A stretch of DNA of 64,000 nucleotides. It comes from a bacterium. Lineage in GTDB: Bacteria > Zixibacteria > MSB-5A5 > WJJR01. The translations under genes and the position numbers were made by a program. The notes under the pieces were generated by a model. The model saw only the letters and a list, made by a program, of their open reading frames with translations. It was not told the origin of the DNA and did not search any database. Shown one piece after another: positions 1-64,000 of the stretch; within the stretch, counting starts at the first letter, position 1, and each line of letters opens with the position of its first letter. Where the stretch lies: assembly GCA_021813505.1 (NCBI GenBank), contig JAKAKI010000073.1, positions 45,851-109,850 of the forward strand, in the 5' to 3' direction.

Positions 1-31
1 TGTTGTCTGCGCCGGCACAGCCTTTGGCGCT

Positions 32-3000
32 GTGATCCATGTCCCTTCCGATCAGCCTGCGATTCAGGCTGGTATAGACGCATCCTCCAGCGGTGACGTG
101 ATTCTTGTTGCCCCCGGCACATATTCCGAGAATATTGATTTTAAGGGCAAGACGATCGTGCTGATATCGGAGGCGGGCCCCGCATCGACAATTCTGCGGC
201 CGGCCGACAACTGGCTACCCACTGTCAGCATTCAGGGTTATGTGGGCGAAATGCCGGAGATATCGGGATTCACACTGACGGGATCACGCTCCCGTGTCAT
301 TGTGATCGGATCGTCCGCCAGCCCCACAATCTCCCGCAATGTCTTCGTCGACAACCCCAACGTGATGGATGTTGCCATCTATTCGGACGGAGCAAATCCC
401 CTGATTTTATTCAATCTGTTTGTTCGCAGTGCAAATATCAGTGCCGTCGGGATCTACAACGGAAGCGCAACGATTGTCAACAATACGTTCGACGGCAACC
501 GTCGCGGCTTCTTTACGATATCGGGCGCGGGGGTGGCGCGGAATAACATCGTCACCAATTCGCTCGAATACGGGGTGTACGGCAACTTCACCGAATTCGA
601 CTACAACGACATTTGGAACAACCACCCCGATTACGAAGGTGGCGCCATTTCTGGCCCCCACGATATTTCGCAGAACCCTGCCTTCCAGGCACCGTCATCT
701 CTGGACTACACTCTTCAACCCGGTTCACCGTGTATCGACGCGGGTGATCCGTCACCCCAGTTCAATGATCCGGACGGATCGCGCAGCGACATGGGATACG
801 CGTCGCTCGGCGGGTTGCCGCGTGCCGCCATTCCCCACCTGGTGCAAGAGGACCCGTTGCACGTGTTGGGCCACACTCCAACATTCGAGTGGGTGTTCGT
901 GGATAACGCCAATCTTCAATCCGCCTACGAAATCGAGGTTGGCACGGACCTGTCATGGGATGTGGTGGAAATGTGGAGCACGGGTGTGGTCGTTTCCGCG
1001 GCCTCCTCCGTGGTGTATTCCGGCCTCCCGCTCGTAGACGGCGCCGGCTATTACTGGAGAATCCGACTCTCAAATGGCACGGCCTGGGGAGACTGGAAGA
1101 CTTCGTTCTTCCGAATGAATTCACCGCCCTCAGTTCCGGTTCCAAATCGACCGCTCGATGGCGCCAGCGCCAGAGTCAAGGCGCTACGGCTTTTCGTAAA
1201 CAACTCGACGGACGCCGAAGCTGATCCGCTCGTTTACGATTTCGAGATCTACAGCGACCCCGCCATGACGCTGCTGGTTGGAAGTCAAACGGGAGTCACG
1301 CAGACAGCATCGCCCACGTCCTCTGCCCCGTTCCCGCCGCTGCCGGATTTCCCTGAGTATTGGTGGAGAGCAAGGGTGTCCGACGGATTCCAGTATTCCG
1401 ATTGGACGGCGCCGCTCAGGTTTACGCCACGAACCGGCCCGATTCTGGTCCCTTCGGAGCAGCCCACGATCCAGTCGGGGCTCGACGTGGCGATGCAGAA
1501 TGACACCGTGCTCGTGGCACCAGGCACGTACAGGGAGTATCTGACTCTCAACCTGAGGGCCATCACGCTGATGTCGACAGGGGGCCCATCACTCACCACG
1601 ATCACCACCCAGAGCGGCCCCAATCTGTATCTGTCCAATATTCAAGGTGAGACTCCATTCTCTCTGAAGGGATTCACCATAGCCGGGAATGGCACCGGTG
1701 TGGCAGCCGAGAATTCAAGGTTCACCATCGAGGAATGCAACTTCGAGGGCCGGGGCTATTTGGTGCATTTCTCGGGTTATTCGTCGAACGGGACGATTCG
1801 CGGCTGCAGATTCATCAGTGCTCAGCCCGGCAGTGGTATCGGTATCCTCGTCGACAACCTGGCGACCCTGGTGCTGGCACGATGCCTGTTCGTCAAACTG
1901 AATTATGGGGTTTTGATGTCGTCCGGGGTTGCAACACTGACGAACAATACTTTTGATCAGAACCAGTGCGGAGTCCTCAGCCAATATGCGACCGTGACTG
2001 CCAGAAACAACATTATCGCGAACAGCGTGAACGCCGGTTTTGCATCCGGATCCATCTCATCCGACTACAATGACCTGTGGAACAATCATCCGAATTATGA
2101 GAGCGGCGCCGTTGCTGGCGCCCACGATATCGATCTGGATCCGCGATTTCGTGATCCCGCAGGATTGGACTATTCCCTGATGCCCATTTCACCCTGTATC
2201 AATGCCGGTGATCCGGACCCTCAGTATCTGGATCCCGACGGAACGCGCAACGATTTGGGTGCCTACCCTCTGCTTTACGGTTTGCCTACCAGTGCGTACC
2301 TGAATCTGGGGCCGGAGAACGCGAATCACGTGGTGAGCCATACGCCCTCATTCCACTGGTCATTTCTCGACTCGGTGGGATCGCAAGTGGGGTACGAGTT
2401 GGAAGTGGGCACGGACACGATTTGGAATGCGGCGGAATTGTGGGCGACTGGCCCGGTGATTGCGCCCGATTCGGTTGTGCCGTACAGTGGCGCACCGCTG
2501 ACTGATGGCTCCACATGCTACTGGCGGCTGCGTCTTTACAATGGAACGATTTGGGGGGGATGGCGCGAGGCGGGCTTTCACATGAATTCCATCCCTTCGG
2601 TTCCGCTGGCCGATTCGCCGACAGGCGGCGTGCGCACATGTCCAGCGAGATTGCGTCTGTACATCGATATCAGCACAGACGCGGAGGCCGATCGGCTGGG
2701 ATATGATTTCCAGATCTTCGGAGATGCGGCTTTGGCGAACAGGATCACGTCTCAATCCAATGTGCCGGAAGATGGTATACCCACAGGGTCGCAGGAGTTT
2801 GATCTGCCGGGACAACCTGCAGATTACTGGTGGCGGGCACGCGCGTACGACGGTTACGAGCACTCCGCCTGGACTGTGGCGGAACACTTTGTCATTCGGC
2901 CGGCACTGCTTCACGTGCCGGCGGACTGGCCCACACCAGCGGCCGCCATTGCGGCATCGTGTTCTGGCGATACCGTGCTTCTGGCACACGGCACCTACTC

Positions 3001-5029
3001 GGGTGGAATCGATCCTCTGGGCAAGGAGATCGTCATTGCTGGCGAACTCCCGCTGGGATCCACGATTGTCACCAACGTTCCCTACGCGCCGCCCATCACG
3101 ATCATGCGCGGCGAGGGCATTCGCATGATTGTCCGCGACCTGGCGATCTCCGGAGGTTGGGAGGCGGCGGGAATTCTGATTTCCGGGGCGTCACCCTCGA
3201 TCATCAATAACCTCATCACGACCAACTACGGTGGCGGCTTTGGCGGAGGAATACGAATTCAGGGCGGAGGCGGACCGGTGATCCGGGGGAATCGAATCAC
3301 AGGGAACTCCGCGCTGCAGGCGGGCGGCGGGATTTACGTCGGAACAGGAACCTCGGCGATCATCGATCAAAACGTGATCACCGGGAATCAAGCCGGCAAT
3401 GGGTCGGCGCTCGCGCAGGAAGGTGGAGGGAATCTGCTGGTGATCGGAAATACGATGTCAGCAAACTTCGCATCGGCCACACCAGGAGGCGCTGTCTTCA
3501 CTTCGCAACGGTCCGGCGGGGGCTCCAATTTCCGCTTCGAGCACAATACGATCGCCGGAAACACCTCATGGGCGGGACAAGGCGCTGGAATTGTCTGTGA
3601 CTACTCAAACGGCGGTGAGATTACCAACAACATCATCGCCTTCAACAATGGCGGGTACGGCGTTTATGCCTGCGGGAAAGCGGGCGCCTCACCTGTGGTT
3701 CAGTTCAATGATCTCTGGTGGAATGATTCCGGACCCTACGGATGTGTCACGCCCGACACCGGCAACATCTTTGCGGATCCCCGCTTCTGCGATACCTCGC
3801 TACAGGATTTTCAACTGGCGGCAAACTCGCCCTGCCTGGGGAGTGGCGCCGATAGCACGACCATCGGGGCACTCGGACAGGGTTGCGCTACCGCCTCTCC
3901 CCTCATGCCCGTCTGCAAGGACATTAGAGTTGATCCGCCGAGACCTCCCGAGCATGTGGTGAATAAGACGCCCCAGATTCAGTGGACCTACACCGATCCG
4001 GGCTCCCGGCCGCACCAATGCTCGGAAATTCAGGTGGGCACAGACAATGATTGGACTCTGGTGGAAATGTGGGCACCGCCGGTGATTTTGGGCCCCCAAA
4101 CGGCCATCATTTACAGCGGCCTCCCTCTTTCCGAGGGCCAATGGTACACCGTCCGCGTACGCGTGCGGAACGACACCCTGTGGAGCAATTGGGTTCAATC
4201 TGCGTTTCGCCTGAATTCCAAGCCCACAGCTCCCGCGCTCTATACCCCGGGGAACAATGTCGCCCTGGCAACGGCACGGCCCACGCTGACCATTCAGGCA
4301 TCCGCCGACGGGGACAATGACTCGCTGACGTACACATTCGTCGTGTACTCCGACAGCACCCTCAACACCCCGGTGGATTCGGTGGCGGGGACATCCTCAC
4401 TGATCTGGACGACCGACTCGCTGACCCGCGAGAACCAAAAGCACTGGTGGCGTGTGCGGGCGAACGATGGATTCGAATCGAGCGACTGGTCCCCGGTTCG
4501 GTCGTTCTGGGTCAACGCGATCAAAGAACCGCCGACGGCATTTAATCTGCGCACCCCGAACGATGGTGTCGCCCTCTACACGCCCCATCCGGCATTTGCG
4601 TGGGACCCGCCTGCCGATCCGGATCCGCGCACGGTGTATTCATACACGATCACGATTTCGCTCAATCCAACTTTCACGTTCACGCAGGATATGTCGACAT
4701 TCGCGACGTCGTTTACGTGGCCCGAATCGTTGTACATTCGCGCCACTTACTGGTGGAGGGTGAGCGCGGATGACCACAACGGCGACACGATTACGTCACC
4801 GGTTCGGCGATTGGTGCTCGCGTGGCCTGGCGATTTGACGGGTGACCGGCTGACAGATGTCTTTGACGTGATTATGTTGATTGGGTACGCGTTTGGCGGT
4901 GGCGATGCCCCCAGCCCATTGAATCTGGGGGACGTGAATGGAGACTGCGTGATCGACGTTCTGGATGTCATTGATCTGATCCGTTACGTTTTCGAGGACG
5001 GGCCTGAGCCAGTCGCGGGATGCCTGTGA
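32..5029 (+). CDS. Giant secreted tandem-repeat protein (1665 aa) with three ~480-aa units (right-handed beta-helix plus Fn3-like modules) and a C-terminal double dockerin-like module. It is possibly 5'-partial: the frame is open back to base 2 and a GTG start is used.
   Basis: Long ORF. The motif 'PxxQPTIQxGxDxAxxxDxVLVAPGTY' recurs at aa ~1, ~480 and ~960. 'NNI(I/V)xNS' and 'DYNDLWNNHP(D/N)YE' beta-helix rungs repeat. 'YWWRARV' Fn3-like cores repeat. The C-terminus has 'GDVNGDCVIDVLDVIDLIRYVFEDGPEP'. There is no in-frame stop between base 2 and base 32. Confidence 0.8.
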   Translation: MIHVPSDQPAIQAGIDASSSGDVILVAPGTYSENIDFKGKTIVLISEAGPASTILRPADNWLPTVSIQGYVGEMPEISGFTLTGSRSRVIVIGSSASPTISRNVFVDNPNVMDVAIYSDGANPLILFNLFVRSANISAVGIYNGSATIVNNTFDGNRRGFFTISGAGVARNNIVTNSLEYGVYGNFTEFDYNDIWNNHPDYEGGAISGPHDISQNPAFQAPSSLDYTLQPGSPCIDAGDPSPQFNDPDGSRSDMGYASLGGLPRAAIPHLVQEDPLHVLGHTPTFEWVFVDNANLQSAYEIEVGTDLSWDVVEMWSTGVVVSAASSVVYSGLPLVDGAGYYWRIRLSNGTAWGDWKTSFFRMNSPPSVPVPNRPLDGASARVKALRLFVNNSTDAEADPLVYDFEIYSDPAMTLLVGSQTGVTQTASPTSSAPFPPLPDFPEYWWRARVSDGFQYSDWTAPLRFTPRTGPILVPSEQPTIQSGLDVAMQNDTVLVAPGTYREYLTLNLRAITLMSTGGPSLTTITTQSGPNLYLSNIQGETPFSLKGFTIAGNGTGVAAENSRFTIEECNFEGRGYLVHFSGYSSNGTIRGCRFISAQPGSGIGILVDNLATLVLARCLFVKLNYGVLMSSGVATLTNNTFDQNQCGVLSQYATVTARNNIIANSVNAGFASGSISSDYNDLWNNHPNYESGAVAGAHDIDLDPRFRDPAGLDYSLMPISPCINAGDPDPQYLDPDGTRNDLGAYPLLYGLPTSAYLNLGPENANHVVSHTPSFHWSFLDSVGSQVGYELEVGTDTIWNAAELWATGPVIAPDSVVPYSGAPLTDGSTCYWRLRLYNGTIWGGWREAGFHMNSIPSVPLADSPTGGVRTCPARLRLYIDISTDAEADRLGYDFQIFGDAALANRITSQSNVPEDGIPTGSQEFDLPGQPADYWWRARAYDGYEHSAWTVAEHFVIRPALLHVPADWPTPAAAIAASCSGDTVLLAHGTYSGGIDPLGKEIVIAGELPLGSTIVTNVPYAPPITIMRGEGIRMIVRDLAISGGWEAAGILISGASPSIINNLITTNYGGGFGGGIRIQGGGGPVIRGNRITGNSALQAGGGIYVGTGTSAIIDQNVITGNQAGNGSALAQEGGGNLLVIGNTMSANFASATPGGAVFTSQRSGGGSNFRFEHNTIAGNTSWAGQGAGIVCDYSNGGEITNNIIAFNNGGYGVYACGKAGASPVVQFNDLWWNDSGPYGCVTPDTGNIFADPRFCDTSLQDFQLAANSPCLGSGADSTTIGALGQGCATASPLMPVCKDIRVDPPRPPEHVVNKTPQIQWTYTDPGSRPHQCSEIQVGTDNDWTLVEMWAPPVILGPQTAIIYSGLPLSEGQWYTVRVRVRNDTLWSNWVQSAFRLNSKPTAPALYTPGNNVALATARPTLTIQASADGDNDSLTYTFVVYSDSTLNTPVDSVAGTSSLIWTTDSLTRENQKHWWRVRANDGFESSDWSPVRSFWVNAIKEPPTAFNLRTPNDGVALYTPHPAFAWDPPADPDPRTVYSYTITISLNPTFTFTQDMSTFATSFTWPESLYIRATYWWRVSADDHNGDTITSPVRRLVLAWPGDLTGDRLTDVFDVIMLIGYAFGGGDAPSPLNLGDVNGDCVIDVLDVIDLIRYVFEDGPEPVAGCL

Positions 5030-5268
5030 GGCATGCGGCTGCTGGTGGGAAATCGCCTCGCGCTAGGGATCTGATCGCAGTAATCAAGCATGCTTTCAGT
5101 TATGGCCCGTCGGCGGCATCGCGCTGCCCGTAGACGCCGTTTGTGGACTTTCGCCTCCCCCCTCCCATGCCGGACGGCCGGCGGCCGCATCCAGATTCCA
5201 TTGTCTACAAGTCAACTCGCCTGCGTACCAGAGGTGTGACAGATTCCACCGATTGGGAGGGTAGACAC

Positions 5269-6009
5269 ATGGGAAGTTTCGCCACCGTCCGGCGTTTGAT
5301 CGCTCTGGCCCTGGTCGTGCCGCTTGCGCTCGTCAGTTGCCAAAAGAAGTCGGCCTCGAATTCGAACGGAAGCGCCGAATGGGATATCGACGCGAACGGA
5401 ATTCCGAAGTTTGTCCAAACGAACTACACCGACCTGGGCGCTATTGACCGGATCTCGCGCTTCCGTTCCGCGTATGGCCACGACTACACACATGACGACC
5501 ACTTGGAGCATTGCCGGAGCATGAAGCATTACTTCTGGCCCAAAGGTGGCGACCCTGGATGGTCACACAATCCTTCGTGGACGACAATCCCGATTCGGTC
5601 TCCGATCGCGGGAACAGTGACACGGCTGATGCCCGAGTTCGCCGGAACACAGATTTGGATCGGCTCGGACGCGTACCCGGCGTTCGAATTCCGCATTTTC
5701 CACGTGGGCATCTCCCCCGCGCTCCTCGAGGGGGACAAGGTTTCCGAGGGGCAGGTTCTGGGACATCATGGCGGAGACGAAACCATGATGGATATCGCGG
5801 TGCGGGTGGCGACGCCAAGTGGATGGCGGTTGATTTCGTACTTTGACGTCATGACTGACGGGCTATTTCAATCCTACGTCTCGCGTGGCGTCATCTCCCG
5901 CAGCCAGCTCATAATCACAAAGGCGGAGCGAGATGCTGATTCACTGACATGCTCCGGGGAACAGTTTATCACGACAGGCCAGTTGGAGAACTGGGTGCCG
6001 TTAAATTGA
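5269..6009 (+). CDS. Hypothetical lipoprotein (247 aa).
   Basis: ATG at 5269 is preceded by GGGAGG. The signal peptide plus lipobox reads 'LALVSCQ'. Coding periodicity is present. No recognisable catalytic motif. Confidence 0.6.
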   Translation: MGSFATVRRLIALALVVPLALVSCQKKSASNSNGSAEWDIDANGIPKFVQTNYTDLGAIDRISRFRSAYGHDYTHDDHLEHCRSMKHYFWPKGGDPGWSHNPSWTTIPIRSPIAGTVTRLMPEFAGTQIWIGSDAYPAFEFRIFHVGISPALLEGDKVSEGQVLGHHGGDETMMDIAVRVATPSGWRLISYFDVMTDGLFQSYVSRGVISRSQLIITKAERDADSLTCSGEQFITTGQLENWVPLN

Positions 6010-6042
6010 GCGCGGGCTCCATTAATGTGGCGCTCCTGCGCC

Positions 6043-6086
6043 TCGCGAAACACTGCAGATGCTACGCTCCCTGCGGTCGCTCAGCA
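6043..6086. repeat. Family F 40-bp intergenic repeat (copy 1). Copy 2 is at 50511-50553.
   Basis: 'cactgcagatgct[a/t]cgctccctgcggtcgctcagcatgaca' is 39/40 identical between the two loci. Confidence 0.65.
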
Positions 6087-6255
6087 TGACATCGTGGGGG
6101 CGTCGCTCTTCCGGTCGGTCATCGAGAGTCCGTGAATCCGCGTTCAAAGTCGCCCCTCCCCCTCTTGTGAATCCGCCGATTTCGGTTATCTTGCCGATAG
6201 GAAGATGTAGCCCCTGCCCCGGTGGTGCGGGACCGGGCTGGAAGGATGTACGGTT

Positions 6256-7437
6256 GTGAGAATCAGGATCCCCCGCTCGTTGCTGGCACTTTTGTGCTTG
6301 TCGATTGGGCTGCTGTTCGCGATTTCGACGGCCGCGTCATCGGTTCACGCACAGGGGAACATCTACGGAATTGTCCAAGGCACGAATCTGGTGAGTCCAC
6401 CAGCGACTGACCTTTGTTGGCTGGGGTTTCTTAATCACAGCGACCAGGAAATTCGGATTGAAACCAATACCGGCGCCGGCTACGACGGCACCAACTGGTT
6501 CGACGATTTTCAGAACTACACCAGCCACGCTGCCGGCATTCCGTACGATTACTATTTCGTCAACATCACCAATGGAGAGGCGCAACATCTCTCCAAAACG
6601 GTGCCGGCCAATTCTTTTCAACAGGAGAACATCCTCCTGGCGGTGGGGAGTTTCCCAGCGCGGCCGACCGGGCTGGTGGCGCGAGTGGCATCGACGCGAC
6701 GGATCATTCTCAGTTGGAACTCACAGCCGGGAATGACCTGCCATGTTTACCGGCGGGTCACGTCCAATGCCGGAGTGTTCCGGCGTATCGATGATCCGAT
6801 GGGATCTCTGGCCAATTTTGGGGTCACCGATTCGTTCTTCGTGGATAGCACATCGGATGGGATCAGCGATTACACGTATGTCCTCATCGCCCAGAATGCA
6901 TCGGGGAACTTCTCGGCGCACTCGGCAACGTCATCCGCACTCGCATCGGTGGCGAACACCCCGGCTGTTGCAGCAGTCATGCCGGATTCGGGTGCACCTG
7001 CCGGCGGGTATTTGGTCACGATCCGCGGGACGAATTTCGATATCGCCGGCGCGTCGGTGACGTTTCGCGGGATCGCGGCCACTAGCGTCACCGTGCAGTC
7101 ACCGTTCTCCCTGAGCTGCACTGTACCGGCAGGCTCACCGGGATTCGCGATCGTCGTCGTAACCAACACTTCGTCCGGAGTGGCCTCCTCACCACTGACG
7201 GCAGGTTTCCATTACGAGGGAAAGGCATTCACGCGGGGTGACGTGAATCTCGATGGGGCGATTGATGTCTTTGACAGTGCGTATTTGATCGAATTCATCT
7301 TCAGCGGCGGACCGGAGCCCATGCCGGTGGCCGAAGCCGGCAATGTCGATGGCGATCCGGATCACATCATCGACGTATTCGATCTTGTCTACCTGCTTGA
7401 GTACACGTTCAGTGGCGGGCCACCGCCCCCTCCATAG
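6256..7437 (+). CDS. Secreted Fn3/IPT-like domain protein with a C-terminal double dockerin-like module.
   Basis: N-terminal signal peptide. Ig-like/TIG-like segments ('PAVAAVMPDSGAPAGGYLVTIRGTNF'). C-terminal 'GDVNLDGAIDVFDSAYLIEFIFSGGPEP' and 'GNVDGDPDHIIDVFDLVYLLEYTFSGGPPPP'. Confidence 0.7.
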   Translation: MRIRIPRSLLALLCLSIGLLFAISTAASSVHAQGNIYGIVQGTNLVSPPATDLCWLGFLNHSDQEIRIETNTGAGYDGTNWFDDFQNYTSHAAGIPYDYYFVNITNGEAQHLSKTVPANSFQQENILLAVGSFPARPTGLVARVASTRRIILSWNSQPGMTCHVYRRVTSNAGVFRRIDDPMGSLANFGVTDSFFVDSTSDGISDYTYVLIAQNASGNFSAHSATSSALASVANTPAVAAVMPDSGAPAGGYLVTIRGTNFDIAGASVTFRGIAATSVTVQSPFSLSCTVPAGSPGFAIVVVTNTSSGVASSPLTAGFHYEGKAFTRGDVNLDGAIDVFDSAYLIEFIFSGGPEPMPVAEAGNVDGDPDHIIDVFDLVYLLEYTFSGGPPPPP

Positions 7438-7520
7438 TCCGCCAGAACGTTCCGGTCAGAACGCGATAGTGCAGGTCTCGCCGCACTGAGCACATCATTG
7501 CCGCAAACGGGCTTTTCGCA

Positions 7521-9236
7521 CTAACGAACCAGCAACATCTTGCGCGATAGGGTCTGGGCGCCTGAGGTCATGCGGGCGAAGTAGACTCCGGAAGCGAGCG
7601 GCTGACCCGACCTGTTGTCACCGTTCCACACAAGTTCATGCGTTCCGGAGTCTGCGCTACCGGAAAAGAGTGTGTTCACCATCCGACCGAGGATGTCGTA
7701 GACGGAAACGGTGACTCGCTCGCGTCCGTTGACAACGAACCGAATCACTGTTGACGGGTTGAACGGATTCGGCATGTTCGTCAGGTCGAGCGCGTATCGG
7801 ATGCTTCCCGGGGCAATGTCATCGAAGACGCCAGTGACGAGCGGAACCGTGAGATCGCACGACATCGACGCGGCAGACGCCGAGATATTGGTCACGGTGA
7901 CGTAACTCGGCGCACCGGAGTACGCGTTGGAACTGGGTGAGGTCGAGGCAGAGAAAGTCGCAGCGAGGGATGGTCCAGGGTAAGGATCGGCGGAGTCCCC
8001 CAGATTGATGTTCTTTTCCATCTGCCATAGATTGTCAGCTTGCTGCAGCGCCACCAGGTAATTTCCATTGGATGTATGGCCGGGGTACCACTCGGACATG
8101 TTCGACATGCGGCTTTCATCAATACGCCAGATGAGCAGCCCCGAGCCTGGAAGCGCGGCGTCGTAACCCAGCTTCTGCCGATTCTCCAGCAGAAAATACT
8201 CGCGTCCTCCCGTGCCCTCGATCGGCAACCGGTAAACAAAGCCCTGAGTCTCGTTGGCAGGGACAACCGCTCCTGCCACGCTGACCATGACATCGAGAGG
8301 CAGGATGATACCGAGCTGATACTTGCACCAGGCGTCGAGGTGGGCGGGTGAATTCCCCAGACGTCCGTTCCAGGCACCCGAGGCCATGAGCGACCACTTG
8401 CCCACGCCACGAGAGCTGCCGTCCAAGTCGTAGAGGTCGGGCAGACCCAACAGATGGCCGATCTCGTGGGCGAACACACCAATCGTTATGTCACCGGGAC
8501 GGTTCCAGAATTCCGGCTGGATCGTGTATGAACTGACATACACGCCGTCGCGCAGGCGGGGCATGATGCCCCACTTGTGTGACCAGATGTCATTGGTGGA
8601 GAAGGTGAATTCGGCCCCACGGCCCGTGTGCACGATGATGATTCCATCGACGAACTTGTCCCCGTCGTTGTCGTAGTCGGCGAAGTTGACGCACGAATCG
8701 ACTTTGTCCACCAGGTCCTCGCAGAGCTTTTGGGTATTGTGGGGATAGACGCCCATCCCGTAGTCCGCGTTGACATAGCTGGTGTAGCTGCTGTCGAGAT
8801 GGTGCCACCCGAGCGCGGAGGGCAAATTCACGGTGGTGATGGTGAGTGTGTGGTAGGTGATTTCATGGTAGAAGTCGCGCACCGAACCGGGATCATCGCT
8901 GAAGATCAGGGTATCGAACACGAGCGCCGGAACTGATGCCGGCTTGTCGGGGAAATCAACACAGATCGCCAGAATGTTGAAGTTGCCCACCCGTCGGATG
9001 CCGGCTGCCGGACCGCCATCGGGCTGATCGATGCCGCGTGCCGCAAACGATGCGCTCATTTGAGAGTAAAGACCGGCGCTGGCGCTAAGACCGGGTACGA
9101 TCGGATGCGAACTGTCGCCAGGGTAGGGCGGCATGGCATTGGCGTTGAAGAAGAGCCCCGACGCGCAGAGAATCAATATTCCCAGAAGACCGCCCGATCC
9201 AATGGGCAAGACACGCAAGCGATGCATTACGGGCAT
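7521..9236 (-). CDS. M6-family (immune inhibitor A-like) zinc metalloprotease with a T9SS-type C-terminal sorting domain.
   Basis: 'VFAHEIGHLLGLPDLYD' matches the HExxHxxGxxD zinc-binding motif of M6 peptidases. Signal peptide present. The C-terminus 'GVYFARMTSGAQTLSRKMLLVR' resembles a Por-secretion/FlgD-Ig tail. Confidence 0.75.
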   Translation of the reverse strand: MPVMHRLRVLPIGSGGLLGILILCASGLFFNANAMPPYPGDSSHPIVPGLSASAGLYSQMSASFAARGIDQPDGGPAAGIRRVGNFNILAICVDFPDKPASVPALVFDTLIFSDDPGSVRDFYHEITYHTLTITTVNLPSALGWHHLDSSYTSYVNADYGMGVYPHNTQKLCEDLVDKVDSCVNFADYDNDGDKFVDGIIIVHTGRGAEFTFSTNDIWSHKWGIMPRLRDGVYVSSYTIQPEFWNRPGDITIGVFAHEIGHLLGLPDLYDLDGSSRGVGKWSLMASGAWNGRLGNSPAHLDAWCKYQLGIILPLDVMVSVAGAVVPANETQGFVYRLPIEGTGGREYFLLENRQKLGYDAALPGSGLLIWRIDESRMSNMSEWYPGHTSNGNYLVALQQADNLWQMEKNINLGDSADPYPGPSLAATFSASTSPSSNAYSGAPSYVTVTNISASAASMSCDLTVPLVTGVFDDIAPGSIRYALDLTNMPNPFNPSTVIRFVVNGRERVTVSVYDILGRMVNTLFSGSADSGTHELVWNGDNRSGQPLASGVYFARMTSGAQTLSRKMLLVR

Positions 9237-9632
9237 CCTTTCCCGAAAGCCACTCCATTTTTGCGATGGGTGTCCCCCCCCCTCGCCTTACTCTCTTGTA
9301 ATCGGACGGAGGGTGTCCGGTTTCAAGCGATTATGTGATTTCTTTACTTTTCTTTTGAATCGCTCTAACGGCGATCCAAGTCGAACGGGTGTCCCAGCCA
9401 ATTCGGCAGGCGCCGACGGCAGCAGTACATCACATGAGGAGGTGTCGGGTGAGCCTCGCCCATCCGTATTCGCGGGAGCGACTCGGAGATTGACCCGCCA
9501 TACACCCGTAGCGGGCGGAAAATAATTCCAGCAGGACGCGCTGGAGCGGTATTATCTTCCCCGCCGTTGTTGAGAACTGCACCAGGGGTGGTGGCGGATT
9601 TACTTCATCAACTCAAAGCGAGGTTTACGGAC

Positions 9633-12600
9633 ATGAAGTTCAGCGTGCGAACTGTTCTGGCCGGGTCTGCTCTTGCCCTGCTTCTCGCGAACAACGGGCT
9701 CTGCCAGACAGCACCGGCAGCGCCAAAAGACAGTGCCAATCAGAAATGGGATGTCTCCAAACCGCAATTGCCGGCTGACACACTTGAGTTCGACGCGACC
9801 GAGGGAACCTGGATGGCGCTCGATGTCTCCCCCAATGGCCGGGAGATCGTGTTCGACCTGCTGGGCGACATTTACAAGATGCCGATTGAGGGTGGCAACG
9901 CTACGCTGCTGACCGGTGGACTCGCTTATGACGTCCAGCCACGGTTCAGCCCCGACGGCAAGTCGATTCTGTTCACCAGCGACCGGGGCGGGGGCGACAA
10001 CCTGTGGATGATGAATGCCGACGGCAGCAAGCCGGTCCAGATCACCAAGGAAGATTTCCGGCTATTGAACAACGGGGCGTGGCATCCCAGTGGGAAATAC
10101 GTCGTCGCCAAGAAACACTTCACCAGCGAGCGCAGCCTGGGGGCCGGCGAGATGTGGATGTTCAAAGTCCCTGAGGGCGGCGCGGGCGTGCAACTCACCA
10201 AGAAGAAGAATGATCAGCAGGATGCCAACGAGCCTGTCTTCTCGCCGGACGCTCATTATCTCTACTGGTCGGAGGACATGTCGGGCGGGGCGTTCTTCCA
10301 ATACAATAAGGACCCGAATGGGACCATCTTCATGATCCGCCGGCTCGATTTGCAGACCAACGAGATCCGCAATCTGATCGACGTCAACGGCGGCGCCTGC
10401 CGGCCGCAGGTCAGCCCGGATGGCAAAACGATTTCCTTCGTGCGCCGCGTGCGCGGCAAGTCGGTTCTGGCGCTGTTCGATCCTGCCAGTAATGAAGTCC
10501 GGCATCTGTGGAACGGCCTGGAGTTCGATCAGCAGGAAACCTGGACACTTTTTGGGGCGTACCCCGGCTACAGTTGGACGCCCGATGGCAAGAGCATCGT
10601 GATCTGGGCCAAAGGGAAGCTCTGGCGGGTTGATGTCAATTCCGGCACGCCGACCGAGATTCCGTTCAAAGCGCATGTCAAGCAGGCCGTGACCAAGGCG
10701 CTTCGATTCGCGCAGACTGTTGGGCAGCCGACATTCCCGGTCAAGGTGATGCGCTGGCCACAGATTACTCGCGACGGGCGTAGCGTGGTCTTGCAAGCGC
10801 TGGGATATCTGTATCGCCGTTCGCTGACTGATAGTTCTTACACACGGATCACGGCCCAGACCGACCACTATGAATTCGCACCGGCGCTGTCCTCCGACGG
10901 TAAAGAGATCGTGTATGTCACCTGGAACGACACCAGCGGCGGCACCATTCGGATTGTCGGAGCCGACGGCAGCAAGGACCGTGTCCTGGTGTCTGCTCCC
11001 GGCCATTATGTCTCGGCGCATTTCTCGAATGACGGCAAGTGGGTGGTGTACCATCGGGGAATCGGCGATGGCTATCGCGGCCACATCTGGGAAAACGATC
11101 CCGGAATCTACGTCATCTCCACCGACGGCAAAACCCCGTCACGGTTCCTCACCCGCGAGGGGAGCACACCGCGATTCTCGCAGGATGGCAAACGCATCTA
11201 CCTGATTTCCGGCGAAGGCGAAAAGGCCGCGCTGGTCAGCATCGATCTTCTGGGCTCGGATCGCCGGCTCCTGGCGACATCGCAACGCGCCGTCGATTTC
11301 TGCCTCTCCCCTGACGAAAACTTCCTGGCGTTCGAGGAGCTTTGGCAGTCATACGTGGTACCTTTCCCGCACATCAATGTTCCGCTAGAGGTCGCGCCGG
11401 AGATGATGAATCTGCCGGTGAAGAAGCTGTCGACCGACGGCGGTACATACCTCGGCTGGTCGGCCGACAGCAAGACGGTCACCTGGAGTCTGGGACCGGA
11501 TTTCTGGCGGGCGGACATTGAAGCGCTCTACACAAAAGACACAACGTTGGCCGCCGGTGCCAAGACGCCGGATTCGTCAAAGGCGTACAAGCCGGCACTG
11601 GCGCATTTGGGCTGGCAGGAGAAGGCCGATATCCCATCCACTGATCTGTATTTCGTGGGCGCCAGGATTCTTCCCATGAATGACCTGTCAGTGATCGCCG
11701 ATGGTGTCGTGCATGTCAAAGGCAACCGAATCGCCGAGGTCGGCGAACGCGGCAAGATTAATGTGCCGGCGGGTGCCATGGTTTATGACGTGACGGGCAA
11801 AACATTGATGCCGGGATTGATCGATATCCACGCGCACACCGGCTCGAGCAATCAGAGTGTGTATTCCCAGCAAATCTGGGCGTTTCTGGCCAACCTTGCA
11901 TTTGGCGTGACCACCACCCACGATCCCAGCAACAATTCCGAGATGATCTTCGCTGAATCGGAATTGGCGAAAGAGGGCAAACTTCTGGCGCCCCGTGTGT
12001 TCAGCACCGGCACGATTCTCTATGGCGCCGAGGGAAATTTCAAGACTGTGATTAACAAATACGAGGACGCGGTCAGCGCGATTAGACGGACAGCCGCCTG
12101 GGGCGCGTTCAGTGTCAAAAGCTACAATCAGCCACGGCGCGATCAGCGGCAGATGGTCAATAAGGCCGCCTACGAGCAGCGCATCGAGGTGGTGCCCGAG
12201 GGCGGCTCCACGATGAATCACATGATGACGCTGGTTTTGGACGGTATCACGACGCTCGAGCATCCCTTCCCGCAGGCGCAACTCTATGATCCGGAATTGC
12301 GCCTTCTCGGCAGGTTCGGTACCGGGTACACGCCGACTTTGATCGTCGGGTACGGTGGATTGTGGGGAGAGAACTACTGGTATCAGCATGAGAACGTTTG
12401 GGAGAATACCCGGCTCGGAAAATTCGTGCCACGTTACGTGATCGACCCACGCTCTATTCGGCGCACGATGGCGCCCGACTCCGAGTATCACCATTTCGCG
12501 CTCGCCAAGGTGGCCACCGAGATTCTCCACCGCGGAGGAAATGTCGAGCTGGGCGCGCATGGCCAGCTTCAGGGGCTCGGCGCGCACTGGGAGCTTTGGA

Positions 12601-12914
12601 TGCTGCAACAGGGCGGGATGACAAATCACGAAGCGCTTCGCTGCGCCACCTGGATGGGCGCCCGCTGCATCGGGCTCGACAAGGAGCTTGGCAGTATTCA
12701 GCCCGGCTTGCTGGCAGACATGATCGTCATCGATGGTGATCCGCTGACCGACATCAGACAGTCGGAGAATGTGCTTTACACAATGGTCAACGGACGGCTG
12801 TACGACGCCAGGACACTCGAGCAACTTGCGCCCGAGCGCAAGCCGCTGCCCAAAGGAGCCAATCTCGAGGGGGTCCAGGGGGCCGATGTCGGCCACACGT
12901 GTCCTGGGGAGTAG
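9633..12914 (+). CDS. TolB-like beta-propeller / amidohydrolase fusion protein (1093 aa).
   Basis: Signal peptide 'LAGSALALLLANNGLCQ'. PD40-like repeats ('RFSPDGKSILFTSDRGG', 'VSPDGKTISFVRR'). The C-terminal metal-dependent amidohydrolase signature is 'LMPGLIDIHAHTGSS' (HxH) and 'LADMIVIDGDPL'. Confidence 0.75.
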   Translation: MKFSVRTVLAGSALALLLANNGLCQTAPAAPKDSANQKWDVSKPQLPADTLEFDATEGTWMALDVSPNGREIVFDLLGDIYKMPIEGGNATLLTGGLAYDVQPRFSPDGKSILFTSDRGGGDNLWMMNADGSKPVQITKEDFRLLNNGAWHPSGKYVVAKKHFTSERSLGAGEMWMFKVPEGGAGVQLTKKKNDQQDANEPVFSPDAHYLYWSEDMSGGAFFQYNKDPNGTIFMIRRLDLQTNEIRNLIDVNGGACRPQVSPDGKTISFVRRVRGKSVLALFDPASNEVRHLWNGLEFDQQETWTLFGAYPGYSWTPDGKSIVIWAKGKLWRVDVNSGTPTEIPFKAHVKQAVTKALRFAQTVGQPTFPVKVMRWPQITRDGRSVVLQALGYLYRRSLTDSSYTRITAQTDHYEFAPALSSDGKEIVYVTWNDTSGGTIRIVGADGSKDRVLVSAPGHYVSAHFSNDGKWVVYHRGIGDGYRGHIWENDPGIYVISTDGKTPSRFLTREGSTPRFSQDGKRIYLISGEGEKAALVSIDLLGSDRRLLATSQRAVDFCLSPDENFLAFEELWQSYVVPFPHINVPLEVAPEMMNLPVKKLSTDGGTYLGWSADSKTVTWSLGPDFWRADIEALYTKDTTLAAGAKTPDSSKAYKPALAHLGWQEKADIPSTDLYFVGARILPMNDLSVIADGVVHVKGNRIAEVGERGKINVPAGAMVYDVTGKTLMPGLIDIHAHTGSSNQSVYSQQIWAFLANLAFGVTTTHDPSNNSEMIFAESELAKEGKLLAPRVFSTGTILYGAEGNFKTVINKYEDAVSAIRRTAAWGAFSVKSYNQPRRDQRQMVNKAAYEQRIEVVPEGGSTMNHMMTLVLDGITTLEHPFPQAQLYDPELRLLGRFGTGYTPTLIVGYGGLWGENYWYQHENVWENTRLGKFVPRYVIDPRSIRRTMAPDSEYHHFALAKVATEILHRGGNVELGAHGQLQGLGAHWELWMLQQGGMTNHEALRCATWMGARCIGLDKELGSIQPGLLADMIVIDGDPLTDIRQSENVLYTMVNGRLYDARTLEQLAPERKPLPKGANLEGVQGADVGHTCPGE

Positions 12915-12957
12915 GCGGTGCCGTGGGCGAGGCTTGTGGCGTTTTGCACGCGCGCAC

Positions 12958-13080
12958 GCCCTCACCCCCGGCCCCTCTCCCAGAGGGAGAGGGGAGAGAG
13001 ACTCCTCTTTATCACAATTCGTTCGCTTCACGGCAAGCAACTCCCTCTCCCTCTGGGAGAGGGCCGGGGTGAGGGAGCGA
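12958..13080. repeat. Long imperfect palindrome (~120 bp hairpin) directly 3' of the amidohydrolase gene. Likely a terminator or REP-like element.
   Basis: 'cctcacccccggcccctctcccagagggagagg' is mirrored by 'ccctctccctctgggagagggccggggtgaggg'. Confidence 0.6.
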
Positions 13081-13156
13081 GTCTCCACCGGCGCTACTAC
13101 TTGAGACGTATTATATTCGTGACGGATGTACTTCGAATCTGATTTGAGGAGGTGGT

Positions 13157-13639
13157 ATGATGAACGCCCGGCGTTCGGTCATTCTTCTGATCAGTGTGAT
13201 TTGCGTCATCTCGTGTTCGACAACCCGCCGTCCCGGACAGAGTGGTGCTGACTCGGGCGGCCAAAGCAGAACGCATCTGGTCGCGCATCCGCAGGATGTC
13301 GTCTGGTCGGTAGTGCAGGCGTACATGGCCGAACGAAAATGGCCGCTGGCTGAGACCAATCAGGACAAAGGTCTGATTCGCAGTGGCTCTTTCCAGCTCG
13401 ATGCCTCCCGTGATTACGCCCACTGCCGCAGCGGGCGACGCTCGACGGTGTCGCGGTACGAGGCCGAGCTCACGATGGAATTGCGCCGGGTTTCCGCCAA
13501 CGGCACGAACCTCACAGTCAGGAGCCGGATGACCGCCATTTCGGATAACGGCCGCAACTCGGACTGCTATTCCACCGGCGCGCTGGAGGATGAAATGGTA
13601 GCCGGGATTGACAGCCTGGTGGCGGTGTGGCGGAAGTGA
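13157..13639 (+). CDS. Hypothetical lipoprotein (160 aa).
   Basis: Signal peptide/lipobox 'LISVICVISCS'. RBS 'gaggaggtg' upstream. Confidence 0.55.
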   Translation: MMNARRSVILLISVICVISCSTTRRPGQSGADSGGQSRTHLVAHPQDVVWSVVQAYMAERKWPLAETNQDKGLIRSGSFQLDASRDYAHCRSGRRSTVSRYEAELTMELRRVSANGTNLTVRSRMTAISDNGRNSDCYSTGALEDEMVAGIDSLVAVWRK

Positions 13640-13830
13640 ATTCGGCGAATTCTTCGATTCCCACCGGTACGGACGCCCAACAGCCGACCAGCAAGCGGTT
13701 TCGCTCTCAAGCGGTTGTCAATACCTCACACCACCGGGAACAAAAAGCCCGTCGAAATCGTCCTACAGATACGCGACCTATTGCGTCCTCTTAAAGCTGG
13801 AGGGAAGGGTCGCCGGAAGGGGAGTGTCCT

Positions 13831-14790
13831 ATGAGCAATCGACGGCATGCAATGTGGGTTTCAATCATCCTGACCGGAGTGGGCGTGATTTGCGGACTGG
13901 CATTGGTTTCGATGGCAACGAAACCGAAGGAGAATTCTGTGGCTCTCAACAAGCTGACGCCGGAAGAAGAAGCGGTGATCATTCACAAGGGGACGGAACG
14001 GGCCTTTACCGGCAAGTACTATGATTTCAAAGAGAAGGGCACGTACACCTGCAAGCAGTGCGGGGCACCGTTGTATCGCTCCTCCGACAAGTTCGATTCC
14101 GAATGCGGCTGGCCGAGTTTTGACGACGAGATCCCGGGGGCGGTCAAGCGGACGGTCGATGCGGATGGCATGCGCACCGAAATCACCTGCGTGCGTTGCG
14201 GCGCCCATCTGGGACACGTGTTCGAGGGGGAGCATTTCACCGCGAAGAATGTGCGGCATTGCGTGAATTCGATTTCGCTCAATTTCGTTCCGGACAGCGC
14301 GATCGTCAAAACCGAGAAGGCTTATTTCGCCGGCGGTTGCTTCTGGGGCACCGAGTACTTGCTGGAGAAGGCTGAGGGCGTGGTTTCCGCCAAAGTCGGC
14401 TATATGGGCGGACATACAACCAAGCCGACGTACCGCGACGTCTGCGAAGGGAACACGGGACATGCGGAGACGGTCGCAATCGAATTCGATCCGTCCAAGA
14501 CGACCTATGAAAAGCTGGCGCGGCTGTTTTTCGAGATCCACGACCCGACGCAGGCAGATGGCCAGGGACCGGACATCGGCGACCAATACCGTTCGGAAAT
14601 CTTCTATACCGATGACAGCCAGAAGCAAGTGGCCGAGAAACTGATTGGGATTCTGAAGAGCAAGGGCTTGGACGTTTCAACGCAGTTGGCCAAGGCCGGT
14701 CCGTTCTGGGAGGCCGAGAAGTACCACCAGAATTACTACGACCAGAACGGCCATCGGCCGTATTGCCATTCGTATCAAAAGCGGTTTTGA
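13831..14790 (+). CDS. msrAB: Bifunctional peptide-methionine sulfoxide reductase MsrB-MsrA fusion with an N-terminal membrane anchor.
   Basis: MsrB motifs 'CGWPSF' and 'RCGAHLGHVFEGE' with CxxC pairs. MsrA motif 'GGCFWGTEY' and 'GHAETV'. N-terminal TM helix. Confidence 0.9.
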   Translation: MSNRRHAMWVSIILTGVGVICGLALVSMATKPKENSVALNKLTPEEEAVIIHKGTERAFTGKYYDFKEKGTYTCKQCGAPLYRSSDKFDSECGWPSFDDEIPGAVKRTVDADGMRTEITCVRCGAHLGHVFEGEHFTAKNVRHCVNSISLNFVPDSAIVKTEKAYFAGGCFWGTEYLLEKAEGVVSAKVGYMGGHTTKPTYRDVCEGNTGHAETVAIEFDPSKTTYEKLARLFFEIHDPTQADGQGPDIGDQYRSEIFYTDDSQKQVAEKLIGILKSKGLDVSTQLAKAGPFWEAEKYHQNYYDQNGHRPYCHSYQKRF

Positions 14791-14900
14791 CGGATCCAAC
14801 GAGTATCGGTAACAGGTCGAAGGCCGGGCGATTGTGTCCGGCCTTTGGCATACTCGCCTGAATAGGTGGGCAGAGCCAACTCCGTCGAACCGCCAGCCGG

Positions 14901-15245
14901 TCACGCGCCGCGATTGGGTACGATGCAAATGAACTGGAACTCACCGCCGGAATTGTTGCGGAACTGATGCATTGTATTTGGGGGAACGTACGCGTAATCG
15001 CCGGTCGCAAGATTGAATGTCTCTTCTCCGATCGTCAAAGTCCCCTTCCCAGCGATTACGTAGTTCACGTGTTCCCAATCGTGCTGGTGGTGTGGCGTGT
15101 GGCCCCCGGCTTCGATTCGAAACACGCGCAATGAGTGGTCGGGCCAGCCCTGCGCCGGGCCGACTATACTTGCCTTGGTGGTCTTCGTTACTCCGTCCGC
15201 CTGAACATTTTTGTAGGTAATGTCTTTGGATTTGATGACTGGCAT
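14901..15245 (-). CDS. Cupin-domain protein (114 aa).
   Basis: 'HHQHDWEHVNYVIAGKG...GDYAYVPPNTMHQFRN' is the cupin two-His motif pair. ATG at 15245 is preceded by AGGGAGGAA. The longer upstream extension was rejected. Confidence 0.7.
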   Translation of the reverse strand: MPVIKSKDITYKNVQADGVTKTTKASIVGPAQGWPDHSLRVFRIEAGGHTPHHQHDWEHVNYVIAGKGTLTIGEETFNLATGDYAYVPPNTMHQFRNNSGGEFQFICIVPNRGA

Positions 15246-15552
15246 GGCCGATTCCTCCCTTAAGACAACTCTAATATACGTCGGAATCGGGAAATGCGGC
15301 GTCACAAATGCCGGCATCCCCAAGGAGGCGCCGCTCGTCCCAACGGCTAATGTGGCGCGGCCGCCCTCGGCCGCGTGTTCTCCGGCGCGTCAAAATCAAG
15401 AGTCCGCGCTTCGCGCGGCCGCCGCCGAGGGCGGCCGCGCCACATCGCACCCATCACACAGCCGATACCAATCCCGAGTTCAGGGACTTGGAGCCTCTGA
15501 TTTGCGGATGCCTGTTGGACAAATTCCAGCAAGCGCATAGATTCTGGCTGAG

Positions 15553-16785
15553 GTGGCTATGAACAGAGAAAACACGACACGAGTAAAAGGTGATCTTGCG
15601 CGAAAACTCCTTCTGATCTCGATAACTTGCGCGTCATTGTGCGCCAGTGCGAGCGCGCAAATGCCTGCAGATTCGGCTGCTCCCTCTCCCCCGCCGCGCG
15701 CCCTCATCAATCTGACCGCGAATGATTGGGGAATCGTCATCGGGAACGCCCCACGCGTCCATGGGTTGCGATTCAACCTCAGCGACCGCGGAATCGAGCA
15801 GATCGATGGATTGAATGTCACCTTCTGGAAGCCGCGTGAGACGTCACGGGGCGTGATTAATGGGGTTGCGCTCGGTTTGCTCGCACCGGCCGCCCGGCAC
15901 ATCAACGGCATTTCGCTCGGTACGATCGCGACTGTCGGCGAGTCATCCTTGCGCGGCATCAGCGCCGCTGCGATCGCCACCGTCTCGGAAGGTGTGATCC
16001 AGGGTGTCAGCGCGGCGGGAATCGCGGTTATAGGCGAACAACGTGTCACCGGAATCACAGCGGCGGGTATAGCGGTTATTTCCAACGGGAAGCTCATTGG
16101 GGTCTCGGCCTCCGGATTGGCAACAATCGGTCGGACCGGCCTTTGGGGAGTGCATGCAGCGGGGCTTGCCACGGTATCGGAAGGTGATGCGTTCGGAGTC
16201 ACGGCCAGCGGACTGGCGACGGTTTGCGAGGGCGGCCTGCATGGCATCGGCGCCGCCGGGCTGGCGATTGTCACCGAGGGCGCAGTGGACGGCGTTGCCC
16301 TGGCAGGATTGACCACAGTTTGCGATGGCACGATGACGGGCATTGCGATCGCCGGCGGCGTGATTATCACTGAACAGACAATCCGCGGGCTCGCGGTTGG
16401 GGGAATTGCACTGCCGTCACGTGTTGACGATGAGTCCAAACGGTGGTCGCTGCCTGGGATCAAGGCTCGCGAAATCCGGGGACTGGCGGTTCATGGGATG
16501 AACATTCAGGTGAGCCGGCGGGCTTCCGGAATACTGGTTTCCGGCATCCACCTTTCCGGGGATGTCCTGGCCGGAATCGGCGCGGCCCCGGTGATCAGGG
16601 CGGGAGAACTGAAGGGGATCGGAGCCGGGCTGGTGAATCTTGGGGCGCGGCGCCAGACCGGGATCATGGTGGGCCTGCTCAATAGCACGCCAGAACTTCG
16701 GGGAATCCAAGTGGGTCTATTGAATCATGCTGGGAATAATCCGAAGGGCTTCCAGTGGCTGCCGGGGATCAATTTGCACTTTTAA
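15553..16785 (+). CDS. Secreted protein built from ~12 tandem 16-residue Gly/Ala-rich repeats (G[IV]xAAG[IL]A[TV][IV]xEGxxx), ending in Phe.
   Basis: Signal peptide 'ITCASLCASASAQ'. Strict 16-aa periodicity between aa ~130 and ~330. Degenerate 'GIxVGLLN' repeats follow. C-terminal 'INLHF'. Confidence 0.6.
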   Translation: MAMNRENTTRVKGDLARKLLLISITCASLCASASAQMPADSAAPSPPPRALINLTANDWGIVIGNAPRVHGLRFNLSDRGIEQIDGLNVTFWKPRETSRGVINGVALGLLAPAARHINGISLGTIATVGESSLRGISAAAIATVSEGVIQGVSAAGIAVIGEQRVTGITAAGIAVISNGKLIGVSASGLATIGRTGLWGVHAAGLATVSEGDAFGVTASGLATVCEGGLHGIGAAGLAIVTEGAVDGVALAGLTTVCDGTMTGIAIAGGVIITEQTIRGLAVGGIALPSRVDDESKRWSLPGIKAREIRGLAVHGMNIQVSRRASGILVSGIHLSGDVLAGIGAAPVIRAGELKGIGAGLVNLGARRQTGIMVGLLNSTPELRGIQVGLLNHAGNNPKGFQWLPGINLHF

Positions 16786-16916
16786 AGGCATTCGTTAGTC
16801 GAGCTCGCTATCCTCGTGACATTGAGCACGATAGGCCCTTCGGCGAAGACGGCAATAGGCCTGCCGGCGTGGGGAATTGCCGGGGAAAATCTGGCCTAAA
16901 TCGATGATGTTTGCAA

Positions 16917-16944
16917 TTGCGGAAACCTGTCAAAAGCGTATAAT
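16917..16944 (+). promoter_or_regulatory. Putative sigma70-like promoter (TTGCGG, 16-nt spacer, TATAAT) upstream of the DUF1573 gene.
   Basis: A perfect -10 TATAAT lies at 16939-16944 in an unusually AT-rich intergenic patch. RBS 'aaggaagtgg' precedes ATG 16989. Confidence 0.35.
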
Positions 16945-16988
16945 AGCCAAGTTGTGAAGTCGACATTGACCTCAACCAAGGAAGTGGA

Positions 16989-17819
16989 ATGCGATTAAAA
17001 GAATGGTCACTGGTGGCAGCCCTTCTCGCGGGTGTCAGCGCGCCAGCATTGGGCGCAGCGGACAGCACGAAGGCGGCTCCGCCAGCAGGTGCCACGGATA
17101 CCGCGAAGGCGGCACCTATCAGGAAAGCGAAGATTGACGTACCGCAGACAACATTCAACTTTGGGTACGTGCCGCAAAATTCAAGTATCTCGCACGTGTT
17201 CTGGGTCAAAAGTGTCGGTGAGGATACACTCCGAATCACCGACGTGAGGCCTGGGTGAGGATGCACAAAGGCTCCGCTTAAGAAAAAGGAGCTTGCTGTC
17301 GGAGACAGCACTGAAATCGAAATCATCTTCTCGACGGGACATTACAGTTCACGTGTCACGAAGAGCGCCAGCATTGCGTGCAATGCACAGGGGAATCCGC
17401 CGGGGTTGTCATTCCAGGCATGGCCGATTTTCAATCAGGACTCTCTGAAGTTGTTCAAGGTCGAACCGTTCCAGATCGCACTGGATTCGACCAAGCCCGC
17501 GGAGCAGAAGAAGGGCATTGAATTCCAGGTCAACATCAAGAATGTCTCTTCCGAGCCCATGGAGTTCAGCCTGGTATCGGTTCCGACCGAGTTTGTCAAA
17601 GTTGACATGCCGGGCGGACAGATCAAGCCGGGCAAGGAAAAGTCGATCAAGGTCAAGTTTGACAAGAATATCGCCAGTGAAACCTTCACCAAGTCTTTCA
17701 CGATTGAAGCCAACGACGCGGCGAAGACCCGGATTACCGTGCCGGTCACCAAGAACCAGCGCTGGCTCGCACCTGGGGAGCAGCCTCCGGCAACGGGTGC
17801 AAATATCAAGACGAAATAA
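16989..17819 (+). CDS. DUF1573-family secreted protein with a single in-frame TGA (17256-17258) at the position of the first Cys of the paralog's CGC motif. Candidate selenoprotein; alternatively a nonsense pseudogene.
   Basis: ORFs 16989..17258 and 17406..17819 are in the same frame (both mod 3 = 0), with only one stop between them. It aligns end-to-end with paralog 18112..18870: 'DVRPG-TGA-GCTKAPLKKK' versus 'DVRPG-C-GCTKAPLKKK'. A hairpin 'aggctcc...ggagctt' downstream of the TGA is absent from the paralog. Confidence 0.55.
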
Positions 17820-17902
17820 CCATTCGCGGTTCACATTGCTCTATTCGGGCGCATTGTTTCCTGACGGTGCGCCCGTTGCGTTTGGCCCCGTTTATGAAGG
17901 GC

Positions 17903-18020
17903 GTGTTGACGGGCAGACAAGAGTGTCTGCCCCACTCTTGGTCATGGAAGTTTGAGTCTCTCAGTGGCGCCCACTGCCGTCCGCGCGCTCATCTCCAGGT
18001 GCTGCGGTTTTTCACCGCAC
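17903..18020. repeat. MITE-like palindromic element, family B copy 1 (GTGTTGA... terminal inverted repeats).
   Basis: 'gtgttgacgggcagacaagagtgtctgccccactcttggtcatg...ctctcagtggcgc' is the reverse complement of copies at 43175-43312 and 49065-49170. Confidence 0.7.
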
Positions 18021-18111
18021 CCTTCAGCGACATTCAGAAGCCGGTCAAGGCCTGGTGGCCTGCGCTCGTGAGTTCGTATTCAAAAACCTTCATCGAAGGA
18101 GCAGGAAGGCA

Positions 18112-18870
18112 ATGACGTACAAGATCCTCATTCTCTCGGCTGCGTTCGCGTGCGGGATGGCAGCGTCGGCGGCCGGTGCCGACTCGACCAACGCGACCGG
18201 CCCGAAGCTGGAAGTTCCGGAGACGAACTTTGACTATGGGTACACGGTCCAAAACGCGAAGATCGCGCATGTGTACTGGCTGAAGAACAGCGGGACCGAC
18301 ACGCTTAAACTCAAGGATGTGCGCCCCGGATGCGGATGCACCAAAGCTCCCCTCAAGAAAAAATCGCTGGCGCCCGGCGACAGCACTGACGTCGAGGTCG
18401 TATTCTCGACCGGATCTTACAGTATGTTTGTCCGGAAACCGTCGACCATTCAGTTGGAATCCCCCGGTGACACGCCGCCGATGCTGGCCTTTACAGCGTA
18501 TCCGACGCCAAAACCGGACTCGCTGCGGCCACTGACCTTCACTCCCATGGGCGTGAATCTGGATTCGTCCAAGAAGACCTCCAACATGCAGGCGTGGAAT
18601 TTCAGAGTTCGTGTGAAGAATTGGTCCAACCATGACCTTCGAATCCACCAGGTGTCTCCAGCGCTTTCGCAGATCAATATTGAGGCGCCCAATGGCGCTA
18701 TTGCCGCCGGTTCAGAGGCCACAGTGCGCATCAGAATCGACGCGGAATTGGCTGATTCCACTTTTGCGAAGTCGGTGACATTCGAGGTGTCGGACTCGCT
18801 CCACACGCGATACACGTTGCCGATTGGGAATGAGCCGCCCGCGACGGGCCGCACCCCGGTTGCACATTAG
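18112..18870 (+). CDS. DUF1573-family secreted protein (paralog carrying an intact CGC motif).
   Basis: Signal peptide. 'NFDYGYTVQNAKIAHVYWLKNSGTDTLKLKDVRPGCGCTKAP' aligns with the upstream copy. RBS 'ggagcaggaagg'. Confidence 0.75.
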   Translation: MTYKILILSAAFACGMAASAAGADSTNATGPKLEVPETNFDYGYTVQNAKIAHVYWLKNSGTDTLKLKDVRPGCGCTKAPLKKKSLAPGDSTDVEVVFSTGSYSMFVRKPSTIQLESPGDTPPMLAFTAYPTPKPDSLRPLTFTPMGVNLDSSKKTSNMQAWNFRVRVKNWSNHDLRIHQVSPALSQINIEAPNGAIAAGSEATVRIRIDAELADSTFAKSVTFEVSDSLHTRYTLPIGNEPPATGRTPVAH

Positions 18871-19119
18871 TTGCGAGTACTCGCCCACAAACCGTCCACA
18901 ATTCGGCCACAGCGGCTATATGAGGGCCATCCCCCAACGCGGATAGCCCTCACAGGCCGTTCCGTCTGATCCGCATTCATTGATCCCTGCCTGGTGGACC
19001 AGACCAGTCTGACCGCTGACAAAACTGCATACCACCCGGTGAAATCCCGGCACGGACGGCAGGTGCGGGTTGTTCGCGCCACGGCCCTGTCGTAGATTGG
19101 CGGCGCAGAGGAGACTGTG

Positions 19120-20643
19120 ATGAGTATCGTCCTTGATGGTTCCGGATTGACAGTTGACAAGATCGTCAAAATTGCGCGGCACGGAGAGAAAGTGCAGCTT
19201 CATCCCGACGCGCTGGCGCGCATTAGGACTTGCCGCGCCATGCTGGAGGAAAAGATTCAGGCGCATGAAATCATGTACGGCGTCAATACCGGCATCGGTG
19301 AGTTCTCCGAAGTTGTCCTGAATGACGAGCAGGTCGAGAAATTCCAGCGGTACCTCATTTACAATCACGCGGCGGGTATCGGCGATCCCGCGCCCATCGA
19401 GCATGTGCGCGGCGCCATGGCGGGGCGGATCAATGTGCACGCCCATGGAAACTCCGGCTGCCGCCCTGAGATCACCCTGACTCTGCTGGAGATGCTCAAC
19501 CGTGGCGTCACGCCCGTCGTGTGCCAGAAAGGATCGGTGGGGGCCTCCGGTGATCTGGCGCCGATGTCGCAGATTGCGCTTTTGATGATGGGCGAGGGTG
19601 AAGCATTCTATCAGGGGAAGCGGCTGCCGGGAAAAGACGCTTTGAACAAGGCCGGGATCCCCATCCCGGGATTGCAGGCGCGTGACGGATTGGCGACGAT
19701 CAACGGTTCGAATCTGCTCACGGCGATCAGCGCGATTCACCTCTACGACATGAACCGCTGGTTCAAGCAGGCGGAGATCGCCTGCGCCATGAGTCTGGAA
19801 GCCCTGCTCGCCAATATGAAACCGTACAATGTGCTGTTGCATGAATTGCGCGGGTTCCCCGGGGCGGTGCGTAGCGCCAGGGCGATTATGCAATGCATCG
19901 ACGGCAGCGATTTGATCACCCGGAAGATCAAGACCAAAGTCCAGGATGCGTATTCCATGCGTTCATCTCCGCAGGTGATCGGCGCGGCGCATGATGCGAT
20001 TGCTTTTGCAAGGACGCAGGTTGAGATCGAACTCAACGGCGTCGGGGACAACCCGATCTTTGTGCCGGACAAGAAGCTCACCCTGACCGGCGCGAATTTC
20101 CAGGGGACGCCGGTATCGCTGCCGATGGACTTGGCCGGAACCGCGGTGACGATGGTGTGTGTTCTCTCGGAACGCCGCCTAAACCGGCTGACCAATCCTG
20201 CGTTGAGCGTTGGCCTTCCCCCCTTCCTGACCAAGGGCGCCGGAATGTTCTCGGGGATGATGCTCAGCCAATACACGGCGGACACGCTCATTGTCGAGCA
20301 ACGGATGCTCTCAGCCCCGGCCAGTGTCGGCTCCATTCCCGCGGCCGCGGATCAGGAGGATTTCGTCTCGATGGGCATGAACACGGCCTTGAAGAATGAT
20401 CAGATTCTCGAAAACGCCTACGGCGTATTGGGAATCGAATTCATGGCCGCCGCTCAGGCGCTCGACTTTCGCGAATTCACTCCCGGCCGTGGCGTCTCCA
20501 CCGCCCACTCGATTATCCGCAAGCACATCGCCCATCTCGACGAGGATCGCCCAATGTACCCCGATCACAACATCATGCGCGCAGTCGTCAAGAGTGGGGA
20601 GATCTTGGATGCTGTGGAGGGTGTTGTGGGAAGCTTGGGATAA
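19120..20643 (+). CDS. hutH: MIO-dependent aromatic amino-acid ammonia-lyase (histidine ammonia-lyase family).
   Basis: 'GSVGASGDLAPMS' contains the Ala-Ser-Gly triad that forms the MIO cofactor. About 500 aa with full-length HAL/PAL architecture. Confidence 0.85.
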   Translation: MSIVLDGSGLTVDKIVKIARHGEKVQLHPDALARIRTCRAMLEEKIQAHEIMYGVNTGIGEFSEVVLNDEQVEKFQRYLIYNHAAGIGDPAPIEHVRGAMAGRINVHAHGNSGCRPEITLTLLEMLNRGVTPVVCQKGSVGASGDLAPMSQIALLMMGEGEAFYQGKRLPGKDALNKAGIPIPGLQARDGLATINGSNLLTAISAIHLYDMNRWFKQAEIACAMSLEALLANMKPYNVLLHELRGFPGAVRSARAIMQCIDGSDLITRKIKTKVQDAYSMRSSPQVIGAAHDAIAFARTQVEIELNGVGDNPIFVPDKKLTLTGANFQGTPVSLPMDLAGTAVTMVCVLSERRLNRLTNPALSVGLPPFLTKGAGMFSGMMLSQYTADTLIVEQRMLSAPASVGSIPAAADQEDFVSMGMNTALKNDQILENAYGVLGIEFMAAAQALDFREFTPGRGVSTAHSIIRKHIAHLDEDRPMYPDHNIMRAVVKSGEILDAVEGVVGSLG

Positions 20644-20654
20644 CGATTGGACGA

Positions 20655-20708
20655 TTGCGATTACGAAATGGTGGGCTGAGCCCACCCTACCGGTAGGGTG
20701 GGCTTTGC
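20655..20708 (+). terminator. Tandem GC-rich hairpins (GTGGGCnnnGCCCAC type) after the ammonia-lyase gene.
   Basis: 'ggtgggctgagcccaccc' and 'gggtgggctttgcccacc'. Confidence 0.6.
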
Positions 20709-20760
20709 CCACCTTGGTTTGGTCAAACCGCGAACCTCACGAAACAGCCAGGAATTCTGA

Positions 20761-21903
20761 ATGCTTTACCGCAAGATGCCGGACGCCGATCCTGCCCTGT
20801 CGATTCTGGGCTTCGGATGTATGCGGCTGCCGGTGGACGGTGGCGGGCATATCGACGAGCCTGGAGCGACCGAGATGCTCCGCTGGGCAATCGACCACGG
20901 TGTCAACTACGTGGACACGGCTTATCCCTATCACAACGGCGAGAGCGAACCGTTTGTGGGCCGGGCATTGCAGGATGGTTATCGCAGCAGAGTCCAGTTG
21001 GCAACGAAACTGCCGAGCTGGCTGGTGACGACCCGCGCCGACATGGACAAATATCTCGATGAGCAATTGAAACGGCTTCAGACCGAGCAGATCGACTTCT
21101 ACCTCGTCCACTCCCTGAATCAGGCTTCTTGGGAGAATATGCAACGTCTGGGGATCGGCGAGTTCCTCGACAGTACTATCGCCGACGGACGGATTCGCTG
21201 CGCCGGATTCTCATTCCATGACCAGGCTGGTGTCTTCAAGAAGATCGTCGACGGATACGACTGGACCTTCTGCCAGATTCAGTACAACTTCATGGACGAG
21301 GATTACCAGGCCGGTACCGAGGGGCTCCGTTACGCGGCCGCACGCGGACTGGGGATCGTGATTATGGAACCATTGCGGGGCGGCGTGCTGACGCGTGAGG
21401 TCCCGGCCGTTCAGGACGTATGGAACCGTGCGGCGACGAAGCGCACACTCGCCGACTGGTCACTGCGTTGGATATGGAACCATCCCGAGGTCCATGTCGT
21501 GCTCTCCGGAATGGGCACGTTGGAGCAGGTTCGCGAGAATATCGCCTCCGCCGGCACTGCTACTCCGTCGTGTTTGTCCACGGAGGAACTGAATCTCTTT
21601 GACCTTGCCCGCGAAGAGTATCGCAAGCGAATCAAGGTGCCTTGCACCTCGTGCAATTACTGCATCCCCTGCCCATCCGGCGTGAAGATACCGACATGTT
21701 TCGAGATCTATAATCTGGCTCACATGTATGACGCGGCGGAACGCGCCAAGGGCTTGTATGAATTCATGCTGCGGGCAGGGACATCCAATGGCGCCGGGTT
21801 CGCCTCGCTGTGCGAGAAGTGTGGCGATTGCGAAGCGCTCTGCCCGCAGGGGATTCCGACACGAGAGCGGATCGGTGAGGTGGCGGCGTACTTTGGAAAA
21901 TAG
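20761..21903 (+). CDS. Aldo/keto reductase with a C-terminal 2x[4Fe-4S]-type Cys cluster domain.
   Basis: AKR TIM-barrel N-terminus. C-terminal 'CTSCNYCIPCPSG' and 'CEKCGDCEALCPQG' ferredoxin-like motifs. Confidence 0.8.
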   Translation: MLYRKMPDADPALSILGFGCMRLPVDGGGHIDEPGATEMLRWAIDHGVNYVDTAYPYHNGESEPFVGRALQDGYRSRVQLATKLPSWLVTTRADMDKYLDEQLKRLQTEQIDFYLVHSLNQASWENMQRLGIGEFLDSTIADGRIRCAGFSFHDQAGVFKKIVDGYDWTFCQIQYNFMDEDYQAGTEGLRYAAARGLGIVIMEPLRGGVLTREVPAVQDVWNRAATKRTLADWSLRWIWNHPEVHVVLSGMGTLEQVRENIASAGTATPSCLSTEELNLFDLAREEYRKRIKVPCTSCNYCIPCPSGVKIPTCFEIYNLAHMYDAAERAKGLYEFMLRAGTSNGAGFASLCEKCGDCEALCPQGIPTRERIGEVAAYFGK

Positions 21904-21925
21904 GAAGCAGGACAAAGGACCAAGG

Positions 21926-23875
21926 ATGGTAAGGGCATCGACCGTACTCGCAGTTGTATTCGCTTCGGTCCTGGCATTTGGGCCCTTGAAGGTCCTGGCG
22001 AAACCGGGTGACGTCACGCATGTCGTTTCGCATGCCAATCGCAAAGTCGTGACCGATCCCTCGAAGGGATTCAACGCCTACCGGAACTGGGCGGTATTCC
22101 CGTCCACGGCCACTCCCTATCGCAGAATCGTGCTGTCGGTGACTTATCGCTGCCCTGACAGTCTCCGATGCGGCGAGTGGGATTACATCGACGGCATCTT
22201 TTTGCGGCGCACCGGGGGGGGTGTTTCGCCGTCACGCGACATCGAACTGGCGCGCATGATCTCCCCTTACGGCAGCCGGTTCGGGCCGTCGTGGCACTTC
22301 ACCTGGCAGACGGATGTCACCGACTTCGGGTTCTTGCTGCACGATTCCGTTGAAATAGAATTCAATCACGGCGGGTACGAAAGCAACACCGACCGCGGCT
22401 GGCTGATCACGTTGGACTTTGCCCTGACTGAGGGACCTCCGGCGCTGCCGATATTGGGCATGGACACGCTCTGGAATGGTACGTTCCCGTACGGGGATAC
22501 ATCCAAACCCATCGAGCAACTGCTGCGCCCAATTCCGTTTACCGATCGATTCGAAGCCCAACGGGGGCGTTTGCGAATTGTCCAAACCGGACACGGGATG
22601 GACGACTCGGAGAATTGCGCGGAATTCTGCAGCAAGACGCGGCGCGTGCTGCTCGACGACTCAGTGCGTGAGGAACGTCAGATTTGGCGCCGCTGTGGGA
22701 CAAACCCGCTCTCCCCTCAAGCCGGCACCTGGCTCTATGACCGGGCGAACTGGTGCCCCGGCTCGATTGTCTTCCCTGACTTGGTCGATTTCGCGATCGA
22801 GCCCGGCTCGACGCACACGCTGGCCATCGCGATGCAACCGTACGCGAACACCAAGACGCCCACGGCCAACTACTGCATCCATTCTTACCTCTTCTATTGC
22901 GGCCAGCCTCGCGCCGCACACGATGTCTCGGTGCTGGACATCATCGCACCCAGTGCGAGAGAAGAATGGGGACGGTTAAACCCGATCTGTGGCGATCCCC
23001 TTATCCTCATCAGGAATAGCGGGAGTGAACCATTGACATCTGTCGAGGTACGTTACCAGATCGACGGCGGAGATCCGCAGCGGTATCACTGGAGAGGAAT
23101 TATTCCTTCGCAGCGGGACGCGGCCATCAGTCTGTTAGGCTCATGGGGGGCGATTGAAGGCCACACGTTCGAAGTCACGCTCAGTTCGCCTGACAGTGCC
23201 ATGGACGAATACCCGGCGGACAACTCAATGACGTCGATCATCGCTGCTACACCGGAGTATCCCACTCAATTCGTTCTGGCTTTCCGCACCAACAACGACT
23301 CAACCCAGAATGGCTACGAGCTGGTCGACGCCCAGGGGAATACCGTCTTGAAGCGTGACCCCAGATCGCTTCGGCCGCGAACGAATTGTCGGGACACGCT
23401 AACACTAGCACCCGGATGCTACCAGTTGATTTTCGCCGACACGGTCGGCGATGGACTCGATTTCTGGGCGAATCCCGATGGCGGCTATGGCTATGTGCGC
23501 CTGTTGGATATGCAAGATCATCTCATTCATTCCTTTAACTCCGACTTCGGCAGTGAAATCCGCCATTCGTTCCGCGTGGGACTCGATGTGCACCCCCCTG
23601 TTCCGATCGACACGTTACCGCTGGTGAACCCGTTCCCGGTTCGTAACAAGGGGATCTTTTCGGTGGAGCTCTTCCAGAACGAGCCGGGTGAAATCGCGCT
23701 AACGATCACGGATGAGAGCGGCAGGAAGACGGTATTTCGGCGGTCGTTCCCCGACATCAAGGAAGCGACAGTTCAGCTCGACATCAGCGACGTGCCGGAT
23801 GGGGTCTACTTCCTCACGGCAACGTCTGCCGGACACTCGGTGACACGGCGAATCCGCGTCAAGCACGGCGACTGA
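21926..23875 (+). CDS. Secreted hypothetical protein (649 aa) with a T9SS-type C-terminal sorting domain.
   Basis: ATG 21926 with RBS 'aaggaccaagg'. Signal peptide 'VLAVVFASVLAFGPLKVLA'. The C-terminal ~80 aa, 'GIFSVELFQNEPGEIALTITDESGRK...GVYFLTATSAGHSVTRRIRVKH', is Por_Secre_tail-like. The upstream extension overlapping the AKR gene was rejected. Confidence 0.65.
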   Translation: MVRASTVLAVVFASVLAFGPLKVLAKPGDVTHVVSHANRKVVTDPSKGFNAYRNWAVFPSTATPYRRIVLSVTYRCPDSLRCGEWDYIDGIFLRRTGGGVSPSRDIELARMISPYGSRFGPSWHFTWQTDVTDFGFLLHDSVEIEFNHGGYESNTDRGWLITLDFALTEGPPALPILGMDTLWNGTFPYGDTSKPIEQLLRPIPFTDRFEAQRGRLRIVQTGHGMDDSENCAEFCSKTRRVLLDDSVREERQIWRRCGTNPLSPQAGTWLYDRANWCPGSIVFPDLVDFAIEPGSTHTLAIAMQPYANTKTPTANYCIHSYLFYCGQPRAAHDVSVLDIIAPSAREEWGRLNPICGDPLILIRNSGSEPLTSVEVRYQIDGGDPQRYHWRGIIPSQRDAAISLLGSWGAIEGHTFEVTLSSPDSAMDEYPADNSMTSIIAATPEYPTQFVLAFRTNNDSTQNGYELVDAQGNTVLKRDPRSLRPRTNCRDTLTLAPGCYQLIFADTVGDGLDFWANPDGGYGYVRLLDMQDHLIHSFNSDFGSEIRHSFRVGLDVHPPVPIDTLPLVNPFPVRNKGIFSVELFQNEPGEIALTITDESGRKTVFRRSFPDIKEATVQLDISDVPDGVYFLTATSAGHSVTRRIRVKHGD

Positions 23876-23903
23876 GGTCGTTGGCGTTTCCCCCGGTATC
23901 GCC

Positions 23904-24671
23904 ATGAATCGATTCACAAAAGCCATCGTCCGCCTTCCGGGGCCATCGATGGTCAATGGGCTGACCTCGGCGAATCTGGGACGGCCTGATTACAAGCTGG
24001 CATTACGGCAGCACGAAGCCTACCGGGAGGCGCTTCGAGCCTGCGGACTCGAAGTCATCTGTCTCGATGCCGATGACGAACATCCTGATTCGACATTTGT
24101 CGAGGATGTGGCATTGCTAACTCCGCATTGCGCGGTCATCACGCGCCCCGGTGCACCATCGCGTTGGGGGGAGACGGCATCCATAGAGCCTGTGATTCGG
24201 GAGTTGTTTTCCGTGGTGGACCGTGTGGAGGCGCCGGGAACTGTCGATGGCGGCGACATTCTGATGACCGGCGATCACTACTTCATCGGCCTCTCGGAAC
24301 GTACCAATGCCGAGGGCGCCCGGCAGTTGATTCGAATCCTCGAGTCACATGGACTGTCCGGCTCCACCGTACCCCTCGCGGATGTCCTCCATCTCAAGTC
24401 AGCGGTCGCCTGCATCGATGATGACCTGCTTGTTGTCGGCGAGGCGTTGGCAGGACGGGCTGAATTCTCGAGTTTCAAATGCATATGTGTTGACCGCGAG
24501 GAGTCGTACGCCGCGAATTGCCTGTGGCTGAATGGGACTGTGCTGGTCGCCGATGGGTACCCGAAGACGAAGATGGCGATTGAGTCGCGCCGGAATCAAA
24601 CCATCATTCTTGATGTTTCGGAGTTCAGGAAGCTTGACGGTGGCTTGAGCTGTCTTTCGCTGCGCTTCTAG
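23904..24671 (+). CDS. Amidinotransferase-superfamily hydrolase (dimethylarginine dimethylaminohydrolase / CtlX-like).
   Basis: Pentein-fold length and the C-terminal nucleophile motif 'DGGLSCLSLRF'. Confidence 0.6.
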   Translation: MNRFTKAIVRLPGPSMVNGLTSANLGRPDYKLALRQHEAYREALRACGLEVICLDADDEHPDSTFVEDVALLTPHCAVITRPGAPSRWGETASIEPVIRELFSVVDRVEAPGTVDGGDILMTGDHYFIGLSERTNAEGARQLIRILESHGLSGSTVPLADVLHLKSAVACIDDDLLVVGEALAGRAEFSSFKCICVDREESYAANCLWLNGTVLVADGYPKTKMAIESRRNQTIILDVSEFRKLDGGLSCLSLRF

Positions 24672-24694
24672 CCGCCGGGAAACCAACCTCACTC

Positions 24695-25717
24695 ATGATC
24701 AACATCGACGGTTTATTGGGTGAGGGTGGCGGGCAGATTCTCCGCACGGCCCTCGCGCTGTCGTTGGTCACGGGACGGGAGTTCCAAATTCAGAGGATTC
24801 GGGCAGGACGGCGGAAGCCCGGCCTGCTGCATCAGCATCTGGCGGCGGTCAAAGCCGCCGTCCGGATCGGTGCGGCCGAAACACACGGTGCCGAACTCGG
24901 CTCACCCGAATTGTACTTCGCCCCTCAGGCAATCAATCCCGGCCAGTATCGATTCGACGTCGGCACCGCTGGAAGCTGCACGCTGGTCCTGCAAACGGTG
25001 CTCCCGGCCCTCCTCACCGCCAGCGGTGCTTCCGAGATTATTGTTGAAGGAGGGACCCACAATCCGGCGGCACCACCGTTTGATTTCCTCAACAGGTGCT
25101 TTCTCCCGATCTTGAATCGCATGGGTCCTATGGTCAATGCCCGGATGGAGCGTCCCGGATTCTATCCGGCTGGTGGCGGTAGAATCGTCGTTGCGATCGA
25201 GCCCTCCCCGGCGCTATCACGGATCGAATTGATGGATCGTGGCGCAATCAAGACTCAAAGCGCGCGGGCGATGGTCGCCCAACTGCCTCGTGAGATTGCC
25301 GAACGCGAACTGCGCACACTGGGCAGCCAACTGCGCTGGGGGGCGGAATCGCTTCACGCTGAGATCATCGAGAACTCGTTCGGGCCGGGAAACGCCATTG
25401 TCATCGAGATCGGAAGCGAACACATCACGGAGGTCATCACCGGATTTGGGCGGCGCGGGGTCCGCGGCGAGCAGGTCGCGAGTGAGACGGTAGAGGAGGT
25501 AACACGCTATCTGGCCGCCAATGTTCCAGTGGGCCGGCATCTGGCCGATCAACTCCTGATTCCCATGGCGTTGGCCGGTGGCGGGAAGTTCCGGACCCTC
25601 TCCCCCACTCAACACACACAGACCAATATCAGTGTCCTCAAGCAGTTTCTCGAGGTTGATGTTGACGTTTCGGAATCTGCCAGCGATGATTGGACGATTG
25701 GGGTCAGCACAACTTGA
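24695..25717 (+). CDS. rtcA: RNA 3'-terminal phosphate cyclase.
   Basis: N-terminal 'IDGLLGEGGGQILRTALALSLVTGR' is the RtcA signature. 340 aa. Confidence 0.85.
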   Translation: MINIDGLLGEGGGQILRTALALSLVTGREFQIQRIRAGRRKPGLLHQHLAAVKAAVRIGAAETHGAELGSPELYFAPQAINPGQYRFDVGTAGSCTLVLQTVLPALLTASGASEIIVEGGTHNPAAPPFDFLNRCFLPILNRMGPMVNARMERPGFYPAGGGRIVVAIEPSPALSRIELMDRGAIKTQSARAMVAQLPREIAERELRTLGSQLRWGAESLHAEIIENSFGPGNAIVIEIGSEHITEVITGFGRRGVRGEQVASETVEEVTRYLAANVPVGRHLADQLLIPMALAGGGKFRTLSPTQHTQTNISVLKQFLEVDVDVSESASDDWTIGVSTT

Positions 25718-25759
25718 TTGGACGAAGTGGACGAAGAGGACAAAGTGGACCAAGTGGAC

Positions 25760-26848
25760 ATGAAGCGTGGGACGAATCAACTGCTGGATGAGGTGGTCAT
25801 TCGCGGCGTGCGTTTGCGGAATCGCATTGCGGTTTCGCCAATGTGCCAGTACAGCGCTGCCGACGGGATGGCCAATGACTGGCACTTGGTGCATCTTGGC
25901 AGCCGCGCAGCCGGCGGGGCCGGCTTGGTGATTGTGGAGGCGACGGCGGTGACGCCGACCGGGCGAATCACGCCGGGCGATCTGGGGCTGTGGAGTGATG
26001 ACCAGATCGAGCCGTTGGCACGAATCGCGCGGTTCATTGAGAGCATGGGTGCCGTCCCGGGAATTCAGATTGCGCACGCCGGGCGCAAAGCGAGTTGCCG
26101 GCCCCCATGGGAAGGAGGGAACGCGATACGAAGCGCCACCGAAGGCGGCTGGCCGGTCGTGAGCGCCAGCGCGATCCCGTTTCACGCCGACGGATTGGTG
26201 CCGCAATCGCTCAGCGAGTCCGAAGTCCACGATGTGATCTCTGCCTTCGGGGAGGCTGCCAGGAGATCATCGCAGGCCGGTTACAACGTGATCGAACTGC
26301 ACGCCGCCCACGGATATCTCATCGATCAGTTCCTCTCCCCGCTGAGTAACAAGCGCACCGACTCGTACGGAGGAAGCCTGGCGAATCGGATGCGATTCCT
26401 GCTTGAGACCGTCCATGCGGTGCGTGCCGTGATTCCGAAAGAGACGGCCCTGTTCACCCGGATCTCGGCCACCGACTGGGTGGATGGCGGATGGACCATC
26501 GATGATTCCGTCGTGCTCGGAACGGCACTCCGTGAAGCGGGCGTGGATCTGATCGACACGTCGAGCGGGGGCGTGATTCCCAATGTGAAGATTCCTGCGG
26601 GATTGAACTATCAAGTCGGACTGGCCAGCGAGATCCGCAGCCGCGCCGGAATCATGACGGGTGCTGTTGGCGTGATTGTGGAGCCCGGACAGGCGAATGA
26701 GATCATATCGTCCGGCGCGGCCGATATTGTGCTGATCGGACGTGAGATGCTGCGGGAGCCGTATTGGCCTCTCAAGGCCCAGACAGCCCTTGGGCAGGAA
26801 CCCGCCTGGCCAAGGCAATACGGATACGCCGTCCGCCGCAAGAAGTAA
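25760..26848 (+). CDS. namA: NADH:flavin oxidoreductase, Old Yellow Enzyme family (YqjM/NamA-like).
   Basis: 'AVSPMCQYSA', 'HAAHGYL' and 'RTDSYGGSLANR' OYE motifs. Upstream in-frame 9-bp repeats could extend the N-terminus to 25718. Confidence 0.85.
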   Translation: MKRGTNQLLDEVVIRGVRLRNRIAVSPMCQYSAADGMANDWHLVHLGSRAAGGAGLVIVEATAVTPTGRITPGDLGLWSDDQIEPLARIARFIESMGAVPGIQIAHAGRKASCRPPWEGGNAIRSATEGGWPVVSASAIPFHADGLVPQSLSESEVHDVISAFGEAARRSSQAGYNVIELHAAHGYLIDQFLSPLSNKRTDSYGGSLANRMRFLLETVHAVRAVIPKETALFTRISATDWVDGGWTIDDSVVLGTALREAGVDLIDTSSGGVIPNVKIPAGLNYQVGLASEIRSRAGIMTGAVGVIVEPGQANEIISSGAADIVLIGREMLREPYWPLKAQTALGQEPAWPRQYGYAVRRKK

Positions 26849-26970
26849 CCGGCCGAAACAACCATTCAAGCACCTATGGCGGGCGTGTCATTCCGCTCGA
26901 CACGGTTCTGCCGATTCGCTATCTATGCCGGCAGCGAAGGACTCGAAAGTACCGGACGGAGGTGTTTGGT

Positions 26971-28494
26971 ATGGCCGGACATTCAGCAAGTGCCTTGCAA
27001 GCGGCGCGGCGTTGGCGCATGGCGACAAAGCCGATGATGAGTATTTGCCTCGTCATGGCTGTGACGTTGATCGGCGTGGCGGTTGCTCAGGCGGATTCGG
27101 GCCGACTGACGCGGCTGACACTCGAACCAATACAGAAGACAATCATCAAAGACGCCGGCTTGCCTCGAGAATCACTGGCCGCGCCTCAGGCAGAATGGGA
27201 TTTCGGACTCTTCTATGAACACGGGATATTGCAGCTCGTGTTAAATGATCCACCAAGCTCGAGTTGGAAGGTCACCTTCGACAGCCTGCCGGGGATGTTC
27301 GCACAGCCCGACTCGGGGTTCTTCGCCGCGCCCGGGGTCCAGTACTGCAACATCTATCTAGACCGGACCGGCCTGCCCTTCCGCACGTATCATGGCGCAA
27401 TCACGGTGACCTGGAGCATCCCGGCGACTGATTTGCTCCCCACGCGATTTCAGGTGGCCGACACGCTTGTCAATGGCGCATTCGCGCCTCCCAACGTCTC
27501 GCCTCTCACTGCGGGATGGGTTTACAATTTCGAGCATCGCGATACTGTTTCGTTGTGGTCAGCCGCGTATGGGACCGTCTACTTCGAGATCAGGGCTGAT
27601 GGCAGCACAGTGGTGGGTAGTGATCTGACAGGGACGGCGCCCTACCGAGGCGTCTTCATGTGGATTCCTTACAACACGGTAACCGTTCCCTCAACCGCAA
27701 ACACTCTTTGGACAATTTCGAGGCTGACGGTTGGATCAGCGCCCTACGGCGACGACAGTGCCCGCATCATCTACAACGTCGCCGGCACGCATTATCCGCC
27801 GCAATGTCTGCAGGCGCCGGATGTGAGAATTCGCTGTGATGATGCCGCGCAGAACCAATTTCAATATTCGGGAGCCGATCAGGTGAAGTGGCGCCAGATA
27901 CTCGGCCCCGGGACCACCGATTCACTGAACGGCCATTGGCAGTGGAATCCCGGCTGTTCTGATGCCGGTTCGCATCTCGTCTCCGCCGCCATGTCTACGT
28001 CCTACTTCCCGAATGCGGACACGTGCAGTTTCCAGGTGACGGTCCTCGACTCGGCCGGCTTTCGGTTCGCGCTCGGCGACGCCGATTGCAATGGCGTTGT
28101 CGACGTAATGGATATCGTTGCAATCATCGACTACGTCTTCAACAACCAGAGCATCTGCTACAGCCTTCTCGCGGACTGGGACTGCAATGGCCAGGCAGAC
28201 GTGTTCGATCTGGTCGCGATCATCGATTACGCGTTCAACGGCGGTCTGCGCTCAAACGCGACCGCGCTGGTCAGCGCACCAGCATCGGTGCCGGCGGGGG
28301 ACACGGCCTTCTTCGTTGCCCGAACCTGTCTCCCTGGGCGCGAGTCAGAGATCCAGTGGCTGGCGCCCGACGGGAGCCCTTCGTTTGGATCCGGGCCAGC
28401 GTTCAAGACTATGTTCGCCGCGCCCGGACTCCACATTTGCACCTTTGAATGTTGCGAAGGGGCACGGGACACCGTCATTGTCAATGTATTGTGA
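26971..28494 (+). CDS. Secreted hypothetical protein with an internal double dockerin-like module followed by a Cys-rich ~80-aa tail.
   Basis: ATG 26971 with RBS GGAGG. Signal peptide 'MSICLVMAVTLIGVAVAQA'. 'GDADCNGVVDVMDIVAIIDYVFNN' and 'DWDCNGQADVFDLVAIIDYAFNGG'. Confidence 0.65.
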   Translation: MAGHSASALQAARRWRMATKPMMSICLVMAVTLIGVAVAQADSGRLTRLTLEPIQKTIIKDAGLPRESLAAPQAEWDFGLFYEHGILQLVLNDPPSSSWKVTFDSLPGMFAQPDSGFFAAPGVQYCNIYLDRTGLPFRTYHGAITVTWSIPATDLLPTRFQVADTLVNGAFAPPNVSPLTAGWVYNFEHRDTVSLWSAAYGTVYFEIRADGSTVVGSDLTGTAPYRGVFMWIPYNTVTVPSTANTLWTISRLTVGSAPYGDDSARIIYNVAGTHYPPQCLQAPDVRIRCDDAAQNQFQYSGADQVKWRQILGPGTTDSLNGHWQWNPGCSDAGSHLVSAAMSTSYFPNADTCSFQVTVLDSAGFRFALGDADCNGVVDVMDIVAIIDYVFNNQSICYSLLADWDCNGQADVFDLVAIIDYAFNGGLRSNATALVSAPASVPAGDTAFFVARTCLPGRESEIQWLAPDGSPSFGSGPAFKTMFAAPGLHICTFECCEGARDTVIVNVL

Positions 28495-28658
28495 CCGTTG
28501 GCCCGTGTCCTGAAACTCCCGGCGGGAAATCACGTAGTGATTGGACGTATGATTCCCAGCATGTATCCTTGCACCTTCAGGGGTGGCGTCATGGACAGAG
28601 CTGCCTTCCGCACGGCGCGTGAAAACGGGCCGATCTTCACAGTGAACGGAGTCGCGGA

Positions 28659-29369
28659 TTGAACGTCTGGCTGAAAGCGAGTGGATTGTGCCGGCATTAT
28701 CGCCGCGGGCCACAGGAAGTACGCGCCGTCGATAACTTCGACCTCGAAATGCGCCGGGGGGAGTTTCTCGCGCTGGTCGGCTCGTCGGGTTCCGGGAAGT
28801 CCACCCTTCTCAATATGCTCGCCGGCCTCGACACACCGACCGCAGGGACAATCGAGATCGAAGGGACCGCCCTCAGTACCATGAATCGGCGCGAACTGGC
28901 GGCATACCGTGCCCATCGGGTTGGGATGGTCTTCCAGGCGTTCAATCTGATCCCGCATCAAACAGCATTGCGCAATGTCGAGATGGCGCTGTTTTTCAAT
29001 CGCACTCCTGTGAAGGACCGCCGCAGCCGGGCCATCGAGATTCTGGAGCGTCTCGGATTGTCCGGCCGGATCGACCACCGGCCCGGCGATTTGTCGGGCG
29101 GAGAACAGCAGCGCGTGGCGATTGCCCGCGCTCTGGTGAAGAAGCCGGACATCCTCTTCGCCGATGAGCCGACGGGAAATCTGGACCGGGAGAACGCGGC
29201 GCAGATTGCCACATTGATGTCCCAGCTCAACCGCGAAGGGCTCACTGTGGTCGTCGCCACACACGACCTGCACATGATGCAGGAACACGCCCACAGGATT
29301 GTTCGCATGGACTACGGACGGTTCGCCGGGGAAACGGTGCTGCCGGCCGGGATCGGAGCCGGCTCATGA
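28659..29369 (+). CDS. ABC transporter ATP-binding protein (MacB/LolD-type). TTG start.
   Basis: Walker A 'GSSGSGKST', signature 'LSGGEQQRVAIARAL', Walker B 'ILFADEPTGNLD'. Confidence 0.85.
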   Translation: MNVWLKASGLCRHYRRGPQEVRAVDNFDLEMRRGEFLALVGSSGSGKSTLLNMLAGLDTPTAGTIEIEGTALSTMNRRELAAYRAHRVGMVFQAFNLIPHQTALRNVEMALFFNRTPVKDRRSRAIEILERLGLSGRIDHRPGDLSGGEQQRVAIARALVKKPDILFADEPTGNLDRENAAQIATLMSQLNREGLTVVVATHDLHMMQEHAHRIVRMDYGRFAGETVLPAGIGAGS

Positions 29370-30832
29370 CATTCCGTGATCTGGTCGCCGGCTCAACAGG
29401 GAATCTGTGGCGCATGAAGCTGCGGTCGTTTCTCACAATTTCGGGCGTCGTGATCGCCATCGCCGCCTTTGTCTCGATGCTGTCCTTCGGCGCCGGCATG
29501 CAGAAGAACGTCACTGAGCAATACAACAGGCTCGGCCTGTTCTCCACTATGCAAGTGTACCCACCGGACAAGAGCAAACCAGCCGATTCAGTGGGCCGAC
29601 CGGCGATCCTTGACCGGGAGGCGCTTCGCAAACTGGCTGCTGTTCCCGGCGTGCAGCTTGCGTATCCATTCGACGCGTTTTCGGTCACGGTCACGGTCGG
29701 AGACACAACGCTTTCCTCCACGGCGCAGTCGCTCCCGGAGGCCGCGATTCAAACGAAGTTCTATTCGCAAACAGTCGCCGGAACACTCTTCACCGGTGAC
29801 TCGGCCAATCAGGCTCTGGTGACCGAAGATCTGATGACCGCATTGCACATCAAGAATCCAGATTCGCTGGTGGGGCAGCGCATCATCGTGTCCGCCAAAC
29901 TGTCCTCGCTGGATAGCGGTGTGGCTCACGTGTTTCGGGGCATGCCCGACCGGCTGCGCGAACGCTTTCAGCAAATTCGCCGTGACTCGCTGGAGTATGT
30001 GGAGTATTGGTCGCGGCTCGGGCGGCAGGAAGCCAATGCGGCGTTGTCGCGATTCATGGACGGGTTCCTGAACGCGCGGTCGGTGGTTTGCGATACGCTG
30101 ACCATCAGCGGCGTGCTTGAGGGCCGTCCGCATGGACGTGCATCGATCAAGCCGATTGTCATTCCCGCCGGACGGGCCGCGCGATTCCGCGCTGGGGGAT
30201 TCAGCGATGATCCCACCGAGCTTCTCGCCTCGTTGCGCAGCGGGACATTATTCGGAAGCACCGACGATGCGCGCGGCAAGGAATATCCCCACATAACGCT
30301 GAGCCTCGATCCCAATGTCGCCTACGAACCGATTCGCGATTCGGTCAAGGCGATGGGATTTCGGACCTTCAGCTACGCCGAGGAATTCAAGGAAATCCGG
30401 AAGTTCTTCTTCTACTTCAAGCTGGGATTGAGTGTGGTCGGCCTGATCGCGCTGGTTACGGCGTCGCTCGGGATTGTCAACACGATGGTGATGTCGATCA
30501 TCGAACGCACGCGCGAGATCGGGATCCTGAAATCGTTGGGTGCTGAGGAGCGGGACATTCGGGTGCTGTTCCTGGCCGAATCGGGGATGATCGGTTCGAT
30601 CGGTGCAGCGGCAGGAATCGTGTTCGGCTGGCTGATCACACGCGTTGCGGCCGTGATTGCCCGTGCGTTTATGGAAAAAGAGGGCATCCCGCGGTTCGAG
30701 CTGTTCGATCTTCCCCTCTGGCTGATCCTCACGGCGTTTCTTTTCGGTCTGCTCGTGAGTCTCGTTGCCGGACTCTATCCGGCGGCGCGGGCCGCTCGGG
30801 TGGACCCGGTGGAGGCACTGAGGAATGAGTGA
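29366..30832 (+). CDS. ABC transporter permease, FtsX/MacB-type, with a large periplasmic domain.
   Basis: ATGA overlap with the ATPase gene. An N-terminal TM is followed by a ~280-aa extracytoplasmic domain and three C-terminal TMs ('GILKSLGA' FtsX motif). Confidence 0.8.
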   Translation: MTFRDLVAGSTGNLWRMKLRSFLTISGVVIAIAAFVSMLSFGAGMQKNVTEQYNRLGLFSTMQVYPPDKSKPADSVGRPAILDREALRKLAAVPGVQLAYPFDAFSVTVTVGDTTLSSTAQSLPEAAIQTKFYSQTVAGTLFTGDSANQALVTEDLMTALHIKNPDSLVGQRIIVSAKLSSLDSGVAHVFRGMPDRLRERFQQIRRDSLEYVEYWSRLGRQEANAALSRFMDGFLNARSVVCDTLTISGVLEGRPHGRASIKPIVIPAGRAARFRAGGFSDDPTELLASLRSGTLFGSTDDARGKEYPHITLSLDPNVAYEPIRDSVKAMGFRTFSYAEEFKEIRKFFFYFKLGLSVVGLIALVTASLGIVNTMVMSIIERTREIGILKSLGAEERDIRVLFLAESGMIGSIGAAAGIVFGWLITRVAAVIARAFMEKEGIPRFELFDLPLWLILTAFLFGLLVSLVAGLYPAARAARVDPVEALRNE

Positions 30833-30858
30833 CATGAGCTCGAGTGTTTTGCCCATTC

Positions 30859-30930
30859 TGGGAGGGCGAAGCTCCTGCCGAGCCTCTTCCCCGCGCAGAA
30901 AAGAGGTTCGGCAGGAACCTCGCCCTCCCT
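30859..30930. repeat. Family A palindromic terminator-like element (GGGAGGGCGARGCTCCTGCCGAGCC ... GGCTCGGCrGGArCCTCGCCCTCCC).
   Basis: It lies immediately 3' of the permease stop. The same ends recur at 34111, 48857 and 53239. Confidence 0.7.
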
Positions 30931-31022
30931 GGGTGCGTCTTTCACAACGAAGGACGTTACCAGGGGTTTGCTGAAACTGTCAGTAAGTAGGAAGAAACAG
31001 TCTATGACTGGGAGGGATCGAA

Positions 31023-32978
31023 ATGAATGAAGTGGGAACTGTCAGTCTGCTGTATGTCGGGATTGCGATCGGCGGATTTGTCCTGGCGATCTTCTTGTTG
31101 TCAGGATTCAAATTCATCCCCGATGACCGTGTCGGAATTCCGACGCGCAAGATGTTCGGGAAGCAAATGCCACCGGGACGGGTCATCGCCCGGAGGAACG
31201 AGGTCGGGGTTCAGGCCCGGAAATTGATGCCGGGGCTCTATTGGTTCATTCCGATCATTTGGAAGGTCGAGCGCGTGCCGGTCACGGTGATCGGCGCCCA
31301 GCAGATCGGCGTGGTCGAAGCGATCGACGGTGAACCGATTCCCATGGGCAGGCTCCTCGGTGACGAAGTCGAATGCGACTCGTACCAGGATGCGGAGGCG
31401 TTTCTATTCGGCCGTGATCCGAACCGGCCCGCCCCCAGGGGGAAGAAAGGACCGCAGATTGGCATCCTGCGCCCTGGTGTGTATCGAATCAACACACGTG
31501 TTTTCCGAGTTCAAAACCGTCCGGCCACGCAGGTGACGGAGGAGCACATCGGTGTGATCGTGGCCGCCGATGGCCGGCCCCTGCCGCCGGGGTTCCTGAT
31601 CGCCCCCCGTCCGGAGGAACTCGAGGGATTACCGCCCGCATCCGGACAACCGCGCCGTTCGCACAACTTCTTCCAGGATGGGCAGGCATTTGTCGAAAAC
31701 GGCGGTTATCGCGGACCGCAGCTCGATTCACTTCAGCCCGGCCAGTACTACATCAACCCGCTTCTGTTCGAGGTGAGTGAATTTCCGATCGTGGAAATCC
31801 CGCCGGGGTACGTCGCCGTGCTTCGGTCCAACATCGGCCAGGAACTCGTCCGGGATAAGTCGCTCCCGCAGGGAATTGCACAATCACCCGATTTGCAGCA
31901 ACAGATTCACGAGCGCGAAGAAGTGGTGTTGAATGCGGAGAAGCTGGAGCGTGGTATCTGGCGCGAGCCGGTCGCACCGGGCAAGTACAATCTCAACCCG
32001 CTCGCGTTCTCGGCGTTTCTCGTGCCCACCAGCGCGGTGACCATCGACTGGGCCGCCGGGGCCGAGATTCGCACGGAGAAACATGAGCGTGGCCGCGGAC
32101 CCGCCGAGCCTCCCACCGAGGAAATGGAGAGCAAGAAGGCCACGGAGTTTTTCAAATTCAGCCAGCTCACCGTGACATCCAAGGATGGTTTCAAACTCGA
32201 AGTAGACGTTCGTTTGATCATCCGGATTCGCCCGCAGCATGCGGCGTTCATCATCGCGCGCTTCGGCTCGGTGGCCAACTTGATCGAGCAAATCGTACAC
32301 CCGCTGATCGATTCGTCATTCCGAAACAACGCCGGTGAGAAAAAGGCAATCGACTTCATTCAGCAGCGTACTGCGTTGCAGAAGGACGCTTTGGAGAAGG
32401 CCCGCGAGGAATTCGACAAGTACCACGTCGAGGCCCAGAATCTGCTGATCGCGTACATCTCCGTCGATCAATCCCTGCTGGATACGCAGACGTTGAAAGA
32501 AATCGCGATTCAGCAGCAGGAACAGTACCAGCAGCAGGCGAGGGCGCAGGAGGAGCGGATCGAAGTCGAAGAGAAGACCGCCCGCGCCAACAAGCAGAAG
32601 GACGTGATCGACGCCAAGCTTTCGATCGACATCAATACCGACATGGCGCAGGCAGCCATCGAAAAGGCCAAGGGCGACCGTGACGCCACCAAGATTCGCG
32701 CCGAGGGCGATGCCCAACGCGAGATTCAAGTGGGCCAGGGTATCGCGTCCGCGTACGAAGCGCAGGCGCGGGTGGTCGGTCCCGAGCGGCTCGCGCTGAT
32801 TCGCGTGATGGAGCAGGTCGCAGCGGGCAAAATCCGTATCACGCCGGACTTCCTCGTCACAAGCGGTAATGACCAGAACGGCGGGACACTTTGGAACGCG
32901 TGGCTGGCGACGATGATGGCGCAGCAGGGCAAAGCAATGACATCAGTCGGAGATAAGCCGGCAGCGCCGGGAACTTGA
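31023..32978 (+). CDS. Flotillin/SPFH (band-7) family membrane protein with a long coiled-coil C-terminal region.
   Basis: N-terminal TM, then an SPFH-like region, then a Glu/Ala/Gln-rich coiled coil ('QQQEQYQQQARAQEERIEVEEKTARANKQKD...') typical of YqiK/flotillin. Confidence 0.6.
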   Translation: MNEVGTVSLLYVGIAIGGFVLAIFLLSGFKFIPDDRVGIPTRKMFGKQMPPGRVIARRNEVGVQARKLMPGLYWFIPIIWKVERVPVTVIGAQQIGVVEAIDGEPIPMGRLLGDEVECDSYQDAEAFLFGRDPNRPAPRGKKGPQIGILRPGVYRINTRVFRVQNRPATQVTEEHIGVIVAADGRPLPPGFLIAPRPEELEGLPPASGQPRRSHNFFQDGQAFVENGGYRGPQLDSLQPGQYYINPLLFEVSEFPIVEIPPGYVAVLRSNIGQELVRDKSLPQGIAQSPDLQQQIHEREEVVLNAEKLERGIWREPVAPGKYNLNPLAFSAFLVPTSAVTIDWAAGAEIRTEKHERGRGPAEPPTEEMESKKATEFFKFSQLTVTSKDGFKLEVDVRLIIRIRPQHAAFIIARFGSVANLIEQIVHPLIDSSFRNNAGEKKAIDFIQQRTALQKDALEKAREEFDKYHVEAQNLLIAYISVDQSLLDTQTLKEIAIQQQEQYQQQARAQEERIEVEEKTARANKQKDVIDAKLSIDINTDMAQAAIEKAKGDRDATKIRAEGDAQREIQVGQGIASAYEAQARVVGPERLALIRVMEQVAAGKIRITPDFLVTSGNDQNGGTLWNAWLATMMAQQGKAMTSVGDKPAAPGT

Positions 32979-33191
32979 CGGATAAGATGGAGGGACAGTT
33001 ATCCAGGGGTGGGTCTCTTGACTCGCCCCTGTTTGCTATTGGGGCTTTTTGAAGATCGAGTGCGGCCTGATGGTATAGGAACTCCACCACGTGAGAGATT
33101 CCTCGCAACCCGCGTCCGATCCGCTCGTATCTTGCTCCAGGCACTCTGCGATGATGACCATGCGCCGCACAATCTCAGGAAGGGCACCTGA

Positions 33192-34085
33192 ATGAACCTC
33201 ACGATCGACCGGGTCAGCAAACATTACGAAGGTGATGTTTGGGGACTGCGCGAATTCTCGCTAGAGTTGAAGCCGGGTGTCCTTGGCCTGCTGGGCCCGA
33301 ATGGCGCCGGCAAATCGACGCTGATGCGGATTCTCGCCACAACCACCAAACCGACCAGCGGCACAGCCATCTGGAATGGAACCGACATTCGCAAGAATCC
33401 CGATGCCATTCGCGAGATCCTCGGATATCTGCCGCAGGACTTCGGAGTCTACCCCAATCTCAGCGCCGTCGAATTCCTGCAGTACATTGCCGCGATCAAG
33501 GGAATCGAGGCCGCGGCTGCCAAACGACGTATCGCCGAGCTTTTGGCGGTGGTCAATCTCGGGGAGGCACGCAAGCGTCCGTTGGGATCGTACTCCGGCG
33601 GCATGAAGCAACGGGTCGGGATTGCGCAGGCATTGCTCAATGATCCCGAGCTTTTGATCGTGGATGAGCCAACCGCCGGTCTCGATCCGGAAGAACGAGT
33701 CCGTTTCCGCAATCTGCTCTCCGAGCTGGCCGGCGAACGAATCGTCATTCTCTCCACCCACATCGTCAGCGACGTCGAAGCAGTGGCCACGACCATCGCC
33801 CTCATCGGCACGGGAAGGCTCCTGACGCATGCAACACCCGAAGACCTTCTGCGCAGCGTCACCGGCAAGGTTTGGGAGTGGGTCATCCCTTCGGCGGAAT
33901 TGTCCGGTGCGAAACACCAGTACCTGATCACCGGATCGGTGCGCCGAGAGGATGGCGTACACGTCCGTATCGTGGGTGAAGCCAAGCCCGGTGATGGCGC
34001 AGTTCATACGCCACCGACGCTGGAAGACGCATATCTATTTCATATTTCCGCTGACCGTCGGCAGCAGGGGAACGGAAAACCTTGA
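33192..34085 (+). CDS. ABC transporter ATP-binding protein (ABC-2 type).
   Basis: 'GPNGAGKSTLMRIL', 'YSGGMKQRVGIAQALL' and 'LLIVDEPTAGLD'. Confidence 0.85.
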   Translation: MNLTIDRVSKHYEGDVWGLREFSLELKPGVLGLLGPNGAGKSTLMRILATTTKPTSGTAIWNGTDIRKNPDAIREILGYLPQDFGVYPNLSAVEFLQYIAAIKGIEAAAAKRRIAELLAVVNLGEARKRPLGSYSGGMKQRVGIAQALLNDPELLIVDEPTAGLDPEERVRFRNLLSELAGERIVILSTHIVSDVEAVATTIALIGTGRLLTHATPEDLLRSVTGKVWEWVIPSAELSGAKHQYLITGSVRREDGVHVRIVGEAKPGDGAVHTPPTLEDAYLFHISADRRQQGNGKP

Positions 34086-34110
34086 AGTTGGTGGGGAGTT
34101 GCGATGACGT

Positions 34111-34190
34111 GGGAGGGCGAGGCTCCTGCCGAGCCTTGTTCCCGCGCTGAATCACGGCTCGGCAGTCCGCCGAGGCGGATCGCCCTCCCA
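34111..34190. repeat. Family A palindromic terminator-like element.
   Basis: 'gggagggcgaggctcctgccgagcc...cgccctccca' lies immediately 3' of the ABC ATPase stop. Confidence 0.7.
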
Positions 34191-34212
34191 CGCGCAATTC
34201 GGAATTCATAAT

Positions 34213-35841
34213 ATGACACTCTTTCGCGTCATCTATCAAATGGCCCGCGCTGACTTCCTCGAGCGAATACGCCGCTTCAGTTTCGTGGTGACGCTGGTCA
34301 TCACAGTCATCGCGGCCTACATCTTCGTGCCGGAAACCGGGGCGAATTACACAACTCTGGATCTCGGCGGCCATCGTGGTGTGTACAACTCCGCCTGGGT
34401 TGGGGCACAGGTCGCGATGCTCACCTGTGTCTTCCTGACGCTTTTCGGCTTCTACCTGGTGCGCAACTCGATCAACCGCGACCGGCAGACGCGGGTCGGG
34501 CAGATCATTGCCGCCACACCGGTGTCGAAGCCGGTTTACACGCTCGGGAAGTGGCTTTCGAATTTCGCCGTGCTGGCGGTCATCGGTGCCATCGTGATGG
34601 CTGGTGCGGTAGCGCTGCAATTGATTCGCGGCGAAGACACGATCATCAAGCCACTTTACTTTCTGGTTCCATTCACAACCCTGCTCCTGCCGGCCATCGG
34701 ACTGGTTTCTGCAATCGCCATCGTCTTTGAGTGCATCCCCTTTCTGAGTGGAGCGTTCGGCAACATCGTGTATTTTTTCATCTTTCCGAACATGATGGTA
34801 GGCGAGATGCTCGGCGGACCGAAGGTGCTGGGCGTTTCGTACTACATCGAAAGCATGCAAGCGGCCTGTCGGGCTGCCTTTCCCGATTATGAGAAGGTGA
34901 TAAACTTCGGGCTCAATTTCCACGGGGGCCGGACCGTCTTGCCTCAGTCGTTTGCCTGGGACGGGATACCGGCTTCGCTTGAGTATCTATCGGGCCGATT
35001 TCTGTGGCTGATGATTGCGATCGGCGTCGCCATGATCGCCTCAGTTCCATTCAACCGCTTTGCCACTGCTGGCCGCAAGTTCCGGACAGAAAGCACGCGC
35101 CCGCCACGCTTCGCAAGGCTCCGGCGCATCTTCGGCGCCGGCTCGGCTTGGATTGCCGGTGGCGCCGGCGCTGGGGCGGGGTCGTCCGTGACGGGAGCAC
35201 ATGTTCACCTCACGCCGCTCACCGGCAAACGCTCCCACGGGCGATTCGGCGGAATCCTCGTCGCGAATCTTCGCCTGGCCCTGCGCTCGATGCCGTGGTG
35301 GTGGTATTTGGGATCAATCGCTCTAATTGTCCTCGAAACTGCCGTTCCCATGGACGGTGTGCAGCAAATCGTCGTGCCGATCGCGCTTCTCTGGCCCGTC
35401 ATGATCTGGGCGCCATTGGGAAACCGTGAGCTTAGCCACGCCACTCAGCAGATCGTTTTCTCCGCCGCCCACCCGTTGCGCCGGCAACTGCTGGCCGCCT
35501 GGCTGACCGGAGTGGTTGTAGCGCTCGTGCTTGTCTGTGGAGCCGGTCCGCGCTGGTTGATCATTGGGGATCCCCATCGCGTCCTCGCACTGATTGTTGG
35601 CGCGGCATTCATACCCTCGTTGGCATTGGCACTCGGCGCGTGGAGCCGGACGACGCGGCTTTTCGAAGTGATCTACCTTTTTTGGTGGTACATTGGGCCA
35701 TTGAACGCTCTTCCCGCCCTGGATTTTGCCGGCAGTTCCAAGCTGGCCGGAGGCCTTGGGACCACTGTGGTGTACATGATTCTGACGACCGCCTTTCTCG
35801 CCCTGGGGTTCTTAGGGGCGCGACGTCAGTTGTCTTCCTGA
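34213..35841 (+). CDS. ABC-2 family permease (multi-pass membrane protein, 542 aa).
   Basis: It lies downstream of the ABC-2 ATPase. It has 10 or more predicted hydrophobic helices. Confidence 0.65.
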   Translation: MTLFRVIYQMARADFLERIRRFSFVVTLVITVIAAYIFVPETGANYTTLDLGGHRGVYNSAWVGAQVAMLTCVFLTLFGFYLVRNSINRDRQTRVGQIIAATPVSKPVYTLGKWLSNFAVLAVIGAIVMAGAVALQLIRGEDTIIKPLYFLVPFTTLLLPAIGLVSAIAIVFECIPFLSGAFGNIVYFFIFPNMMVGEMLGGPKVLGVSYYIESMQAACRAAFPDYEKVINFGLNFHGGRTVLPQSFAWDGIPASLEYLSGRFLWLMIAIGVAMIASVPFNRFATAGRKFRTESTRPPRFARLRRIFGAGSAWIAGGAGAGAGSSVTGAHVHLTPLTGKRSHGRFGGILVANLRLALRSMPWWWYLGSIALIVLETAVPMDGVQQIVVPIALLWPVMIWAPLGNRELSHATQQIVFSAAHPLRRQLLAAWLTGVVVALVLVCGAGPRWLIIGDPHRVLALIVGAAFIPSLALALGAWSRTTRLFEVIYLFWWYIGPLNALPALDFAGSSKLAGGLGTTVVYMILTTAFLALGFLGARRQLSS

Positions 35842-35849
35842 CTTGGTTG

Positions 35850-36818
35850 CTAGCGTGTTGTGGCGCGGAGGGTTTCGCTCCCTCCGGAGGTCACGGATTT
35901 GGAGTAGTGTCCCAGTTCGTCGAAATAGACCATGGCCATCTCCTGGGAGAGTTCCTCGATCGCCGCAGCGTCGAGATGAAAATACGCCGATGACGGCAGC
36001 AGGGTCAGATCATCATTGGTGTGTTCCAGAAAACCGTAGCCGAGATTGTTGGCCATCTCATGGGCGAGACACACCATGTGTGGCATCGCCATATCGGCCC
36101 GGCCTATTCCATGCCGTTCGCGGATGAAGAACGGCAGATCCGGGATATTGTAGCGGTGTACGATGCCGGCCACGCGTGGCGGGAATCCCCACTGATCGAG
36201 GATGATCGCTCCCAGGTCGGCATGCGTGAATCCCATATGTGAGGATTCCACGATCAGATGCCCCAGACCGGACTCCACCGCCTCCTTGAGAACCGGCTTG
36301 TAGATGTCCGGGTACTCCTGCAAAAGCACCAGCTTGGCGATATCGTGAAGGACTCCGCAGAGGAAGATTTCCTCTTCCACCTGGCGCGAGCCGACTCGCC
36401 GCGCCACGAGACGCGCGCCGATGCCCACGGCTAGTGAGTGGCGCCACAGCTCCTGTTCGAACTCGTGGTCCTCGTCACGCCGGAAGAGGCGGTAGGCGGA
36501 CGCGGAGACCGCCAGAGTCCGGATCGTGTAGAACCCCAGGACCATGACCGCTTCATTGAGGGAGCTGATGACCCCCTGGCGGCCATAGAAGGCGGAGTTT
36601 GATAGCTGGAGGATCTTGGCAACCAGTGCGGGATCGCTGGCTAGCACGCGCACCAGGCTGTTGATGTCGGTATTGAGATCGGACGTCATCCGCATCAGAC
36701 GCGGAATGATCGCCGTTTGCGGCAACGGGTATGCTCCCAGGCCGGCGACGACGCTTTCCAGCGTGAGCGGCCCCGTCTCGGTGGAGAGTGCCGGCCGCTT
36801 TTCACCAATCTGTGACAT
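35850..36818 (-). CDS. HDOD-domain signalling protein.
   Basis: 'LQLSNSAFYG' and 'GVLHDIAKLVLL' are HDOD signatures. ATG at 36818 is preceded by GGGGGAAG. The longer N-terminal extension was rejected. Confidence 0.65.
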   Translation of the reverse strand: MSQIGEKRPALSTETGPLTLESVVAGLGAYPLPQTAIIPRLMRMTSDLNTDINSLVRVLASDPALVAKILQLSNSAFYGRQGVISSLNEAVMVLGFYTIRTLAVSASAYRLFRRDEDHEFEQELWRHSLAVGIGARLVARRVGSRQVEEEIFLCGVLHDIAKLVLLQEYPDIYKPVLKEAVESGLGHLIVESSHMGFTHADLGAIILDQWGFPPRVAGIVHRYNIPDLPFFIRERHGIGRADMAMPHMVCLAHEMANNLGYGFLEHTNDDLTLLPSSAYFHLDAAAIEELSQEMAMVYFDELGHYSKSVTSGGSETLRATTR

Positions 36819-37249
36819 CCACTTCCCCCTGAAAGCTCTATCGGCATCCTGGACTGACCGGGGATGGCGTGAAAGCGGTTTTCGATTTTTCAATCTGGAA
36901 AATTCATGGATCGAGAGAACCTGGCGCGCAGGCAAACCTAGCCGCGGGATGGGATGCGTCCCCCTCTCGGCAACGATTTGTCATAAACTTAGCAGCGCCA
37001 ACGCACTCTGGTGCTGGGCAATGGGATTGCTAATCTCCGGGAGTGTTGTGGATTGCAGCACTCTGGCGTGATTCTGATGAGGTTTGGAGCGAAAACAAAG
37101 GGGTTGTAAGGGCCACCCAGGTCCATTAGATTGGCGCCTCTGTTGGTTTCAACCGCAGGGATCGATCAACCAGGGATTGGTTGGGTGACGGGCACCGGTG
37201 TGCCGCACCGCCTCCCTCCATCTGAAACACCCCAGGATCTGGAGTTGCC

Positions 37250-37879
37250 ATGTTCAAGCGTCTTCTGCCCCGAGAGACCGGATTCTTCGATTTCTTCGAG
37301 CAGCATATCAAGCTCTCGATTGCCGTGTGCCGGGAATTGGATGCCATTGCCTTGAATCCGGGCGAGTTGAACAATCGCTCGAATCGGATCAAGGAAATCG
37401 AGCACGAGGCGGATAACATCACCCACACCTGCATCGACGCCCTGCATCGGACATTCATCACGCCGATCGACCGTGGGGACATCTACCAGTTGATCCGGCG
37501 TCTCGATGATATCGTCGATTCAATCGATGCTACAGCATCACGTATGTCGCTTTACGACATGAATGCGATGCGGCCGGAGCTGAAACTGTTTACCGAAGTG
37601 CTGGTGAAGGCGACCGTTGAACTTGATCAGGCCGTTTGCGGACTACGCCACCTGAACCGGCAGGGACCACAGATCCAGAAAGCCTGCATCGCCGTATCGG
37701 ATGCCGAGAACGAAGCGGACCGAATTCTGCGCGCCGCTCTGGCGCGGTTGTTCCATGACAGTGTCGATCCGGTGCTTCTGATTCAGTGGAAGGAGATATT
37801 CGAGCGCCTGGAGAAGGCGGTCGACCGTTGTGAGGACGTCGCCAACATCGTCGAAGGCGTTGTGATCGAGGCTTCCTGA
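37250..37879 (+). CDS. DUF47 (PhoU-like) Pit accessory protein.
   Basis: ~209-aa helical protein immediately upstream of a PiT transporter, the conserved DUF47-PitA pair. Confidence 0.7.
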   Translation: MFKRLLPRETGFFDFFEQHIKLSIAVCRELDAIALNPGELNNRSNRIKEIEHEADNITHTCIDALHRTFITPIDRGDIYQLIRRLDDIVDSIDATASRMSLYDMNAMRPELKLFTEVLVKATVELDQAVCGLRHLNRQGPQIQKACIAVSDAENEADRILRAALARLFHDSVDPVLLIQWKEIFERLEKAVDRCEDVANIVEGVVIEAS

Positions 37880-37881
37880 CC

Positions 37882-38910
37882 ATGACGCCGATCATGATCG
37901 TCATCGTTGCGACGGTTGGCATCGCGCTGATCTTTGATGTCATCAATGGGTTCCACGACGCAGCGAATTCGATTGCCACGGTCGTGTCGACACGGGTGCT
38001 CACTCCCCGCGTGGCGGTCTGGTGGGCGGCGTTTTTCAATCTGGTGGCGATGTTCGTCTTTGCACCGCGGGTCGCCGACACAATCGCGAAAATCGTGAAG
38101 ATCGACGGCCATGACACGGTGTACGTCTATGTGGTGCTGGCGGGATTGATCGGCGCAATCATCTGGGATTTGATCACCTGGTGGCTGGGGCTGCCCACCA
38201 GTTCATCGCATGCACTTATCGGGGGAGTCGCCGGAGCGGGTCTGGCGTACAAAGGCCTGGACGTGATCCGCTGGGGCAATATCTGGAAGTCCGCCCAATT
38301 CATTCCGTTGGCGCCGCTCATCGGCCTTGTCATTGGCTTCGCGGTTGCAATCATGGTTTACTGGGCATTCCGGCGCTGGCGACCGAGCAGCGTTGACCGG
38401 CTCTTTCGCAAGGCGCAAATCCTTTCGGCCGCTTTGTATTCGCTCGGGCACGGCGGCAACGATGCCCAGAAGACCATGGGCATCATCATGGCGCTGTTGA
38501 TCGCAGGCGGCATTATGGCTCCGGGGACCACGCTTTCGCTCACCAATTGGAACACGATGTGGATCATCCTCTCGTGCCATCTGGCGATGGGAATCGGAAC
38601 CGCGTTCGGCGGCTGGCGGATCGTTAAGACGATGGGGATGAAGATCACGAAATTGAAGCCCGTCGGTGGATTTTGCGCTGAGTCCGCCGGTGCCGCCACC
38701 CTCTTTATGGCCACTAATTTGGGAATTCCAGTGTCCACGACACACACGATTACCGGCGCAATCGTCGGCGTCGGTGCGACCCGCCAATTATCCGGCATCA
38801 AATGGGGCGTCGCCGGACGAATCGTGTGGGCATGGATCTTCACGATTCCTGTTTCGGGACTGATTTCCGCAGGCTGCTTTTATCTCTGCAAACTCATCGT
38901 CGGATTCTGA
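37882..38910 (+). CDS. pitA: Inorganic phosphate transporter, PiT family.
   Basis: 'GFHDAANSIATVVST' and a second internal 'GHGGNDAQKTMGII' repeat give the duplicated PiT signature. Confidence 0.85.
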   Translation: MTPIMIVIVATVGIALIFDVINGFHDAANSIATVVSTRVLTPRVAVWWAAFFNLVAMFVFAPRVADTIAKIVKIDGHDTVYVYVVLAGLIGAIIWDLITWWLGLPTSSSHALIGGVAGAGLAYKGLDVIRWGNIWKSAQFIPLAPLIGLVIGFAVAIMVYWAFRRWRPSSVDRLFRKAQILSAALYSLGHGGNDAQKTMGIIMALLIAGGIMAPGTTLSLTNWNTMWIILSCHLAMGIGTAFGGWRIVKTMGMKITKLKPVGGFCAESAGAATLFMATNLGIPVSTTHTITGAIVGVGATRQLSGIKWGVAGRIVWAWIFTIPVSGLISAGCFYLCKLIVGF

Positions 38911-39156
38911 AGACGAACCTGACGCAGGAATGGGCGGGTGTGAATTCGCTTGCCTGTCTTTGGGGCCGGCTGTTGATTTCCGCCGGTTGGATGGTATTGC
39001 TCCGTACGCAGTTGCTGTGTAACCGAAGATTACAAGCGATGACAGCGGGATGGGTCCCGGCCGGGTTCGTGCAAGAATAGCCGCACAGAGCAGGCGCTGT
39101 CTCACAGGACAGCCCTGGGGATCTGTTGAAGGACGGCCCGAGATGGGCAAATAGCT

Positions 39157-41730
39157 ATGAACGAGAGCGTCAACATCAATCACGCTTGCTGGGCCGCCAT
39201 GCCCACCAGTTTCCGCCTGAGCGAGTGGCTCGGAAGGCGGGGCGGGAGTTGGTGGCAGCGGCTCCTGACACGTTGGGTGCACCGGCGCCGGACCAGTGAC
39301 GGTGCGGAGTGGTTCCCGGTTGTTGAGTATGATCCGTACCGACTGGAAGTTCAGATCGTTGCGCCCCGTGTTCCCCTGCGGTTCCTGTTCACCTTCAAAG
39401 GATCGGTGCCCGCGGATACCGTGAAGCTGGAAACCTGGGCGGACAAACAGTGGCAGAATGTGCCCATCGAGTACACCTGGTCGGCGGAGGGCAAGGACAC
39501 CACGCTGCAAATCCGATTGAACCGGCTGATCGTCACGCAGCGCGTCCGGATGGATTTTGGACCCCGGGAGAATGAATTCGATGCGTTTCTCGAAATCCTG
39601 GTGGCGGACTACCCCTACCGGGATAGGGACAGCGTCCATCGGGCACGCACCGAGATCGATGCCCACAACTACCCGGCGGCGGAACAAATACTGAGAGAAT
39701 ACCTCACGCACGTGCCCAATCACTACATCGCCTCAGACCTGCTGGCGAGGCTGTATCTCGATCAAAACGACTTGGTCAATGCGCAGCGCTGGTCGCTGTC
39801 CGCTCTTGTCGCCAGCGATGGCCGTCGCGGGCGAGACGTCCTGACAGCGACCCACACCGCCGGCGCATCAGACCTGCCGGCCGAGATCGCCCGGCTGCGT
39901 GAAGCGTCGAAGGACTGGGAGCTGGAGAAGCACTATGGCACCGTGTGCCTGCTTTACGAGCAGAATTACTGGCTGGGTTTCGAGCAACTCCATCTGGTAC
40001 GGCGGCGCAAGATCATCGACATCCGGCGCAAGGCGGCGGCCCGGCTGATGCACACAATCCGTTTCCGGTACACATCGCATAACGAAATACTCCAATTCGC
40101 CCGGCTCCGGGTGCTGGGATCCAACGGCACGATACAGGAGGTTCCCAGGGAGCAACTGGCCTTGATCGACAGCCCGGAGAATGACGCATCGATCTTCACG
40201 GAGGAATGGAAGGAAGCGGTGTACACTCTTCCCGAACTGGAGAGCGGCGAAGTGCTGGAGTTGGAATACCATATCCTCCATTCGAACCGATTTGTCACCG
40301 ATGGACGACCGGACTTCTTTATCAAAGCCGACTTGAATCTCGAGCACCCTGTGTGGGAAAGCACTGTGCAGATCAAGTGTCCGCACTCCTGGAACGTCCA
40401 GTGCATCCCCCTCAATGGCGCGCCGCCGCCAGTGCACACGAACAATGACAGTGAATGGCAGTCGTATCAGACGACCGTGCATGATCTGGCGTACGACGCG
40501 TTCGCCACTGAGTCGGAGGAGCGGGGTATGCGCAGCCCGCTCGTGTGCTGCGCCTGGGGCTGGAAAGACTGGGAGGAATTCGGACATGACCGGCGGGAAT
40601 TCTACATCAATCTGCCGGTTGACGAGGTTCCCGAGATTCTCAATACCGCGATGGCCAAGGGAGAAACGGCGCAGGAGCGGCTGTGCCTGGCGTTTGAATG
40701 GATTCGTGACCGGCTCAAGTATGCTTCCCTTCCCTCGGCGAAAAAACGCATCGGGAAGACCGGCACGGCCGAAAAGATTGTCGCGACCGGAGTCGGCGAT
40801 TGCGTGGACCGCGCCTATCTGTTGGGTCTCATTGCGCGGAGTCTCGGTTTGGAATTCGAGTATGTGCTCGCGGCAACCCGGGGCGCTCCCCTCGTGGCGG
40901 AGGTACCGGCGGAGCAATTCGACCACGTCTTCATTCGCGTGCGCAATGGCGATGGCTGGGTTTACCTCGATGGCACTAGCGCCCAGACTCCTTTCGGACA
41001 GCCGCCCTGGGAGCAGCAGGGTACGTTTGTGCTGGGTTTGGGACCACAGATCGGATTAATCGAGGTGCCGGTCGATGATCCGGCAGTGAACCGGCTTGAT
41101 CTTTCGGAATCACTCACCTGTGATGAGCAAGGCGGGATGGCCGGCACATTCGCGATCAGTGCCGCGGGAGTTCTCGGGCGTATTCTGGATCGGCGCTGGA
41201 AGGGCTCATCGATGTCTTATGAGGACCCGGACCGCGCCGCGAAGTTTGCGTTGGGTGAGAACTTCTCCGCCGCTACCCTGGCTGATTGGACCTTTCGGAC
41301 CGATCCTTTGGCGCGCGACTCGTTCGAGTTGGCCGGAAGCCATCGGCGAAACCCATTGGAGGAAATGGGTGGAAAGCGTTTTGGCGTTCTGGAGTGGCAC
41401 TTCCAGGCCGGCATCCCATTCTCGATCTGGAAGGAGCGAATCTGGAAAGACGTGGCGATTCTGCCCCTGACGCTAACGCTTGCATTGAATCTCGATATCC
41501 AACCGCCGCCGGGATGGCGCATCGAAGGGCGTTCCCAGATGACCCATTTCGACAATGAATTCGCCACGGTACTCGAGCATGAGCACTGGGATGGGCCAAA
41601 GCTCCGGATTACCCGCCAGTTGATCGTCAAGCGCCGCAAAGTCACCGGCGCTGAGGTGGAACGGATGCCGGAGTTTCTGCACGCCCTGGAGAGCGCGCAG
41701 AAACTCAGTGTGATGTTGTGCCGGGACTGA
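39157..41730 (+). CDS. Transglutaminase-like cysteine-peptidase domain protein with a DUF3857-like N-terminal region (857 aa).
   Basis: 'ATGVGDCVDRAYLLGLIARSLGL' (Cys), 'FDHVFIRVRNGDGW' (His) and 'VYLDGT' (Asp) give a papain-like TGase triad order. Confidence 0.6.
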   Translation: MNESVNINHACWAAMPTSFRLSEWLGRRGGSWWQRLLTRWVHRRRTSDGAEWFPVVEYDPYRLEVQIVAPRVPLRFLFTFKGSVPADTVKLETWADKQWQNVPIEYTWSAEGKDTTLQIRLNRLIVTQRVRMDFGPRENEFDAFLEILVADYPYRDRDSVHRARTEIDAHNYPAAEQILREYLTHVPNHYIASDLLARLYLDQNDLVNAQRWSLSALVASDGRRGRDVLTATHTAGASDLPAEIARLREASKDWELEKHYGTVCLLYEQNYWLGFEQLHLVRRRKIIDIRRKAAARLMHTIRFRYTSHNEILQFARLRVLGSNGTIQEVPREQLALIDSPENDASIFTEEWKEAVYTLPELESGEVLELEYHILHSNRFVTDGRPDFFIKADLNLEHPVWESTVQIKCPHSWNVQCIPLNGAPPPVHTNNDSEWQSYQTTVHDLAYDAFATESEERGMRSPLVCCAWGWKDWEEFGHDRREFYINLPVDEVPEILNTAMAKGETAQERLCLAFEWIRDRLKYASLPSAKKRIGKTGTAEKIVATGVGDCVDRAYLLGLIARSLGLEFEYVLAATRGAPLVAEVPAEQFDHVFIRVRNGDGWVYLDGTSAQTPFGQPPWEQQGTFVLGLGPQIGLIEVPVDDPAVNRLDLSESLTCDEQGGMAGTFAISAAGVLGRILDRRWKGSSMSYEDPDRAAKFALGENFSAATLADWTFRTDPLARDSFELAGSHRRNPLEEMGGKRFGVLEWHFQAGIPFSIWKERIWKDVAILPLTLTLALNLDIQPPPGWRIEGRSQMTHFDNEFATVLEHEHWDGPKLRITRQLIVKRRKVTGAEVERMPEFLHALESAQKLSVMLCRD

Positions 41731-41750
41731 GCAACTGGATCGCCCCAGCT

Positions 41751-42113
41751 TTACTTCATAATCGGTTGCAGCACCCCGAAGATGTTCCCGTCCGGATCCT
41801 TGAAGTAAGCATGCAGTCCGACACCCGGGATCTCGTCGGGGCCTTGAATCTTCTTCCCGCCGGCAGTTTCAATATTGGCCGCAGTTTCGTCTAGTGATTC
41901 GACCGCCATGGTGAGTGAGATTGCCTGGGGGAAGTGACGGTGCATGATGCCGCCGTTGATTCCCATCGTTCCGTCGGGACCGGTGTTGACCAGCCAGTAG
42001 GATTGCTGGCCTCCGGTCCACGTGTTGGTGGTCCAACCGAAGACTCTCTGGTAGAACGCGGCCACCGCCTCCGGGTGCTCGGCGAGGATTTCGAAATGAA
42101 CGGGTCGGGACAT
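41751..42113 (-). CDS. VOC/glyoxalase-family protein.
   Basis: 'VHFEILAEHPEAVAAFYQRVFGW' and 'FKDPDGNIFGV' are typical paired βαβββ VOC modules. Confidence 0.65.
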   Translation of the reverse strand: MSRPVHFEILAEHPEAVAAFYQRVFGWTTNTWTGGQQSYWLVNTGPDGTMGINGGIMHRHFPQAISLTMAVESLDETAANIETAGGKKIQGPDEIPGVGLHAYFKDPDGNIFGVLQPIMK

Positions 42114-42388
42114 AAGGGCTCCTTCGCGGATACGGGTGAATGACATGAGACCGGTCGTCTTGAATACTACGATTCGAAGGGGCTTGGGTTCAACGCAATG
42201 TGTTCACGGACGGGCAAAAGGTGGCTGGATGGCCAAGTGACTTCTGAAAGACATTTGAGGTCAGGCCCTCCGAGCACCCTCGTCGCTACGCTTTCATGTT
42301 GCGCGGTTTGCGGCAATCTCCGATGATGCCCCGGAGAATACGGCCTGAGCGGGGCAACGACGCGTCCGCGTGGCTGTACGGAGGCGCC

Positions 42389-42895
42389 ATGACCCTGCTC
42401 AATCTTCTCTTCGCTGCCATACTGCTCTTCTTTCTATTCCATGGTTTGCGCCGTGGATTCGTCCATGAGATCCTTGAGACTATTGGCATGATTCTCGCCG
42501 CGGTACTGGCCTATCGGCTGATGCCGGCTGCAACCAAGCTGATTGGAATCACCGAGGGCCCTCCTGGAGCCAAGCAGGCCATTGTTTGCCTCGTCCTGTT
42601 CATCTTGCTGATGATCGTGGTCGGGTTCATCGCGCGGGCCGCACGGAAAGCGGTCGAATCGGCCGGGCTGGGAACGATGGATCGCATCCTCGGCGGCGCG
42701 TTGTCTCTTTTCAAAGGCGGGATCATTATCGCCGGAATCTGCTGGGCGTTTCTCTGGGTGGGTGGCAAAGGCGAGGAAGCGGTCAAGAACTCGGTCATCG
42801 CCCGTGTTGATCTCAACGCCTACCAGTGGCTGAGCAATCTGTTGCCGGCTGACTGGGAAAAGCAGGTCAGGGATTTTGTGCGCGATAAGATTTGA
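42389..42895 (+). CDS. cvpA: CvpA-family membrane protein.
   Basis: ATG 42389 with RBS GGAGG. Four TM helices. 'LGTMDRILGGALSLFKGGIIIAGICWAF' pattern. Confidence 0.6.
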   Translation: MTLLNLLFAAILLFFLFHGLRRGFVHEILETIGMILAAVLAYRLMPAATKLIGITEGPPGAKQAIVCLVLFILLMIVVGFIARAARKAVESAGLGTMDRILGGALSLFKGGIIIAGICWAFLWVGGKGEEAVKNSVIARVDLNAYQWLSNLLPADWEKQVRDFVRDKI

Positions 42896-43174
42896 TGGTT
42901 TAAGATCACTGCGCGAACTCTCCGATTGTAGAGGCGGCCCTGTGTGGCCGCCCGTTTCATTGTACTCAACAACCGGGCGCCCACACAGGGGCGCCCCTAC
43001 GCGCGTCAGGCGTCAAGGAATCTGCTGTTGAAGTTGTCTGCGCGCAGAGCCAAACAGCGGATGCTTCGTCGCTTCGCTCCTCAGCATGACATCCGCCGGT
43101 CGTTCATTACAACCTCGCGTGTGATATAGCATCCGTGGCTGCGAGTTGCTGACGTGTGGCCGCGATCTCCGGGG

Positions 43175-43312
43175 CGTGTTGAAAATACCGTGCATCTGGA
43201 GACGAGAGCGCGGACAGGAGTGTCCGCGCCACAGGAGTGTCCGCGCCACTGAGAGACAAGATTTCCCGTGACCAAGAGTGGGGCAGACACTCTTGTCTGC
43301 CCAGTTTTTCAA
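43175..43312. repeat. MITE-like element, family B copy 2, with an internal 17-bp duplication.
   Basis: 'gtgttgaaaa...gacgagagcgcggacaggagtgtccgcgccaca ggagtgtccgcgccact...gagtggggcagacactcttgtctgccc...ttttcaaca'. Confidence 0.7.
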
Positions 43313-43420
43313 CAATCCCCAGAAATCGCGGCCACGCGTCGGTGATCGCCACGGGGTATTGAAGCCGGGCCCCACACAGGGGCGCCCCTACGCCGCTACC
43401 ATTTCTACAGGCTTAATTCT

Positions 43421-44407
43421 CTACGAGTTTTGAAGCTGCCTGAGTTCGTCGAGCACGCGCTGGTTGATTGCGTTCGCGTTGCCACCGGCGCGGTTGTTGG
43501 CCACCGTTACCGTCGGCAGGCTGGCTTTGGTGCCTTCGAGGATAATTGTCGCGGCATCGCGGTACATCTGCGGGAATTCGTCTTTGAGTTCGGCAAAGGG
43601 GTGATAGCGGGCGTACGTTTCTTCGTACGCGACCCGCAGTGGCGTCAACAGGCGCGTGATCGACCATGTGCCGGTGAAGCCGCCCGCCTGTTGCCACTGT
43701 GTCTTTAAGTCCGGCAGCCAGGTCCAATGGCTGAAGACATTGCCGATGCTCCATTCGTGCAAGAAGGCGAAATAGTCGGGCGTCTTGAGCCGGTCGGTCC
43801 GTTCCTCGATGTGATAGCGGCTGTCCGGCGGGATTTGTTCGAAGAACTTGCGAAGCCGCCCGATATTCTCCTCCGGCGGTGGACACGAATCCTTGCGCTG
43901 GTATCCCTTCTCGAAGACAAACCCCACGATGCGCTCTCCCAGCACGTCGATGGCGGGCCGGTAGAAGCGATCGGTGAACCGTTCCGCGTCGAGGTAGTCG
44001 CTATTGTCCACCATCGCGCGCTTGCCGCCCTCGCGGGTCCAGCGCCGTGTGGCCGTGATAGCCTCGGGCACCTTGAGCAGTACACGCGCATCAGCCGGAA
44101 GCCACTTGGCGTACTCGAGCAACGTGGCATAGTTGCGCGACGGTTTGCCATCCCCCTCGACCAGATACGCATAGAACGTGAAGTCCAACTCGATGGCGTT
44201 GTAATGCTGGAAGTACTCGACCACTGACCGGACCGGGAGTTTTTCCTCGGCGAGGCTCTCCCCTTTGATCGTCTTCTGCGTGCGCGTGATCTTGTATTCC
44301 TTGTCTTCGGAATAGATTTGGCCGAGCCACCCGGCGTAGCGGTCGCTCGCCGTCGCAAAGTGCACACCCTTGGCGATGTCGCGGAACTGATACCGATTAG
44401 ATGACAC
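43421..44407 (-). CDS. DUF72-family protein.
   Basis: 'ASDRYAGWLGQIY' and 'VEYFQHYNAIELDFTFY' match the DUF72 (UPF0759) N-terminal pattern. Confidence 0.5.
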   Translation of the reverse strand: MSSNRYQFRDIAKGVHFATASDRYAGWLGQIYSEDKEYKITRTQKTIKGESLAEEKLPVRSVVEYFQHYNAIELDFTFYAYLVEGDGKPSRNYATLLEYAKWLPADARVLLKVPEAITATRRWTREGGKRAMVDNSDYLDAERFTDRFYRPAIDVLGERIVGFVFEKGYQRKDSCPPPEENIGRLRKFFEQIPPDSRYHIEERTDRLKTPDYFAFLHEWSIGNVFSHWTWLPDLKTQWQQAGGFTGTWSITRLLTPLRVAYEETYARYHPFAELKDEFPQMYRDAATIILEGTKASLPTVTVANNRAGGNANAINQRVLDELRQLQNS

Positions 44408-44448
44408 GGAAGTGATTCTCCTGCCCCTGTGGGCGGTCGTAGTGATAC

Positions 44449-45702
44449 GTGGGCAGCATGGGAGTTATGGGAAGTATGCGAAGCACGCAAAATCCCGGTC
44501 AACGGCATATCGTACACACCGACTTTGATGGGTTTTGCGTGGCGGTGGAACGGGTGTGCAACCCGTACCTGCGGGCGCGCCCGGTGGCTTTGGGGGATGT
44601 CTCGCGGGCGCGGTCAGTGGTGGCGGCGGTATCGCCCGAGTCGCGCCGGGCGGGCGTGTATGTCGCAATGCCGGTTGACTTGGCTCGCAAGCGCTGCCCC
44701 GACCTCGTGGTGGTCGATGCCAATTTCACGCTCTATGGACGGGTGTCGCAACAGGTGCAGAAACACCTGCAACGGTATTCGCCGCATGTCGAGCATGCGT
44801 CGTGGGACACGACCTACCTCGACTTGACCGGCATGCAGGGGATATTCGGGGCTGCCGTCGATGCCGCGGCGCGCCTGCGCCGTGAACTGAAAGATTCACT
44901 CCGTCTCGATCTGGCGATGGGAGTCGCCGCCAACAAACTGGTCTCACATGTTGCCTCGCAAACCATCCGGCCCAGCGGCCTCTGCGAGGTCCCGCCGGGA
45001 GAGGAAGCGGCGTTCTTGGCACCGCTTCCGGTGGAACACCTGCCGGGTGTCGGGACAGTGACACACAAACGGCTGGCGGATTTCAATATTCAGACCATTG
45101 GGGAACTGGCGGACGCTGATCAGGGACTCCTCGTCCGGGCGTTTGGGGCGCGCGGCCAGACACTGCACGATTACGCGCTCGGCACGGATGACACGCCGGT
45201 GGGTGCGGTTCGCCCCATCGCGCAGCAGGAATCACTGTCGCGGACGGTGACGATGGCGCATGATACCAATGACCGGGGTGAGCTCACCGCTGCCCTGATG
45301 AATCTCATCGAGACCGTTGGTTCGCAGTTGCGAATCAGCGAGCGGCAGGCCCGCAGGATGACAGTGCATGCCATCTATGTCGACGGCGGGCGCGCCGAAC
45401 GGACGGTCCGGCTTACCGCCCCCACCAATCTGGATGGCACGCTCATGCCTCTCGCTGAAACACTGCTGGCGCAAACGCTCTCGCGGCGGCTCACGGTGCG
45501 GGAGATTGGCATCTCCCTTTCTGATTTGTGCGCGGCGAGTTCACAGTTGCAATTGTTCGCGCACGAGTCCGCCGACGGACGCGCGCGCGCCTTGATGGGC
45601 GCGGTGGACACAATTCGCAGCCGTTTCGGAGGCGCGATCATCAAGTCGGGACGGGCCTGGGCGCACTCGAAGGTGATGGAAGCGAACGCGGTGGCCGCAT
45701 GA
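44449..45702 (+). CDS. imuB: Y-family DNA polymerase (DinB/ImuB-like) of a mutagenesis cassette. The true start may be the internal Met at ~44476.
   Basis: 'HIVHTDFDGFCVAVERV' is the Y-family palm start with a DxD motif. It overlaps the dnaE2 start by ATGA. Confidence 0.7.
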   Translation: MGSMGVMGSMRSTQNPGQRHIVHTDFDGFCVAVERVCNPYLRARPVALGDVSRARSVVAAVSPESRRAGVYVAMPVDLARKRCPDLVVVDANFTLYGRVSQQVQKHLQRYSPHVEHASWDTTYLDLTGMQGIFGAAVDAAARLRRELKDSLRLDLAMGVAANKLVSHVASQTIRPSGLCEVPPGEEAAFLAPLPVEHLPGVGTVTHKRLADFNIQTIGELADADQGLLVRAFGARGQTLHDYALGTDDTPVGAVRPIAQQESLSRTVTMAHDTNDRGELTAALMNLIETVGSQLRISERQARRMTVHAIYVDGGRAERTVRLTAPTNLDGTLMPLAETLLAQTLSRRLTVREIGISLSDLCAASSQLQLFAHESADGRARALMGAVDTIRSRFGGAIIKSGRAWAHSKVMEANAVAA

Positions 45703-48700
45703 GTTTCGTCCATCTCCATACGCATTCGAACTACTCGTTCCTGCGCGGGGCCGATTCGCCCGAGGTGATGGCGGAACGGGCGGCAATGCTGACGATGCCG
45801 GCGCTGGCGCTGACCGATCGCAACGGGCTCTACGGCGCCGTGCCGTTTCAGAAGGCGTGCGTGCATCACGGCATCAGGCCCATCTTCGGGACTCAGTTGG
45901 TGACAGTGGATGCAACGTGCGTAGCACTGGCGAAAAACGAAACCGGGTATCGCAGCCTGTGCCGGGCGATCACGGCGTTGCATTTGCACGAAGGGCGCAG
46001 GCCATTCGATCTGCCGGGACACTTGGCCAATGACTCCGAGGGTGTGATCATCATCTCGGGCGATGCGGCACTGCTGGCGCACTTGAAGCAACGACGCGGC
46101 CCGGAGGATTTGTATATCGAAATCACACCCGGGCCTGGACAGTCGCGCGCGTGGGACATGCACCGCGAACTGGGCCTGCCGCTTCTAGCCACGAACAATG
46201 TCTGGTTCGCCACACCGGAGGATCATGACCGTCACCGGCTGCTCGCCGCGATTGGACTGAACGCCACCCTGTCCTCGATCCCGGCAGGCGAAGTCGCCAC
46301 CGCCGAGAACTGGCTGAAACCGGACGGCCAGATGCGGCATCTCTTCCGTCATCTGCCCGAGGCAATCGCGAATGCGGCGCGCGTGGCGGAGGAGTGCGAA
46401 TTCCACCTTGCCTTCGGCACACTGCGGCTGCCGCGCTTTCCGTTCACCGGCGGGCAGAGCGCGCTCGCGATGCTCCGCGCGAAGACCGAGGCGGGACTGG
46501 TGCGCCGCTATGGCGCCGTCACGCCAGCGGTGCGCCGTCAGGTCGAGCATGAACTGGCGATCATCGCCGAAATGGGATACGCTGACTATTTTCTCATCGT
46601 CGCCGACATTGTCGATGCGGCCAAGTCGATGGGGATACCCACCTGCGGGCGGGGGAGCGCCGCCAACAGCGTCGTGTCGTATGCGCTGGAACTCACTCAT
46701 GTCGAGCCACTGTCGCACAACCTGTACTTCGAACGGTTTCTCAATCGCGGACGCAGTGACTGTCCCGACGTCGATATCGATTTCTCATGGAAGGACCGTG
46801 ACCGGGTGATCGACTGGGCGTACCAGCGTTATGGACGCGACCGCACCGCGATGATCTCGACCCACGTGTCGTTCGCGGCGCGCGGGGCGGTGCGCGAGAT
46901 TGCCAAGGTCATGGGGGTGCCGCCGGCGGAGATTACCCGCATTACCAAGCGCCTGCCGGGAGGCTGGGAGACCGGCTCGATCGCGGTGGCGGCGCGCAAC
47001 GACCCGCGGTCGGCGGGGCTGCCATTTGATCAGGAGCCGTGGAAGACCGTGTTTGCCCAAGCCACACAACTCGGCGGATTCCCGAAACATCTGGGGATTC
47101 ACGCCGGCGGAATCGTGATCTCCCCCGGCCCGCTCACCGACTTTGTCCCGCTGCAACGCGCCGCCAAGGAGACCCAAGCGGGACATGTGATCGTGACCCA
47201 ATGGGACATGTACCCGATTGAGGACATCGGGCTGGTGAAGATCGATCTTCTGGGCAACCGGTCGCTGGCGGTCATCAACGATGCGATTGGCGCAGTGCAG
47301 TCCAACACCGGAACCGTCATCGACTACACCAGTTTCAATCCCATCGAGGACGACATGACCCGGCGCATGATCCGCAAGGGCGACACGATGGGGTGTTTCT
47401 ATGTCGAGAGCCCGTCAATGCGGAGTCTCTTGCGCAAACTCGACTGCGACACATTTGACGGGCTGGTCGCCGCGTCATCGATCATCCGCCCGGGGATTGC
47501 CTCGTCGGGGATGATGCAAGCGTATGTGGAACGGTTTCACCACACGCGCACGGCCGGCGCGCATGATGCGTCGTGGTATCTTCACCCGCGCATGCGCGAC
47601 GCACTGGAGGCAACCTACGGCGTCATGGCGTACCAAGAGGATGTGCTCAAAGTCGCTGAGATGATCGCCGGGATGAGTCCGGAGGACTCCGACGGGCTGC
47701 GCAAGGCGATGTCGAAGAAACGCGATTTCGTGGCCATTGAACGGTACCGGCGGCAGTTCATCGGTGGTGCGGTCACGCATGGGTGCACCTCACTGGTGGC
47801 CGAGGAGTTGTGGCGTCAGATCGAATCGTTCTCGGGATACTCGTTTTGCAAGGCACATTCGGCATCGTACGCGCTGGTCAGCTACCAGGCGGCGTATCTC
47901 CGCGCGCATCATCCGGCCGAGTTCATGGCGTCAGTGCTGTCGAATTACGGCGGCTACTACGCGACATTCGCCTATGTATCCGAAGCCAAGCGGATGGGCA
48001 TCACGGTCCTGCTCCCCTGCGTCAATCAGAGCGAGTGGCAGTTCACCGGTGATGCTGGCACGATTCGTATTGGCCTGTGCCAGTTACAGGGGTTTCAGGA
48101 ACACGATGGGCATCGGCTTATCGAGGAACGCCGTCGCAATGGGCCGTTTCTGCATCTGGCCGATTTCATAAGGCGGGTGCCGGTACCGGTGCCGGCCGTT
48201 GACACACTCATTCGTGCCGGGGCGTTCGACAGCATCAGTGGTGGCATGAACCGCCCGCAATTAATGCGCCAGCACGTCATGATGCAGTCAGGGCCACCGA
48301 GTGCGATGGGCCAGCACATGCCCGATCTTTTCAGTGCCTCACCCCCGCCGCATGTCGCCCCTGTCCGCGACTACGACTGGCACAAAACGCTGGCGTGTGA
48401 GGTGGAGGCGATTGGATTCGCCGTGTCGGCGCATCCCCTGGCCCTCTATAAAGACGCGCTGGCCAAGCTGCGTGTTCTCCGGGCGAGTAATCTGGAGAAT
48501 TACGTGGGCAAGACAGTCGCGCTCGTGGGGTGGCAGGTGACGCGGAAGCGTTTGCGGACCAAGCATGATGAGCCGATGGTGTTCATCACGTTTGAGGACA
48601 CGCATGCGCTGTACGAAACCGTGATGTTCCCGCGCGAGTACCGGCGGTTCGCTCCGCTCACCGTGGCGAGCGGGCCGTTTCTGGTGACTGGGCCAGTGAC

Positions 48701-48827
48701 TTCGGAGCACGGCGCCGTCACGGTCACAATCAAGGACCTGCGATTGCTCCGCGCTGATAACGGAGCGGCGCCCGCAAGACCGGTGCAATTCCGCGATCCG
48801 GGCGCGGAATGGATTCGGGCGGCGTAG
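45699..48827 (+). CDS. dnaE2: Error-prone DNA polymerase III alpha subunit DnaE2 (ImuC).
   Basis: PHP domain 'FVHLHTHSNYSFLRGA'. Pol III alpha core 'GRGSAANSVVSYALELT' and 'PDVDIDF'. 1042 aa and no tau/beta-binding tail, typical of DnaE2. Confidence 0.85.
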   Translation: MSFVHLHTHSNYSFLRGADSPEVMAERAAMLTMPALALTDRNGLYGAVPFQKACVHHGIRPIFGTQLVTVDATCVALAKNETGYRSLCRAITALHLHEGRRPFDLPGHLANDSEGVIIISGDAALLAHLKQRRGPEDLYIEITPGPGQSRAWDMHRELGLPLLATNNVWFATPEDHDRHRLLAAIGLNATLSSIPAGEVATAENWLKPDGQMRHLFRHLPEAIANAARVAEECEFHLAFGTLRLPRFPFTGGQSALAMLRAKTEAGLVRRYGAVTPAVRRQVEHELAIIAEMGYADYFLIVADIVDAAKSMGIPTCGRGSAANSVVSYALELTHVEPLSHNLYFERFLNRGRSDCPDVDIDFSWKDRDRVIDWAYQRYGRDRTAMISTHVSFAARGAVREIAKVMGVPPAEITRITKRLPGGWETGSIAVAARNDPRSAGLPFDQEPWKTVFAQATQLGGFPKHLGIHAGGIVISPGPLTDFVPLQRAAKETQAGHVIVTQWDMYPIEDIGLVKIDLLGNRSLAVINDAIGAVQSNTGTVIDYTSFNPIEDDMTRRMIRKGDTMGCFYVESPSMRSLLRKLDCDTFDGLVAASSIIRPGIASSGMMQAYVERFHHTRTAGAHDASWYLHPRMRDALEATYGVMAYQEDVLKVAEMIAGMSPEDSDGLRKAMSKKRDFVAIERYRRQFIGGAVTHGCTSLVAEELWRQIESFSGYSFCKAHSASYALVSYQAAYLRAHHPAEFMASVLSNYGGYYATFAYVSEAKRMGITVLLPCVNQSEWQFTGDAGTIRIGLCQLQGFQEHDGHRLIEERRRNGPFLHLADFIRRVPVPVPAVDTLIRAGAFDSISGGMNRPQLMRQHVMMQSGPPSAMGQHMPDLFSASPPPHVAPVRDYDWHKTLACEVEAIGFAVSAHPLALYKDALAKLRVLRASNLENYVGKTVALVGWQVTRKRLRTKHDEPMVFITFEDTHALYETVMFPREYRRFAPLTVASGPFLVTGPVTSEHGAVTVTIKDLRLLRADNGAAPARPVQFRDPGAEWIRAA

Positions 48828-48856
48828 AGGGGCGTATTGCATACGCCTATCGTGCG

Positions 48857-48948
48857 GGTGGGAGGACGAGGCTCCTGCCGAGCCTCGTTCCCGCGCGGAC
48901 AGTGAATTCGCGCGCGGCAGCGTGGGTCGGCGGGAGCCTCGCCCTCCC
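48857..48948. repeat. Family A palindromic terminator-like element.
   Basis: 'gggaggacgaggctcctgccgagcc...ggcgggagcctcgccctccc' lies 3' of dnaE2. Confidence 0.7.
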
Positions 48949-49064
48949 GAACCCATCCCTCCCGAGTCATAACCACGATAAACGGAAGTCATCCCCGCGA
49001 AAGCGGGGATCCAGTCGCAGGTGTGTCCCTGGATTCCCGCTTTCGGGTGTGTTGAACAGACCCA

Positions 49065-49170
49065 GCATCTACTGACGAGAGCGCGGACAAGAGTGCCCGC
49101 GCCACTAAGAGAAAGGAACCTTCATGACTATGAGTGGGGCAGACACTCTTGTCTGCCCGGGTCTTCAACA
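49065..49170. repeat. MITE-like element, family B copy 3.
   Basis: 'gtgttgaacag...gacgagagcgcggacaagagtgcccgcgccact...gagtggggcagacactcttgtctgccc...ttcaacac'. Confidence 0.7.
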
Positions 49171-49190
49171 CGCCTTTCGCGGGAATGACA

Positions 49191-50420
49191 TCATGAACGA
49201 AGCTCTGCCCTGGACAGATCACGGCCTCTTAAGGCAAACCAGATCGTGCCGATTGCGCCGAACGCAAATGCGATCACGAGGTTTGTGGCAGGGTTGATCT
49301 GCCACAGGAATGCACCCCCGAACGCCGCTACTGAGACGATCACATCACGGACGAGGTAATACAGGCCGAACATCCCGGCCTTGCGGTTCTCGGGGGCGAG
49401 ATCCATGATCAATGCCTTGCGGGTGGGTTCGCCGAATTCCTTGAGACCACGCAACACGAAAGCGCCGGCCAGTGCAGTGAAGGAATGGCAGAAATACAGG
49501 ACCGCGGGGAAGAACGTGAAAAAGACGAATGTGGCGAGTACGTACGGTTTCTTGTGGCTGCGGTCGGCCAGATAGGCAACCGGGATATAGACCAGCATCG
49601 CAGTGACCATTTCGATGGTGGTCAGAATACCGAACTCAAACGCCGTGACCGGTGTGGCGATCACCTTCATGCACCAGACCACCACGAATGCATAGGGAAT
49701 CTGCTCGCAGAACCGGATGAGAATATCCGACACCAGCAGATTGCGAAGGTCCGGGACCATCTCCTTCCAAAGCCGCAGGGGGTTCTTCTCGGCGGATGAA
49801 CGCCGATTGCTTCGCGTTTCTGAATCGTCATCGGCGATCAAGCGCTGTTGCATGATCACGGCGATCAAAGCCATGACCAATGCGGCCACAAACGCCAGTC
49901 GAACTCCATCCCGTTCTCCCCACAAGCCGATGAACGCTCCCCCCAGCAGAGGACCGAGGGACATCGGGATCCGGCGAACCAGGGAGTGCATCGAGACGCC
50001 CATTGTGCGCTTGTTCTGCGGAAGCAGACGGGCGACCAGTCCCATGGTCGCGGGCAGCGAGATCGCCGACCAGGTCAGAAAGAAGAAAGAGCCGAAGATT
50101 ACCGCGGGCCAGACAGGGATCAGAATGACAATGACGAAGCCCGCCATCGCCAGCAGGTTGAAGACAAGAAGTGAGCGTTTGGTCCCCAGCCGGTCAGCGA
50201 GATACCCGCCGGGGAATGAGTACAGCGCGCCGAGCAGATTCTGCAGCCCGTTGAGCAATCCGATGGCAATGTTGCCGCCACCAAGCGCCAGCAGGTAAAT
50301 CGGAAGGAAGCGCTCGGCCATCCTCTCCCCCATCCCCACGAGGATGACCATGCCCAAAAGGCCAAGCATGCTGCGGCGCAGGCCGAGGAACGAAGACCAG
50401 CGCTGGAGGAACCCGGTCAT
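49191..50420 (-). CDS. MFS transporter.
   Basis: 409 aa with 12 predicted TM helices. Motif A-like 'GGYLADRLGTKRSLL'. Confidence 0.75.
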   Translation of the reverse strand: MTGFLQRWSSFLGLRRSMLGLLGMVILVGMGERMAERFLPIYLLALGGGNIAIGLLNGLQNLLGALYSFPGGYLADRLGTKRSLLVFNLLAMAGFVIVILIPVWPAVIFGSFFFLTWSAISLPATMGLVARLLPQNKRTMGVSMHSLVRRIPMSLGPLLGGAFIGLWGERDGVRLAFVAALVMALIAVIMQQRLIADDDSETRSNRRSSAEKNPLRLWKEMVPDLRNLLVSDILIRFCEQIPYAFVVVWCMKVIATPVTAFEFGILTTIEMVTAMLVYIPVAYLADRSHKKPYVLATFVFFTFFPAVLYFCHSFTALAGAFVLRGLKEFGEPTRKALIMDLAPENRKAGMFGLYYLVRDVIVSVAAFGGAFLWQINPATNLVIAFAFGAIGTIWFALRGRDLSRAELRS

Positions 50421-50595
50421 GGTACACGATGAAAGGGTTGATCACCACGCGCAAGTACGAATTCAATTGTGTTCGCTGGTATCCAGCGGACGGCGACTCT
50501 TATCACCCTATCCACTGCAGATGCTTCGCTCCCTGCGGTCGCTCAGCATGACAGGATGCGGCAGTCGTGACTGGAGCAGCGGTCGAACGCGGAGA

Positions 50596-51981
50596 TTAGA
50601 AGCGGAGTTGGAAGCCGGCCATGGGGATGACACGGTTCGGAGACCCGGGATCGGCCGCCAGGGTGAAATTCGGCGACAGTGACCAGGTTGTCCGGGGATG
50701 ATCCGGCCAAGCCGATGCGACATCTTTCCCGGCGTCATAATCACGCGTCATGCGTGCGCCCATAAACAGGCCGCCCGCACCGCCCAGGCCGGCAATGGCC
50801 ATGACCGCTTTGCCGTCTTTGACTCTGAGGAGAATATCGAGCCCGAAGCCGGCCACCGTGCCGACCAGGCCCATGAGACTGATCAACCGCACGCGTCCGC
50901 GGCTCATGTGAACATTGCGTGCCGCAATGCCGGTTGTTACGACCAGCACATCGCTTCCGAGCAGAGCCGCGCGCAACAGGTTGTCATCCTCCAGCCCTGC
51001 GACGACGCCGACCGTGAGTCCGTACCAGGCCCCCCAGTTCATCGACGAGCCCATCAAGGAGCCGCGGCCTTCGGAGATATACACACTCTTGGTCCAGAGT
51101 GTGGCGCCGGTGATGCCGGCGAGTCCGCCAACCAACCCGGCCGCCGTCACACCACGTCCATCCCACCCGGAAAGTCCGCCCCAGCCGAGTCCCTGCCAGG
51201 TCCCGAGATGTCCGCCCAATGTGATCACCGACGCACGGCCGCGCCCCAATTCGGCATCCCTGGTCAGCCGGCTGGTCAGGAGCAATGCACCCGGGGCACC
51301 GGTCAACAGGCCGAGCGCGTACCACTCGGATTCCTGAGCATTGAGACAAACTGGGATCGCGATCCCGGCCCAGAGACCATAGTACCCCGAAAACACCATG
51401 ACATCGGTGCGACCACTTTGATCCAGAAGGCCGCCGGGAAGAAAGAGCGCCCGCCGTGTCTGGCTCAACCGCATGATATCAGCCTCAACCGTTGCCGCGT
51501 CATTGGCGGCCGGCGCGCCGGGAGACCCGGCTATCAGATCGCTGACGAGCGCCCGGCTGACATCGTAACGGCCGGCGGCGGCGAACTTGAGCGCCAATCG
51601 GTACTGCAATTCGGACTCGGACTGACTCGGCGGAAGCGGCATGACCGAACGGCGTTGTCCGGCTTCGACCAGCGCGACATGTGTGCGCGTGAGTTCCCAA
51701 GCGGTGGATGTGATCCGCCGGCTGCTGGACCTGGCTAAGCCGGAAGGCGTTTGATAAATGTACTCGAGGCGATACGCCGGTCCGGGTTTGGTCAGGAAAC
51801 GTGCGGAGACAAATCCCTTGATGTCGGGAAGAAGATGGTAGGCGTCTCTCTGGGCCACGTCGATCTCGGAGCCGAGCGAATCGCTGAGCGCTGCCGGCAC
51901 CCAGTCAGTCCCCTGCGCATGGACCGAGCCACCCGAGAGCGTGATGGCGGCAAACACGACCAACACCAATCTGCAGAACAT
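50596..51981 (-). CDS. Hypothetical Gly-rich exported or outer-membrane protein ending in Phe.
   Basis: Signal peptide 'LVLVVFAAITLSGGSVHA'. Glycine-zipper-rich segments. C-terminal 'AGFQLRF'. Confidence 0.45.
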   Translation of the reverse strand: MFCRLVLVVFAAITLSGGSVHAQGTDWVPAALSDSLGSEIDVAQRDAYHLLPDIKGFVSARFLTKPGPAYRLEYIYQTPSGLARSSSRRITSTAWELTRTHVALVEAGQRRSVMPLPPSQSESELQYRLALKFAAAGRYDVSRALVSDLIAGSPGAPAANDAATVEADIMRLSQTRRALFLPGGLLDQSGRTDVMVFSGYYGLWAGIAIPVCLNAQESEWYALGLLTGAPGALLLTSRLTRDAELGRGRASVITLGGHLGTWQGLGWGGLSGWDGRGVTAAGLVGGLAGITGATLWTKSVYISEGRGSLMGSSMNWGAWYGLTVGVVAGLEDDNLLRAALLGSDVLVVTTGIAARNVHMSRGRVRLISLMGLVGTVAGFGLDILLRVKDGKAVMAIAGLGGAGGLFMGARMTRDYDAGKDVASAWPDHPRTTWSLSPNFTLAADPGSPNRVIPMAGFQLRF

Positions 51982-52165
51982 GCGGAATGCCACGCCCCAC
52001 CTCCATGCGGCCAAGCGGCCACACTTGCAACTTAGCACCTTGCACGATGGAAGCAAAGTGGAAACGCGCATCGGCAATTAGTGGCTCGCGTGGGCTCGCG
52101 TCGTTACATTCCGAGTCACAACGGGAGGATGGGTTTAAGCAGAGCCGCCGTCCAGGGAGAGCCGA

Positions 52166-53188
52166 ATGTCAAAAATGAGGGCAGTACAGATCGAGAAGCC
52201 GGGGGGCGATTTCCAGCTCGTGGAACGCGCCATTCCGGAACCGATCGCGGGACAGGTCCGGGTCAAAGTCGAAGCATGTGGAATCTGCTACAGCGACCGG
52301 TATGTAAAAGATGGGCTGAACCCGCTCATCAAGTATCCACGGATTCCCGGGCATGAAGTCGTGGGGGTCATCGACAGAGTTGGAACCGGCGTGAGCGGCT
52401 GGAACATCGGCGAGCGCGTCGGTATCGGCTGGCACGGCGGGCATTGCTTCGAATGCCGGCCCTGCCGCCACGGCGATTTCATCAACTGCCAGAATACCAA
52501 GACGACGGCGATCAGTCACGATGGCGGGTATGCCGAGTACATGGTCTCCCCTTCCGATGCGCTCGCACGCGTCCCGACGCAGTTGAGTTCCGCGGAGGCC
52601 GCGCCGCTGATGTGTGCCGGGATCACGACCTACAACGCGCTGCGCAACAGCCGCGCCCGCGCCGGTGATCTGGTGGCAATTCAGGGGATCGGCGGACTGG
52701 GACATCTGGCGATTCAATTCGCCGCCAAAATGGGATTCCGAACGATTGCGATTTCACGAGGCAAGGACAAGGAGAAGTCGGCGCGGCAGCTCGGAGCGGA
52801 CGAGTTTATCGATGCCGCCTCGGACAACGTCAGCGACGCCCTGCAAAGCATGGGCGGTGCGCGTGTGATTATCGCCACTGCACCCAGCGCCGCCGGAGTC
52901 GGCACTCTACTGTCGGGCCTTGGGGTTAACGGGCAATTAGTACTTCTGGCAGGAACGGGGGAACCATTCACTGTGACACCAGCACAATTGGTGCGCGGCC
53001 GCAAGTCGATTCAGGGATGGGCCAGCGGTCATGCCGGCGACTGGGAAGACACACTGAACTTCTGCGCCTTGACCGGGATCAGACCGATCATCGAGACTGT
53101 TCCACTCAAGCAGGCTGCCAAGGCCTACCAGCGGATGATGAGCAATCAGGCGCGATTTCGCATGGTGCTGGAAATCAGTAAGTCGTAA
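52166..53188 (+). CDS. Zinc-dependent alcohol dehydrogenase (MDR family).
   Basis: 'GHEVVGVIDRVG', the structural-zinc Cys cluster 'CFECRPCRHGDFINC', and the Rossmann motif 'GIGGLGHLA'. Confidence 0.85.
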   Translation: MSKMRAVQIEKPGGDFQLVERAIPEPIAGQVRVKVEACGICYSDRYVKDGLNPLIKYPRIPGHEVVGVIDRVGTGVSGWNIGERVGIGWHGGHCFECRPCRHGDFINCQNTKTTAISHDGGYAEYMVSPSDALARVPTQLSSAEAAPLMCAGITTYNALRNSRARAGDLVAIQGIGGLGHLAIQFAAKMGFRTIAISRGKDKEKSARQLGADEFIDAASDNVSDALQSMGGARVIIATAPSAAGVGTLLSGLGVNGQLVLLAGTGEPFTVTPAQLVRGRKSIQGWASGHAGDWEDTLNFCALTGIRPIIETVPLKQAAKAYQRMMSNQARFRMVLEISKS

Positions 53189-53238
53189 GGATCGTTCGCA
53201 AGGCTTGACCGGAGCTATTCCTATCAGCAACTGCATCT

Positions 53239-53309
53239 GGGAGGGCGAGGCTCCTGCCGAGCCTTCTTCCCGGGCGGCAAAGAGGCTCGGCGGGAGCCTC
53301 GCCCTCCCA
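53239..53309. repeat. Family A palindromic terminator-like element.
   Basis: 'gggagggcgaggctcctgccgagcc...ggctcggcgggagcctcgccctccca' lies 3' of the ADH gene. Confidence 0.7.
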
Positions 53310-53409
53310 TAGCAAGAACGATCTCATCCAAGAGGGATGTACCAAAAGAACTGTCCCTCCTCCCCGATGCGGGAGGAGGGACACGATCATTTTGGAGATG
53401 GCGTTGTTA

Positions 53410-53895
53410 TCAAACGCAGTCGGGTGACTTCGACATGGCCTCTTCGCCACGCTTGGCCATTTCTGCCGGACTGAGATCTTCCTTGTGGGTCGCCAGTTCC
53501 CACAGGTGGCCCGACGGGTCCTTCACGAGACCGTAGCGATCACCCCAGAACATGTCCTGGACCGGCATGACCACTGTGGCGCCGGCTTTGACGGCACGGT
53601 CGAAGACTTCGTCCACATTCTCGACGTAGTGATAGATGCTCGTTCCGGTGCCCTCGTAGGCAAGCGGCGAGAAGCATTGCATCGGCGGAAACTCGTCATT
53701 GAGCATCAACTGCGAATCCCCGATAGTCAGCATCGCGTGCATGATCGTGGTTCCGCTCGGATCCGCGAATCGCGTGATCTCTTTGGCGCCGAACGCCTTC
53801 TTGTAGAATTCGATCATCTTGGCGGCATCGCGGACGTTGAGGTGAATCGTCATCGACCGCGCGCCTTCCGGAATCGGCTTAACCTGCTTTGCCAT
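53410..53895 (-). CDS. VOC/glyoxalase-family protein (PhnB-like).
   Basis: 'MTIHLNVRDAAKMIEFYKKAFGA' and 'HLWELATH' VOC pattern. The start was chosen at 'MAKQVKP'. Confidence 0.6.
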   Translation of the reverse strand: MAKQVKPIPEGARSMTIHLNVRDAAKMIEFYKKAFGAKEITRFADPSGTTIMHAMLTIGDSQLMLNDEFPPMQCFSPLAYEGTGTSIYHYVENVDEVFDRAVKAGATVVMPVQDMFWGDRYGLVKDPSGHLWELATHKEDLSPAEMAKRGEEAMSKSPDCV

Positions 53896-54164
53896 TGAAG
53901 CCTCCTGTGGTTGGGAATCAGTTTGATAAACACGAGTATTATACTCGCTTTTCGCGATTCCGGGTATCACTTTTCGCCGATGAGACGGTCAGCCCAGAGG
54001 GCTGACCCCCACATGTCTCGCACCGACACACTCGTGCGGGTCATCCCTCCGGGCTGACCATGTGCAGCCTCGCACGGGAAAGAGGATTTCTGGACATACG
54101 AAAAGGACTTGACGCCTCACCGGCTGGATGAAATCATGCAGATGCAGGGTGCCTTCTGGACAGG

Positions 54165-55052
54165 ATGATGGCCGTGTCACATACATTGCGCAACCCGTCG
54201 TACATAGTTCGCGTTGCGTGCTTGGTCTTCTGCGTCCATCTCACCCTCTGGTTCATCGGCTGTGCCGGGGCGCCCCCCCGCCCCGAGGAGGATCAGCTCG
54301 CCGCGCTTCAGGTGCGACGATACCCCGCTGCCATGAAGACCGTCTTCAGTGCCGCCGTGGACGCCGCCCAGGATCTTGAATTCACGGTCGACGCGGCCAA
54401 CACGGATGCCGGAGTGCTGACGGCTACAGCGCAGACGGACCGGGAACTGGCCAGGATCACGCGGGCCGATGACCACGGATTGCCCACCTGGGCGTGGGTT
54501 GCGTTGATCGCCACCGGCGTCATCATCATCGTCGCCGCCATTGTGATCCTCTCCTCAAATGATGACGACGACAAGTCCAGGTCGGGTGACGAGGGAACCA
54601 AAGAGAAGCGACGCGAAGGCGACAAAGAGGGCAGAGAACTTTCCACAAAGACCTCGCAGGGTGGCAAAGTGACTTTGCCTGGAGATGAGAGTGGCCGCAA
54701 AGATACAGTCCGTGTGAAATACAAAGAGAAACCGTCCGCCGAGCGCGAGCACCGGCACAGAGACAGAACGGGTGGCGGGCAATACTACTACGACGAACCC
54801 GATGCCGATTTCATCATCATCGGCGAGGACAGTCCCCACGCCAGGGAATGGCACCAGTACCGGCTGACTCTGCACTTTGATAATCCCGAGCCGGCCGAAA
54901 CCATCGTACGCCTGAGCGTCCAGGGAGTCCGCCTCGAAGGCCCGGAAGTCAAGGAAGCGGGGCCGGTGTACGATGCAGTATTCTACCAGCGATTCTTCGC
55001 CACACTCGAGAATTCGCTGCGGCAAATGCCGGCAGACAGCACGGCGAAGTGA
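54165..55052 (+). CDS. Hypothetical lipoprotein with a charged low-complexity linker.
   Basis: 'LTLWFIGCAG' lipobox. An internal TM. 'SSNDDDDKSRSGDEGTKEKRREGDKEGRE'. Confidence 0.5.
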   Translation: MMAVSHTLRNPSYIVRVACLVFCVHLTLWFIGCAGAPPRPEEDQLAALQVRRYPAAMKTVFSAAVDAAQDLEFTVDAANTDAGVLTATAQTDRELARITRADDHGLPTWAWVALIATGVIIIVAAIVILSSNDDDDKSRSGDEGTKEKRREGDKEGRELSTKTSQGGKVTLPGDESGRKDTVRVKYKEKPSAEREHRHRDRTGGGQYYYDEPDADFIIIGEDSPHAREWHQYRLTLHFDNPEPAETIVRLSVQGVRLEGPEVKEAGPVYDAVFYQRFFATLENSLRQMPADSTAK

Positions 55053-55144
55053 CGACGCCGTATTGACCACTTTGATTAACGGTTCCCTGAATTCGGGGTG
55101 GGAGAGCCCACCCTCAAGCGGACTGTTGAGAGACACAGTTCTCA

Positions 55145-55295
55145 AGCAAGGTGCCACGGACAAGCAGATTCTCCGGCTCTTTGGAGAATCTGCTTGTCCG
55201 TGTCTTCTTCTCACAAACAGAAGAAAGACACGGACAAGGAAGACCGAGCGGAAGAGCCGCTGGGTCTTCCTTGTCCGTGGCACCGAATAGTCAGG
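55145..55295. other. Nested multi-hairpin structured element between convergent genes. Possibly a bidirectional terminator or small structured RNA.
   Basis: 'cacggacaagcagattctcc|ggagaatctgcttgtccgtg', then 'tcttcttct..agaagaaga', then 'cacggacaaggaagacc|ggtcttccttgtccgtg'. The outer 'ggtgccacggacaag/cttgtccgtggcacc' pairs enclose the whole. Confidence 0.5.
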
Positions 55296-55391
55296 CTTTC
55301 GACATGATCAAGGCAGTTCTTCCACAATCCCACATGGGTGGGAATGATGTGCTTCTTCCACACACCCCGCCCAGCGGGGCGAACGCCGAAC

Positions 55392-57131
55392 TTACCTGGA
55401 CTTCAGATATTGTTTTGCATAGAACGCAGACGTCAGCCTCTGACCCGTGGCGCGCGTGATCATGTCGTTCCAGGGATAGAGACTCCCCGGGTGATAGACT
55501 TCGGCCATCAGGAAGATTCCGATCCGCTTGTCATTGGCAAAGGTCAGCGTGAAGGGATCATCGGCGCCGAGGACCTTGCGTCCAATCGCGTCGGCGAACT
55601 GCGACGCCAGCAGGTCGCCCATCAGGTAGCCGTGGTAGTAAACCGGCGAACTGGCGATGTGAATCTTGGAGGCCCAGTCGGGTGCATTCCTCCCCTCGGG
55701 GCGGGCCAGCAACTGGTACTTCTCGATCAGATTCCACCAGAGGGTGTTCAAATCCTGATCGGGATCGGCGTACAACGCGCGTTCGAAGTGCACCATCACC
55801 TGTGACCAGCGGCTGAAAACCAGGGTCTCGGCGCGTTTGGAGCGCAGGCACGCCGCCGCGACCTTCTTCAATTCGGTGGTATCGCCCTCAGCCACTTCGG
55901 CAATCCATTTCGGATTCGAGGCCAGCGCCCCGAAGAAATTCGCTACCGCCTCGTCGGTAAACGCCTGCGTCGACGTGCGCAGCAGCCACGGGAGATTGGG
56001 ATCATTGTATTGCGCGTACGTGGCATGTCCCAGCTCGTGCAGAATGGTATTCATCCAGTAGTAGTCAGGCCGGATGCTGCAGACAACTCGGGAATCGCCC
56101 TGCCGGTCGATGTCGGTACTGTAGGCGTGCTGGTACTTCCCCGGCTTTTCATACAGGTCGCTGCGCGCCAGAATTGAATCGACCGGCATGCCGATGTCGG
56201 CGAAGTACTTCTTCGCGATGGCGACCGGGTCCTTGCCGGCGTAGAACGAATTGAGATCGACGCCGTAGATCGATGGCGCCTCCTGGAAAAAGCGGTTCTG
56301 GTAATGCCAGGGGCGCAAGGCGGACTGGCTGATTCCCAGACGCGCCGCGAGTGCGGAGTCCATCTCGGATTTGAGCTCGGCGAATGTCCCGCGCGTCAGA
56401 CTGTCAAGTTCACCGAAGAGAGCCTCCAACTCGGCCGGGTCGATCTCACCCAGCTTGAGCTGCATCTCATAGAAATTCGCAAACCCAATGGAGTGAGCCG
56501 CCTGGTTGCGGAGCTTTGCCAGCTTGCGGAGGTCTGGCTCCACCAGCTTGCCGACCTCCTTGCTGGCTTTCCAGACTGCTTCAAGTTCCTTCGAATCGGC
56601 CGATGACCGCAGGATGCTGTCCACGCTGTTGTCGGGCAGGCTCCGGTCACCGACCTTCGTGCGAAACGTGTTGAATTTCTGTTCGATGGCCGATTCGAGC
56701 TCGGTGATCTGCGCCAGGAGGACCGTGTCGATCTGATACCCGAGATAGCTCAGATAGAGCACGTCGAGTTCGCGTCTGAGCACGGGGTCGGTAACCTGTC
56801 CGCTGTCGCGGAATTCCCTGATGCGTGCGAACGTGGCCGGATTGGAGTGGTATTTTCCGTACTCAAGTTGCAGTGCGCTCGATTTCGCGTAGTCCTCATC
56901 CTTACCGGAGATTGAGGCGTTGTACGACGCCAGATTGTTCTCGCGGCTGAGAGGAATGACCTTCGCCTCGTAATCCTTCATGAATGCCTTGAAATCATCC
57001 TGTGAGACACCGGCGGCACCGGCGACGGCGCTCAGGATCAATGCGAACAGGCCGGCGAGCGTGATTGACGATGGGATTCTCTTCATGTTGCCTCCATACC
57101 CAGATGGATCAGTCCACTGGGAAACCGCCAA
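55392..57131 (-). CDS. M2-family (angiotensin-converting-enzyme-like) zinc peptidyl-dipeptidase, secreted.
   Basis: Signal peptide. 'TILHELGHATYAQY', with a downstream Glu in 'FTDEAVANFFG', resembles the ACE HEMGH...EAIGD pattern. 579 aa. Confidence 0.5.
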   Translation of the reverse strand: MAVSQWTDPSGYGGNMKRIPSSITLAGLFALILSAVAGAAGVSQDDFKAFMKDYEAKVIPLSRENNLASYNASISGKDEDYAKSSALQLEYGKYHSNPATFARIREFRDSGQVTDPVLRRELDVLYLSYLGYQIDTVLLAQITELESAIEQKFNTFRTKVGDRSLPDNSVDSILRSSADSKELEAVWKASKEVGKLVEPDLRKLAKLRNQAAHSIGFANFYEMQLKLGEIDPAELEALFGELDSLTRGTFAELKSEMDSALAARLGISQSALRPWHYQNRFFQEAPSIYGVDLNSFYAGKDPVAIAKKYFADIGMPVDSILARSDLYEKPGKYQHAYSTDIDRQGDSRVVCSIRPDYYWMNTILHELGHATYAQYNDPNLPWLLRTSTQAFTDEAVANFFGALASNPKWIAEVAEGDTTELKKVAAACLRSKRAETLVFSRWSQVMVHFERALYADPDQDLNTLWWNLIEKYQLLARPEGRNAPDWASKIHIASSPVYYHGYLMGDLLASQFADAIGRKVLGADDPFTLTFANDKRIGIFLMAEVYHPGSLYPWNDMITRATGQRLTSAFYAKQYLKSR

Positions 57132-57262
57132 TGTACGCTATGAAGAGGGGGATGGCAATTGACAGGCGTTCGTAGTTGTGCGGCAAGCGCAACTTGATGT
57201 CACTCTCGCGAACGGGGGAATCCTGTGACGTAGTGGCGACTAGGTCCCCGCGTTCGCGGGGA

Positions 57263-57574
57263 TTACGTCCGGAGGGATGGGGATGAGATCAGGAGGGATG
57301 GACTCGGGAGGGCGCGGCCGTCTGCGACCAGGACACGAGCACTCCCCCCGCCGCGGGACGCCTGGCAGGCCAGCAGATCGCTTTTGCCGAGGCGACCGCT
57401 CAAGAACAGGCCAAGACAGCAGAAGGCAGAACCGGTCACCGGATCCTCATCGATCCCGGCTCCGGGTGCGAAGAATCTCGTGATGAAATCGTACTCCGCG
57501 GTCTCCGAACTGCTGGTGACAATGATCCCGCGCACACCCAGTGTCTTGAGCATGGTGAAGGGGCGCCCCTGCAT
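57263..57574 (-). pseudogene. N-terminally truncated PhzF-family (phenazine-biosynthesis-like isomerase) gene remnant.
   Basis: Only the C-terminal ~100 aa are present ('DFITRFFAPGAGIDEDPVTGSAFCCL'). The apparent ATG lies inside the palindromic motif at 57560-57592, 46 bp from the family C repeat. Confidence 0.55.
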
Positions 57575-57619
57575 AGGGCCGCCCCTACGCGTGGCTGCGT
57601 TATCAGGGTCGTATCCACA

Positions 57620-57731
57620 CTTGCGGACAAGGGGCTTTTAGCCCCTTGGCGTCTTGGCTGGCACACGACTATGGGGCTAGAAGCGTCTTGGCTGGCACAC
57701 GACTATGGGGCTAGAAGCCCCTTGTCCGCAA
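57620..57731. repeat. MITE-like element, family C copy 1 (TTGCGGACAAGGGGC / GCCCCTTGTCCGCAA terminal inverted repeats) with an internal 34-bp tandem duplication.
   Basis: 'cttgcggacaaggggcttttagcccctt...(gcgtcttggctggcacacgactatggggctagaa)x2...gccccttgtccgcaa'. Confidence 0.7.
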
Positions 57732-57746
57732 TCGGGCTGGCTCGCG

Positions 57747-58499
57747 TCACTCGAACAGGAAACTGGCGTTGACCGTCGAGGTAATTTCCTTTTCGATCGA
57801 AGTCTCGTCGCTCATCCCCATATCGGAGACATCCTGCGAGTTGAGGGGACGAATCTGAAACACACCCACGCGGGCCGCGGTGGGAGAGCCGATCTTGCGC
57901 CCGGTGATCTCCGCCAACTGAGTCGCGCGGAGTTTCGCGTTCTCGGTGGCCGATCTGATCATCTCGATCTTCAACGTATCCAGCTTCGTGAAGAGATAAC
58001 GCGGACGATTCGAGTAGAATTCGATACCGGATTCGACGAGCGTGGAGGCCTTGAGCGACAACGCGGTCACTCGATCCACGTCATCTAGTGATACCTTGAT
58101 CGACTGCCGCAGAGTGTAGCCCTGCAAAACCTGTTCGCGATTGAAGTTCTTATTGATTTGCACCGCGCCGACGTCGTACTGGCCCGGCTGAAACCCCTCC
58201 TGGCTCATGAAGGTCCCGGTCTTGGCCAAGTTGGCCTTGAGCTGGGCATAGGCATCTTCCAGTTTCGGCGCCGTGACCGAGATCGCGCCCTCCCACATCG
58301 CCCGGTTGGAGCGGATCGGCTTCGATGCAGAGCCGGTCACCGAGATTGTCTGCCCGTAACCCTTGACACGGACAAAGGCCTTGGTTCCGATGAGAGTGCA
58401 GATCACAAGCGCTACGCCGATGAACAGCGCGGCTGGAATCAGAGCGTTGTTGCTGCTGCGGGTGCTTGAATGTTCCGACATGGCCACCTCCTGTGCCAA
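57747..58499 (-). CDS. SIMPL/DUF541-family protein with an N-terminal membrane anchor.
   Basis: ~250 aa. N-terminal TM. The general pattern is that of YggE-like oxidative-stress proteins. Weak call. Confidence 0.4.
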   Translation of the reverse strand: MAQEVAMSEHSSTRSSNNALIPAALFIGVALVICTLIGTKAFVRVKGYGQTISVTGSASKPIRSNRAMWEGAISVTAPKLEDAYAQLKANLAKTGTFMSQEGFQPGQYDVGAVQINKNFNREQVLQGYTLRQSIKVSLDDVDRVTALSLKASTLVESGIEFYSNRPRYLFTKLDTLKIEMIRSATENAKLRATQLAEITGRKIGSPTAARVGVFQIRPLNSQDVSDMGMSDETSIEKEITSTVNASFLFE

Positions 58500-58708
58500 T
58501 TGATCCGATGGGAAGTTTCATGCTCTGCAAAGAGTCCGGTGTATGTTGCGGCAATGCCATAACCACGTACCGCACCGGTCCGGTGTGCACGCGCATCGCC
58601 ATGAATTCGTCAATCCGCCCAAGGCCGATTGGAAGTTCGATCATGCAGCGTATCTACTGCGGGGTTCGCGCTCATGCAATCACAAAGTCAACTCGTGTCG
58701 GGCCGCCA

Positions 58709-60475
58709 TCACGGACAGCCGGGGGGTGATCCCGGCGTGCACGGATTGCATGGATTGGGACCGCCGGAGAAAGCGGTCGCAATCAGATAGATGACGTCGA
58801 ACACATCAACCATCCCGTTGTTGTTGACATCGCCGCGCGTGGCCGGACACTGGGCATCCTGAATGTCCGAAGCGCCGCTGAACGCAATCCCAATGATTTC
58901 GATGACGTCGAAGACGTCGAGCAAGGCATCTCCTGTGGGGCGCGGGGCGATGTCACCCTGGCTGGGACAATTGCAGAAACTCGCGAACGCCGCCTGCAGA
59001 TTCGGCCTCGGTCCGATATTCCCCGCCGGCGGCATGACCTGGGGCGTGCCGGTTGCGATCAATGTGCTGCGTATAAAGCCGGGCGTGGGCAAAGGCGTGC
59101 CCAATGTCGCCTTCCAATACCCCATGCAACATGCGACCGCACCGGCGACGATCGGCGATGCGCTCGAGGTGCCGGAGAATGTATTCGTGTAGGTGAAGTT
59201 GGGACCATCGAAATTATACCACGAGCCGTAACCAGCGGTCATAACGTCCTCACCCCACCCCTGGAGATCGAACCTGGGCCCGTAGCTCGAAAACGAGATT
59301 CGCTGGAGATCTGTCTCGGGATATGTCCCGCCGGGATAGGCGCCTCCCGCGCCAACGATGATCGCTCCCGAGTTACCATACCACGACATCGCTCCCATAT
59401 TGACGCCGCCATTTCCGCCAGCCTCCACAACGTGAATACCGGAGGCCACGGCGTTGACGATCGCCGCATAGACGCCATTGAAACTCTGAGGGCTGTTGGA
59501 ATAATTCAACCACCACTCGATGGGAATGAAGTTACCGCTGCCAACCGTGTATTCCCATTGCTGCTCAAGAAGAATTACGTCACCGGGAGACAGATTGGCA
59601 ATCGCCACCGCCATGGCACCGGGGACATTCCAACTGGGCGCGGGCAGGCCATAGTACGTTCCGCACGTCTTCAGCGTGGCGGCATAGCAGATGCCGGTCG
59701 TGCCCCAGCCGTTGTTGTCGGAGACCAATTCACCAATAACGGCGGTACCGTGATCCTTTCCATAACCAGGATCGGCAATGTTGTTGTTGATCTGCGACAA
59801 CGGCGCCTGTGTGAGGTCGCCATGGCTGATTCCCCAGGCATACTCGAGGTCACAAACGGTAACGCCGGCACCATTTCCACCCGGCTGTGTCCAGGCATAG
59901 TCCGCACCAATGCCGGATGGCACAAAGCTCGCCACACGGAGATACCCCTGCCAGCCGGTAAAATCCGGGGGCGGATAGGGCGGCGGTGTGGGTTTGGGCA
60001 CGGGCCGTGCCAGCAGTACGCCAGGAAGGGCTTCGAGTTGGCCGCTGATCGCCCAGACATCACTCCCCTTGGGAATGCGGAGGCGGAGGATGTTGTTCAG
60101 ATTGTAAACAGGCTGTCCGGTGTTCGCCTCGCCACGGGCCTGGATCTCATCGAGGCGCACCTCGGGCACATGACTGATCGGCTGCCACTCGACCCAGGGA
60201 AGAGGCTGCAGCACTCCACCAACTCCTTCCAGACCTTGTTTTGATGCAAGGTCGACCGGCAGGCCGCCGCGCAGCCGGACGCGTGACTCCGGCAAGAACA
60301 TCACCTCGATGAGGTCATCCTCTGAAAGATACGGTGCAGCCGCCACCAAGTCCGGGAGCACCACCGCCGCAATTATGAAGCCAAAAAGCAGGATGCCAGA
60401 TTGCCGGATGCTCGAAGTCAGCATCCGTTTCCATGAACGGATTGGAGTGTTCATTTTCGCAACCTCCTGAGACAA
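58709..60475 (-). CDS. S8-family subtilisin-like serine peptidase with a C-terminal double dockerin-like module.
   Basis: His box 'DHGTAVIGE'. Ser box 'GTSSASPIVAG'. Signal peptide. C-terminal 'GDALLDVFDVIEIIGIAFSG' and 'RGDVNNNGMVDVFDVIYLIATAFSGGPNP'. Confidence 0.75.
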   Translation of the reverse strand: MSQEVAKMNTPIRSWKRMLTSSIRQSGILLFGFIIAAVVLPDLVAAAPYLSEDDLIEVMFLPESRVRLRGGLPVDLASKQGLEGVGGVLQPLPWVEWQPISHVPEVRLDEIQARGEANTGQPVYNLNNILRLRIPKGSDVWAISGQLEALPGVLLARPVPKPTPPPYPPPDFTGWQGYLRVASFVPSGIGADYAWTQPGGNGAGVTVCDLEYAWGISHGDLTQAPLSQINNNIADPGYGKDHGTAVIGELVSDNNGWGTTGICYAATLKTCGTYYGLPAPSWNVPGAMAVAIANLSPGDVILLEQQWEYTVGSGNFIPIEWWLNYSNSPQSFNGVYAAIVNAVASGIHVVEAGGNGGVNMGAMSWYGNSGAIIVGAGGAYPGGTYPETDLQRISFSSYGPRFDLQGWGEDVMTAGYGSWYNFDGPNFTYTNTFSGTSSASPIVAGAVACCMGYWKATLGTPLPTPGFIRSTLIATGTPQVMPPAGNIGPRPNLQAAFASFCNCPSQGDIAPRPTGDALLDVFDVIEIIGIAFSGASDIQDAQCPATRGDVNNNGMVDVFDVIYLIATAFSGGPNPCNPCTPGSPPGCP

Positions 60476-60649
60476 ATGCTACCTGTGCTGCCGATACGAT
60501 TGGGCAATCCGCCTCCTCTTTCCGTCGAGCAGGAGTGCTTCGTCTCGGCGGAACGATGCCGGTTCCACCTGCTCCCTTTGGACCTGTCTAAATACAAAGA
60601 TAACGCAGGATGGGAAGTTGACAAGTGGAAATTCTTCGAGTGCCACACT

Positions 60650-60895
60650 GCCTGGGGCCTGTTGAAGAACCTGTCCCCGAGATCGCAGCAGTTGTGTGAG
60701 GGGAAGGTTGCTTCGTCGCTCCCTCCGCTTTCGGTCCGCCGCGGCGGACTCCCCGCAACGACAACTGTGCCTTCGTATTGCCAACGACCAGTGTGATGTC
60801 GTTGCGAGGCGCGGCTCTTTGCGCCGAAGCAATCTCCCCCCTTACATGACTGCCGCCGCTTTTCGGAGGGCTTCTTCAACACGCCCCAAGCCGTG
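60650..60895. repeat. MITE-like element, family D copy 1 (~245 bp, highly structured). It shares GTGTTGAA/TTCAACAC ends with family B.
   Basis: ~85% identity to 63355-63590. Internal hairpin 'cgcaacgacaactgtg...cagtgtgatgtcgttgcg'. The ORFs inside it on both strands are artefacts. Confidence 0.7.
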
Positions 60896-60907
60896 ACGTG
60901 CCCAGAA

Positions 60908-61267
60908 TCAGCTTTTGATTTCGGTGATCCGCGCCTTGACCAGCCTGCGCACCAGCGCCACCGGCAACGGCTTCTCCGGCGGAAACCGGATTGTTCCCTT
61001 GCTGGTATCGTATGCCGCGAGAAGCGCCTTGTGCGCCGACACGACCGAGCCGCTCATCGGGAAGTACGAGCAATGCTTCGCGCTCGCGCTGAATCCGGCA
61101 ATCAGCTTCCCATCAAGCCGAAACGCCGGCATCCCGTAGCTGATGCACTCTTCTGCCTTGGGCGCGGCCGCTTTGATCGTCTGGCGCAGTTTCTCGAGGG
61201 CCGCACGCTTGTCGGGGGACAAGGTGGCGAGATAGGCGTCAGTCGACACAGGGGATGTGCGCGTCAT
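60908..61267 (-). CDS. DUF1801 (YdhG-like) domain protein.
   Basis: 'DAYLATLSPDKRAALEKLRQTIKAAAPKAEECISYGMPAF' matches the DUF1801 pattern. Confidence 0.55.
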   Translation of the reverse strand: MTRTSPVSTDAYLATLSPDKRAALEKLRQTIKAAAPKAEECISYGMPAFRLDGKLIAGFSASAKHCSYFPMSGSVVSAHKALLAAYDTSKGTIRFPPEKPLPVALVRRLVKARITEIKS

Positions 61268-62409
61268 GGATCCCGATCCAGGCTCAATCCCGAGTCACCC
61301 ATCATCCGCAGCATCTGCCGTTTGAATTCCTCGAGGGATGGCAGCGATTCCACCACCTGAACTGAAATATCAAGGGCGTTGGTGAGGGTGCTGAGCGCCA
61401 TCGCCGAGTCCGCGCCGGTGACCCGAATCTCCTGCGGCAGGAAGTTGGCGCTCTCGATTGCTCCCAGCACAACCCGTACCAGAAGGTCGCCCTTCACATC
61501 GGAGGGTTCACCGAGCACCGGTGGAAACGCGAATCCCGATCTGGCATCGGTGGCGATGGCGGCCCGCACGCAAGTCTTACGTTCGCTCTTGCCGCCAAAC
61601 ATCGCACCGCCGTAAAAGTGATCAACTTCCATGATCCCGACGATCCGATGGCTTTTGCTGAGAATGCGTGCGACCCGGTCCTTGTCATAGTTCGCCGGCG
61701 CCAGAGTGGCCAATGGCGACCACTGGGCTGCGGCAAGGCTGATCTCACACATCTGATCAGGGCGTTTCCCAGAGACGAGCGACACCAGGGGATAGGTGTC
61801 CTCTTTGCCCCAATACTCAATCGGAGGATGCGTTAGCATGTGATCGCAGAACTCCAGCACGGTCGCGAGACACAAAGCGAGCTGCCGGCCCTCCTCCTCG
61901 GTGATGTACCAGGGATGGTACCCCGGACGGCCGGCGCGAAACATCGGGCAAATCACGTCTTTGCGGAATGGATGTGAGAAGGCGCGGAGCAGACGGCGGT
62001 CGGGTGTGGTCAGCTCTCCACTGGGCACAAATTCGACGGACACGCCGCGCTGGGACGCTAAGAACTCGCCGGCCGTGATCGGCTGCCCGAGGGCGATTCT
62101 CTTGAACAATTGGTACCCTTCGCGTCCGATGTAGACCTGCAACGAATACACCTGCCCAAGAGCACCCATGACCGAGCAATAGCACATCTCGCCCGAGTCC
62201 GGTTCCTTGACCATTACGAGGTCCTGGTCTGCGAGCAGATCCCACGGGTGAAGCTCATAGAATTCCGCTCCCAGGTCATAGAGCCTTCGCCCAGTGGCTT
62301 TTGTCAGCGGGTTCTCTCCGGCCAGCTCTTTCTCGAAAAACAAGTCCGGGTTAGATGGACTCTTCCCGGATGGCGGTTTGTCTGACTTGCGCACGGTAGA
62401 GGCTCTCAT
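61264..62409 (-). CDS. Hypothetical protein (381 aa), translationally coupled to the DUF1801 gene.
   Basis: ATGA overlap with the downstream gene. Coding periodicity present. No motif recognised. Confidence 0.5.
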   Translation of the reverse strand: MRASTVRKSDKPPSGKSPSNPDLFFEKELAGENPLTKATGRRLYDLGAEFYELHPWDLLADQDLVMVKEPDSGEMCYCSVMGALGQVYSLQVYIGREGYQLFKRIALGQPITAGEFLASQRGVSVEFVPSGELTTPDRRLLRAFSHPFRKDVICPMFRAGRPGYHPWYITEEEGRQLALCLATVLEFCDHMLTHPPIEYWGKEDTYPLVSLVSGKRPDQMCEISLAAAQWSPLATLAPANYDKDRVARILSKSHRIVGIMEVDHFYGGAMFGGKSERKTCVRAAIATDARSGFAFPPVLGEPSDVKGDLLVRVVLGAIESANFLPQEIRVTGADSAMALSTLTNALDISVQVVESLPSLEEFKRQMLRMMGDSGLSLDRDP

Positions 62410-62487
62410 TCAGCGGCCTATGGACCGCCTGTCATTGGGGAAGCATGCGATATGTCGGGGACCGGAGTCAAGTGTGCGCCGCGAATC

Positions 62488-62563
62488 TTGCGGACAAGGG
62501 GCTTCCAGCCCCTTGCGGTCTCGCGCGACAAAGACCAAGGGGCTGGGAGCCCCTTGTCCGCAC
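62488..62563. repeat. MITE-like element, family C copy 2.
   Basis: 'cttgcggacaaggggcttccagccccttg...caaggggctgggagccccttgtccgca'. Confidence 0.7.
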
Positions 62564-62685
62564 ATTCGATTGCTCGGCGCCAAAGAAAAACCCCCGATCC
62601 TTGCGACTCGGGGGCAAATCAACACTTCGGTAGGCTGGTAGCATTCGCGCCAGACAATTTCCCGGCGGAACCCCAGTGGCCAGCG

Positions 62686-63087
62686 TCAGCCGGCCATTTT
62701 CTTCAGCATGTGATCGATAACTTCGCCGTGTTCATGTTGCGGGCTGAACAGTACGACCTCGGCGTCTTTGCCGACTTTGACTGAGTGGCCGGGCGGCCAG
62801 TAGAACAGGTCACCACCCATGATCGTCTCGTGACTCCCGTTGGCGTAGGTGACAGTCAGCTCACCCTGCAGCACATAACCCCAATGCGGAGCCTGGCACA
62901 TGTCGCCCTGCAGCCCTTGGAGCAACGGAGCGATATCCGTACCGGCGCCCAGCGAGAAGTACTCGCCGCCGATCATTCCGTAGCCGGCCGCACTGCCGAA
63001 ATCGGTCTTTTGCCGCGCGACGGCACCGGGCACGTTGATTTTCACCGGGATATCTTGTTTGGCAATTCTCACTTTGTATTCCTCCAT
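62686..63087 (-). CDS. Cupin-domain protein.
   Basis: 'YFSLGAGTDIAPLLQG' and 'HWGYVLQGELTVTYANGSHE' give a cupin beta-barrel pattern. Confidence 0.55.
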   Translation of the reverse strand: MEEYKVRIAKQDIPVKINVPGAVARQKTDFGSAAGYGMIGGEYFSLGAGTDIAPLLQGLQGDMCQAPHWGYVLQGELTVTYANGSHETIMGGDLFYWPPGHSVKVGKDAEVVLFSPQHEHGEVIDHMLKKMAG

Positions 63088-63317
63088 GGCGCCCCGACCA
63101 AATCGGGGTCGCGTGGCGTTAGAGTTGAAGAACGGTATCCGCTAAATCAACACGGATTTGGTCTTGGTTCTATGATCATTTCTTCACATACGGACGTAGG
63201 CCCCACGGCGATGGGGATTTGATTCGGAAAGCCTGGGTGCCCCTCGACCTACAACGGGGGAGCTGCGACATCGACGCGGGAGCAATCATCGCACAACCGA
63301 CTATCAGAATTCATCCC

Positions 63318-63621
63318 AGCCCCGGAGGGGCGGAAGATCGTAGCCCACGGCGCCCGGGCCTGTTGAAAAACTTGTCCTCGAGATCGCGGCAGTTGTGTAA
63401 GGAGCAGGTTGCTTCGTCGCTCCCTCCGCCTTCGGCGGAGCCGCTCCTCGCAACGACAACTGTGCCTTTGCGTTGCCAACAACCAGTGTGCTGTCGTTGC
63501 GAGGCGCGGCTCTTTGCGCCGAAGCAATCTCCCCCTTACACAACTCCCGCTGCTCTTCAGAGGACTTCTTCAACACGCCCGGGCGCCGTGGGCTACGATC
63601 TTCCGCCCCTCCGGGGCTGGG
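63318..63621. repeat. MITE-like element, family D copy 2, with an additional perfect 43-bp outer terminal inverted repeat.
   Basis: 'ccagccccggaggggcggaagatcgtagcccacggcgcccgggc' (63318-63360) is exactly mirrored at 63578-63621. The inner core is homologous to 60650-60895. Confidence 0.75.
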
Positions 63622-63797
63622 TTTCGATTCACGCCTGTGCCCCATGCCGAGCCGCAGGGCATCAGGCAACAATGCACATTCCGCACCGTATTCTCTTGAC
63701 GTGTTGGCAAACGCAGGCGAGAATCGGGTGGGGGTACTCTCAGTTGGCTGAGACGGTAACTGTATCGAGAATCGCAGGCCGATCAGAACGGCGGCGG

Positions 63798-64000
63798 ATG
63801 AAGGCGCAGCACAGGACCGGCAGGTGGCTCACACCGGCGGGTGCCGGCGTCACAGTGCTCTGCTTCTTTCTTCCGTGGATGAAGGTCAGTTGCTCCGGCA
63901 CTCGGAGTCTGAGCGGGTATGATCTGGCCAACCACGCCGGACTGCTTTGGGTGATCCTAATCGCCGCCGCGGTCACTCTGGTTGTAAGCACGATCCTGAT
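63798..64000 (+). CDS. Membrane protein, 3'-partial (runs off the window).
   Basis: ATG 63798, then a hydrophobic stretch 'VTVLCFFLPWMKVSC...LLWVILIAAAVTLVVSTIL'. No stop before the window end. Confidence 0.3.
   Translation, partial: MKAQHRTGRWLTPAGAGVTVLCFFLPWMKVSCSGTRSLSGYDLANHAGLLWVILIAAAVTLVVSTIL

What the first reader, a model, noticed from the sequence alone, without database searches (positions are those of the whole stretch)
4800..60475. Recurrent paired dockerin-like modules on four unrelated secreted proteins, suggesting a cohesin-dockerin-like display system outside Firmicutes
Four proteins carry two tandem copies of a ~22-aa EF-hand-like segment: the 1665-aa beta-helix protein (C-terminus ~4830-5029), the Fn3/IPT protein (~7240-7437), the 507-aa secreted protein (~28080-28250) and the S8 protease (N-terminal of 58709, i.e. 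the C-terminus of that minus-strand gene). The segment reads 'D(V/A)NxDGx(I/V)DVxDVIxLIxYxFxGGPxP', often preceded by GD/TGD. This matches the calcium-binding duplicated dockerin architecture. Four occurrences in 64 kb on enzymes of different classes implies a shared docking partner (a scaffoldin or cohesin-like anchor) that is not obvious in this window. The same locus also encodes T9SS C-terminal-domain cargo.
Basis: partly seen in the sequence, partly recalled or inferred. Interest (0 to 1): 0.72.

Follow-up and report, generated by a model that had tools for sequence, protein, structure and literature searches.

The report
Dockerin modules on Zixibacteria secreted proteins
Four secreted proteins of an uncultured Zixibacteria genome carry a genuine but divergent calcium-binding dockerin module. 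Such docking tags are already known outside Firmicutes, so this is a new lineage example, and its binding partner was not found.

Summary
Exactly four ORFs in the window carry two tandem EF-hand-loop-plus-helix segments: a beta-helix protein, an IPT/TIG protein, a 507-aa protein and an S8 protease. All four have signal peptides.

The organism is a Zixibacteria MAG. In two related MAGs the same module ends at least 43 proteins within about 414 kb. These are proteases and adhesin-repeat proteins, with no glycoside hydrolase among the families shown. T9SS C-terminal domains occur on other proteins, never on the same ones.

No Pfam cohesin was found in about 325 ORFs of the window and those loci, so the proposed partner is unverified.

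The idea is not new. Non-cellulosomal dockerins across all domains were reviewed in 2009. A dockerin, cohesin-scaffoldin and T9SS-CTD system was inferred for Cloacimonadota in 2021.

Verdict: new member of a known kind; modest interest.

The parts
4829..5017 (+). Paired dockerin module (two Ca-loop + helix segments) at the C-terminus of the beta-helix protein; stop codon at 5027-5029
   Evidence: sequence; custom HMM, 51 and 50 bits; Pfam Dockerin_1 34.4 bits on the isolated module, above the 22.9 cutoff
1..5029 (+). Host gene 1: secreted right-handed beta-helix / NosD-like protein with Ig_Rha78A_N domains. It starts upstream of the window; full length 1688 aa with a signal peptide.
7237..7434 (+). 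Paired dockerin module at the extreme C-terminus of the IPT/TIG protein
   Evidence: (Dockerin_1 19.2 bits, top hit, below cutoff)
6256..7437 (+). Host gene 2: 393-aa secreted IPT/TIG-domain protein with a signal peptide
28075..28260 (+). Paired dockerin module, internal, followed by a 77-aa tail that is weakly PKD-like
26971..28494 (+). Host gene 3: 507-aa secreted protein (signal peptide ...AVAQA/DS). The N-terminal ~340 aa have no family match.
58745..58942 (-). Paired dockerin module of the Cys-containing subtype (CxCPxQGD ... QCPxTRGD ... NPC) at the C-terminus of the S8 protease
58709..60475 (-). Host gene 4: secreted subtilase (Peptidase_S8)
7521..9236 (-). Context: M6 metallopeptidase with a T9SS C-terminal sorting domain and no dockerin
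   Evidence: Peptidase_M6, FlgD_ig, Por_Secre_tail
21728..23875 (+). Context: PNGase-F-like protein with a T9SS C-terminal sorting domain and no dockerin
   Evidence: N-glycanase_C; Por_Secre_tail 34.1 bits

Best explanation
These are genuine, divergent type-I-like dockerin modules. Each is two EF-hand-like Ca2+ loops, each followed by a helix, packed into a small three-helix domain.

Proposed mechanism:
1. The proteins are exported by the Sec pathway of a Zixibacteria cell. All four have signal peptides (shown).
2. The module folds around two Ca2+ ions outside the cytoplasm. This is inferred from conserved ligand positions 1, 3, 5, 9 and 12. In the S8 subtype four conserved cysteines probably staple it, also inferred.
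3. Its conserved helix face (DVFDVIxLI...F) is then presented to one common partner, so that proteases, adhesin-repeat proteins and a beta-helix protein are held together or on the cell surface (inferred).

The most likely partner is a cohesin-like scaffold or anchor, possibly itself T9SS cargo, as proposed for Cloacimonadota. That partner has not been found.

The payloads are proteolytic and adhesive, not cellulolytic. If a complex exists it is a non-cellulosomal 'exoproteome display' system.
For: Identity as dockerin:
- Dockerin_1 is the top Pfam hit for all four isolated modules, and one is above the cutoff.
- A 25-module profile against PDB sequences gives about 29 dockerin hits, best E 4.4e-8.
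- Ca-ligand positions are conserved in both loops across 47 modules. D9 and D12 are 47/47.

Shared-partner inference:
- The same module sits on unrelated payloads in the window.
- It sits on at least 43 ORFs in 33 loci of two related MAGs, always within 0-19 aa of the C-terminus and often on 2-3 adjacent genes.
- Modules are 61-80% identical to the window's S8 module while the payloads differ.
- Positions 10-11 of both loops are almost invariant V-F. In clostridial dockerins these positions carry cohesin recognition (established knowledge, recalled from memory).

Extracytoplasmic, surface-type payloads: S8, M28 and M64 peptidases, plus cadherin-like, FG-GAP, PKD, HYR and Big_9 domains.

Precedent in the same superphylum: PMC8542988.
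Against: - No Pfam cohesin (E<=0.01) in about 325 ORFs of the window and about 414 kb of related genomes. This includes the dockerin proteins themselves and their large secreted neighbours.
- Recurrent neighbours are only two-component regulators.
- Zixibacteria are presumed diderm. No route across the outer membrane is evident for proteins that lack a T9SS CTD. The secretin next to one dockerin gene belongs to a PilMNOPQ pilus cluster.
- Three of four modules fall below Pfam's cutoff, and all fall below the NCBIfam dockerin_GC cutoff.
- Many organisms have dockerins without cohesins, and the function there is unknown (PMC5244752, citing Peer 2009).
Confidence: 0.55

Rival explanations
1. The module is a cohesin-independent C-terminal tag. 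It would be a lineage-specific anchoring or sorting signal that attaches cargo to a non-protein envelope component (LPS, EPS or an S-layer) or directs it to a dedicated export or attachment machine. In this reading it works as an alternative to the T9SS C-terminal domain.
For: - The module is at the extreme C-terminus in 3 of 4 window proteins and in all 43-50 relatives.
- It never co-occurs with a T9SS CTD.
- One ~190-aa passenger domain occurs with a dockerin in nine proteins and with a T9SS-CTD-like tail in L026:11351-12403.
- No cohesin was found.
- NCBI curates a separate 'GC-type dockerin domain-anchored protein' family, NF041540, which these modules match only weakly.
Against: - Canonical dockerins are also C-terminal, so position does not discriminate.
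- In the 507-aa protein the module is internal.
- Poly-dockerin proteins with up to 14 tandem modules exist among relatives. That fits a binding module better than a terminal signal.
- No candidate machinery co-occurs in the sampled loci.
Confidence: 0.2
2. The module has no docking role. It would be a Ca2+-dependent stabilising domain, or a small ligand- or glycan-binding domain, that spread by domain shuffling among secreted proteins.
For: - EF-hand-type loops with complete ligand sets.
- Dockerin-like modules are extremely common: 60,870 cluster representatives at E<=1e-3. Most are in organisms with no described cohesin system.
- Function outside cellulosomes is stated to be unknown (PMC5244752).
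Against: - Helix residues that would be solvent-exposed are strongly conserved across about 47 paralogous modules while payloads are unrelated.
- A purely stabilising domain would not need a fixed C-terminal position or such uniformity.
- Stand-alone dockerin mini-proteins exist, for example P0023 at 129 aa.
Confidence: 0.15
3. The repeats are a chance or low-complexity resemblance, or an artefact of spurious ORFs.
For: Three of four modules are below Pfam's gathering score.
Against: - Eight copies score 45-57 bits, with nothing else in the six-frame window above E=0.02.
- Profile E of 4e-8 to solved dockerins.
- All four host ORFs have recognised domains or signal peptides, and the same genes are called on independent assemblies.
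Confidence: 0.01

Closest known systems
Type I dockerin of clostridial / ruminococcal cellulosomes (Pfam PF00404; e.g. PDB 2ccl_B, 4dh2_D, 5lxv_B)
   Different: - Only 17-26% identity.
- Helix motif is DVFDVIxLIxxxFSGGPxP, with V-F where clostridial dockerins carry the S-T type recognition pair.
- The S8 subtype has four conserved cysteines flanking and linking the repeats.
- The host is a presumed diderm of the FCB group.
- Payloads are peptidases and adhesin repeats, not CAZymes.
- No cohesin was found.
Non-cellulosomal dockerin-like modules across Bacteria and Archaea (Peer et al. 2009, FEMS Microbiol Lett 291:1; cited in PMC5244752, PMC10066038, PMC6487960)
   Same: Dockerin modules on non-cellulolytic proteins in organisms outside Firmicutes, often without a recognisable cohesin; function unknown or proposed as adhesion.
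   Different: That paper could not be read here. No paper in the searchable library mentions dockerins in Zixibacteria.
Cellulosome-like system inferred for Ca. Stygibacter (Cloacimonadota), PMC8542988
   Same: FCB-group uncultured bacterium with signal-peptide enzymes, including S8 and C25 peptidases, that carry C-terminal dockerins. T9SS C-terminal domains occur in the same genome.
   Different: There a 3,755-aa scaffoldin with tandem cohesin and CBM domains and a T9SS CTD was identified. Here no cohesin-bearing protein was found in the sequence available, and no GH payload was seen.
NCBIfam NF041540, GC-type dockerin domain-anchored protein
   Same: C-terminal dockerin-like domain regarded as an anchor. 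Several modules here also end in G-C (...AGCL, ...PPGCP).
   Different: Scores are 15-20 bits against a cutoff of 29, so these are not members by the curated threshold.
T9SS C-terminal sorting domain (Pfam PF18962 Por_Secre_tail)
   Same: A C-terminal module shared by many otherwise unrelated secreted proteins of the same genome. It occurs on a homologous passenger domain.
   Different: A beta-sandwich of about 80 aa that is cleaved by PorU. There is no sequence or fold relation to the helical Ca2+-binding dockerin, and the two never occur on the same protein here.

Membership tests
Dockerin type I (Pfam PF00404) | Two tandem segments, each a 12-residue EF-hand-like loop followed by a helix | tested here: met
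   AF2 secondary structure shows H18-30 and H55-67, and H19-31, H38-41 and H51-63.
Dockerin type I (Pfam PF00404) | Ca2+-ligand residues (D/N) at loop positions 1, 3, 5, 9 and 12 in both repeats | tested here: met
   Across 47 modules, position 1 is D in 43 and 42; position 3 is N/T; position 5 is D in 43 and D/N in 45; position 9 is D in 47/47; position 12 is D in 47/47. The first loops of the S8 and beta-helix modules in the window are partly degenerate (TGDALLDVFD, TGDRLTDVFD).
Dockerin type I (Pfam PF00404) | Score above Pfam's gathering threshold (22.9 bits) | tested here: inconclusive
   Isolated modules score 34.4, 19.2, 18.5 and 14.7 bits. In the full proteins the scores are 20.8 and 14.7 bits, and two give no hit. 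Only 9 of 43 relatives hit at E<=0.01. Dockerin_1 is nevertheless the top family each time.
Dockerin type I (Pfam PF00404) | Profile-level sequence homology to experimentally solved dockerins | tested here: met
   best E 4.4e-8 (5lxv_B). About 29 dockerin chains score better than any non-dockerin except one weak hemolysin-related hit.
Dockerin type I (Pfam PF00404) | Dockerin three-dimensional fold | tested here: met
Dockerin type I (Pfam PF00404) | Ca2+-dependent binding to a cohesin | not testable with these tools
   Requires a partner sequence and experiments or multimer modelling.
Cohesin-dockerin assembly system (cellulosome-like) | Cohesin-bearing scaffoldin or anchor encoded in the same genome | tested here: inconclusive
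   No PF00963 hit at E<=0.01 in about 325 ORFs, using spike-in controls with 10 known cohesins. Only the window and about 414 kb of two related MAGs were available. ORFs under 120 aa or with a Walker A motif were skipped.
Cohesin-dockerin assembly system (cellulosome-like) | Dockerins on many different secreted enzymes of one organism | tested here: met
   4 proteins in 64 kb. At least 43 ORFs in 33 loci of two related MAGs.
Cellulosome in the strict sense | Dockerin-bearing glycoside hydrolases and CBM-bearing scaffoldin | tested here: not met
   Payload families are peptidases, Ig/cadherin/FG-GAP/PKD/HYR repeats and a beta-helix. No GH family is among those listed. Only the 25 most frequent families are displayed.
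NCBIfam NF041540 GC-type dockerin domain-anchored protein | Score above the curated cutoff (29 bits) | tested here: not met
   15.4 bits for the IPT module, no hit for the other three window modules, and 15.5-20.1 bits for relatives.
T9SS cargo (Por_Secre_tail CTD) | C-terminal beta-sandwich sorting domain | tested here: not met
   No Por_Secre_tail on the four dockerin proteins. A local CTD HMM hits five other proteins and no dockerin protein.

The most novel reading that the evidence does not exclude
The Zixibacterial dockerin subfamily (the Cys-stapled CxCPxQGD...NPC type and its Cys-free sister) may work without any cohesin. It would be a Ca2+-dependent C-terminal tag that anchors or sorts dozens of proteases and adhesins at the surface of a diderm cell. 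That would be a second cargo-tagging system running parallel to, and exchangeable with, the T9SS C-terminal domain.
Probability: 0.15. Interest if true: 0.65.

Novelty: new member of a known kind. Interest (0 to 1): 0.3.

Why it matters
If a partner exists, Zixibacteria would have a large dockerin-based surface assembly of proteases and adhesins. These are widespread, uncultured sediment and groundwater bacteria, so this bears on how they attach to and degrade particulate protein.

There is also a practical point. Pfam Dockerin_1 misses most of these modules in full-length proteins (9 of 43). Dockerin content in FCB-group MAGs is therefore probably under-annotated.

The general concept is already established: dockerins outside Firmicutes, and dockerin plus T9SS-anchored scaffoldin in an FCB phylum. 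The gain is therefore incremental.

Tried and rejected
- Pfam in alignment mode, with 10 known cohesins spiked in so that the Cohesin row is always displayed. The count stayed at 10 in three batches.
- Twenty large neighbours scanned individually showed no cohesin. They are PorU-like C25, M16, secretin, SecA, SMC and similar.
- The search for homologous proteins with the cohesin returned only near-identical clostridial fragments, useless for building a broad profile.
- Guilt by association. All-vs-all clustering of 409 ORFs found only response regulators and histidine kinases as recurrent non-dockerin neighbours.
- Small unknown ORFs in the window (13157-13639, 16808-17326, 54165-55052, 5143-6009) were inspected as possible single-cohesin proteins. 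They are a lipoprotein, a doubtful ORF, a membrane protein and a protein resembling an M23 peptidase by eye, with no Pfam hit.
- L023:8649-10031 (three ~150-aa repeats plus a dockerin) was considered as an adaptor-scaffoldin candidate. Its A.DGD..T motif looks more like a discoidin/CBM-type domain, from memory.
The narrower A3 was used instead, which biases the loci toward the S8 subtype.
- Peer et al. 2009 is not held in the library. 'Zixibacteria' plus 'dockerin' returns no paper.
Full report
**Observation.** Translating the four stated regions shows the paired segments directly:
- Beta-helix protein: ...GDLTGDRLTDVFDVIMLIGYAFGGG... / ...GDVNGDCVIDVLDVIDLIRYVFEDGPEP...
- IPT/TIG protein: GDVNLDGAIDVFDSAYLIEFIFSGGPEP / GNVDGDPDHIIDVFDLVYLLEYTFSGGPPP
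- 507-aa protein: GDADCNGVVDVMDIVAIIDYVFNN / ADWDCNGQADVFDLVAIIDYAFNGG
- S8 protease: TGDALLDVFDVIEIIGIAFSG / GDVNNNGMVDVFDVIYLIATAFSGGPNP

An HMM made from these eight segments recovers exactly these four ORFs from all six-frame pieces of the window. Each has two copies at 45-57 bits, and the next best piece scores E=0.023.

Three details need correcting:
- The beta-helix gene begins upstream of the window. It is 1688 aa, with signal peptide MQSQVRILLFLALVVCAGTAFG/AV.
- The module of the 507-aa protein is internal. It is followed by a 77-aa tail that is weakly PKD-like.
- Pfam sees only TIG, not Fn3, in the second protein.

All four proteins have N-terminal signal peptides. An M6 peptidase (7521-9236, minus strand) and a PNGase-like protein (21728-23875) carry Por_Secre_tail domains.

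**Are they dockerins?** In the full-length proteins Pfam Dockerin_1 stays below its 22.9-bit cutoff. Scores are 20.8 and 14.7 bits, and two proteins give no hit. On the isolated modules it is the top family for all four, at 34.4, 19.2, 18.5 and 14.7 bits.
- A profile of 25 modules (four from the window, 21 from a homologue search) was searched against all PDB sequences. The hits were almost exclusively dockerins, best E 4.4e-8.
- Across 47 modules the Ca2+-ligand positions 1, 3, 5, 9 and 12 are conserved in both loops.

Homology and fold are therefore established as far as prediction allows. Membership by Pfam's curated threshold is met for only one of four. The NCBIfam 'GC-type dockerin' model is not met, at 15-20 bits against a cutoff of 29.

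**Organism and spread.** Window proteins cluster at 90% identity or more with proteins named 'candidate division Zixibacteria bacterium'. The window matches MAG GCA_027457245.1.

A scan of one genome per GTDB species with the S8-type profile returned 40 loci:
- 23 in Zixibacteria MAG JACRMA01.
- 10 in Zixibacteria MAG JAGVEK01.
- A few weak hits in Ruminococcus, Oscillospiraceae and Phycisphaerales.

In those 33 Zixibacteria loci (about 414 kb) the module occurs on 43-50 ORFs. It always lies within 0-19 residues of the C-terminus, and often on two or three adjacent genes.

Their payloads are Peptidase_S8 (five proteins), M28, M64, Big_9, cadherin-like, PKD, FG-GAP, HYR, TSP_3, Laminin_G_3, sortilin/BNR, ThuA and a cupredoxin. 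No glycoside hydrolase appears among the families displayed.

The consensus is C.CP.QGD[IL]NGDGvIDVFDVIgvIGIAFSG.pDPQDp.CP.TRGDVNnDGVtDVFDVIYLIaTAFSGGp.PvdPC.p. About 37 of 47 modules have four conserved cysteines. In the window only the S8 module is of this type, and the other three lack the cysteines.

A profile search of 1.84 billion cluster representatives found 60,870 proteins at E<=1e-3 and 15,622 at E<=1e-10. Some have up to 14 tandem modules. Dockerin-like modules of this general kind are thus very common in metagenomes.

**The partner.** None of the roughly 40 window proteins scanned has a Cohesin hit.

To survey the related loci I used Pfam's alignment mode with ten known cohesins added, so that the Cohesin row would always be shown. 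The count stayed at ten in every batch:
- 107 ORFs from the related loci.
- 116 ORFs, including the window's unannotated ones.
- The 43 dockerin proteins plus two unknowns.

Twenty large neighbours scanned individually are PorU-like C25 peptidase, M16, a PilQ-type secretin, SecA, SMC and so on. Recurrent neighbours are only two-component regulators.

This is a negative result on a partial sample, not on a genome. ORFs under 120 aa or with a Walker A motif were not scanned. A cohesin too divergent for the Pfam model would also be missed.

**Relation to T9SS.** Dockerin and T9SS CTD never occur on the same protein here. One ~190-aa passenger domain is found with a dockerin in nine proteins and with a CTD-like tail in L026:11351-12403. 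The two C-terminal modules therefore look like alternative fates for similar cargo.

This fits the Cloacimonadota model, in which dockerin enzymes bind a cohesin scaffoldin that is itself T9SS-anchored (PMC8542988). It also fits a cohesin-independent anchoring tag. The evidence here does not separate the two.

**Mechanism proposed.**
- Shown: Sec signal peptides, dockerin homology and predicted fold, complete Ca2+-ligand sets, recurrence on unrelated payloads, and strong conservation of the helix motif.
- Inferred: Ca2+-dependent folding outside the cytoplasm, disulfide stapling in the S8 subtype, and presentation of a conserved face (V10-F11 and the following helix) to one common partner that holds proteases and adhesins together or at the surface.
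- Unknown: the partner, and how these proteins would cross an outer membrane.

I put about 0.9 on 'dockerin-family module'. I put about 0.55 on 'docking to a shared, probably cohesin-like, protein partner'.

**Comparison with what is known, and novelty.** Non-cellulosomal dockerins in Bacteria and Archaea have been known since Peer et al. 2009, and their function is described as unknown or adhesive (as cited in PMC5244752 and PMC10066038). Dockerins assigned to Bacteroidetes were reported from rumen metagenomes (PMC6487960). Williams et al. 2021 inferred a dockerin, cohesin-scaffoldin and T9SS-CTD complex carrying S8 and C25 peptidases in Cloacimonadota.

No paper in the searchable library links dockerins with Zixibacteria. 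The lineage-specific expansion and the Cys-containing subtype that Pfam largely misses therefore appear undescribed there. This is a new member of a known kind, of modest interest (0.3).

Noticed in passing
L023:8649-10204 (JACRMA01): A 461-aa secreted protein made of three tandem ~150-aa Cys-rich repeats (CPGCEGQFRAGYECAKATDGDWMTSAVPD...). It ends in 'CDCPQ', and the dockerin continues in another frame at 9983-10204, so it is probably a frameshifted dockerin protein. The repeat has no Pfam or PDB sequence match.
   Followed up: partly
L026:11351-12403 versus nine dockerin proteins (e.g. L035:8456-10216): The same ~190-aa passenger domain occurs with a T9SS-CTD-like tail in one protein and with the dockerin module in nine others. 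This suggests the C-terminal tags are exchanged.
   Followed up: partly
P0023; L047:10001-10390 (GCA_027349185.1 and 15 other contigs): A 129-aa protein consisting only of a Gly/Ser-rich stretch and a dockerin module, i.e. a stand-alone dockerin. It lies between fatty-acid synthesis genes and a sulfatase gene.
   Followed up: no
Representative database hits P0065-P0213: Many proteins carry 4-14 tandem copies of this dockerin-like module, for example P0065 (1187 aa, 12 stretches) and P0093 (2637 aa, 14 stretches). Their origin and role are unknown.
   Followed up: no
Window modules and relatives versus NCBIfam NF045500: The last ~55 positions of the 'Omp28-related selenoprotein' model weakly match these modules (11-16 bits). 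That family may end in a dockerin-like segment.
   Followed up: no
window 44449-48827 (+): A Y-family polymerase (IMS domains) is immediately followed by a DnaE2-type Pol III alpha subunit. This is a typical damage-inducible mutagenesis cassette.
   Followed up: no
window 15553-16785 (+): A 410-aa signal-peptide protein built from about 20 short repeats of the form G(I/V)xAAG(I/L)A(T/V)(V/I)xEG. It has no Pfam match.
   Followed up: no
L001:1-577 and 768-2792 (upstream of the window start): An exosortase EpsH gene and a PAS/HisKA histidine kinase lie just upstream of the beta-helix dockerin gene. No PEP-CTERM protein was looked for.
   Followed up: no
L006:2219-8156 and L007:10365-13678: In both related MAGs a PilM/PilO/PilP/secretin (PilQ-type, with GspD N0 domain) cluster lies directly next to a dockerin gene. 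This is probably only conserved synteny.
   Followed up: partly
L018:1-3453 (-): A 1151-aa Peptidase_C25 protein of PorU-like size and layout lies near two dockerin genes. This supports the presence of a T9SS in this lineage.
   Followed up: no
Pfam Dockerin_1 detects only 9 of 43 lineage modules in full-length proteins. The precomputed annotations list none for the window's four proteins, so dockerins are under-annotated in these MAGs.
   Followed up: yes

What the first reader, a model, noticed from the sequence alone, without database searches (positions are those of the whole stretch)
16917..18870. Tandem DUF1573 paralogs (UGA form and Cys form) separated by a MITE insertion
Two ~250-275-aa DUF1573 genes sit head-to-tail. 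One carries the TGA form of the motif and the other the Cys form. The 300-bp spacer holds a family-B MITE (17903-18020). A Sec/Cys paralog pair side by side would be a natural experiment on selenium-dependent redox chemistry in a family of unknown function. DUF1573 proteins are usually secreted and their conserved C-G-C motif suggests thiol-disulfide or metal chemistry. The near-consensus TATAAT at 16939 suggests the upstream copy has its own promoter.
Basis: partly seen in the sequence, partly recalled or inferred. Interest (0 to 1): 0.6.

Follow-up and report, generated by a model that had tools for sequence, protein, structure and literature searches.

The report
Selenocysteine and cysteine DUF1573 gene pair
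Two neighbouring genes of a Zixibacteria genome encode exported proteins of unknown function, one with selenocysteine (read from an in-frame UGA with a conserved RNA signal) and the other with cysteine at the same site; the selenium form of this family has been predicted since 2007, so this is a well-supported new member, not a new kind of thing.

Summary
Gene 1 (16989-17819, 276 codons) and gene 2 (18112-18870, 252 aa) are both DUF1573 proteins, 41% identical. Gene 1 has an in-frame TGA (17256-17258) where gene 2 and most homologues have the first Cys of P-G-C-G-C-T.

The TGA is not an artefact. It is identical in four assemblies of the same organism and present in 42 distinct orthologues. 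Both halves of the ORF are under purifying selection. TGA is the commonest ordinary stop in the window.

Only the TGA forms carry two conserved hairpins just downstream, with frozen synonymous sites and one covarying pair. This is a SECIS-like element.

The pair is an old, conserved arrangement (Sec-Cys, often Cys-Sec-Cys), not a recent duplication.

The spacer does hold a small repeat with inverted ends: three copies in the window, none in the closest relative's spacer.

DUF1573 with a U-G-C motif (OS_HP2) is already listed as a predicted bacterial selenoprotein family. The Zixibacteria clade scores below NCBI's OS_HP2 cut-off, so it is a divergent new member.

The protein models as a signal peptide plus two PapD-like Ig domains. 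Redox chemistry outside the cytoplasm is the most likely function, but that is inferred. Selenocysteine machinery could not be checked.

The parts
16900..16951 (+). Conserved upstream block containing TATAAT (16939-16944) and a weak -35-like TTGCGG (16917-16922). Possible promoter of gene 1.
   Evidence: Read from the sequence. The block is nearly identical in L010 while flanking intergenic DNA diverges. The consensus scan does not call it a promoter.
16989..17819 (+). Gene 1: DUF1573 selenoprotein candidate of 276 codons. It has a signal-peptide-like N-terminus, a linker, and two Ig-like domains. The stop is TAA at 17817-17819.
   Evidence: AF2 model with pLDDT 87.5. Purifying selection on both sides of the TGA against L010.
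17256..17258 (+). In-frame TGA, the predicted selenocysteine codon (residue 90) of the motif P-G-U-G-C-T-K-A-P.
   Evidence: It aligns with Cys of gene 2 and of about 100 homologues. TGA is conserved in 42 distinct orthologous sequences.
17257..17330 (+). SECIS-like RNA element inside the ORF. P2 hairpin: 17270-17275 pairs with 17288-17293. P3 hairpin GCUGUC-GGN-GACAGC: 17295-17300 pairs with 17304-17309. Tentative closing helix P1: 17257-17262 pairs with 17325-17330.
   Evidence: The element is present in Sec forms only. Synonymous sites are frozen and one pair covaries (UA, AU, GU).
17846..17875 (+). 13-bp hairpin followed by a T-rich tail just after the gene 1 stop (terminator-like).
   Evidence: It is conserved with G-U variation in L010.
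17896..18025 (+). MITE/REP-like repeat with inverted ends and an internal perfect palindrome, GGGCAGACA-AGAG-TGTCTGCCC.
   Evidence: It is absent from the orthologous spacer of L010.
18112..18870 (+). Gene 2: Cys-form DUF1573 paralogue of 252 aa. The motif C-G-C is at 18331-18339.
   Evidence: It is identical to database protein P0037, which is found on independent assemblies.
43172..43302 (-). Second copy of the spacer repeat.
49045..49178 (-). Third copy of the spacer repeat.

Best explanation
**Shown.** Gene 1 is one continuous, selected reading frame. Its UGA-90 sits at the position of the first Cys of the family's invariant C-G-C motif. It is followed by an RNA element found only in the UGA forms: hairpin P2 starts 11-12 nt after the UGA, and the sequence-invariant hairpin P3 (GCUGUC-GGN-GACAGC) abuts it.

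**Inferred.**
- This element is a bacterial SECIS that recruits SelB and Sec-tRNA(Sec), so UGA-90 is read as selenocysteine.
- The product is exported through its signal peptide. It is a periplasmic or surface protein of two PapD-like Ig domains, with a U-G-C motif at a strand break of domain 1.
- Sec normally replaces only catalytic redox cysteines, and a periplasmic C-G-C is a proven redox active site elsewhere (MauE). So the most likely chemistry is thiol/selenol-disulfide exchange through a Sec90-Cys92 selenenylsulfide.

**The partner gene.** Gene 2 is an anciently diverged Cys paralogue with the same architecture. The two belong to a conserved 2-3 gene DUF1573 array (N-C-G-C, G-U-G-C, G-C-G-C types). 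They are more likely distinct partners or specialised forms than interchangeable isoforms.

**The spacer.** The MITE-like repeat is a late, lineage-specific insertion downstream of a terminator-like hairpin.
For: **One selected reading frame.**
- DUF1573 membership and the UGA/Cys alignment.
- The TGA is identical in four assemblies from different samples.
- It occurs in 16 of 17 genome loci, and in 42 distinct sequences overall.
- Against L010 there are 32 synonymous and 17 non-synonymous codon changes spread across both halves. 39 of 56 differences are at third positions.
- TGA ends 23 of 37 long ORFs in the window, so there is no codon reassignment.

**RNA element specific to Sec forms.**
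- Third-position entropy falls to 0 at codons +10 to +14, +16 and +17 in Sec forms only.
- Where Cys forms encode the same A-V-G-D-S peptide, they mostly use other codons.
- 98.4% of cells are paired. Pair 18/35 covaries: UA 30, AU 4, GU 3.
- Mean folding energy of the P2 region is -10.0 kcal/mol in Sec forms and -4.1 in Cys forms (p = 1.6e-13). For P3 it is -8.7 against -2.2 (p = 1.1e-15).
- One Cys copy (L016_3002), nested in the Sec clade, keeps a fossil of the element.

**Known family.** NF041425 'OS_HP2 family (seleno)protein' is the best NCBIfam hit. DUF1573 with U-G-C is listed in PMC9312934 and PMC13188914, from PMC1976440.

**Redox precedent.** A periplasmic C-G-C motif is the active site of MauE (bioRxiv 10.64898/2026.03.05.709764).

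**Old, conserved arrays.**
Against: - No selA, selB, selD or tRNA-Sec lies in the window: ARAGORN found no tRNA at all, and the rest of the genome could not be searched.
- No Rfam family matches the element.
- Covariation rests on one pair, plus register shifts of P2. P3 is invariant, so it is supported by conservation, not by compensatory change.
- P3's loop lies 42 nt after the UGA. From my recollection of the published bacterial SECIS model (loop 16-37 nt downstream), that is outside the range. P2's loop does not always begin with G. Which hairpin binds SelB is therefore unresolved.
- There is no biochemical evidence for any DUF1573 function.
- Genomic neighbours are not redox genes and are not conserved with the window.
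- The fold has no catalytic analogue.
Confidence: 0.75

Rival explanations
1. The C/U-G-C site binds a soft metal or metalloid (Cu(I), Hg, As(III), Zn) and does not catalyse thiol-disulfide exchange. The proteins would then be periplasmic metal-binding or chaperone modules.
For: - From my own knowledge, not tested here: CXC motifs bind As(III) and soft metals in ArsR-type proteins.
- Several predicted bacterial selenoproteins in the same lists are metal-related: MerT-like, a cation ATPase with UxxC, and YHS (PMC9312934).
- Ig-like periplasmic metal chaperones exist.
Against: - None of the loci examined has metal-resistance or transport genes next to the array.
- The His of S-T-G-H-Y, invariant in Sec forms, is not conserved across the family (K, S, R, Q, M and others). 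There is therefore no conserved third ligand.
Confidence: 0.2
2. The two genes are a selenium-dependent and a selenium-independent isoform pair. The Cys copy would back up the Sec copy when selenium is scarce.
For: - The two have the same architecture and motif and lie next to each other.
- A terminator-like hairpin between them would allow separate expression.
- Sec/Cys isoenzyme pairs are known in methanogens (reference [53] in the reference list of PMC9312934; the rest from my own knowledge).
Against: - The two are only 41% identical and belong to distinct old clades.
- Most genomes keep a third, different Cys paralogue as well, with an N-C-G-C motif. That fits non-redundant partners better than backup copies.
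- No expression data exist.
Confidence: 0.15
3. The TGA is a sequencing error, a pseudogene lesion or a true stop that splits two small genes. The pair would then be an ordinary duplication.
For: Gene callers split or miss the gene. In GCA_027457245.1 only a 122-aa C-terminal piece and a spurious antisense ORF are called. Database homologues appear as 166-173 aa fragments.
Against: - The same TGA occurs in four assemblies and in 42 distinct orthologues, down to about 36% identity.
- Purifying selection acts on both sides of it.
- The RNA element is specific to the TGA forms.
- The family is a known predicted selenoprotein family.
Confidence: 0.02
4. The C-G-C is only a structural disulfide of an adhesin-like or scaffold Ig module, with no catalytic role.
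For: The PapD-like/ASH fold is typically a protein-protein interaction module. Both proteins also give a sub-threshold NCBIfam match to the 'choice-of-anchor D' domain.
Against: - From my own knowledge: an 11-membered CXC disulfide is strained and is not a typical structural disulfide.
- Sec substitution with a costly dedicated SECIS, kept across a deep clade, is characteristic of reactive catalytic residues (principle stated in PMC9312934).
Confidence: 0.05

Closest known systems
OS_HP2 / DUF1573 selenoprotein family (NCBIfam NF041425; Zhang & Gladyshev 2007, PMC1976440; reviews PMC9312934 and PMC13188914)
   Same: - Same Pfam domain (PF07610).
- Same U-G-C motif, with Sec at the first Cys.
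- Function unknown, and the family is predicted by computation only.
   Different: - The window protein and four other Zixibacteria-type Sec forms score 74-78 bits on NF041425, against a cut-off of 100.
- OS_HP2 was first reported from deltaproteobacterial Olavius symbionts (PMC1976440).
- Here the protein has two domains and sits in a conserved Sec/Cys paralogue array.
- The two-hairpin element is described here. I found no earlier description of it in the papers I read.
Escherichia coli fdhF-type bacterial SECIS (my own knowledge; general description in PMC9312934)
   Same: - A stem-loop inside the ORF immediately 3' of the UGA.
- P2 begins 11-12 nt after the UGA, like the minimal fdhF hairpin.
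- P3's loop begins with GG.
   Different: - There are two adjacent hairpins, not one.
- The invariant hairpin (P3) is the distal one, and its loop is 42 nt from the UGA.
- No Rfam model matches.
PDB 2qsv, an uncharacterised Porphyromonas gingivalis protein, and PapD-like/ASH/MSP Ig domains (HYDIN, CEP192, VesB/VesC, pilus chaperones)
   Same: - Two tandem PapD-like beta-sandwich domains.
   Different: - The best match (2qsv) is itself uncharacterised, and none of the matched domains is described as a redox or catalytic module.
- Sequence identity is 19% or less.
MauE periplasmic C-G-C active site (bioRxiv 10.64898/2026.03.05.709764)
   Same: A Cys-Gly-Cys motif that faces the periplasm. It is shown by mutagenesis to be required for disulfide-bond formation, so it is a functional analogue of the motif chemistry.
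   Different: - MauE is an integral membrane, DsbB-like protein and is unrelated in fold and sequence.
- No MauE gene was seen next to the DUF1573 arrays.
Sec/Cys isoenzyme pairs, such as the methanogen [NiFeSe]/[NiFe] hydrogenases (reference [53] in the reference list of PMC9312934; the rest from my own knowledge)
   Same: Paralogues in one genome that differ by Sec versus Cys at the reactive residue.
   Different: In those systems the Cys forms are known to be regulated by selenium. Here the paralogues are deeply diverged, their regulation is unknown, and a third paralogue type is usually present.

Membership tests
DUF1573 (Pfam PF07610) | HMM score above the gathering threshold (26.1 bits). 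| tested here: met
   Gene 1 scores 103.8 bits and gene 2 scores 80.3 bits.
DUF1573 (Pfam PF07610) | Conserved C-G-C-T motif in the N-terminal Ig-like domain. | tested here: met
   Gene 1 has P-G-U-G-C-T-K-A-P and gene 2 has P-G-C-G-C-T-K-A-P. C90, C92, T93, K94, A95 and P96 are at least 90% conserved across 80 homologues.
OS_HP2 family (seleno)protein (NCBIfam NF041425) | Score at or above the curated cut-off (100 bits). | tested here: not met
   The scores are 75.8 (gene 1) and 66.1 (gene 2) bits. Four other Zixibacteria-type Sec forms score 74-78 bits. The proteins are related to this subfamily but fall outside it as NCBI delimits it.
Bacterial selenoprotein gene | An in-frame UGA aligned with Cys in homologues, with conserved coding sequence on both sides. 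| tested here: met
Bacterial selenoprotein gene | A SECIS stem-loop immediately downstream of the UGA. | tested here: met
   Hairpins P2 and P3 are conserved in Sec forms only, with one covarying pair. The fit to the published consensus geometry is only partial, and the SelB-binding hairpin is not assigned.
Bacterial selenoprotein gene | selA, selB, selC (tRNA-Sec) and selD present in the same genome. | not testable with these tools
   None is in the 64-kb window: ARAGORN found no tRNA and nothing comparable was seen.
Bacterial selenoprotein gene | Selenium incorporation shown by 75Se labelling or mass spectrometry. | not testable with these tools
   This needs an experiment.
MITE / REP-like small repeat | Short, non-coding and present in several copies, with terminal inverted repeats. 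| tested here: met
   Three copies of about 130 nt share an invariant 27-mer (none expected by chance). The ends are GGCGTGTTGA/TCAACACGCC.
MITE / REP-like small repeat | Target-site duplication and evidence of mobility (an empty site). | tested here: inconclusive
   The element is absent from the spacer of the 96%-identical relative L010. That spacer is otherwise too diverged to define an exact empty site or a duplication.
Sigma-70-type promoter at 16939 | -35 and -10 hexamers with 16-18 nt spacing. | tested here: inconclusive
   The -10 is a perfect TATAAT. The best -35 matches 3 of 6, so the scan does not call it. The block is conserved in L010. The promoter rules of this phylum are not known to me.

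The most novel reading that the evidence does not exclude
The conserved 2-3 gene DUF1573 array (N-C-G-C, G-U-G-C and G-C-G-C paralogues) is a self-contained, selenium-using thiol/selenol relay outside the cytoplasm. It would be built on PapD-like Ig domains and so form a class of periplasmic CXC oxidoreductase without a thioredoxin fold. Its SECIS would also differ from the classical single hairpin, using a spacer hairpin (P2) to present an invariant distal hairpin (P3) to SelB.
Probability: 0.15. Interest if true: 0.65.

Novelty: new member of a known kind. Interest (0 to 1): 0.3.

Why it matters
- It extends a computationally predicted selenoprotein family (DUF1573/OS_HP2), whose function is unknown, to Zixibacteria-like lineages. 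There NCBI's OS_HP2 model misses it, and gene callers split it or replace it with spurious ORFs.
- Sec at the first Cys of C-G-C, kept by a dedicated RNA element over a deep clade, is the best available clue that the DUF1573 motif is a reactive centre, probably redox. That gives a concrete starting point for biochemistry on a widespread domain of unknown function.
- The 42-sequence set defines a compact two-hairpin recoding element that could improve SECIS models.
- Nothing here overturns current understanding.

Tried and rejected
**Searches that found nothing**
- Rfam over the whole window, and permissive Rfam scans of the UGA region and of the spacer.
- A tRNA search of the window for tRNA-Sec.
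- A systematic scan for other in-frame TGA read-throughs in the window. Only 17256 has a selenoprotein-like context.
- A PDB sequence search with gene 2.
- A plasmid-collection search with the spacer.
- Literature searches for Zixibacteria plus selenocysteine or selenoprotein found nothing relevant.

**Hypotheses dropped**
- That His118 (S-T-G-H-Y, invariant in Sec forms) is a third ligand. The position is variable across the family.
- That a conserved neighbour would reveal the function. Contexts differ between lineages:
  - lexA, an ABC-2 transporter and GWxTD in most Sec-array loci
  - an ECF sigma operon in some Cys-only genomes
  - the ccm operon in one Calditrichaeota genome
  - a histidine/aromatic ammonia-lyase and a repeat protein in the window

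**Left unresolved**
- The exact empty site and target duplication of the spacer repeat. The L010 spacer is too diverged.
- Helix P1 is only tentative. Its 3' arm encodes the conserved I-I-F peptide, so pairing there may be a by-product of coding.
Full report
**1. What is in the sequence**

The region holds two co-directional genes.
- Gene 1 runs from ATG 16989 (Shine-Dalgarno AAGGAAG at 16978-16984) to TAA 17817-17819. It is one frame of 276 codons, interrupted only by TGA at 17256-17258.
- Gene 2 runs from ATG 18112 to TAG 18868-18870 and encodes 252 aa.

With the TGA read as Cys for the search, both proteins pass Pfam DUF1573 (PF07610): 103.8 and 80.3 bits against a cut-off of 26.1. Both also match the overlapping HYDIN/VesB-like Ig model. 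They are 41% identical, E = 1e-70. The TGA lies exactly opposite the first Cys of gene 2's motif: DVRPG*GCTKAPL against DVRPGCGCTKAPL. A six-frame motif scan finds no other such site in the 64 kb.

**2. The TGA is real and the frame is functional**

- The same sequence, TGA included, is present in four assemblies from different samples: ENA ERZ27237563 and ERZ27237554, and NCBI GCA_027457245.1 and GCA_027457325.1.
- Gene callers mis-annotate the gene there. They call a 122-137 aa C-terminal fragment and, in some records, a spurious 172-aa antisense ORF.
- In the protein database, most full-length homologues carry C-G-C. A group of 166-173 aa 'proteins' begins just after the motif. These are truncated calls of UGA-containing orthologues.
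- Fetching the DNA confirmed this. 16 of 17 DUF1573 loci from a scan of species-representative genomes carry TGA at the motif. With the metagenome loci there are 42 distinct TGA-form sequences.
- That retrieval used peptide patterns taken from the TGA clade. The 16/17 figure is therefore not an unbiased frequency of Sec forms within DUF1573.
- The closest other genome is L010, a groundwater 'Candidatus Zixiibacteriota' MAG with 96% amino-acid identity. Against it, gene 1 shows 32 synonymous and 17 non-synonymous codon changes, spread on both sides of the TGA. 39 of the 56 nucleotide differences are at third positions.
- TGA is the commonest ordinary stop in the window, ending 23 of 37 long ORFs with high GC3. 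The codon is therefore not reassigned genome-wide and must be recoded locally.

**3. A recoding element specific to the TGA forms**

- Downstream of the TGA, the window RNA folds better than shuffled controls (z = -3.0). The matching stretch of gene 2 does not (z = +0.4).
- Across Sec forms, third-codon-position entropy drops to zero at codons +10 to +14, +16 and +17. It is also low at codons -2, -1 and +1. The same codons vary freely in Cys forms.
- The consensus is CCU GGG UGA GGA UGC ... AAG GAG CUU GCU GUC GGN GAC AGC.
- The peptide A-V-G-D-S is encoded as GCU GUC GGN GAC AGC in 41 of 42 Sec forms. Most Cys forms that have the same peptide use other codons. The exception is L016_3002, discussed below.
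- RNAalifold gives three helices:
  - P2, (A/G)GCUCC-loop-GGAGCU(U), begins 11-12 nt after the UGA.
  - P3, GCUGUC-GGN-GACAGC, follows directly.
  - P1, a tentative closing helix, pairs GAGGAU with AUCUUC.
- On 39 distinct sequences, 98.4% of cells are paired, against 38-59% when the partners are slid. Pair 18/35 covaries (UA 30, AU 4, GU 3). P3 is invariant.
- Several divergent members (L024, L049, L056, L068) form P2 in a shifted register with different pairs.
- Mean folding energy of the P2 region is -10.0 kcal/mol in Sec forms and -4.1 in Cys forms. For P3 it is -8.7 against -2.2 (Mann-Whitney p = 1.6e-13 and 1.1e-15).
- One Cys copy, L016_3002, is nested inside the Sec clade and still carries P2 and P3. 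It looks like a recent Sec-to-Cys change with a fossil element.

I read this as a SECIS. Which hairpin binds SelB is unresolved. P2 has the classical spacing but a variable loop. P3 is invariant with a GGN loop, but that loop lies 42 nt from the UGA. No Rfam model matches.

**4. Known status**

- The best NCBIfam hit for both proteins is NF041425, 'OS_HP2 family (seleno)protein'. It falls below the cut-off: 75.8 and 66.1 bits against 100. Four other Zixibacteria-type Sec forms score 74-78 bits.
- OS_HP2 ('Olavius symbiont hypothetical protein 2') was reported as a new selenoprotein in 2007 (PMC1976440).
- The Sec form of this family is therefore known as a prediction. No function or biochemistry is reported for it.
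- The Zixibacteria clade is a divergent set of new members that the current NCBI model would not name.

**5. The pair is old and part of a conserved array**

- A neighbour-joining tree puts gene 1 in a Sec clade with the other TGA forms. Two Sec-to-Cys reversions are nested in that clade.
- Gene 2 falls in a separate Cys clade with its orthologues from L010 and L011.
- In a second, more distant group (L021-L026), Sec and Cys forms interleave.
- Most other genomes have a three-gene array: a Cys paralogue with P-N-C-G-C-T, then the Sec gene, then a P-G-C-G-C-T Cys paralogue. A divergent lexA gene lies on one side in 8 loci. An ABC-2 transporter and GWxTD-domain genes lie on the other side in 4-5 loci.
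- The window lineage (with L010 and L011) has only the Sec-Cys part, in a different context: a 410-aa repeat protein upstream and an aromatic/histidine ammonia-lyase downstream.
- The MAG of L010 also carries a second Sec paralogue in a lexA-type array (L018). The window organism may therefore have another array elsewhere.
- The duplication thus long predates these lineages. The two proteins are unlikely to be simple substitutes for one another.

**6. The protein**

- The AlphaFold2 model (80-sequence alignment, pLDDT 87.5, pTM 0.78) shows a hydrophobic N-terminal helix and a low-confidence linker (residues 1 to about 45). Two beta-sandwich domains follow, at about 50-150 and 155-255.
- The U-G-C motif sits at a break between strands 81-88 and 92-94.
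- The N-termini (MRLKEWSLVAALLAGVSAPALG-AA and MTYKILILSAAFACGMAASAAG-A) look like Sec signal peptides. This is read from the sequence, since no predictor was available.
- Family-wide, G89, C90, C92, T93, K94, A95 and P96 are at least 90% conserved.
- The His of S-T-G-H-Y is invariant in Sec forms but variable elsewhere, so it is not a general ligand.

**7. Mechanism**

Shown:
- a selected single ORF
- UGA at the position of the family's Cys
- an RNA element specific to the Sec forms
- an Ig-like two-domain fold with a signal-like N-terminus

Inferred:
- SelB-dependent Sec insertion
- export of the product
- a reactive Sec90-Gly-Cys92 centre that forms a selenenylsulfide

Three points favour redox chemistry.
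- Sec/Cys pairs in homologues mark reactive cysteines (principle in PMC9312934).
- A periplasmic C-G-C is the mutationally proven active site of the DsbB substitute MauE (bioRxiv 10.64898/2026.03.05.709764).
- From my own knowledge, CXC peptides mimic protein disulfide isomerase.

Metal or metalloid binding is the main rival. Context gives only weak hints:
- a DUF1573 gene directly upstream of ccmABCDEF in one Calditrichaeota genome
- ECF sigma / hypothetical / DUF1573 operons in three Cys-only genomes

**8. Spacer and regulation**

- A 13-bp hairpin with a T-rich tail (17846-17875) follows gene 1 and is conserved in L010.
- Next comes a repeat of about 130 nt (about 17896-18025). It has inverted ends and an internal perfect palindrome. 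Two further copies lie at 43172-43302 and 49045-49178, both downstream of genes.
- The repeat occurs only in the contigs of this organism among the 69 loci fetched. It is absent from L010's spacer. That fits a recent insertion, although no exact empty site or target duplication could be defined.
- TATAAT at 16939-16944 is real and lies in a 52-nt block that is nearly identical in L010. It lacks a good -35 hexamer.

**9. Verdict**

The find is a well-supported new, divergent member of an already predicted selenoprotein family. Three useful details come with it: a two-hairpin recoding element, a conserved Sec/Cys paralogue array, and mis-annotation of the gene in public records. Sec machinery and function remain untested. 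Interest is modest.

Noticed in passing
window 13831-14790 (+): An MsrB-MsrA fusion (SelR plus PMSR domains) with an N-terminal hydrophobic anchor or signal (MSNRRHAMWVSIILTGVGVICGLALVSMA...). This suggests a methionine sulfoxide reductase that works outside the cytoplasm and would need a periplasmic reductant. It lies 2.2 kb upstream of the Sec gene on the same strand.
   Followed up: partly
window 15553-16785 (+): A 410-aa protein with a signal-like N-terminus and about 20 degenerate repeats of G(I/V)xAAG(I/L)A(T/V)(V/I)xEG. It ends in ...GINLHF and has no Pfam match. It is conserved directly upstream of the Sec gene in L010 and L011.
   Followed up: partly
window 43172-43302 (-) and 49045-49178 (-): Two further copies of the spacer repeat. 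Both lie in intergenic DNA downstream of genes. The copy at 43172-43302 has an internal 16-nt duplication relative to the others.
   Followed up: partly
L016 2762-3541 (motif at 3002): A Cys-form DUF1573 gene lies immediately after the Sec gene. It is nested in the Sec clade and still carries hairpins P2 and P3. It looks like a recent Sec-to-Cys conversion with a fossil SECIS.
   Followed up: partly
L061, L065 and L067 (genes at about 3800-5750): In three Cys-only genomes, the single DUF1573 gene follows an ECF-type sigma factor and a hypothetical protein of about 220 aa that could be an anti-sigma factor. The arrangement looks like an operon.
   Followed up: no
L063 and L064 (Calditrichaeota): A DUF1573 gene sits between a signal peptidase gene and ccmABCDEF (cytochrome c maturation system I). 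That is where a thiol-redox component would make sense, but it was seen in one organism only.
   Followed up: no
L001, L012, L014, L016-L020: A lexA-like repressor gene is divergently transcribed from the DUF1573 array in 8 loci. In L001-L005 a dinB-like polymerase gene lies next to it. It is unclear whether the array is under SOS control.
   Followed up: no
window 7521-9236 (-) and 21728-23875 (+): Two proteins carry type IX secretion C-terminal sorting domains (Por_Secre_tail): an M6 peptidase and a PNGase-F-like protein. This fits an organism of the FCB group.
   Followed up: no

What the first reader, a model, noticed from the sequence alone, without database searches (positions are those of the whole stretch)
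16989..17819. Candidate selenoprotein: a DUF1573 gene with one in-frame TGA aligned to Cys of the paralog's CGC motif
ORFs 16989..17258 and 17406..17819 share one reading frame and are separated only by the TGA at 17256-17258. Translating through it gives a 276-aa protein that aligns over its whole length with the intact tandem paralog at 18112..18870. In the local alignment 'DVRPG-[TGA]-GCTKAPLKKK' versus 'DVRPG-C-GCTKAPLKKK', the TGA falls exactly where the paralog's first Cys of the CGC motif stands. A UGA replacing a Cys of a Cys-Gly-Cys dithiol motif is the classical signature of a selenocysteine codon. Immediately downstream, copy 1 has complementary segments ('aaggctcc' ... 'ggagctt', then 'gctgtcggagacagc') that could fold into a bacterial SECIS-like hairpin. 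The paralog has 'aaagctcccc...atcgctgg' at the same place and lacks the complementarity. Coding periodicity and conservation continue after the TGA, which argues against a dead gene.
Basis: partly seen in the sequence, partly recalled or inferred. Interest (0 to 1): 0.88.

Follow-up and report, generated by a model that had tools for sequence, protein, structure and literature searches.

The report
Selenocysteine-coding DUF1573 gene, known family
The apparent stop codon inside this gene almost certainly encodes selenocysteine in a secreted protein of unknown function, which is a real but unsurprising find because DUF1573 proteins with a Sec-Gly-Cys motif were already described in 2007.

Summary
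Window 16989..17819 is one 276-codon frame with a single TGA (17256-17258). It encodes a signal peptide plus two Ig-like domains, and the first is DUF1573 (Pfam E=5e-30). The TGA aligns with the first Cys of PG-C-GC in the tandem paralog 18112..18870.

- **Not an error:** three independent assemblies carry the same TGA.
- **Conserved:** about 45 homologous gene copies from other genomes and metagenomes, at 35-93% protein identity, carry TGA at exactly this column. Another 21 carry TGC or TGT.
- **Still coding:** dN/dS after the TGA is 0.10-0.19.
- **Normal genetic code:** TGA ends 18 of 32 long genes in the window.
- **RNA signal:** two adjacent hairpins follow the TGA, at 17269-17294 and 17295-17309. 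The first has one covarying pair. The second (GCUGUC-GGN-GACAGC) is frozen at synonymous sites in Sec forms only.

Neither hairpin alone fits the published bacterial SECIS model. selA, selB, selC and selD could not be checked in the rest of the genome.

DUF1573 selenoproteins with a UGC motif (OS_HP2) are already published. This clade scores below the NCBIfam cut-off and is deposited in GenBank as fragments, so it is a new member of a known kind. Its biochemical function is unknown.

The parts
16989..17819 (+). Complete selenoprotein gene of 276 codons, with Sec at codon 90. It has an SD-like AAGGAAG 5-11 nt upstream of the ATG.
   Evidence: Single in-frame TGA. Alignment with the paralog at E=1e-70. 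Orthologs at 93-35% identity keep the same architecture. AlphaFold model has mean pLDDT 86.8 and pTM 0.78.
16989..17060 (+). Predicted N-terminal signal peptide (MRLKEWSLVAALLAGVSAPALG|AADS), followed by a low-complexity linker to about residue 47.
   Evidence: Inferred from the sequence: a basic n-region, a hydrophobic core and an A-x-G/A site. The model shows a helix at residues 6-13, then pLDDT 52-63 up to about residue 40. All homologs start with a similar hydrophobic segment.
17139..17417 (+). DUF1573 / ASH-type Ig-like domain 1 (residues 51-143), which carries the U90-G-C92 motif.
   Evidence: Pfam PF07610 E=5e-30; PF22544 E=5.6e-20. NCBIfam NF041425 OS_HP2 (seleno)protein scores 75.8 bits, below its cut-off of 100.
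17256..17258 (+). UGA codon read as selenocysteine (U90).
   Evidence: Aligns with Cys of the CGC motif in 21 locus copies and in 65 of 66 aligned database homologs. TGA sits at the same column in 43+2 locus copies plus L055-57. The TGA is identical in 3 assemblies.
17269..17294 (+). SECIS hairpin 1: a 7-bp stem (17269-17275 with 17288-17294) and a 12-nt loop GCUUAAGAAAAA. The loop starts 17 nt after the UGA.
   Evidence: -10.1 kcal/mol. 92% of cells are paired across 38 distinct sequences. The pair at columns 18/35 covaries (U:A 28, A:U 5, G:U 3). In distant members the stem is kept in a shifted register. Mean energy is -10.5 in Sec forms against -4.9 in Cys forms.
17295..17309 (+). SECIS hairpin 2: GCUGUC-GGA-GACAGC, a 6-bp stem (7 bp if U17294-A17310 is counted) with a 3-nt GGN loop. 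It abuts hairpin 1 directly, and its loop starts 42 nt after the UGA.
   Evidence: The exact motif GCTGTCGGNGACAGC occurs once in nearly every Sec copy, and wherever it occurs it lies 39 nt after the T of TGA. The exceptions are L047 and L050/L052, which carry one substitution. Only one Cys copy has it. Third-codon-position entropy is 0, 0.18, 0 and 0 bits in the stem codons and 1.34 bits in the loop codon of Sec forms. In Cys forms it is 1.4-1.9 bits throughout.
17454..17741 (+). Second Ig-like domain (residues 156-251).
   Evidence: Pfam Cep192_D6 E=5.6e-07, below cut-off. Beta strands at residues 156-255 with pLDDT above 90. Foldseek matches tandem ASH domains.
17846..17875 (+). Terminator-like hairpin (13-bp stem plus a T-rich tail), 27 nt after the stop codon.
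   Evidence: This is a consensus scan only, so function is inferred.
18112..18870 (+). Tandem Cys paralog (252 aa, CGC at 18331-18339). It belongs to a Cys-only clade that lies next to the Sec gene in many genomes.
   Evidence: The same Sec-then-Cys tandem is seen in L005, L006, L007, L009, L018, L020, L022, L023, L041 and L042. The clade structure is shown.

Best explanation
Window 16989-17819 is an intact gene for an exported selenoprotein. The ribosome reads UGA at 17256-17258 as selenocysteine. I infer that a SelB-Sec-tRNA(Sec) complex is recruited by the RNA structure immediately downstream, which consists of two directly abutting hairpins (17269-17294 and 17295-17309) inside the coding sequence.

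The product has a signal peptide, a linker and two ASH/PapD-like Ig domains. The loop after beta-strand 81-88 of the first (DUF1573) domain carries a Sec-Gly-Cys centre. This is the Sec version of the family's near-invariant Cys-Gly-Cys.

My best guess for its chemistry is a reversible selenylsulfide / thiol-selenol redox centre, or a soft-metal-binding centre, acting outside the cytoplasm. That step is inference only.

The downstream paralog is a member of an old, separate clade that has Cys at this position.
For: **Shown**
- One frame with a single TGA, and homology across it.
- The TGA is identical in 3 assemblies.
- All 11 genome loci (Zixibacteria MAGs, plus MAGs labelled Ignavibacteria and Acidobacteriota) have TGA at the same column. 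So do 32+2 copies in metagenome loci, giving 38 distinct 66-nt segments.
- 21 copies have TGC or TGT instead.
- Purifying selection acts after the TGA, with dN/dS 0.10-0.19.
- Synonymous divergence is depressed just after the TGA: pS 0.059 against 0.244 upstream for L005.
- Hairpin 2 is frozen at synonymous sites only in Sec forms, while its loop codon varies freely.
- Hairpin 1 has one compensatory pair.
- Both hairpins are much more stable in Sec forms than in Cys forms.
- TGA is the normal and commonest stop in the window, ending 18 of 32 long genes.
- The family is a published selenoprotein family with the same UGC motif, and the protein's best NCBIfam hit is OS_HP2 (seleno)protein.
- The model is confident and shows tandem Ig-like folds.

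**Inferred**
- SelB binding, which hairpin it binds, export, and the redox or metal role.
Against: - No selA, selB, selD or tRNA-Sec was found, but only 64 kb of the genome and about 200 kb of related loci could be searched.
- Neither hairpin alone satisfies the published bSECIS model (PMC13188914, Fig. 2). Hairpin 1 has a 12-nt loop where 3-9 is allowed. The loop of hairpin 2 lies 42 nt from the UGA where 16-37 is allowed.
- On the single sequence the fold z-score is only -1.5.
- Covariation is limited to one pair, and hairpin 2 is invariant. Its support is therefore synonymous-site conservation, not compensatory change.
- There is no experimental evidence for Se incorporation. The function of DUF1573 is unknown: only 4 papers in the library mention it, and no solved structure is detectable by sequence.
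Confidence: 0.88

Rival explanations
1. The gene is dead or split. TGA is a true stop, so the gene is a pseudogene, or it yields an 89-aa N-terminal fragment and a separately initiated C-terminal protein. Public gene callers annotate it this way.
For: Public gene calls give 89-aa plus 122/137-aa pieces. GenBank holds MBI5868703.1 (137 aa) and MBD3298061.1 (171 aa) as stand-alone proteins.
Against: The DUF1573 beta-sandwich (residues 51-143) spans the TGA. About 45 copies down to 35% identity keep the same TGA and an open frame with dN/dS 0.1-0.19 downstream. The start codons that gene callers chose for the C-terminal piece differ between orthologs (M/L/V at different residues), so no internal start is conserved.
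Confidence: 0.02
2. The TGA is a sequencing or assembly error for TGC.
For: It would take only a single-base difference, and the paralog has TGC.
Against: The TGA is the same, with no mismatches across the gene, in three assemblies. P0039-type fragments recur on contigs in 48 blocks of the collection. Every one of 11 species-representative genomes has TGA.
Confidence: 0.01
3. UGA is read through without selenium. This could be by near-cognate Trp or Cys tRNA, or by a reassigned code. The conserved hairpins would then act as a read-through stimulator rather than a SelB-binding SECIS.
For: The Sec machinery is not demonstrated for this genome. The RNA element departs from the bSECIS consensus in loop size or spacing. 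One ENA gene call translated the codon as Trp (P0049).
Against: TGA terminates 18 of 32 long genes in the window, so the code is not reassigned. The codon sits exactly on the first Cys of a CxC motif, which is the classical Sec/Cys pair. The same motif in the same Pfam domain is an accepted selenoprotein family. The GGN loop of hairpin 2 matches the 'G then G or U at the start of a small apical loop' rule. Cys replacements nested within Sec clades show that Cys, not Trp, is the functional equivalent.
Confidence: 0.06
4. The gene is a real selenoprotein, but only one hairpin is the SECIS. One version: hairpin 1, at canonical spacing, is the SelB site, and hairpin 2 is a helper or pausing element. 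The other version: hairpin 2 (GGN triloop) is the SelB site, and hairpin 1 is a compact spacer that brings it into range.
For: Hairpin 1 has spacing of 17 nt, G as the first loop base and -10.1 kcal/mol. Hairpin 2 is by far the more conserved and has a consensus-like loop. The two helices abut with no unpaired base between them, which would allow coaxial stacking.
Against: Sequence analysis cannot separate the two versions. Both hairpins are specific to Sec forms.
Confidence: 0.5

Closest known systems
OS_HP2 / 'DUF1573 domain-containing protein' selenoprotein family (Zhang & Gladyshev 2007, PMC1976440; tables of PMC9312934 and PMC13188914; NCBIfam NF041425)
   Same: It has the same Pfam domain (PF07610) and the same U-G-C motif in place of the family's C-G-C. 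A stem-loop follows the UGA. The protein's best NCBIfam hit is this model (E=2.5e-21).
   Different: It scores 75.8 bits against the curated cut-off of 100. Seven other Sec members of this clade score 64-80 bits, so NCBI's rule does not capture the clade and GenBank holds it as fragments. The proteins here are about 250-280 aa with two Ig-like domains. They come from Zixibacteria-type MAGs rather than deltaproteobacterial worm symbionts. In 2007 no Cys homologs were recorded for OS_HP2, whereas here Cys forms are abundant and often adjacent. I could not obtain OS_HP2 sequences to compare architecture or SECIS directly.
Consensus bacterial SECIS (bSECISearch model, as summarised in PMC13188914 Fig. 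2)
   Same: It is a stem-loop inside the coding sequence just 3' of the UGA, with G at the first loop position, a 6-7 bp stem and MFE below -7.5 kcal/mol.
   Different: There are two abutting hairpins rather than one. The hairpin at canonical spacing has a 12-nt loop (model 3-9). The invariant hairpin with the GGN loop lies 42 nt from the UGA (model 16-37).
ASH / PapD-like Ig domains (HYDIN, CFAP65, CEP192 SPD-2; P. gingivalis 2QSV)
   Same: It has a tandem beta-sandwich fold. Foldseek E-values run from 3e-12 to 1e-8 against ciliary central-apparatus ASH proteins, 2QSV and the CEP192 SPD-2 domain. Pfam PF22544 also hits.
   Different: TM-scores are only about 0.3 because the relative orientation of the two domains differs. 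None of these proteins is known to carry a CxC or UxC centre. This is a similarity of fold and says nothing about function.
Sec-to-Cys conversions with remnant SECIS (Zhang et al. 2006, PMC1794560 Fig. 4)
   Same: The Cys copy L011_3002 sits inside a Sec clade and still carries both hairpins.
   Different: That copy is in a related locus, not in the window. The window's own Cys paralog belongs to an old Cys-only clade with no remnant structure.

Membership tests
Bacterial selenoprotein gene (UGA recoded as Sec) | In-frame UGA aligned with Cys in homologs (a Sec/Cys pair). | tested here: met
   There are 21 TGC/TGT copies against 43+ TGA copies at the same column. 65 of 66 aligned database homologs have Cys there.
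Bacterial selenoprotein gene (UGA recoded as Sec) | Coding sequence conserved and under purifying selection on both sides of the UGA in several species. | tested here: met
   dN/dS is 0.05-0.11 upstream and 0.10-0.19 downstream against six orthologs. The reading frames of 11 species representatives are intact.
Bacterial selenoprotein gene (UGA recoded as Sec) | bSECIS as in the published model: apical loop of 3-9 nt, stem of 4-16 bp, G in the first two loop positions, 16-37 nt between UGA and loop, and MFE of -7.5 kcal/mol or lower (PMC13188914). | tested here: inconclusive
   Hairpin 1 has a 7-bp stem, G first in the loop, 17-nt spacing and -10.1 kcal/mol, but its loop is 12 nt. Hairpin 2 has a 6-7 bp stem, a GGA loop and -8.9 kcal/mol, but its spacing is 42 nt. 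Both are conserved and specific to Sec forms.
Bacterial selenoprotein gene (UGA recoded as Sec) | selA, selB, selC (tRNA-Sec) and selD present in the same genome. | not testable with these tools
   The window holds no tRNA. tblastn with E. coli SelA, SelB and SelD gave no hit in the window plus loci, 264 kb in all. Pfam scans of the window's proteins found none.
Bacterial selenoprotein gene (UGA recoded as Sec) | Selenium demonstrably incorporated at the UGA position. | not testable with these tools
   This needs 75Se labelling or mass spectrometry.
Standard genetic code in this organism (UGA normally a stop) | TGA terminates ordinary genes. | tested here: met
   18 of 32 long ORFs in the window end in TGA.
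DUF1573 selenoprotein (UGC motif) as listed in PMC9312934 and PMC13188914 | Pfam PF07610 domain above the gathering score. | tested here: met
   103.8 bits against a cut-off of 26.1.
DUF1573 selenoprotein (UGC motif) as listed in PMC9312934 and PMC13188914 | Sec in a U-G-C motif. | tested here: met
   The sequence reads PG-U-G-C-TKAPL.
NCBIfam NF041425 OS_HP2 family (seleno)protein | Score at or above the curated cut-off of 100 bits. | tested here: not met
   The window protein scores 75.8 bits, and seven other Sec members score 64-80 bits. It is a relative outside the curated subfamily.
ASH / PapD-like Ig fold | Beta-sandwich fold that matches known ASH domains. | tested here: met
   The model has pLDDT 86.8. 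Foldseek gives probability 1.0 and E-values down to 3e-12.

The most novel reading that the evidence does not exclude
This clade may use a distinct class of bacterial SECIS. It would be a coaxially stacked tandem hairpin whose invariant SelB-type GGN triloop lies outside the canonical 16-37 nt window. In addition, the conserved Sec-gene / Cys-gene tandem could be a functional pair, either a heterodimer or a backup that does not depend on selenium.
Probability: 0.25. Interest if true: 0.5.

Novelty: new member of a known kind. Interest (0 to 1): 0.3.

Why it matters
**Annotation.** The gene and dozens of orthologs are deposited as truncated 'DUF1573' or 'hypothetical' fragments (e.g. MBI5868703.1, MBD3298061.1). 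In some gene calls a spurious antisense ORF fills the gap. The curated NCBIfam selenoprotein model misses the whole clade, so widening that model would fix many records.

**Taxonomic reach.** The result implies that Zixibacteria-type organisms decode Sec. I found no paper in the library that reports this.

**A clean data set.** The Sec/Cys set (38 distinct Sec against 20 distinct Cys sequences, often side by side in one genome) shows clearly how an RNA signal constrains synonymous sites. It also offers a candidate non-canonical SECIS geometry.

None of this changes the general picture of bacterial selenoproteins, and the protein's function stays unknown.

Tried and rejected
- **Rfam:** nothing at gathering scores for the whole window. 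Only chance-level hits for 17200-17400 at E up to 10.
- **RNAalifold on the 38 sequences:** it recovered hairpin 2 but preferred a small alternative pairing (columns 4-20) over hairpin 1, and it reported no covariation. The named-structure count was more informative.
- **Longer RNA contexts (up to +111 nt):** no conserved outer stem appeared. The multibranch MFE fold of the single sequence is therefore not supported.
- **PDB by sequence:** no relative found.
- **Sec machinery:** tblastn with E. coli SelA, SelB and SelD, plus tRNA scans over the window and all loci, found nothing. This is uninformative given how little of the genome is held.
- **Literature on Sec use in Zixibacteria:** nothing relevant.
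- **Gene neighbourhood as a clue to function:** only close relatives (L005, L006) share synteny. Other lineages place the DUF1573 array next to unrelated genes, including a LexA/Y-family polymerase and ABC/MacB transporters. There is no conserved redox partner.
- **Other in-frame TGA candidates in the window:** a GC3-based scan gave only adjacent-gene cases. One example is the RtcA stop at 25715 followed by an OYE-like ORF.

Full report

Yes. Window 16989-17819 translates as 276 codons with one internal stop, the TGA at 17256-17258.

With Cys at the TGA, the product aligns end to end with the paralog 18112..18870 at 41% identity, E=1e-70. The TGA falls on the first Cys of PG-C-GC-TKAPLKKK. Both proteins are DUF1573 (PF07610, 103.8 and 80.3 bits). 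In copy 1 the domain (residues 51-143) spans the TGA.

- Hairpin 1 pairs 17269-17275 with 17288-17294.
- Hairpin 2 pairs 17295-17300 with 17304-17309.

Taken alone, this fold is not unusual (z = -1.5).

**2. Error, pseudogene or recoding?**

The paralog's exact protein (P0037) led to the same contig in three independent assemblies: two NCBI MAGs and one ENA assembly. All three have TGA and show no mismatches over the gene.

A scan of one genome per species returned 11 loci at 50-93% protein identity. They are mostly Zixibacteria MAGs, plus MAGs labelled Ignavibacteria and Acidobacteriota. Every one has TGA at this column, with intact conserved sequence on both sides.

A metagenome scan added 39 loci. 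Counting all copies of the P-G-x-G-C-T motif gives 43 TGA, 19 TGC and 2 TGT. Two more TGA copies with a T-G-U-G-C variant turned up through the hairpin motif. The search peptides came from an alignment rich in Sec forms, so the Sec:Cys ratio is biased.

In the first protein search, 14 clusters of 166-173 aa start just after this position. These are C-terminal pieces left by gene callers that stopped at the TGA (confirmed for P0039 and P0044). One ENA call even shows Trp there.

dN/dS downstream of the TGA is 0.10-0.19 against six orthologs, similar to the upstream values of 0.05-0.11.

TGA is the commonest stop in the window, ending 18 of 32 long genes, so the genetic code is standard.

Sequencing error, pseudogene and code reassignment are therefore excluded for practical purposes.

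**3. The RNA signal**

I compared 38 distinct Sec segments with 20 distinct Cys segments, taking 66 nt from the TGA or TGC in each.

*Hairpin 2*
- GCUGUC-GGN-GACAGC encodes Ala-Val-Gly-Asp-Ser.
- In Sec forms the third-codon-position entropy is 0, 0.18, 0 and 0 bits for the four stem codons, but 1.34 bits for the Gly codon whose third base lies in the loop.
- In Cys forms all five codons show 1.4-1.9 bits, and the residues themselves vary (A-P-G-D-S and others).
- The exact 15-mer occurs once in nearly every Sec gene, and wherever it occurs it lies 39 nt after the T of TGA. The exceptions are L047 and L050/L052, which have one substitution.
- Only one Cys gene carries it.

*Hairpin 1*
- 92% of cells are paired across the 38 sequences.
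- One pair changes on both sides: U:A in 28 sequences, A:U in 5 and G:U in 3. A synonymous Ala codon change is coupled to a Glu-to-Val replacement.
- The observed covariation score exceeded all 500 shuffles and all slid registers.
- In the most distant members the stem is rebuilt in a shifted register.

*Stability.* Mean folding energies in Sec and Cys forms are -10.5 against -4.9 kcal/mol for hairpin 1, and -8.5 against -2.4 for hairpin 2.

*Synonymous divergence.* It is also depressed just after the TGA: pS 0.059 against 0.244 upstream for the closest relative.

*Fit to the published bSECIS model.* The model requires a loop of 3-9 nt, a stem of 4-16 bp, G in the first two loop positions, 16-37 nt of spacing and MFE of -7.5 or lower (PMC13188914).
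- Hairpin 1 fails only on loop length (12 nt).
- Hairpin 2 fails only on spacing (42 nt).

The two helices abut with no unpaired base between them. A stacked tandem element is therefore a reasonable reading, but which hairpin binds SelB is not settled. The same review notes that some known selenoprotein genes do not fit the model.

**4. The protein**

The N-terminus looks like a Sec-type signal peptide, which is an inference from the sequence.

AlphaFold2 with a 66-sequence alignment gives a confident model (pLDDT 86.8, pTM 0.78). It has two beta-sandwich domains, and U90 sits just after strand 81-88.

Foldseek finds ASH/PapD-like Ig domains: HYDIN and CFAP proteins of the ciliary central apparatus, P. 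gingivalis 2QSV, and CEP192 SPD-2. This is a scaffold fold with no enzymatic precedent.

Positions nearly invariant across the family include F56, F58, G59, Q63, H69, W72, P88-G-C-G-C-T-K-A-P96, G105-D-S107 and E111.

I commit, at low confidence, to an extracytoplasmic U-x-C redox centre (a selenylsulfide) or a soft-metal-binding centre. Nothing here tests that.

The neighbourhood gives no partner. Only close relatives share the order repeat protein, Sec gene, Cys gene, histidine ammonia-lyase. Another lineage has a Cys-Sec-Cys array beside unrelated genes.

**5. Evolution**

In a neighbour-joining tree, Sec forms occupy all major clades. Four Cys forms are nested among them: L011_3002, L013_2285, L024_562 and L041_2657. 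L011_3002 still carries both hairpins.

The window's downstream paralog belongs to a separate Cys-only clade that lies next to the Sec gene in many genomes.

This pattern fits an ancestral Sec with repeated Sec-to-Cys replacement, plus an old duplication. The tree is a quick distance tree without support values.

**6. Comparison with what is known**

Two reviews list DUF1573 domain-containing selenoproteins with a UGC motif. They trace the family to OS_HP2 from the Olavius symbiont metagenome (Zhang & Gladyshev 2007).

NCBIfam has a model for it, NF041425. The window protein's best hit is that model, but at 75.8 bits against a cut-off of 100. Seven other Sec members of this clade score 64-80 bits.

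The gene is thus a DUF1573/UGC selenoprotein by the reviews' criteria, but it lies outside the curated OS_HP2 subfamily. That explains why GenBank holds only fragments such as MBI5868703.1 and MBD3298061.1.

**7. What could not be done**

The Sec machinery test is the one important gap. There are no sel genes and no tRNA in the window or in the 264 kb held in total. The rest of the genome was out of reach. I found no paper in the library on Sec use in Zixibacteria.

**8. Verdict**

- The selenoprotein interpretation is supported, with confidence about 0.88 that UGA-90 is decoded as Sec.
- It is a new member, and a mis-annotated clade, of an already known selenoprotein kind.
- The slightly non-canonical tandem-hairpin SECIS and the conserved Sec/Cys gene pair are the only parts with some novelty.
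- Interest is 0.3.

Noticed in passing
window 16808..17326 (-): A 172-aa antisense ORF overlaps the N-terminal half of the selenoprotein gene. Public gene calls of the same contig list it as a gene (L001/L002 1697..2215, no Pfam hit). It is probably a spurious call that fills the gap left by splitting the gene at the TGA.
   Followed up: partly
L011 2006 (TGA copy) and 3002 (TGC copy): These two tandem copies are nearly identical. The Cys copy keeps both hairpins, including the exact GCTGTCGGTGACAGC motif. This is a remnant SECIS after a recent Sec-to-Cys change or a gene conversion.
   Followed up: partly
window 17379-17381 (Cys131, motif I-A-C-N): 25 of 43 Sec copies have an extra Cys about 41 residues after the Sec. 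None of the 65 full-length Cys-form database homologs has one. Among the locus Cys copies only L011_3002 and L031_2504 do. It may be a partner cysteine for the Sec, but distant Sec clades lack it.
   Followed up: partly
L055 6903-9450; L056 and L057, same layout: In an abundant lineage (contigs up to 3.3 Mb) the locus is a three-gene array of DUF1573 paralogs in the order Cys, Sec, Cys. It sits next to LexA and Y-family polymerase genes, and to ABC/MacB transporters and GWxTD proteins.
   Followed up: no
P0049 (ENA contig of 1132 nt): A public protein has Trp at the Sec column (PGWGCTQAPL...LAV). The gene caller evidently applied a UGA=Trp code to this short contig.
   Followed up: no
window 13831..14790 (+): A bifunctional MsrB-MsrA methionine sulfoxide reductase (NF004042, 452 bits) with an N-terminal hydrophobic segment lies about 2.2 kb upstream of the selenoprotein gene, three genes away. 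Synteny is kept only in the closest relative, L005.
   Followed up: partly
window 15553..16785 (+): A 410-aa protein made of G-I/V-x-x-x-G-type repeats has only weak hits to the LA_2272 and VC2662 surface-repeat families. It lies immediately upstream of the Sec gene, and this position is conserved in L005 and L006.
   Followed up: no
window 25715-25717 and 25718..26848 (+): The TGA stop of RtcA is followed in the same frame by an open 376-codon ORF that looks like an Old Yellow Enzyme-type flavin oxidoreductase. This is two adjacent genes, not recoding.
   Followed up: partly
window 7521..9236 (-) and 21728..23875 (+): Two proteins carry T9SS (Por) C-terminal sorting domains. One is an M6 peptidase and the other is a 715-aa protein of unknown function. 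This fits an FCB-group organism such as Zixibacteria.
   Followed up: no
window 17846-17875 (+): A strong terminator-like hairpin (13 bp) lies between the Sec gene and the Cys paralog. It suggests that the two genes are transcribed separately.
   Followed up: no
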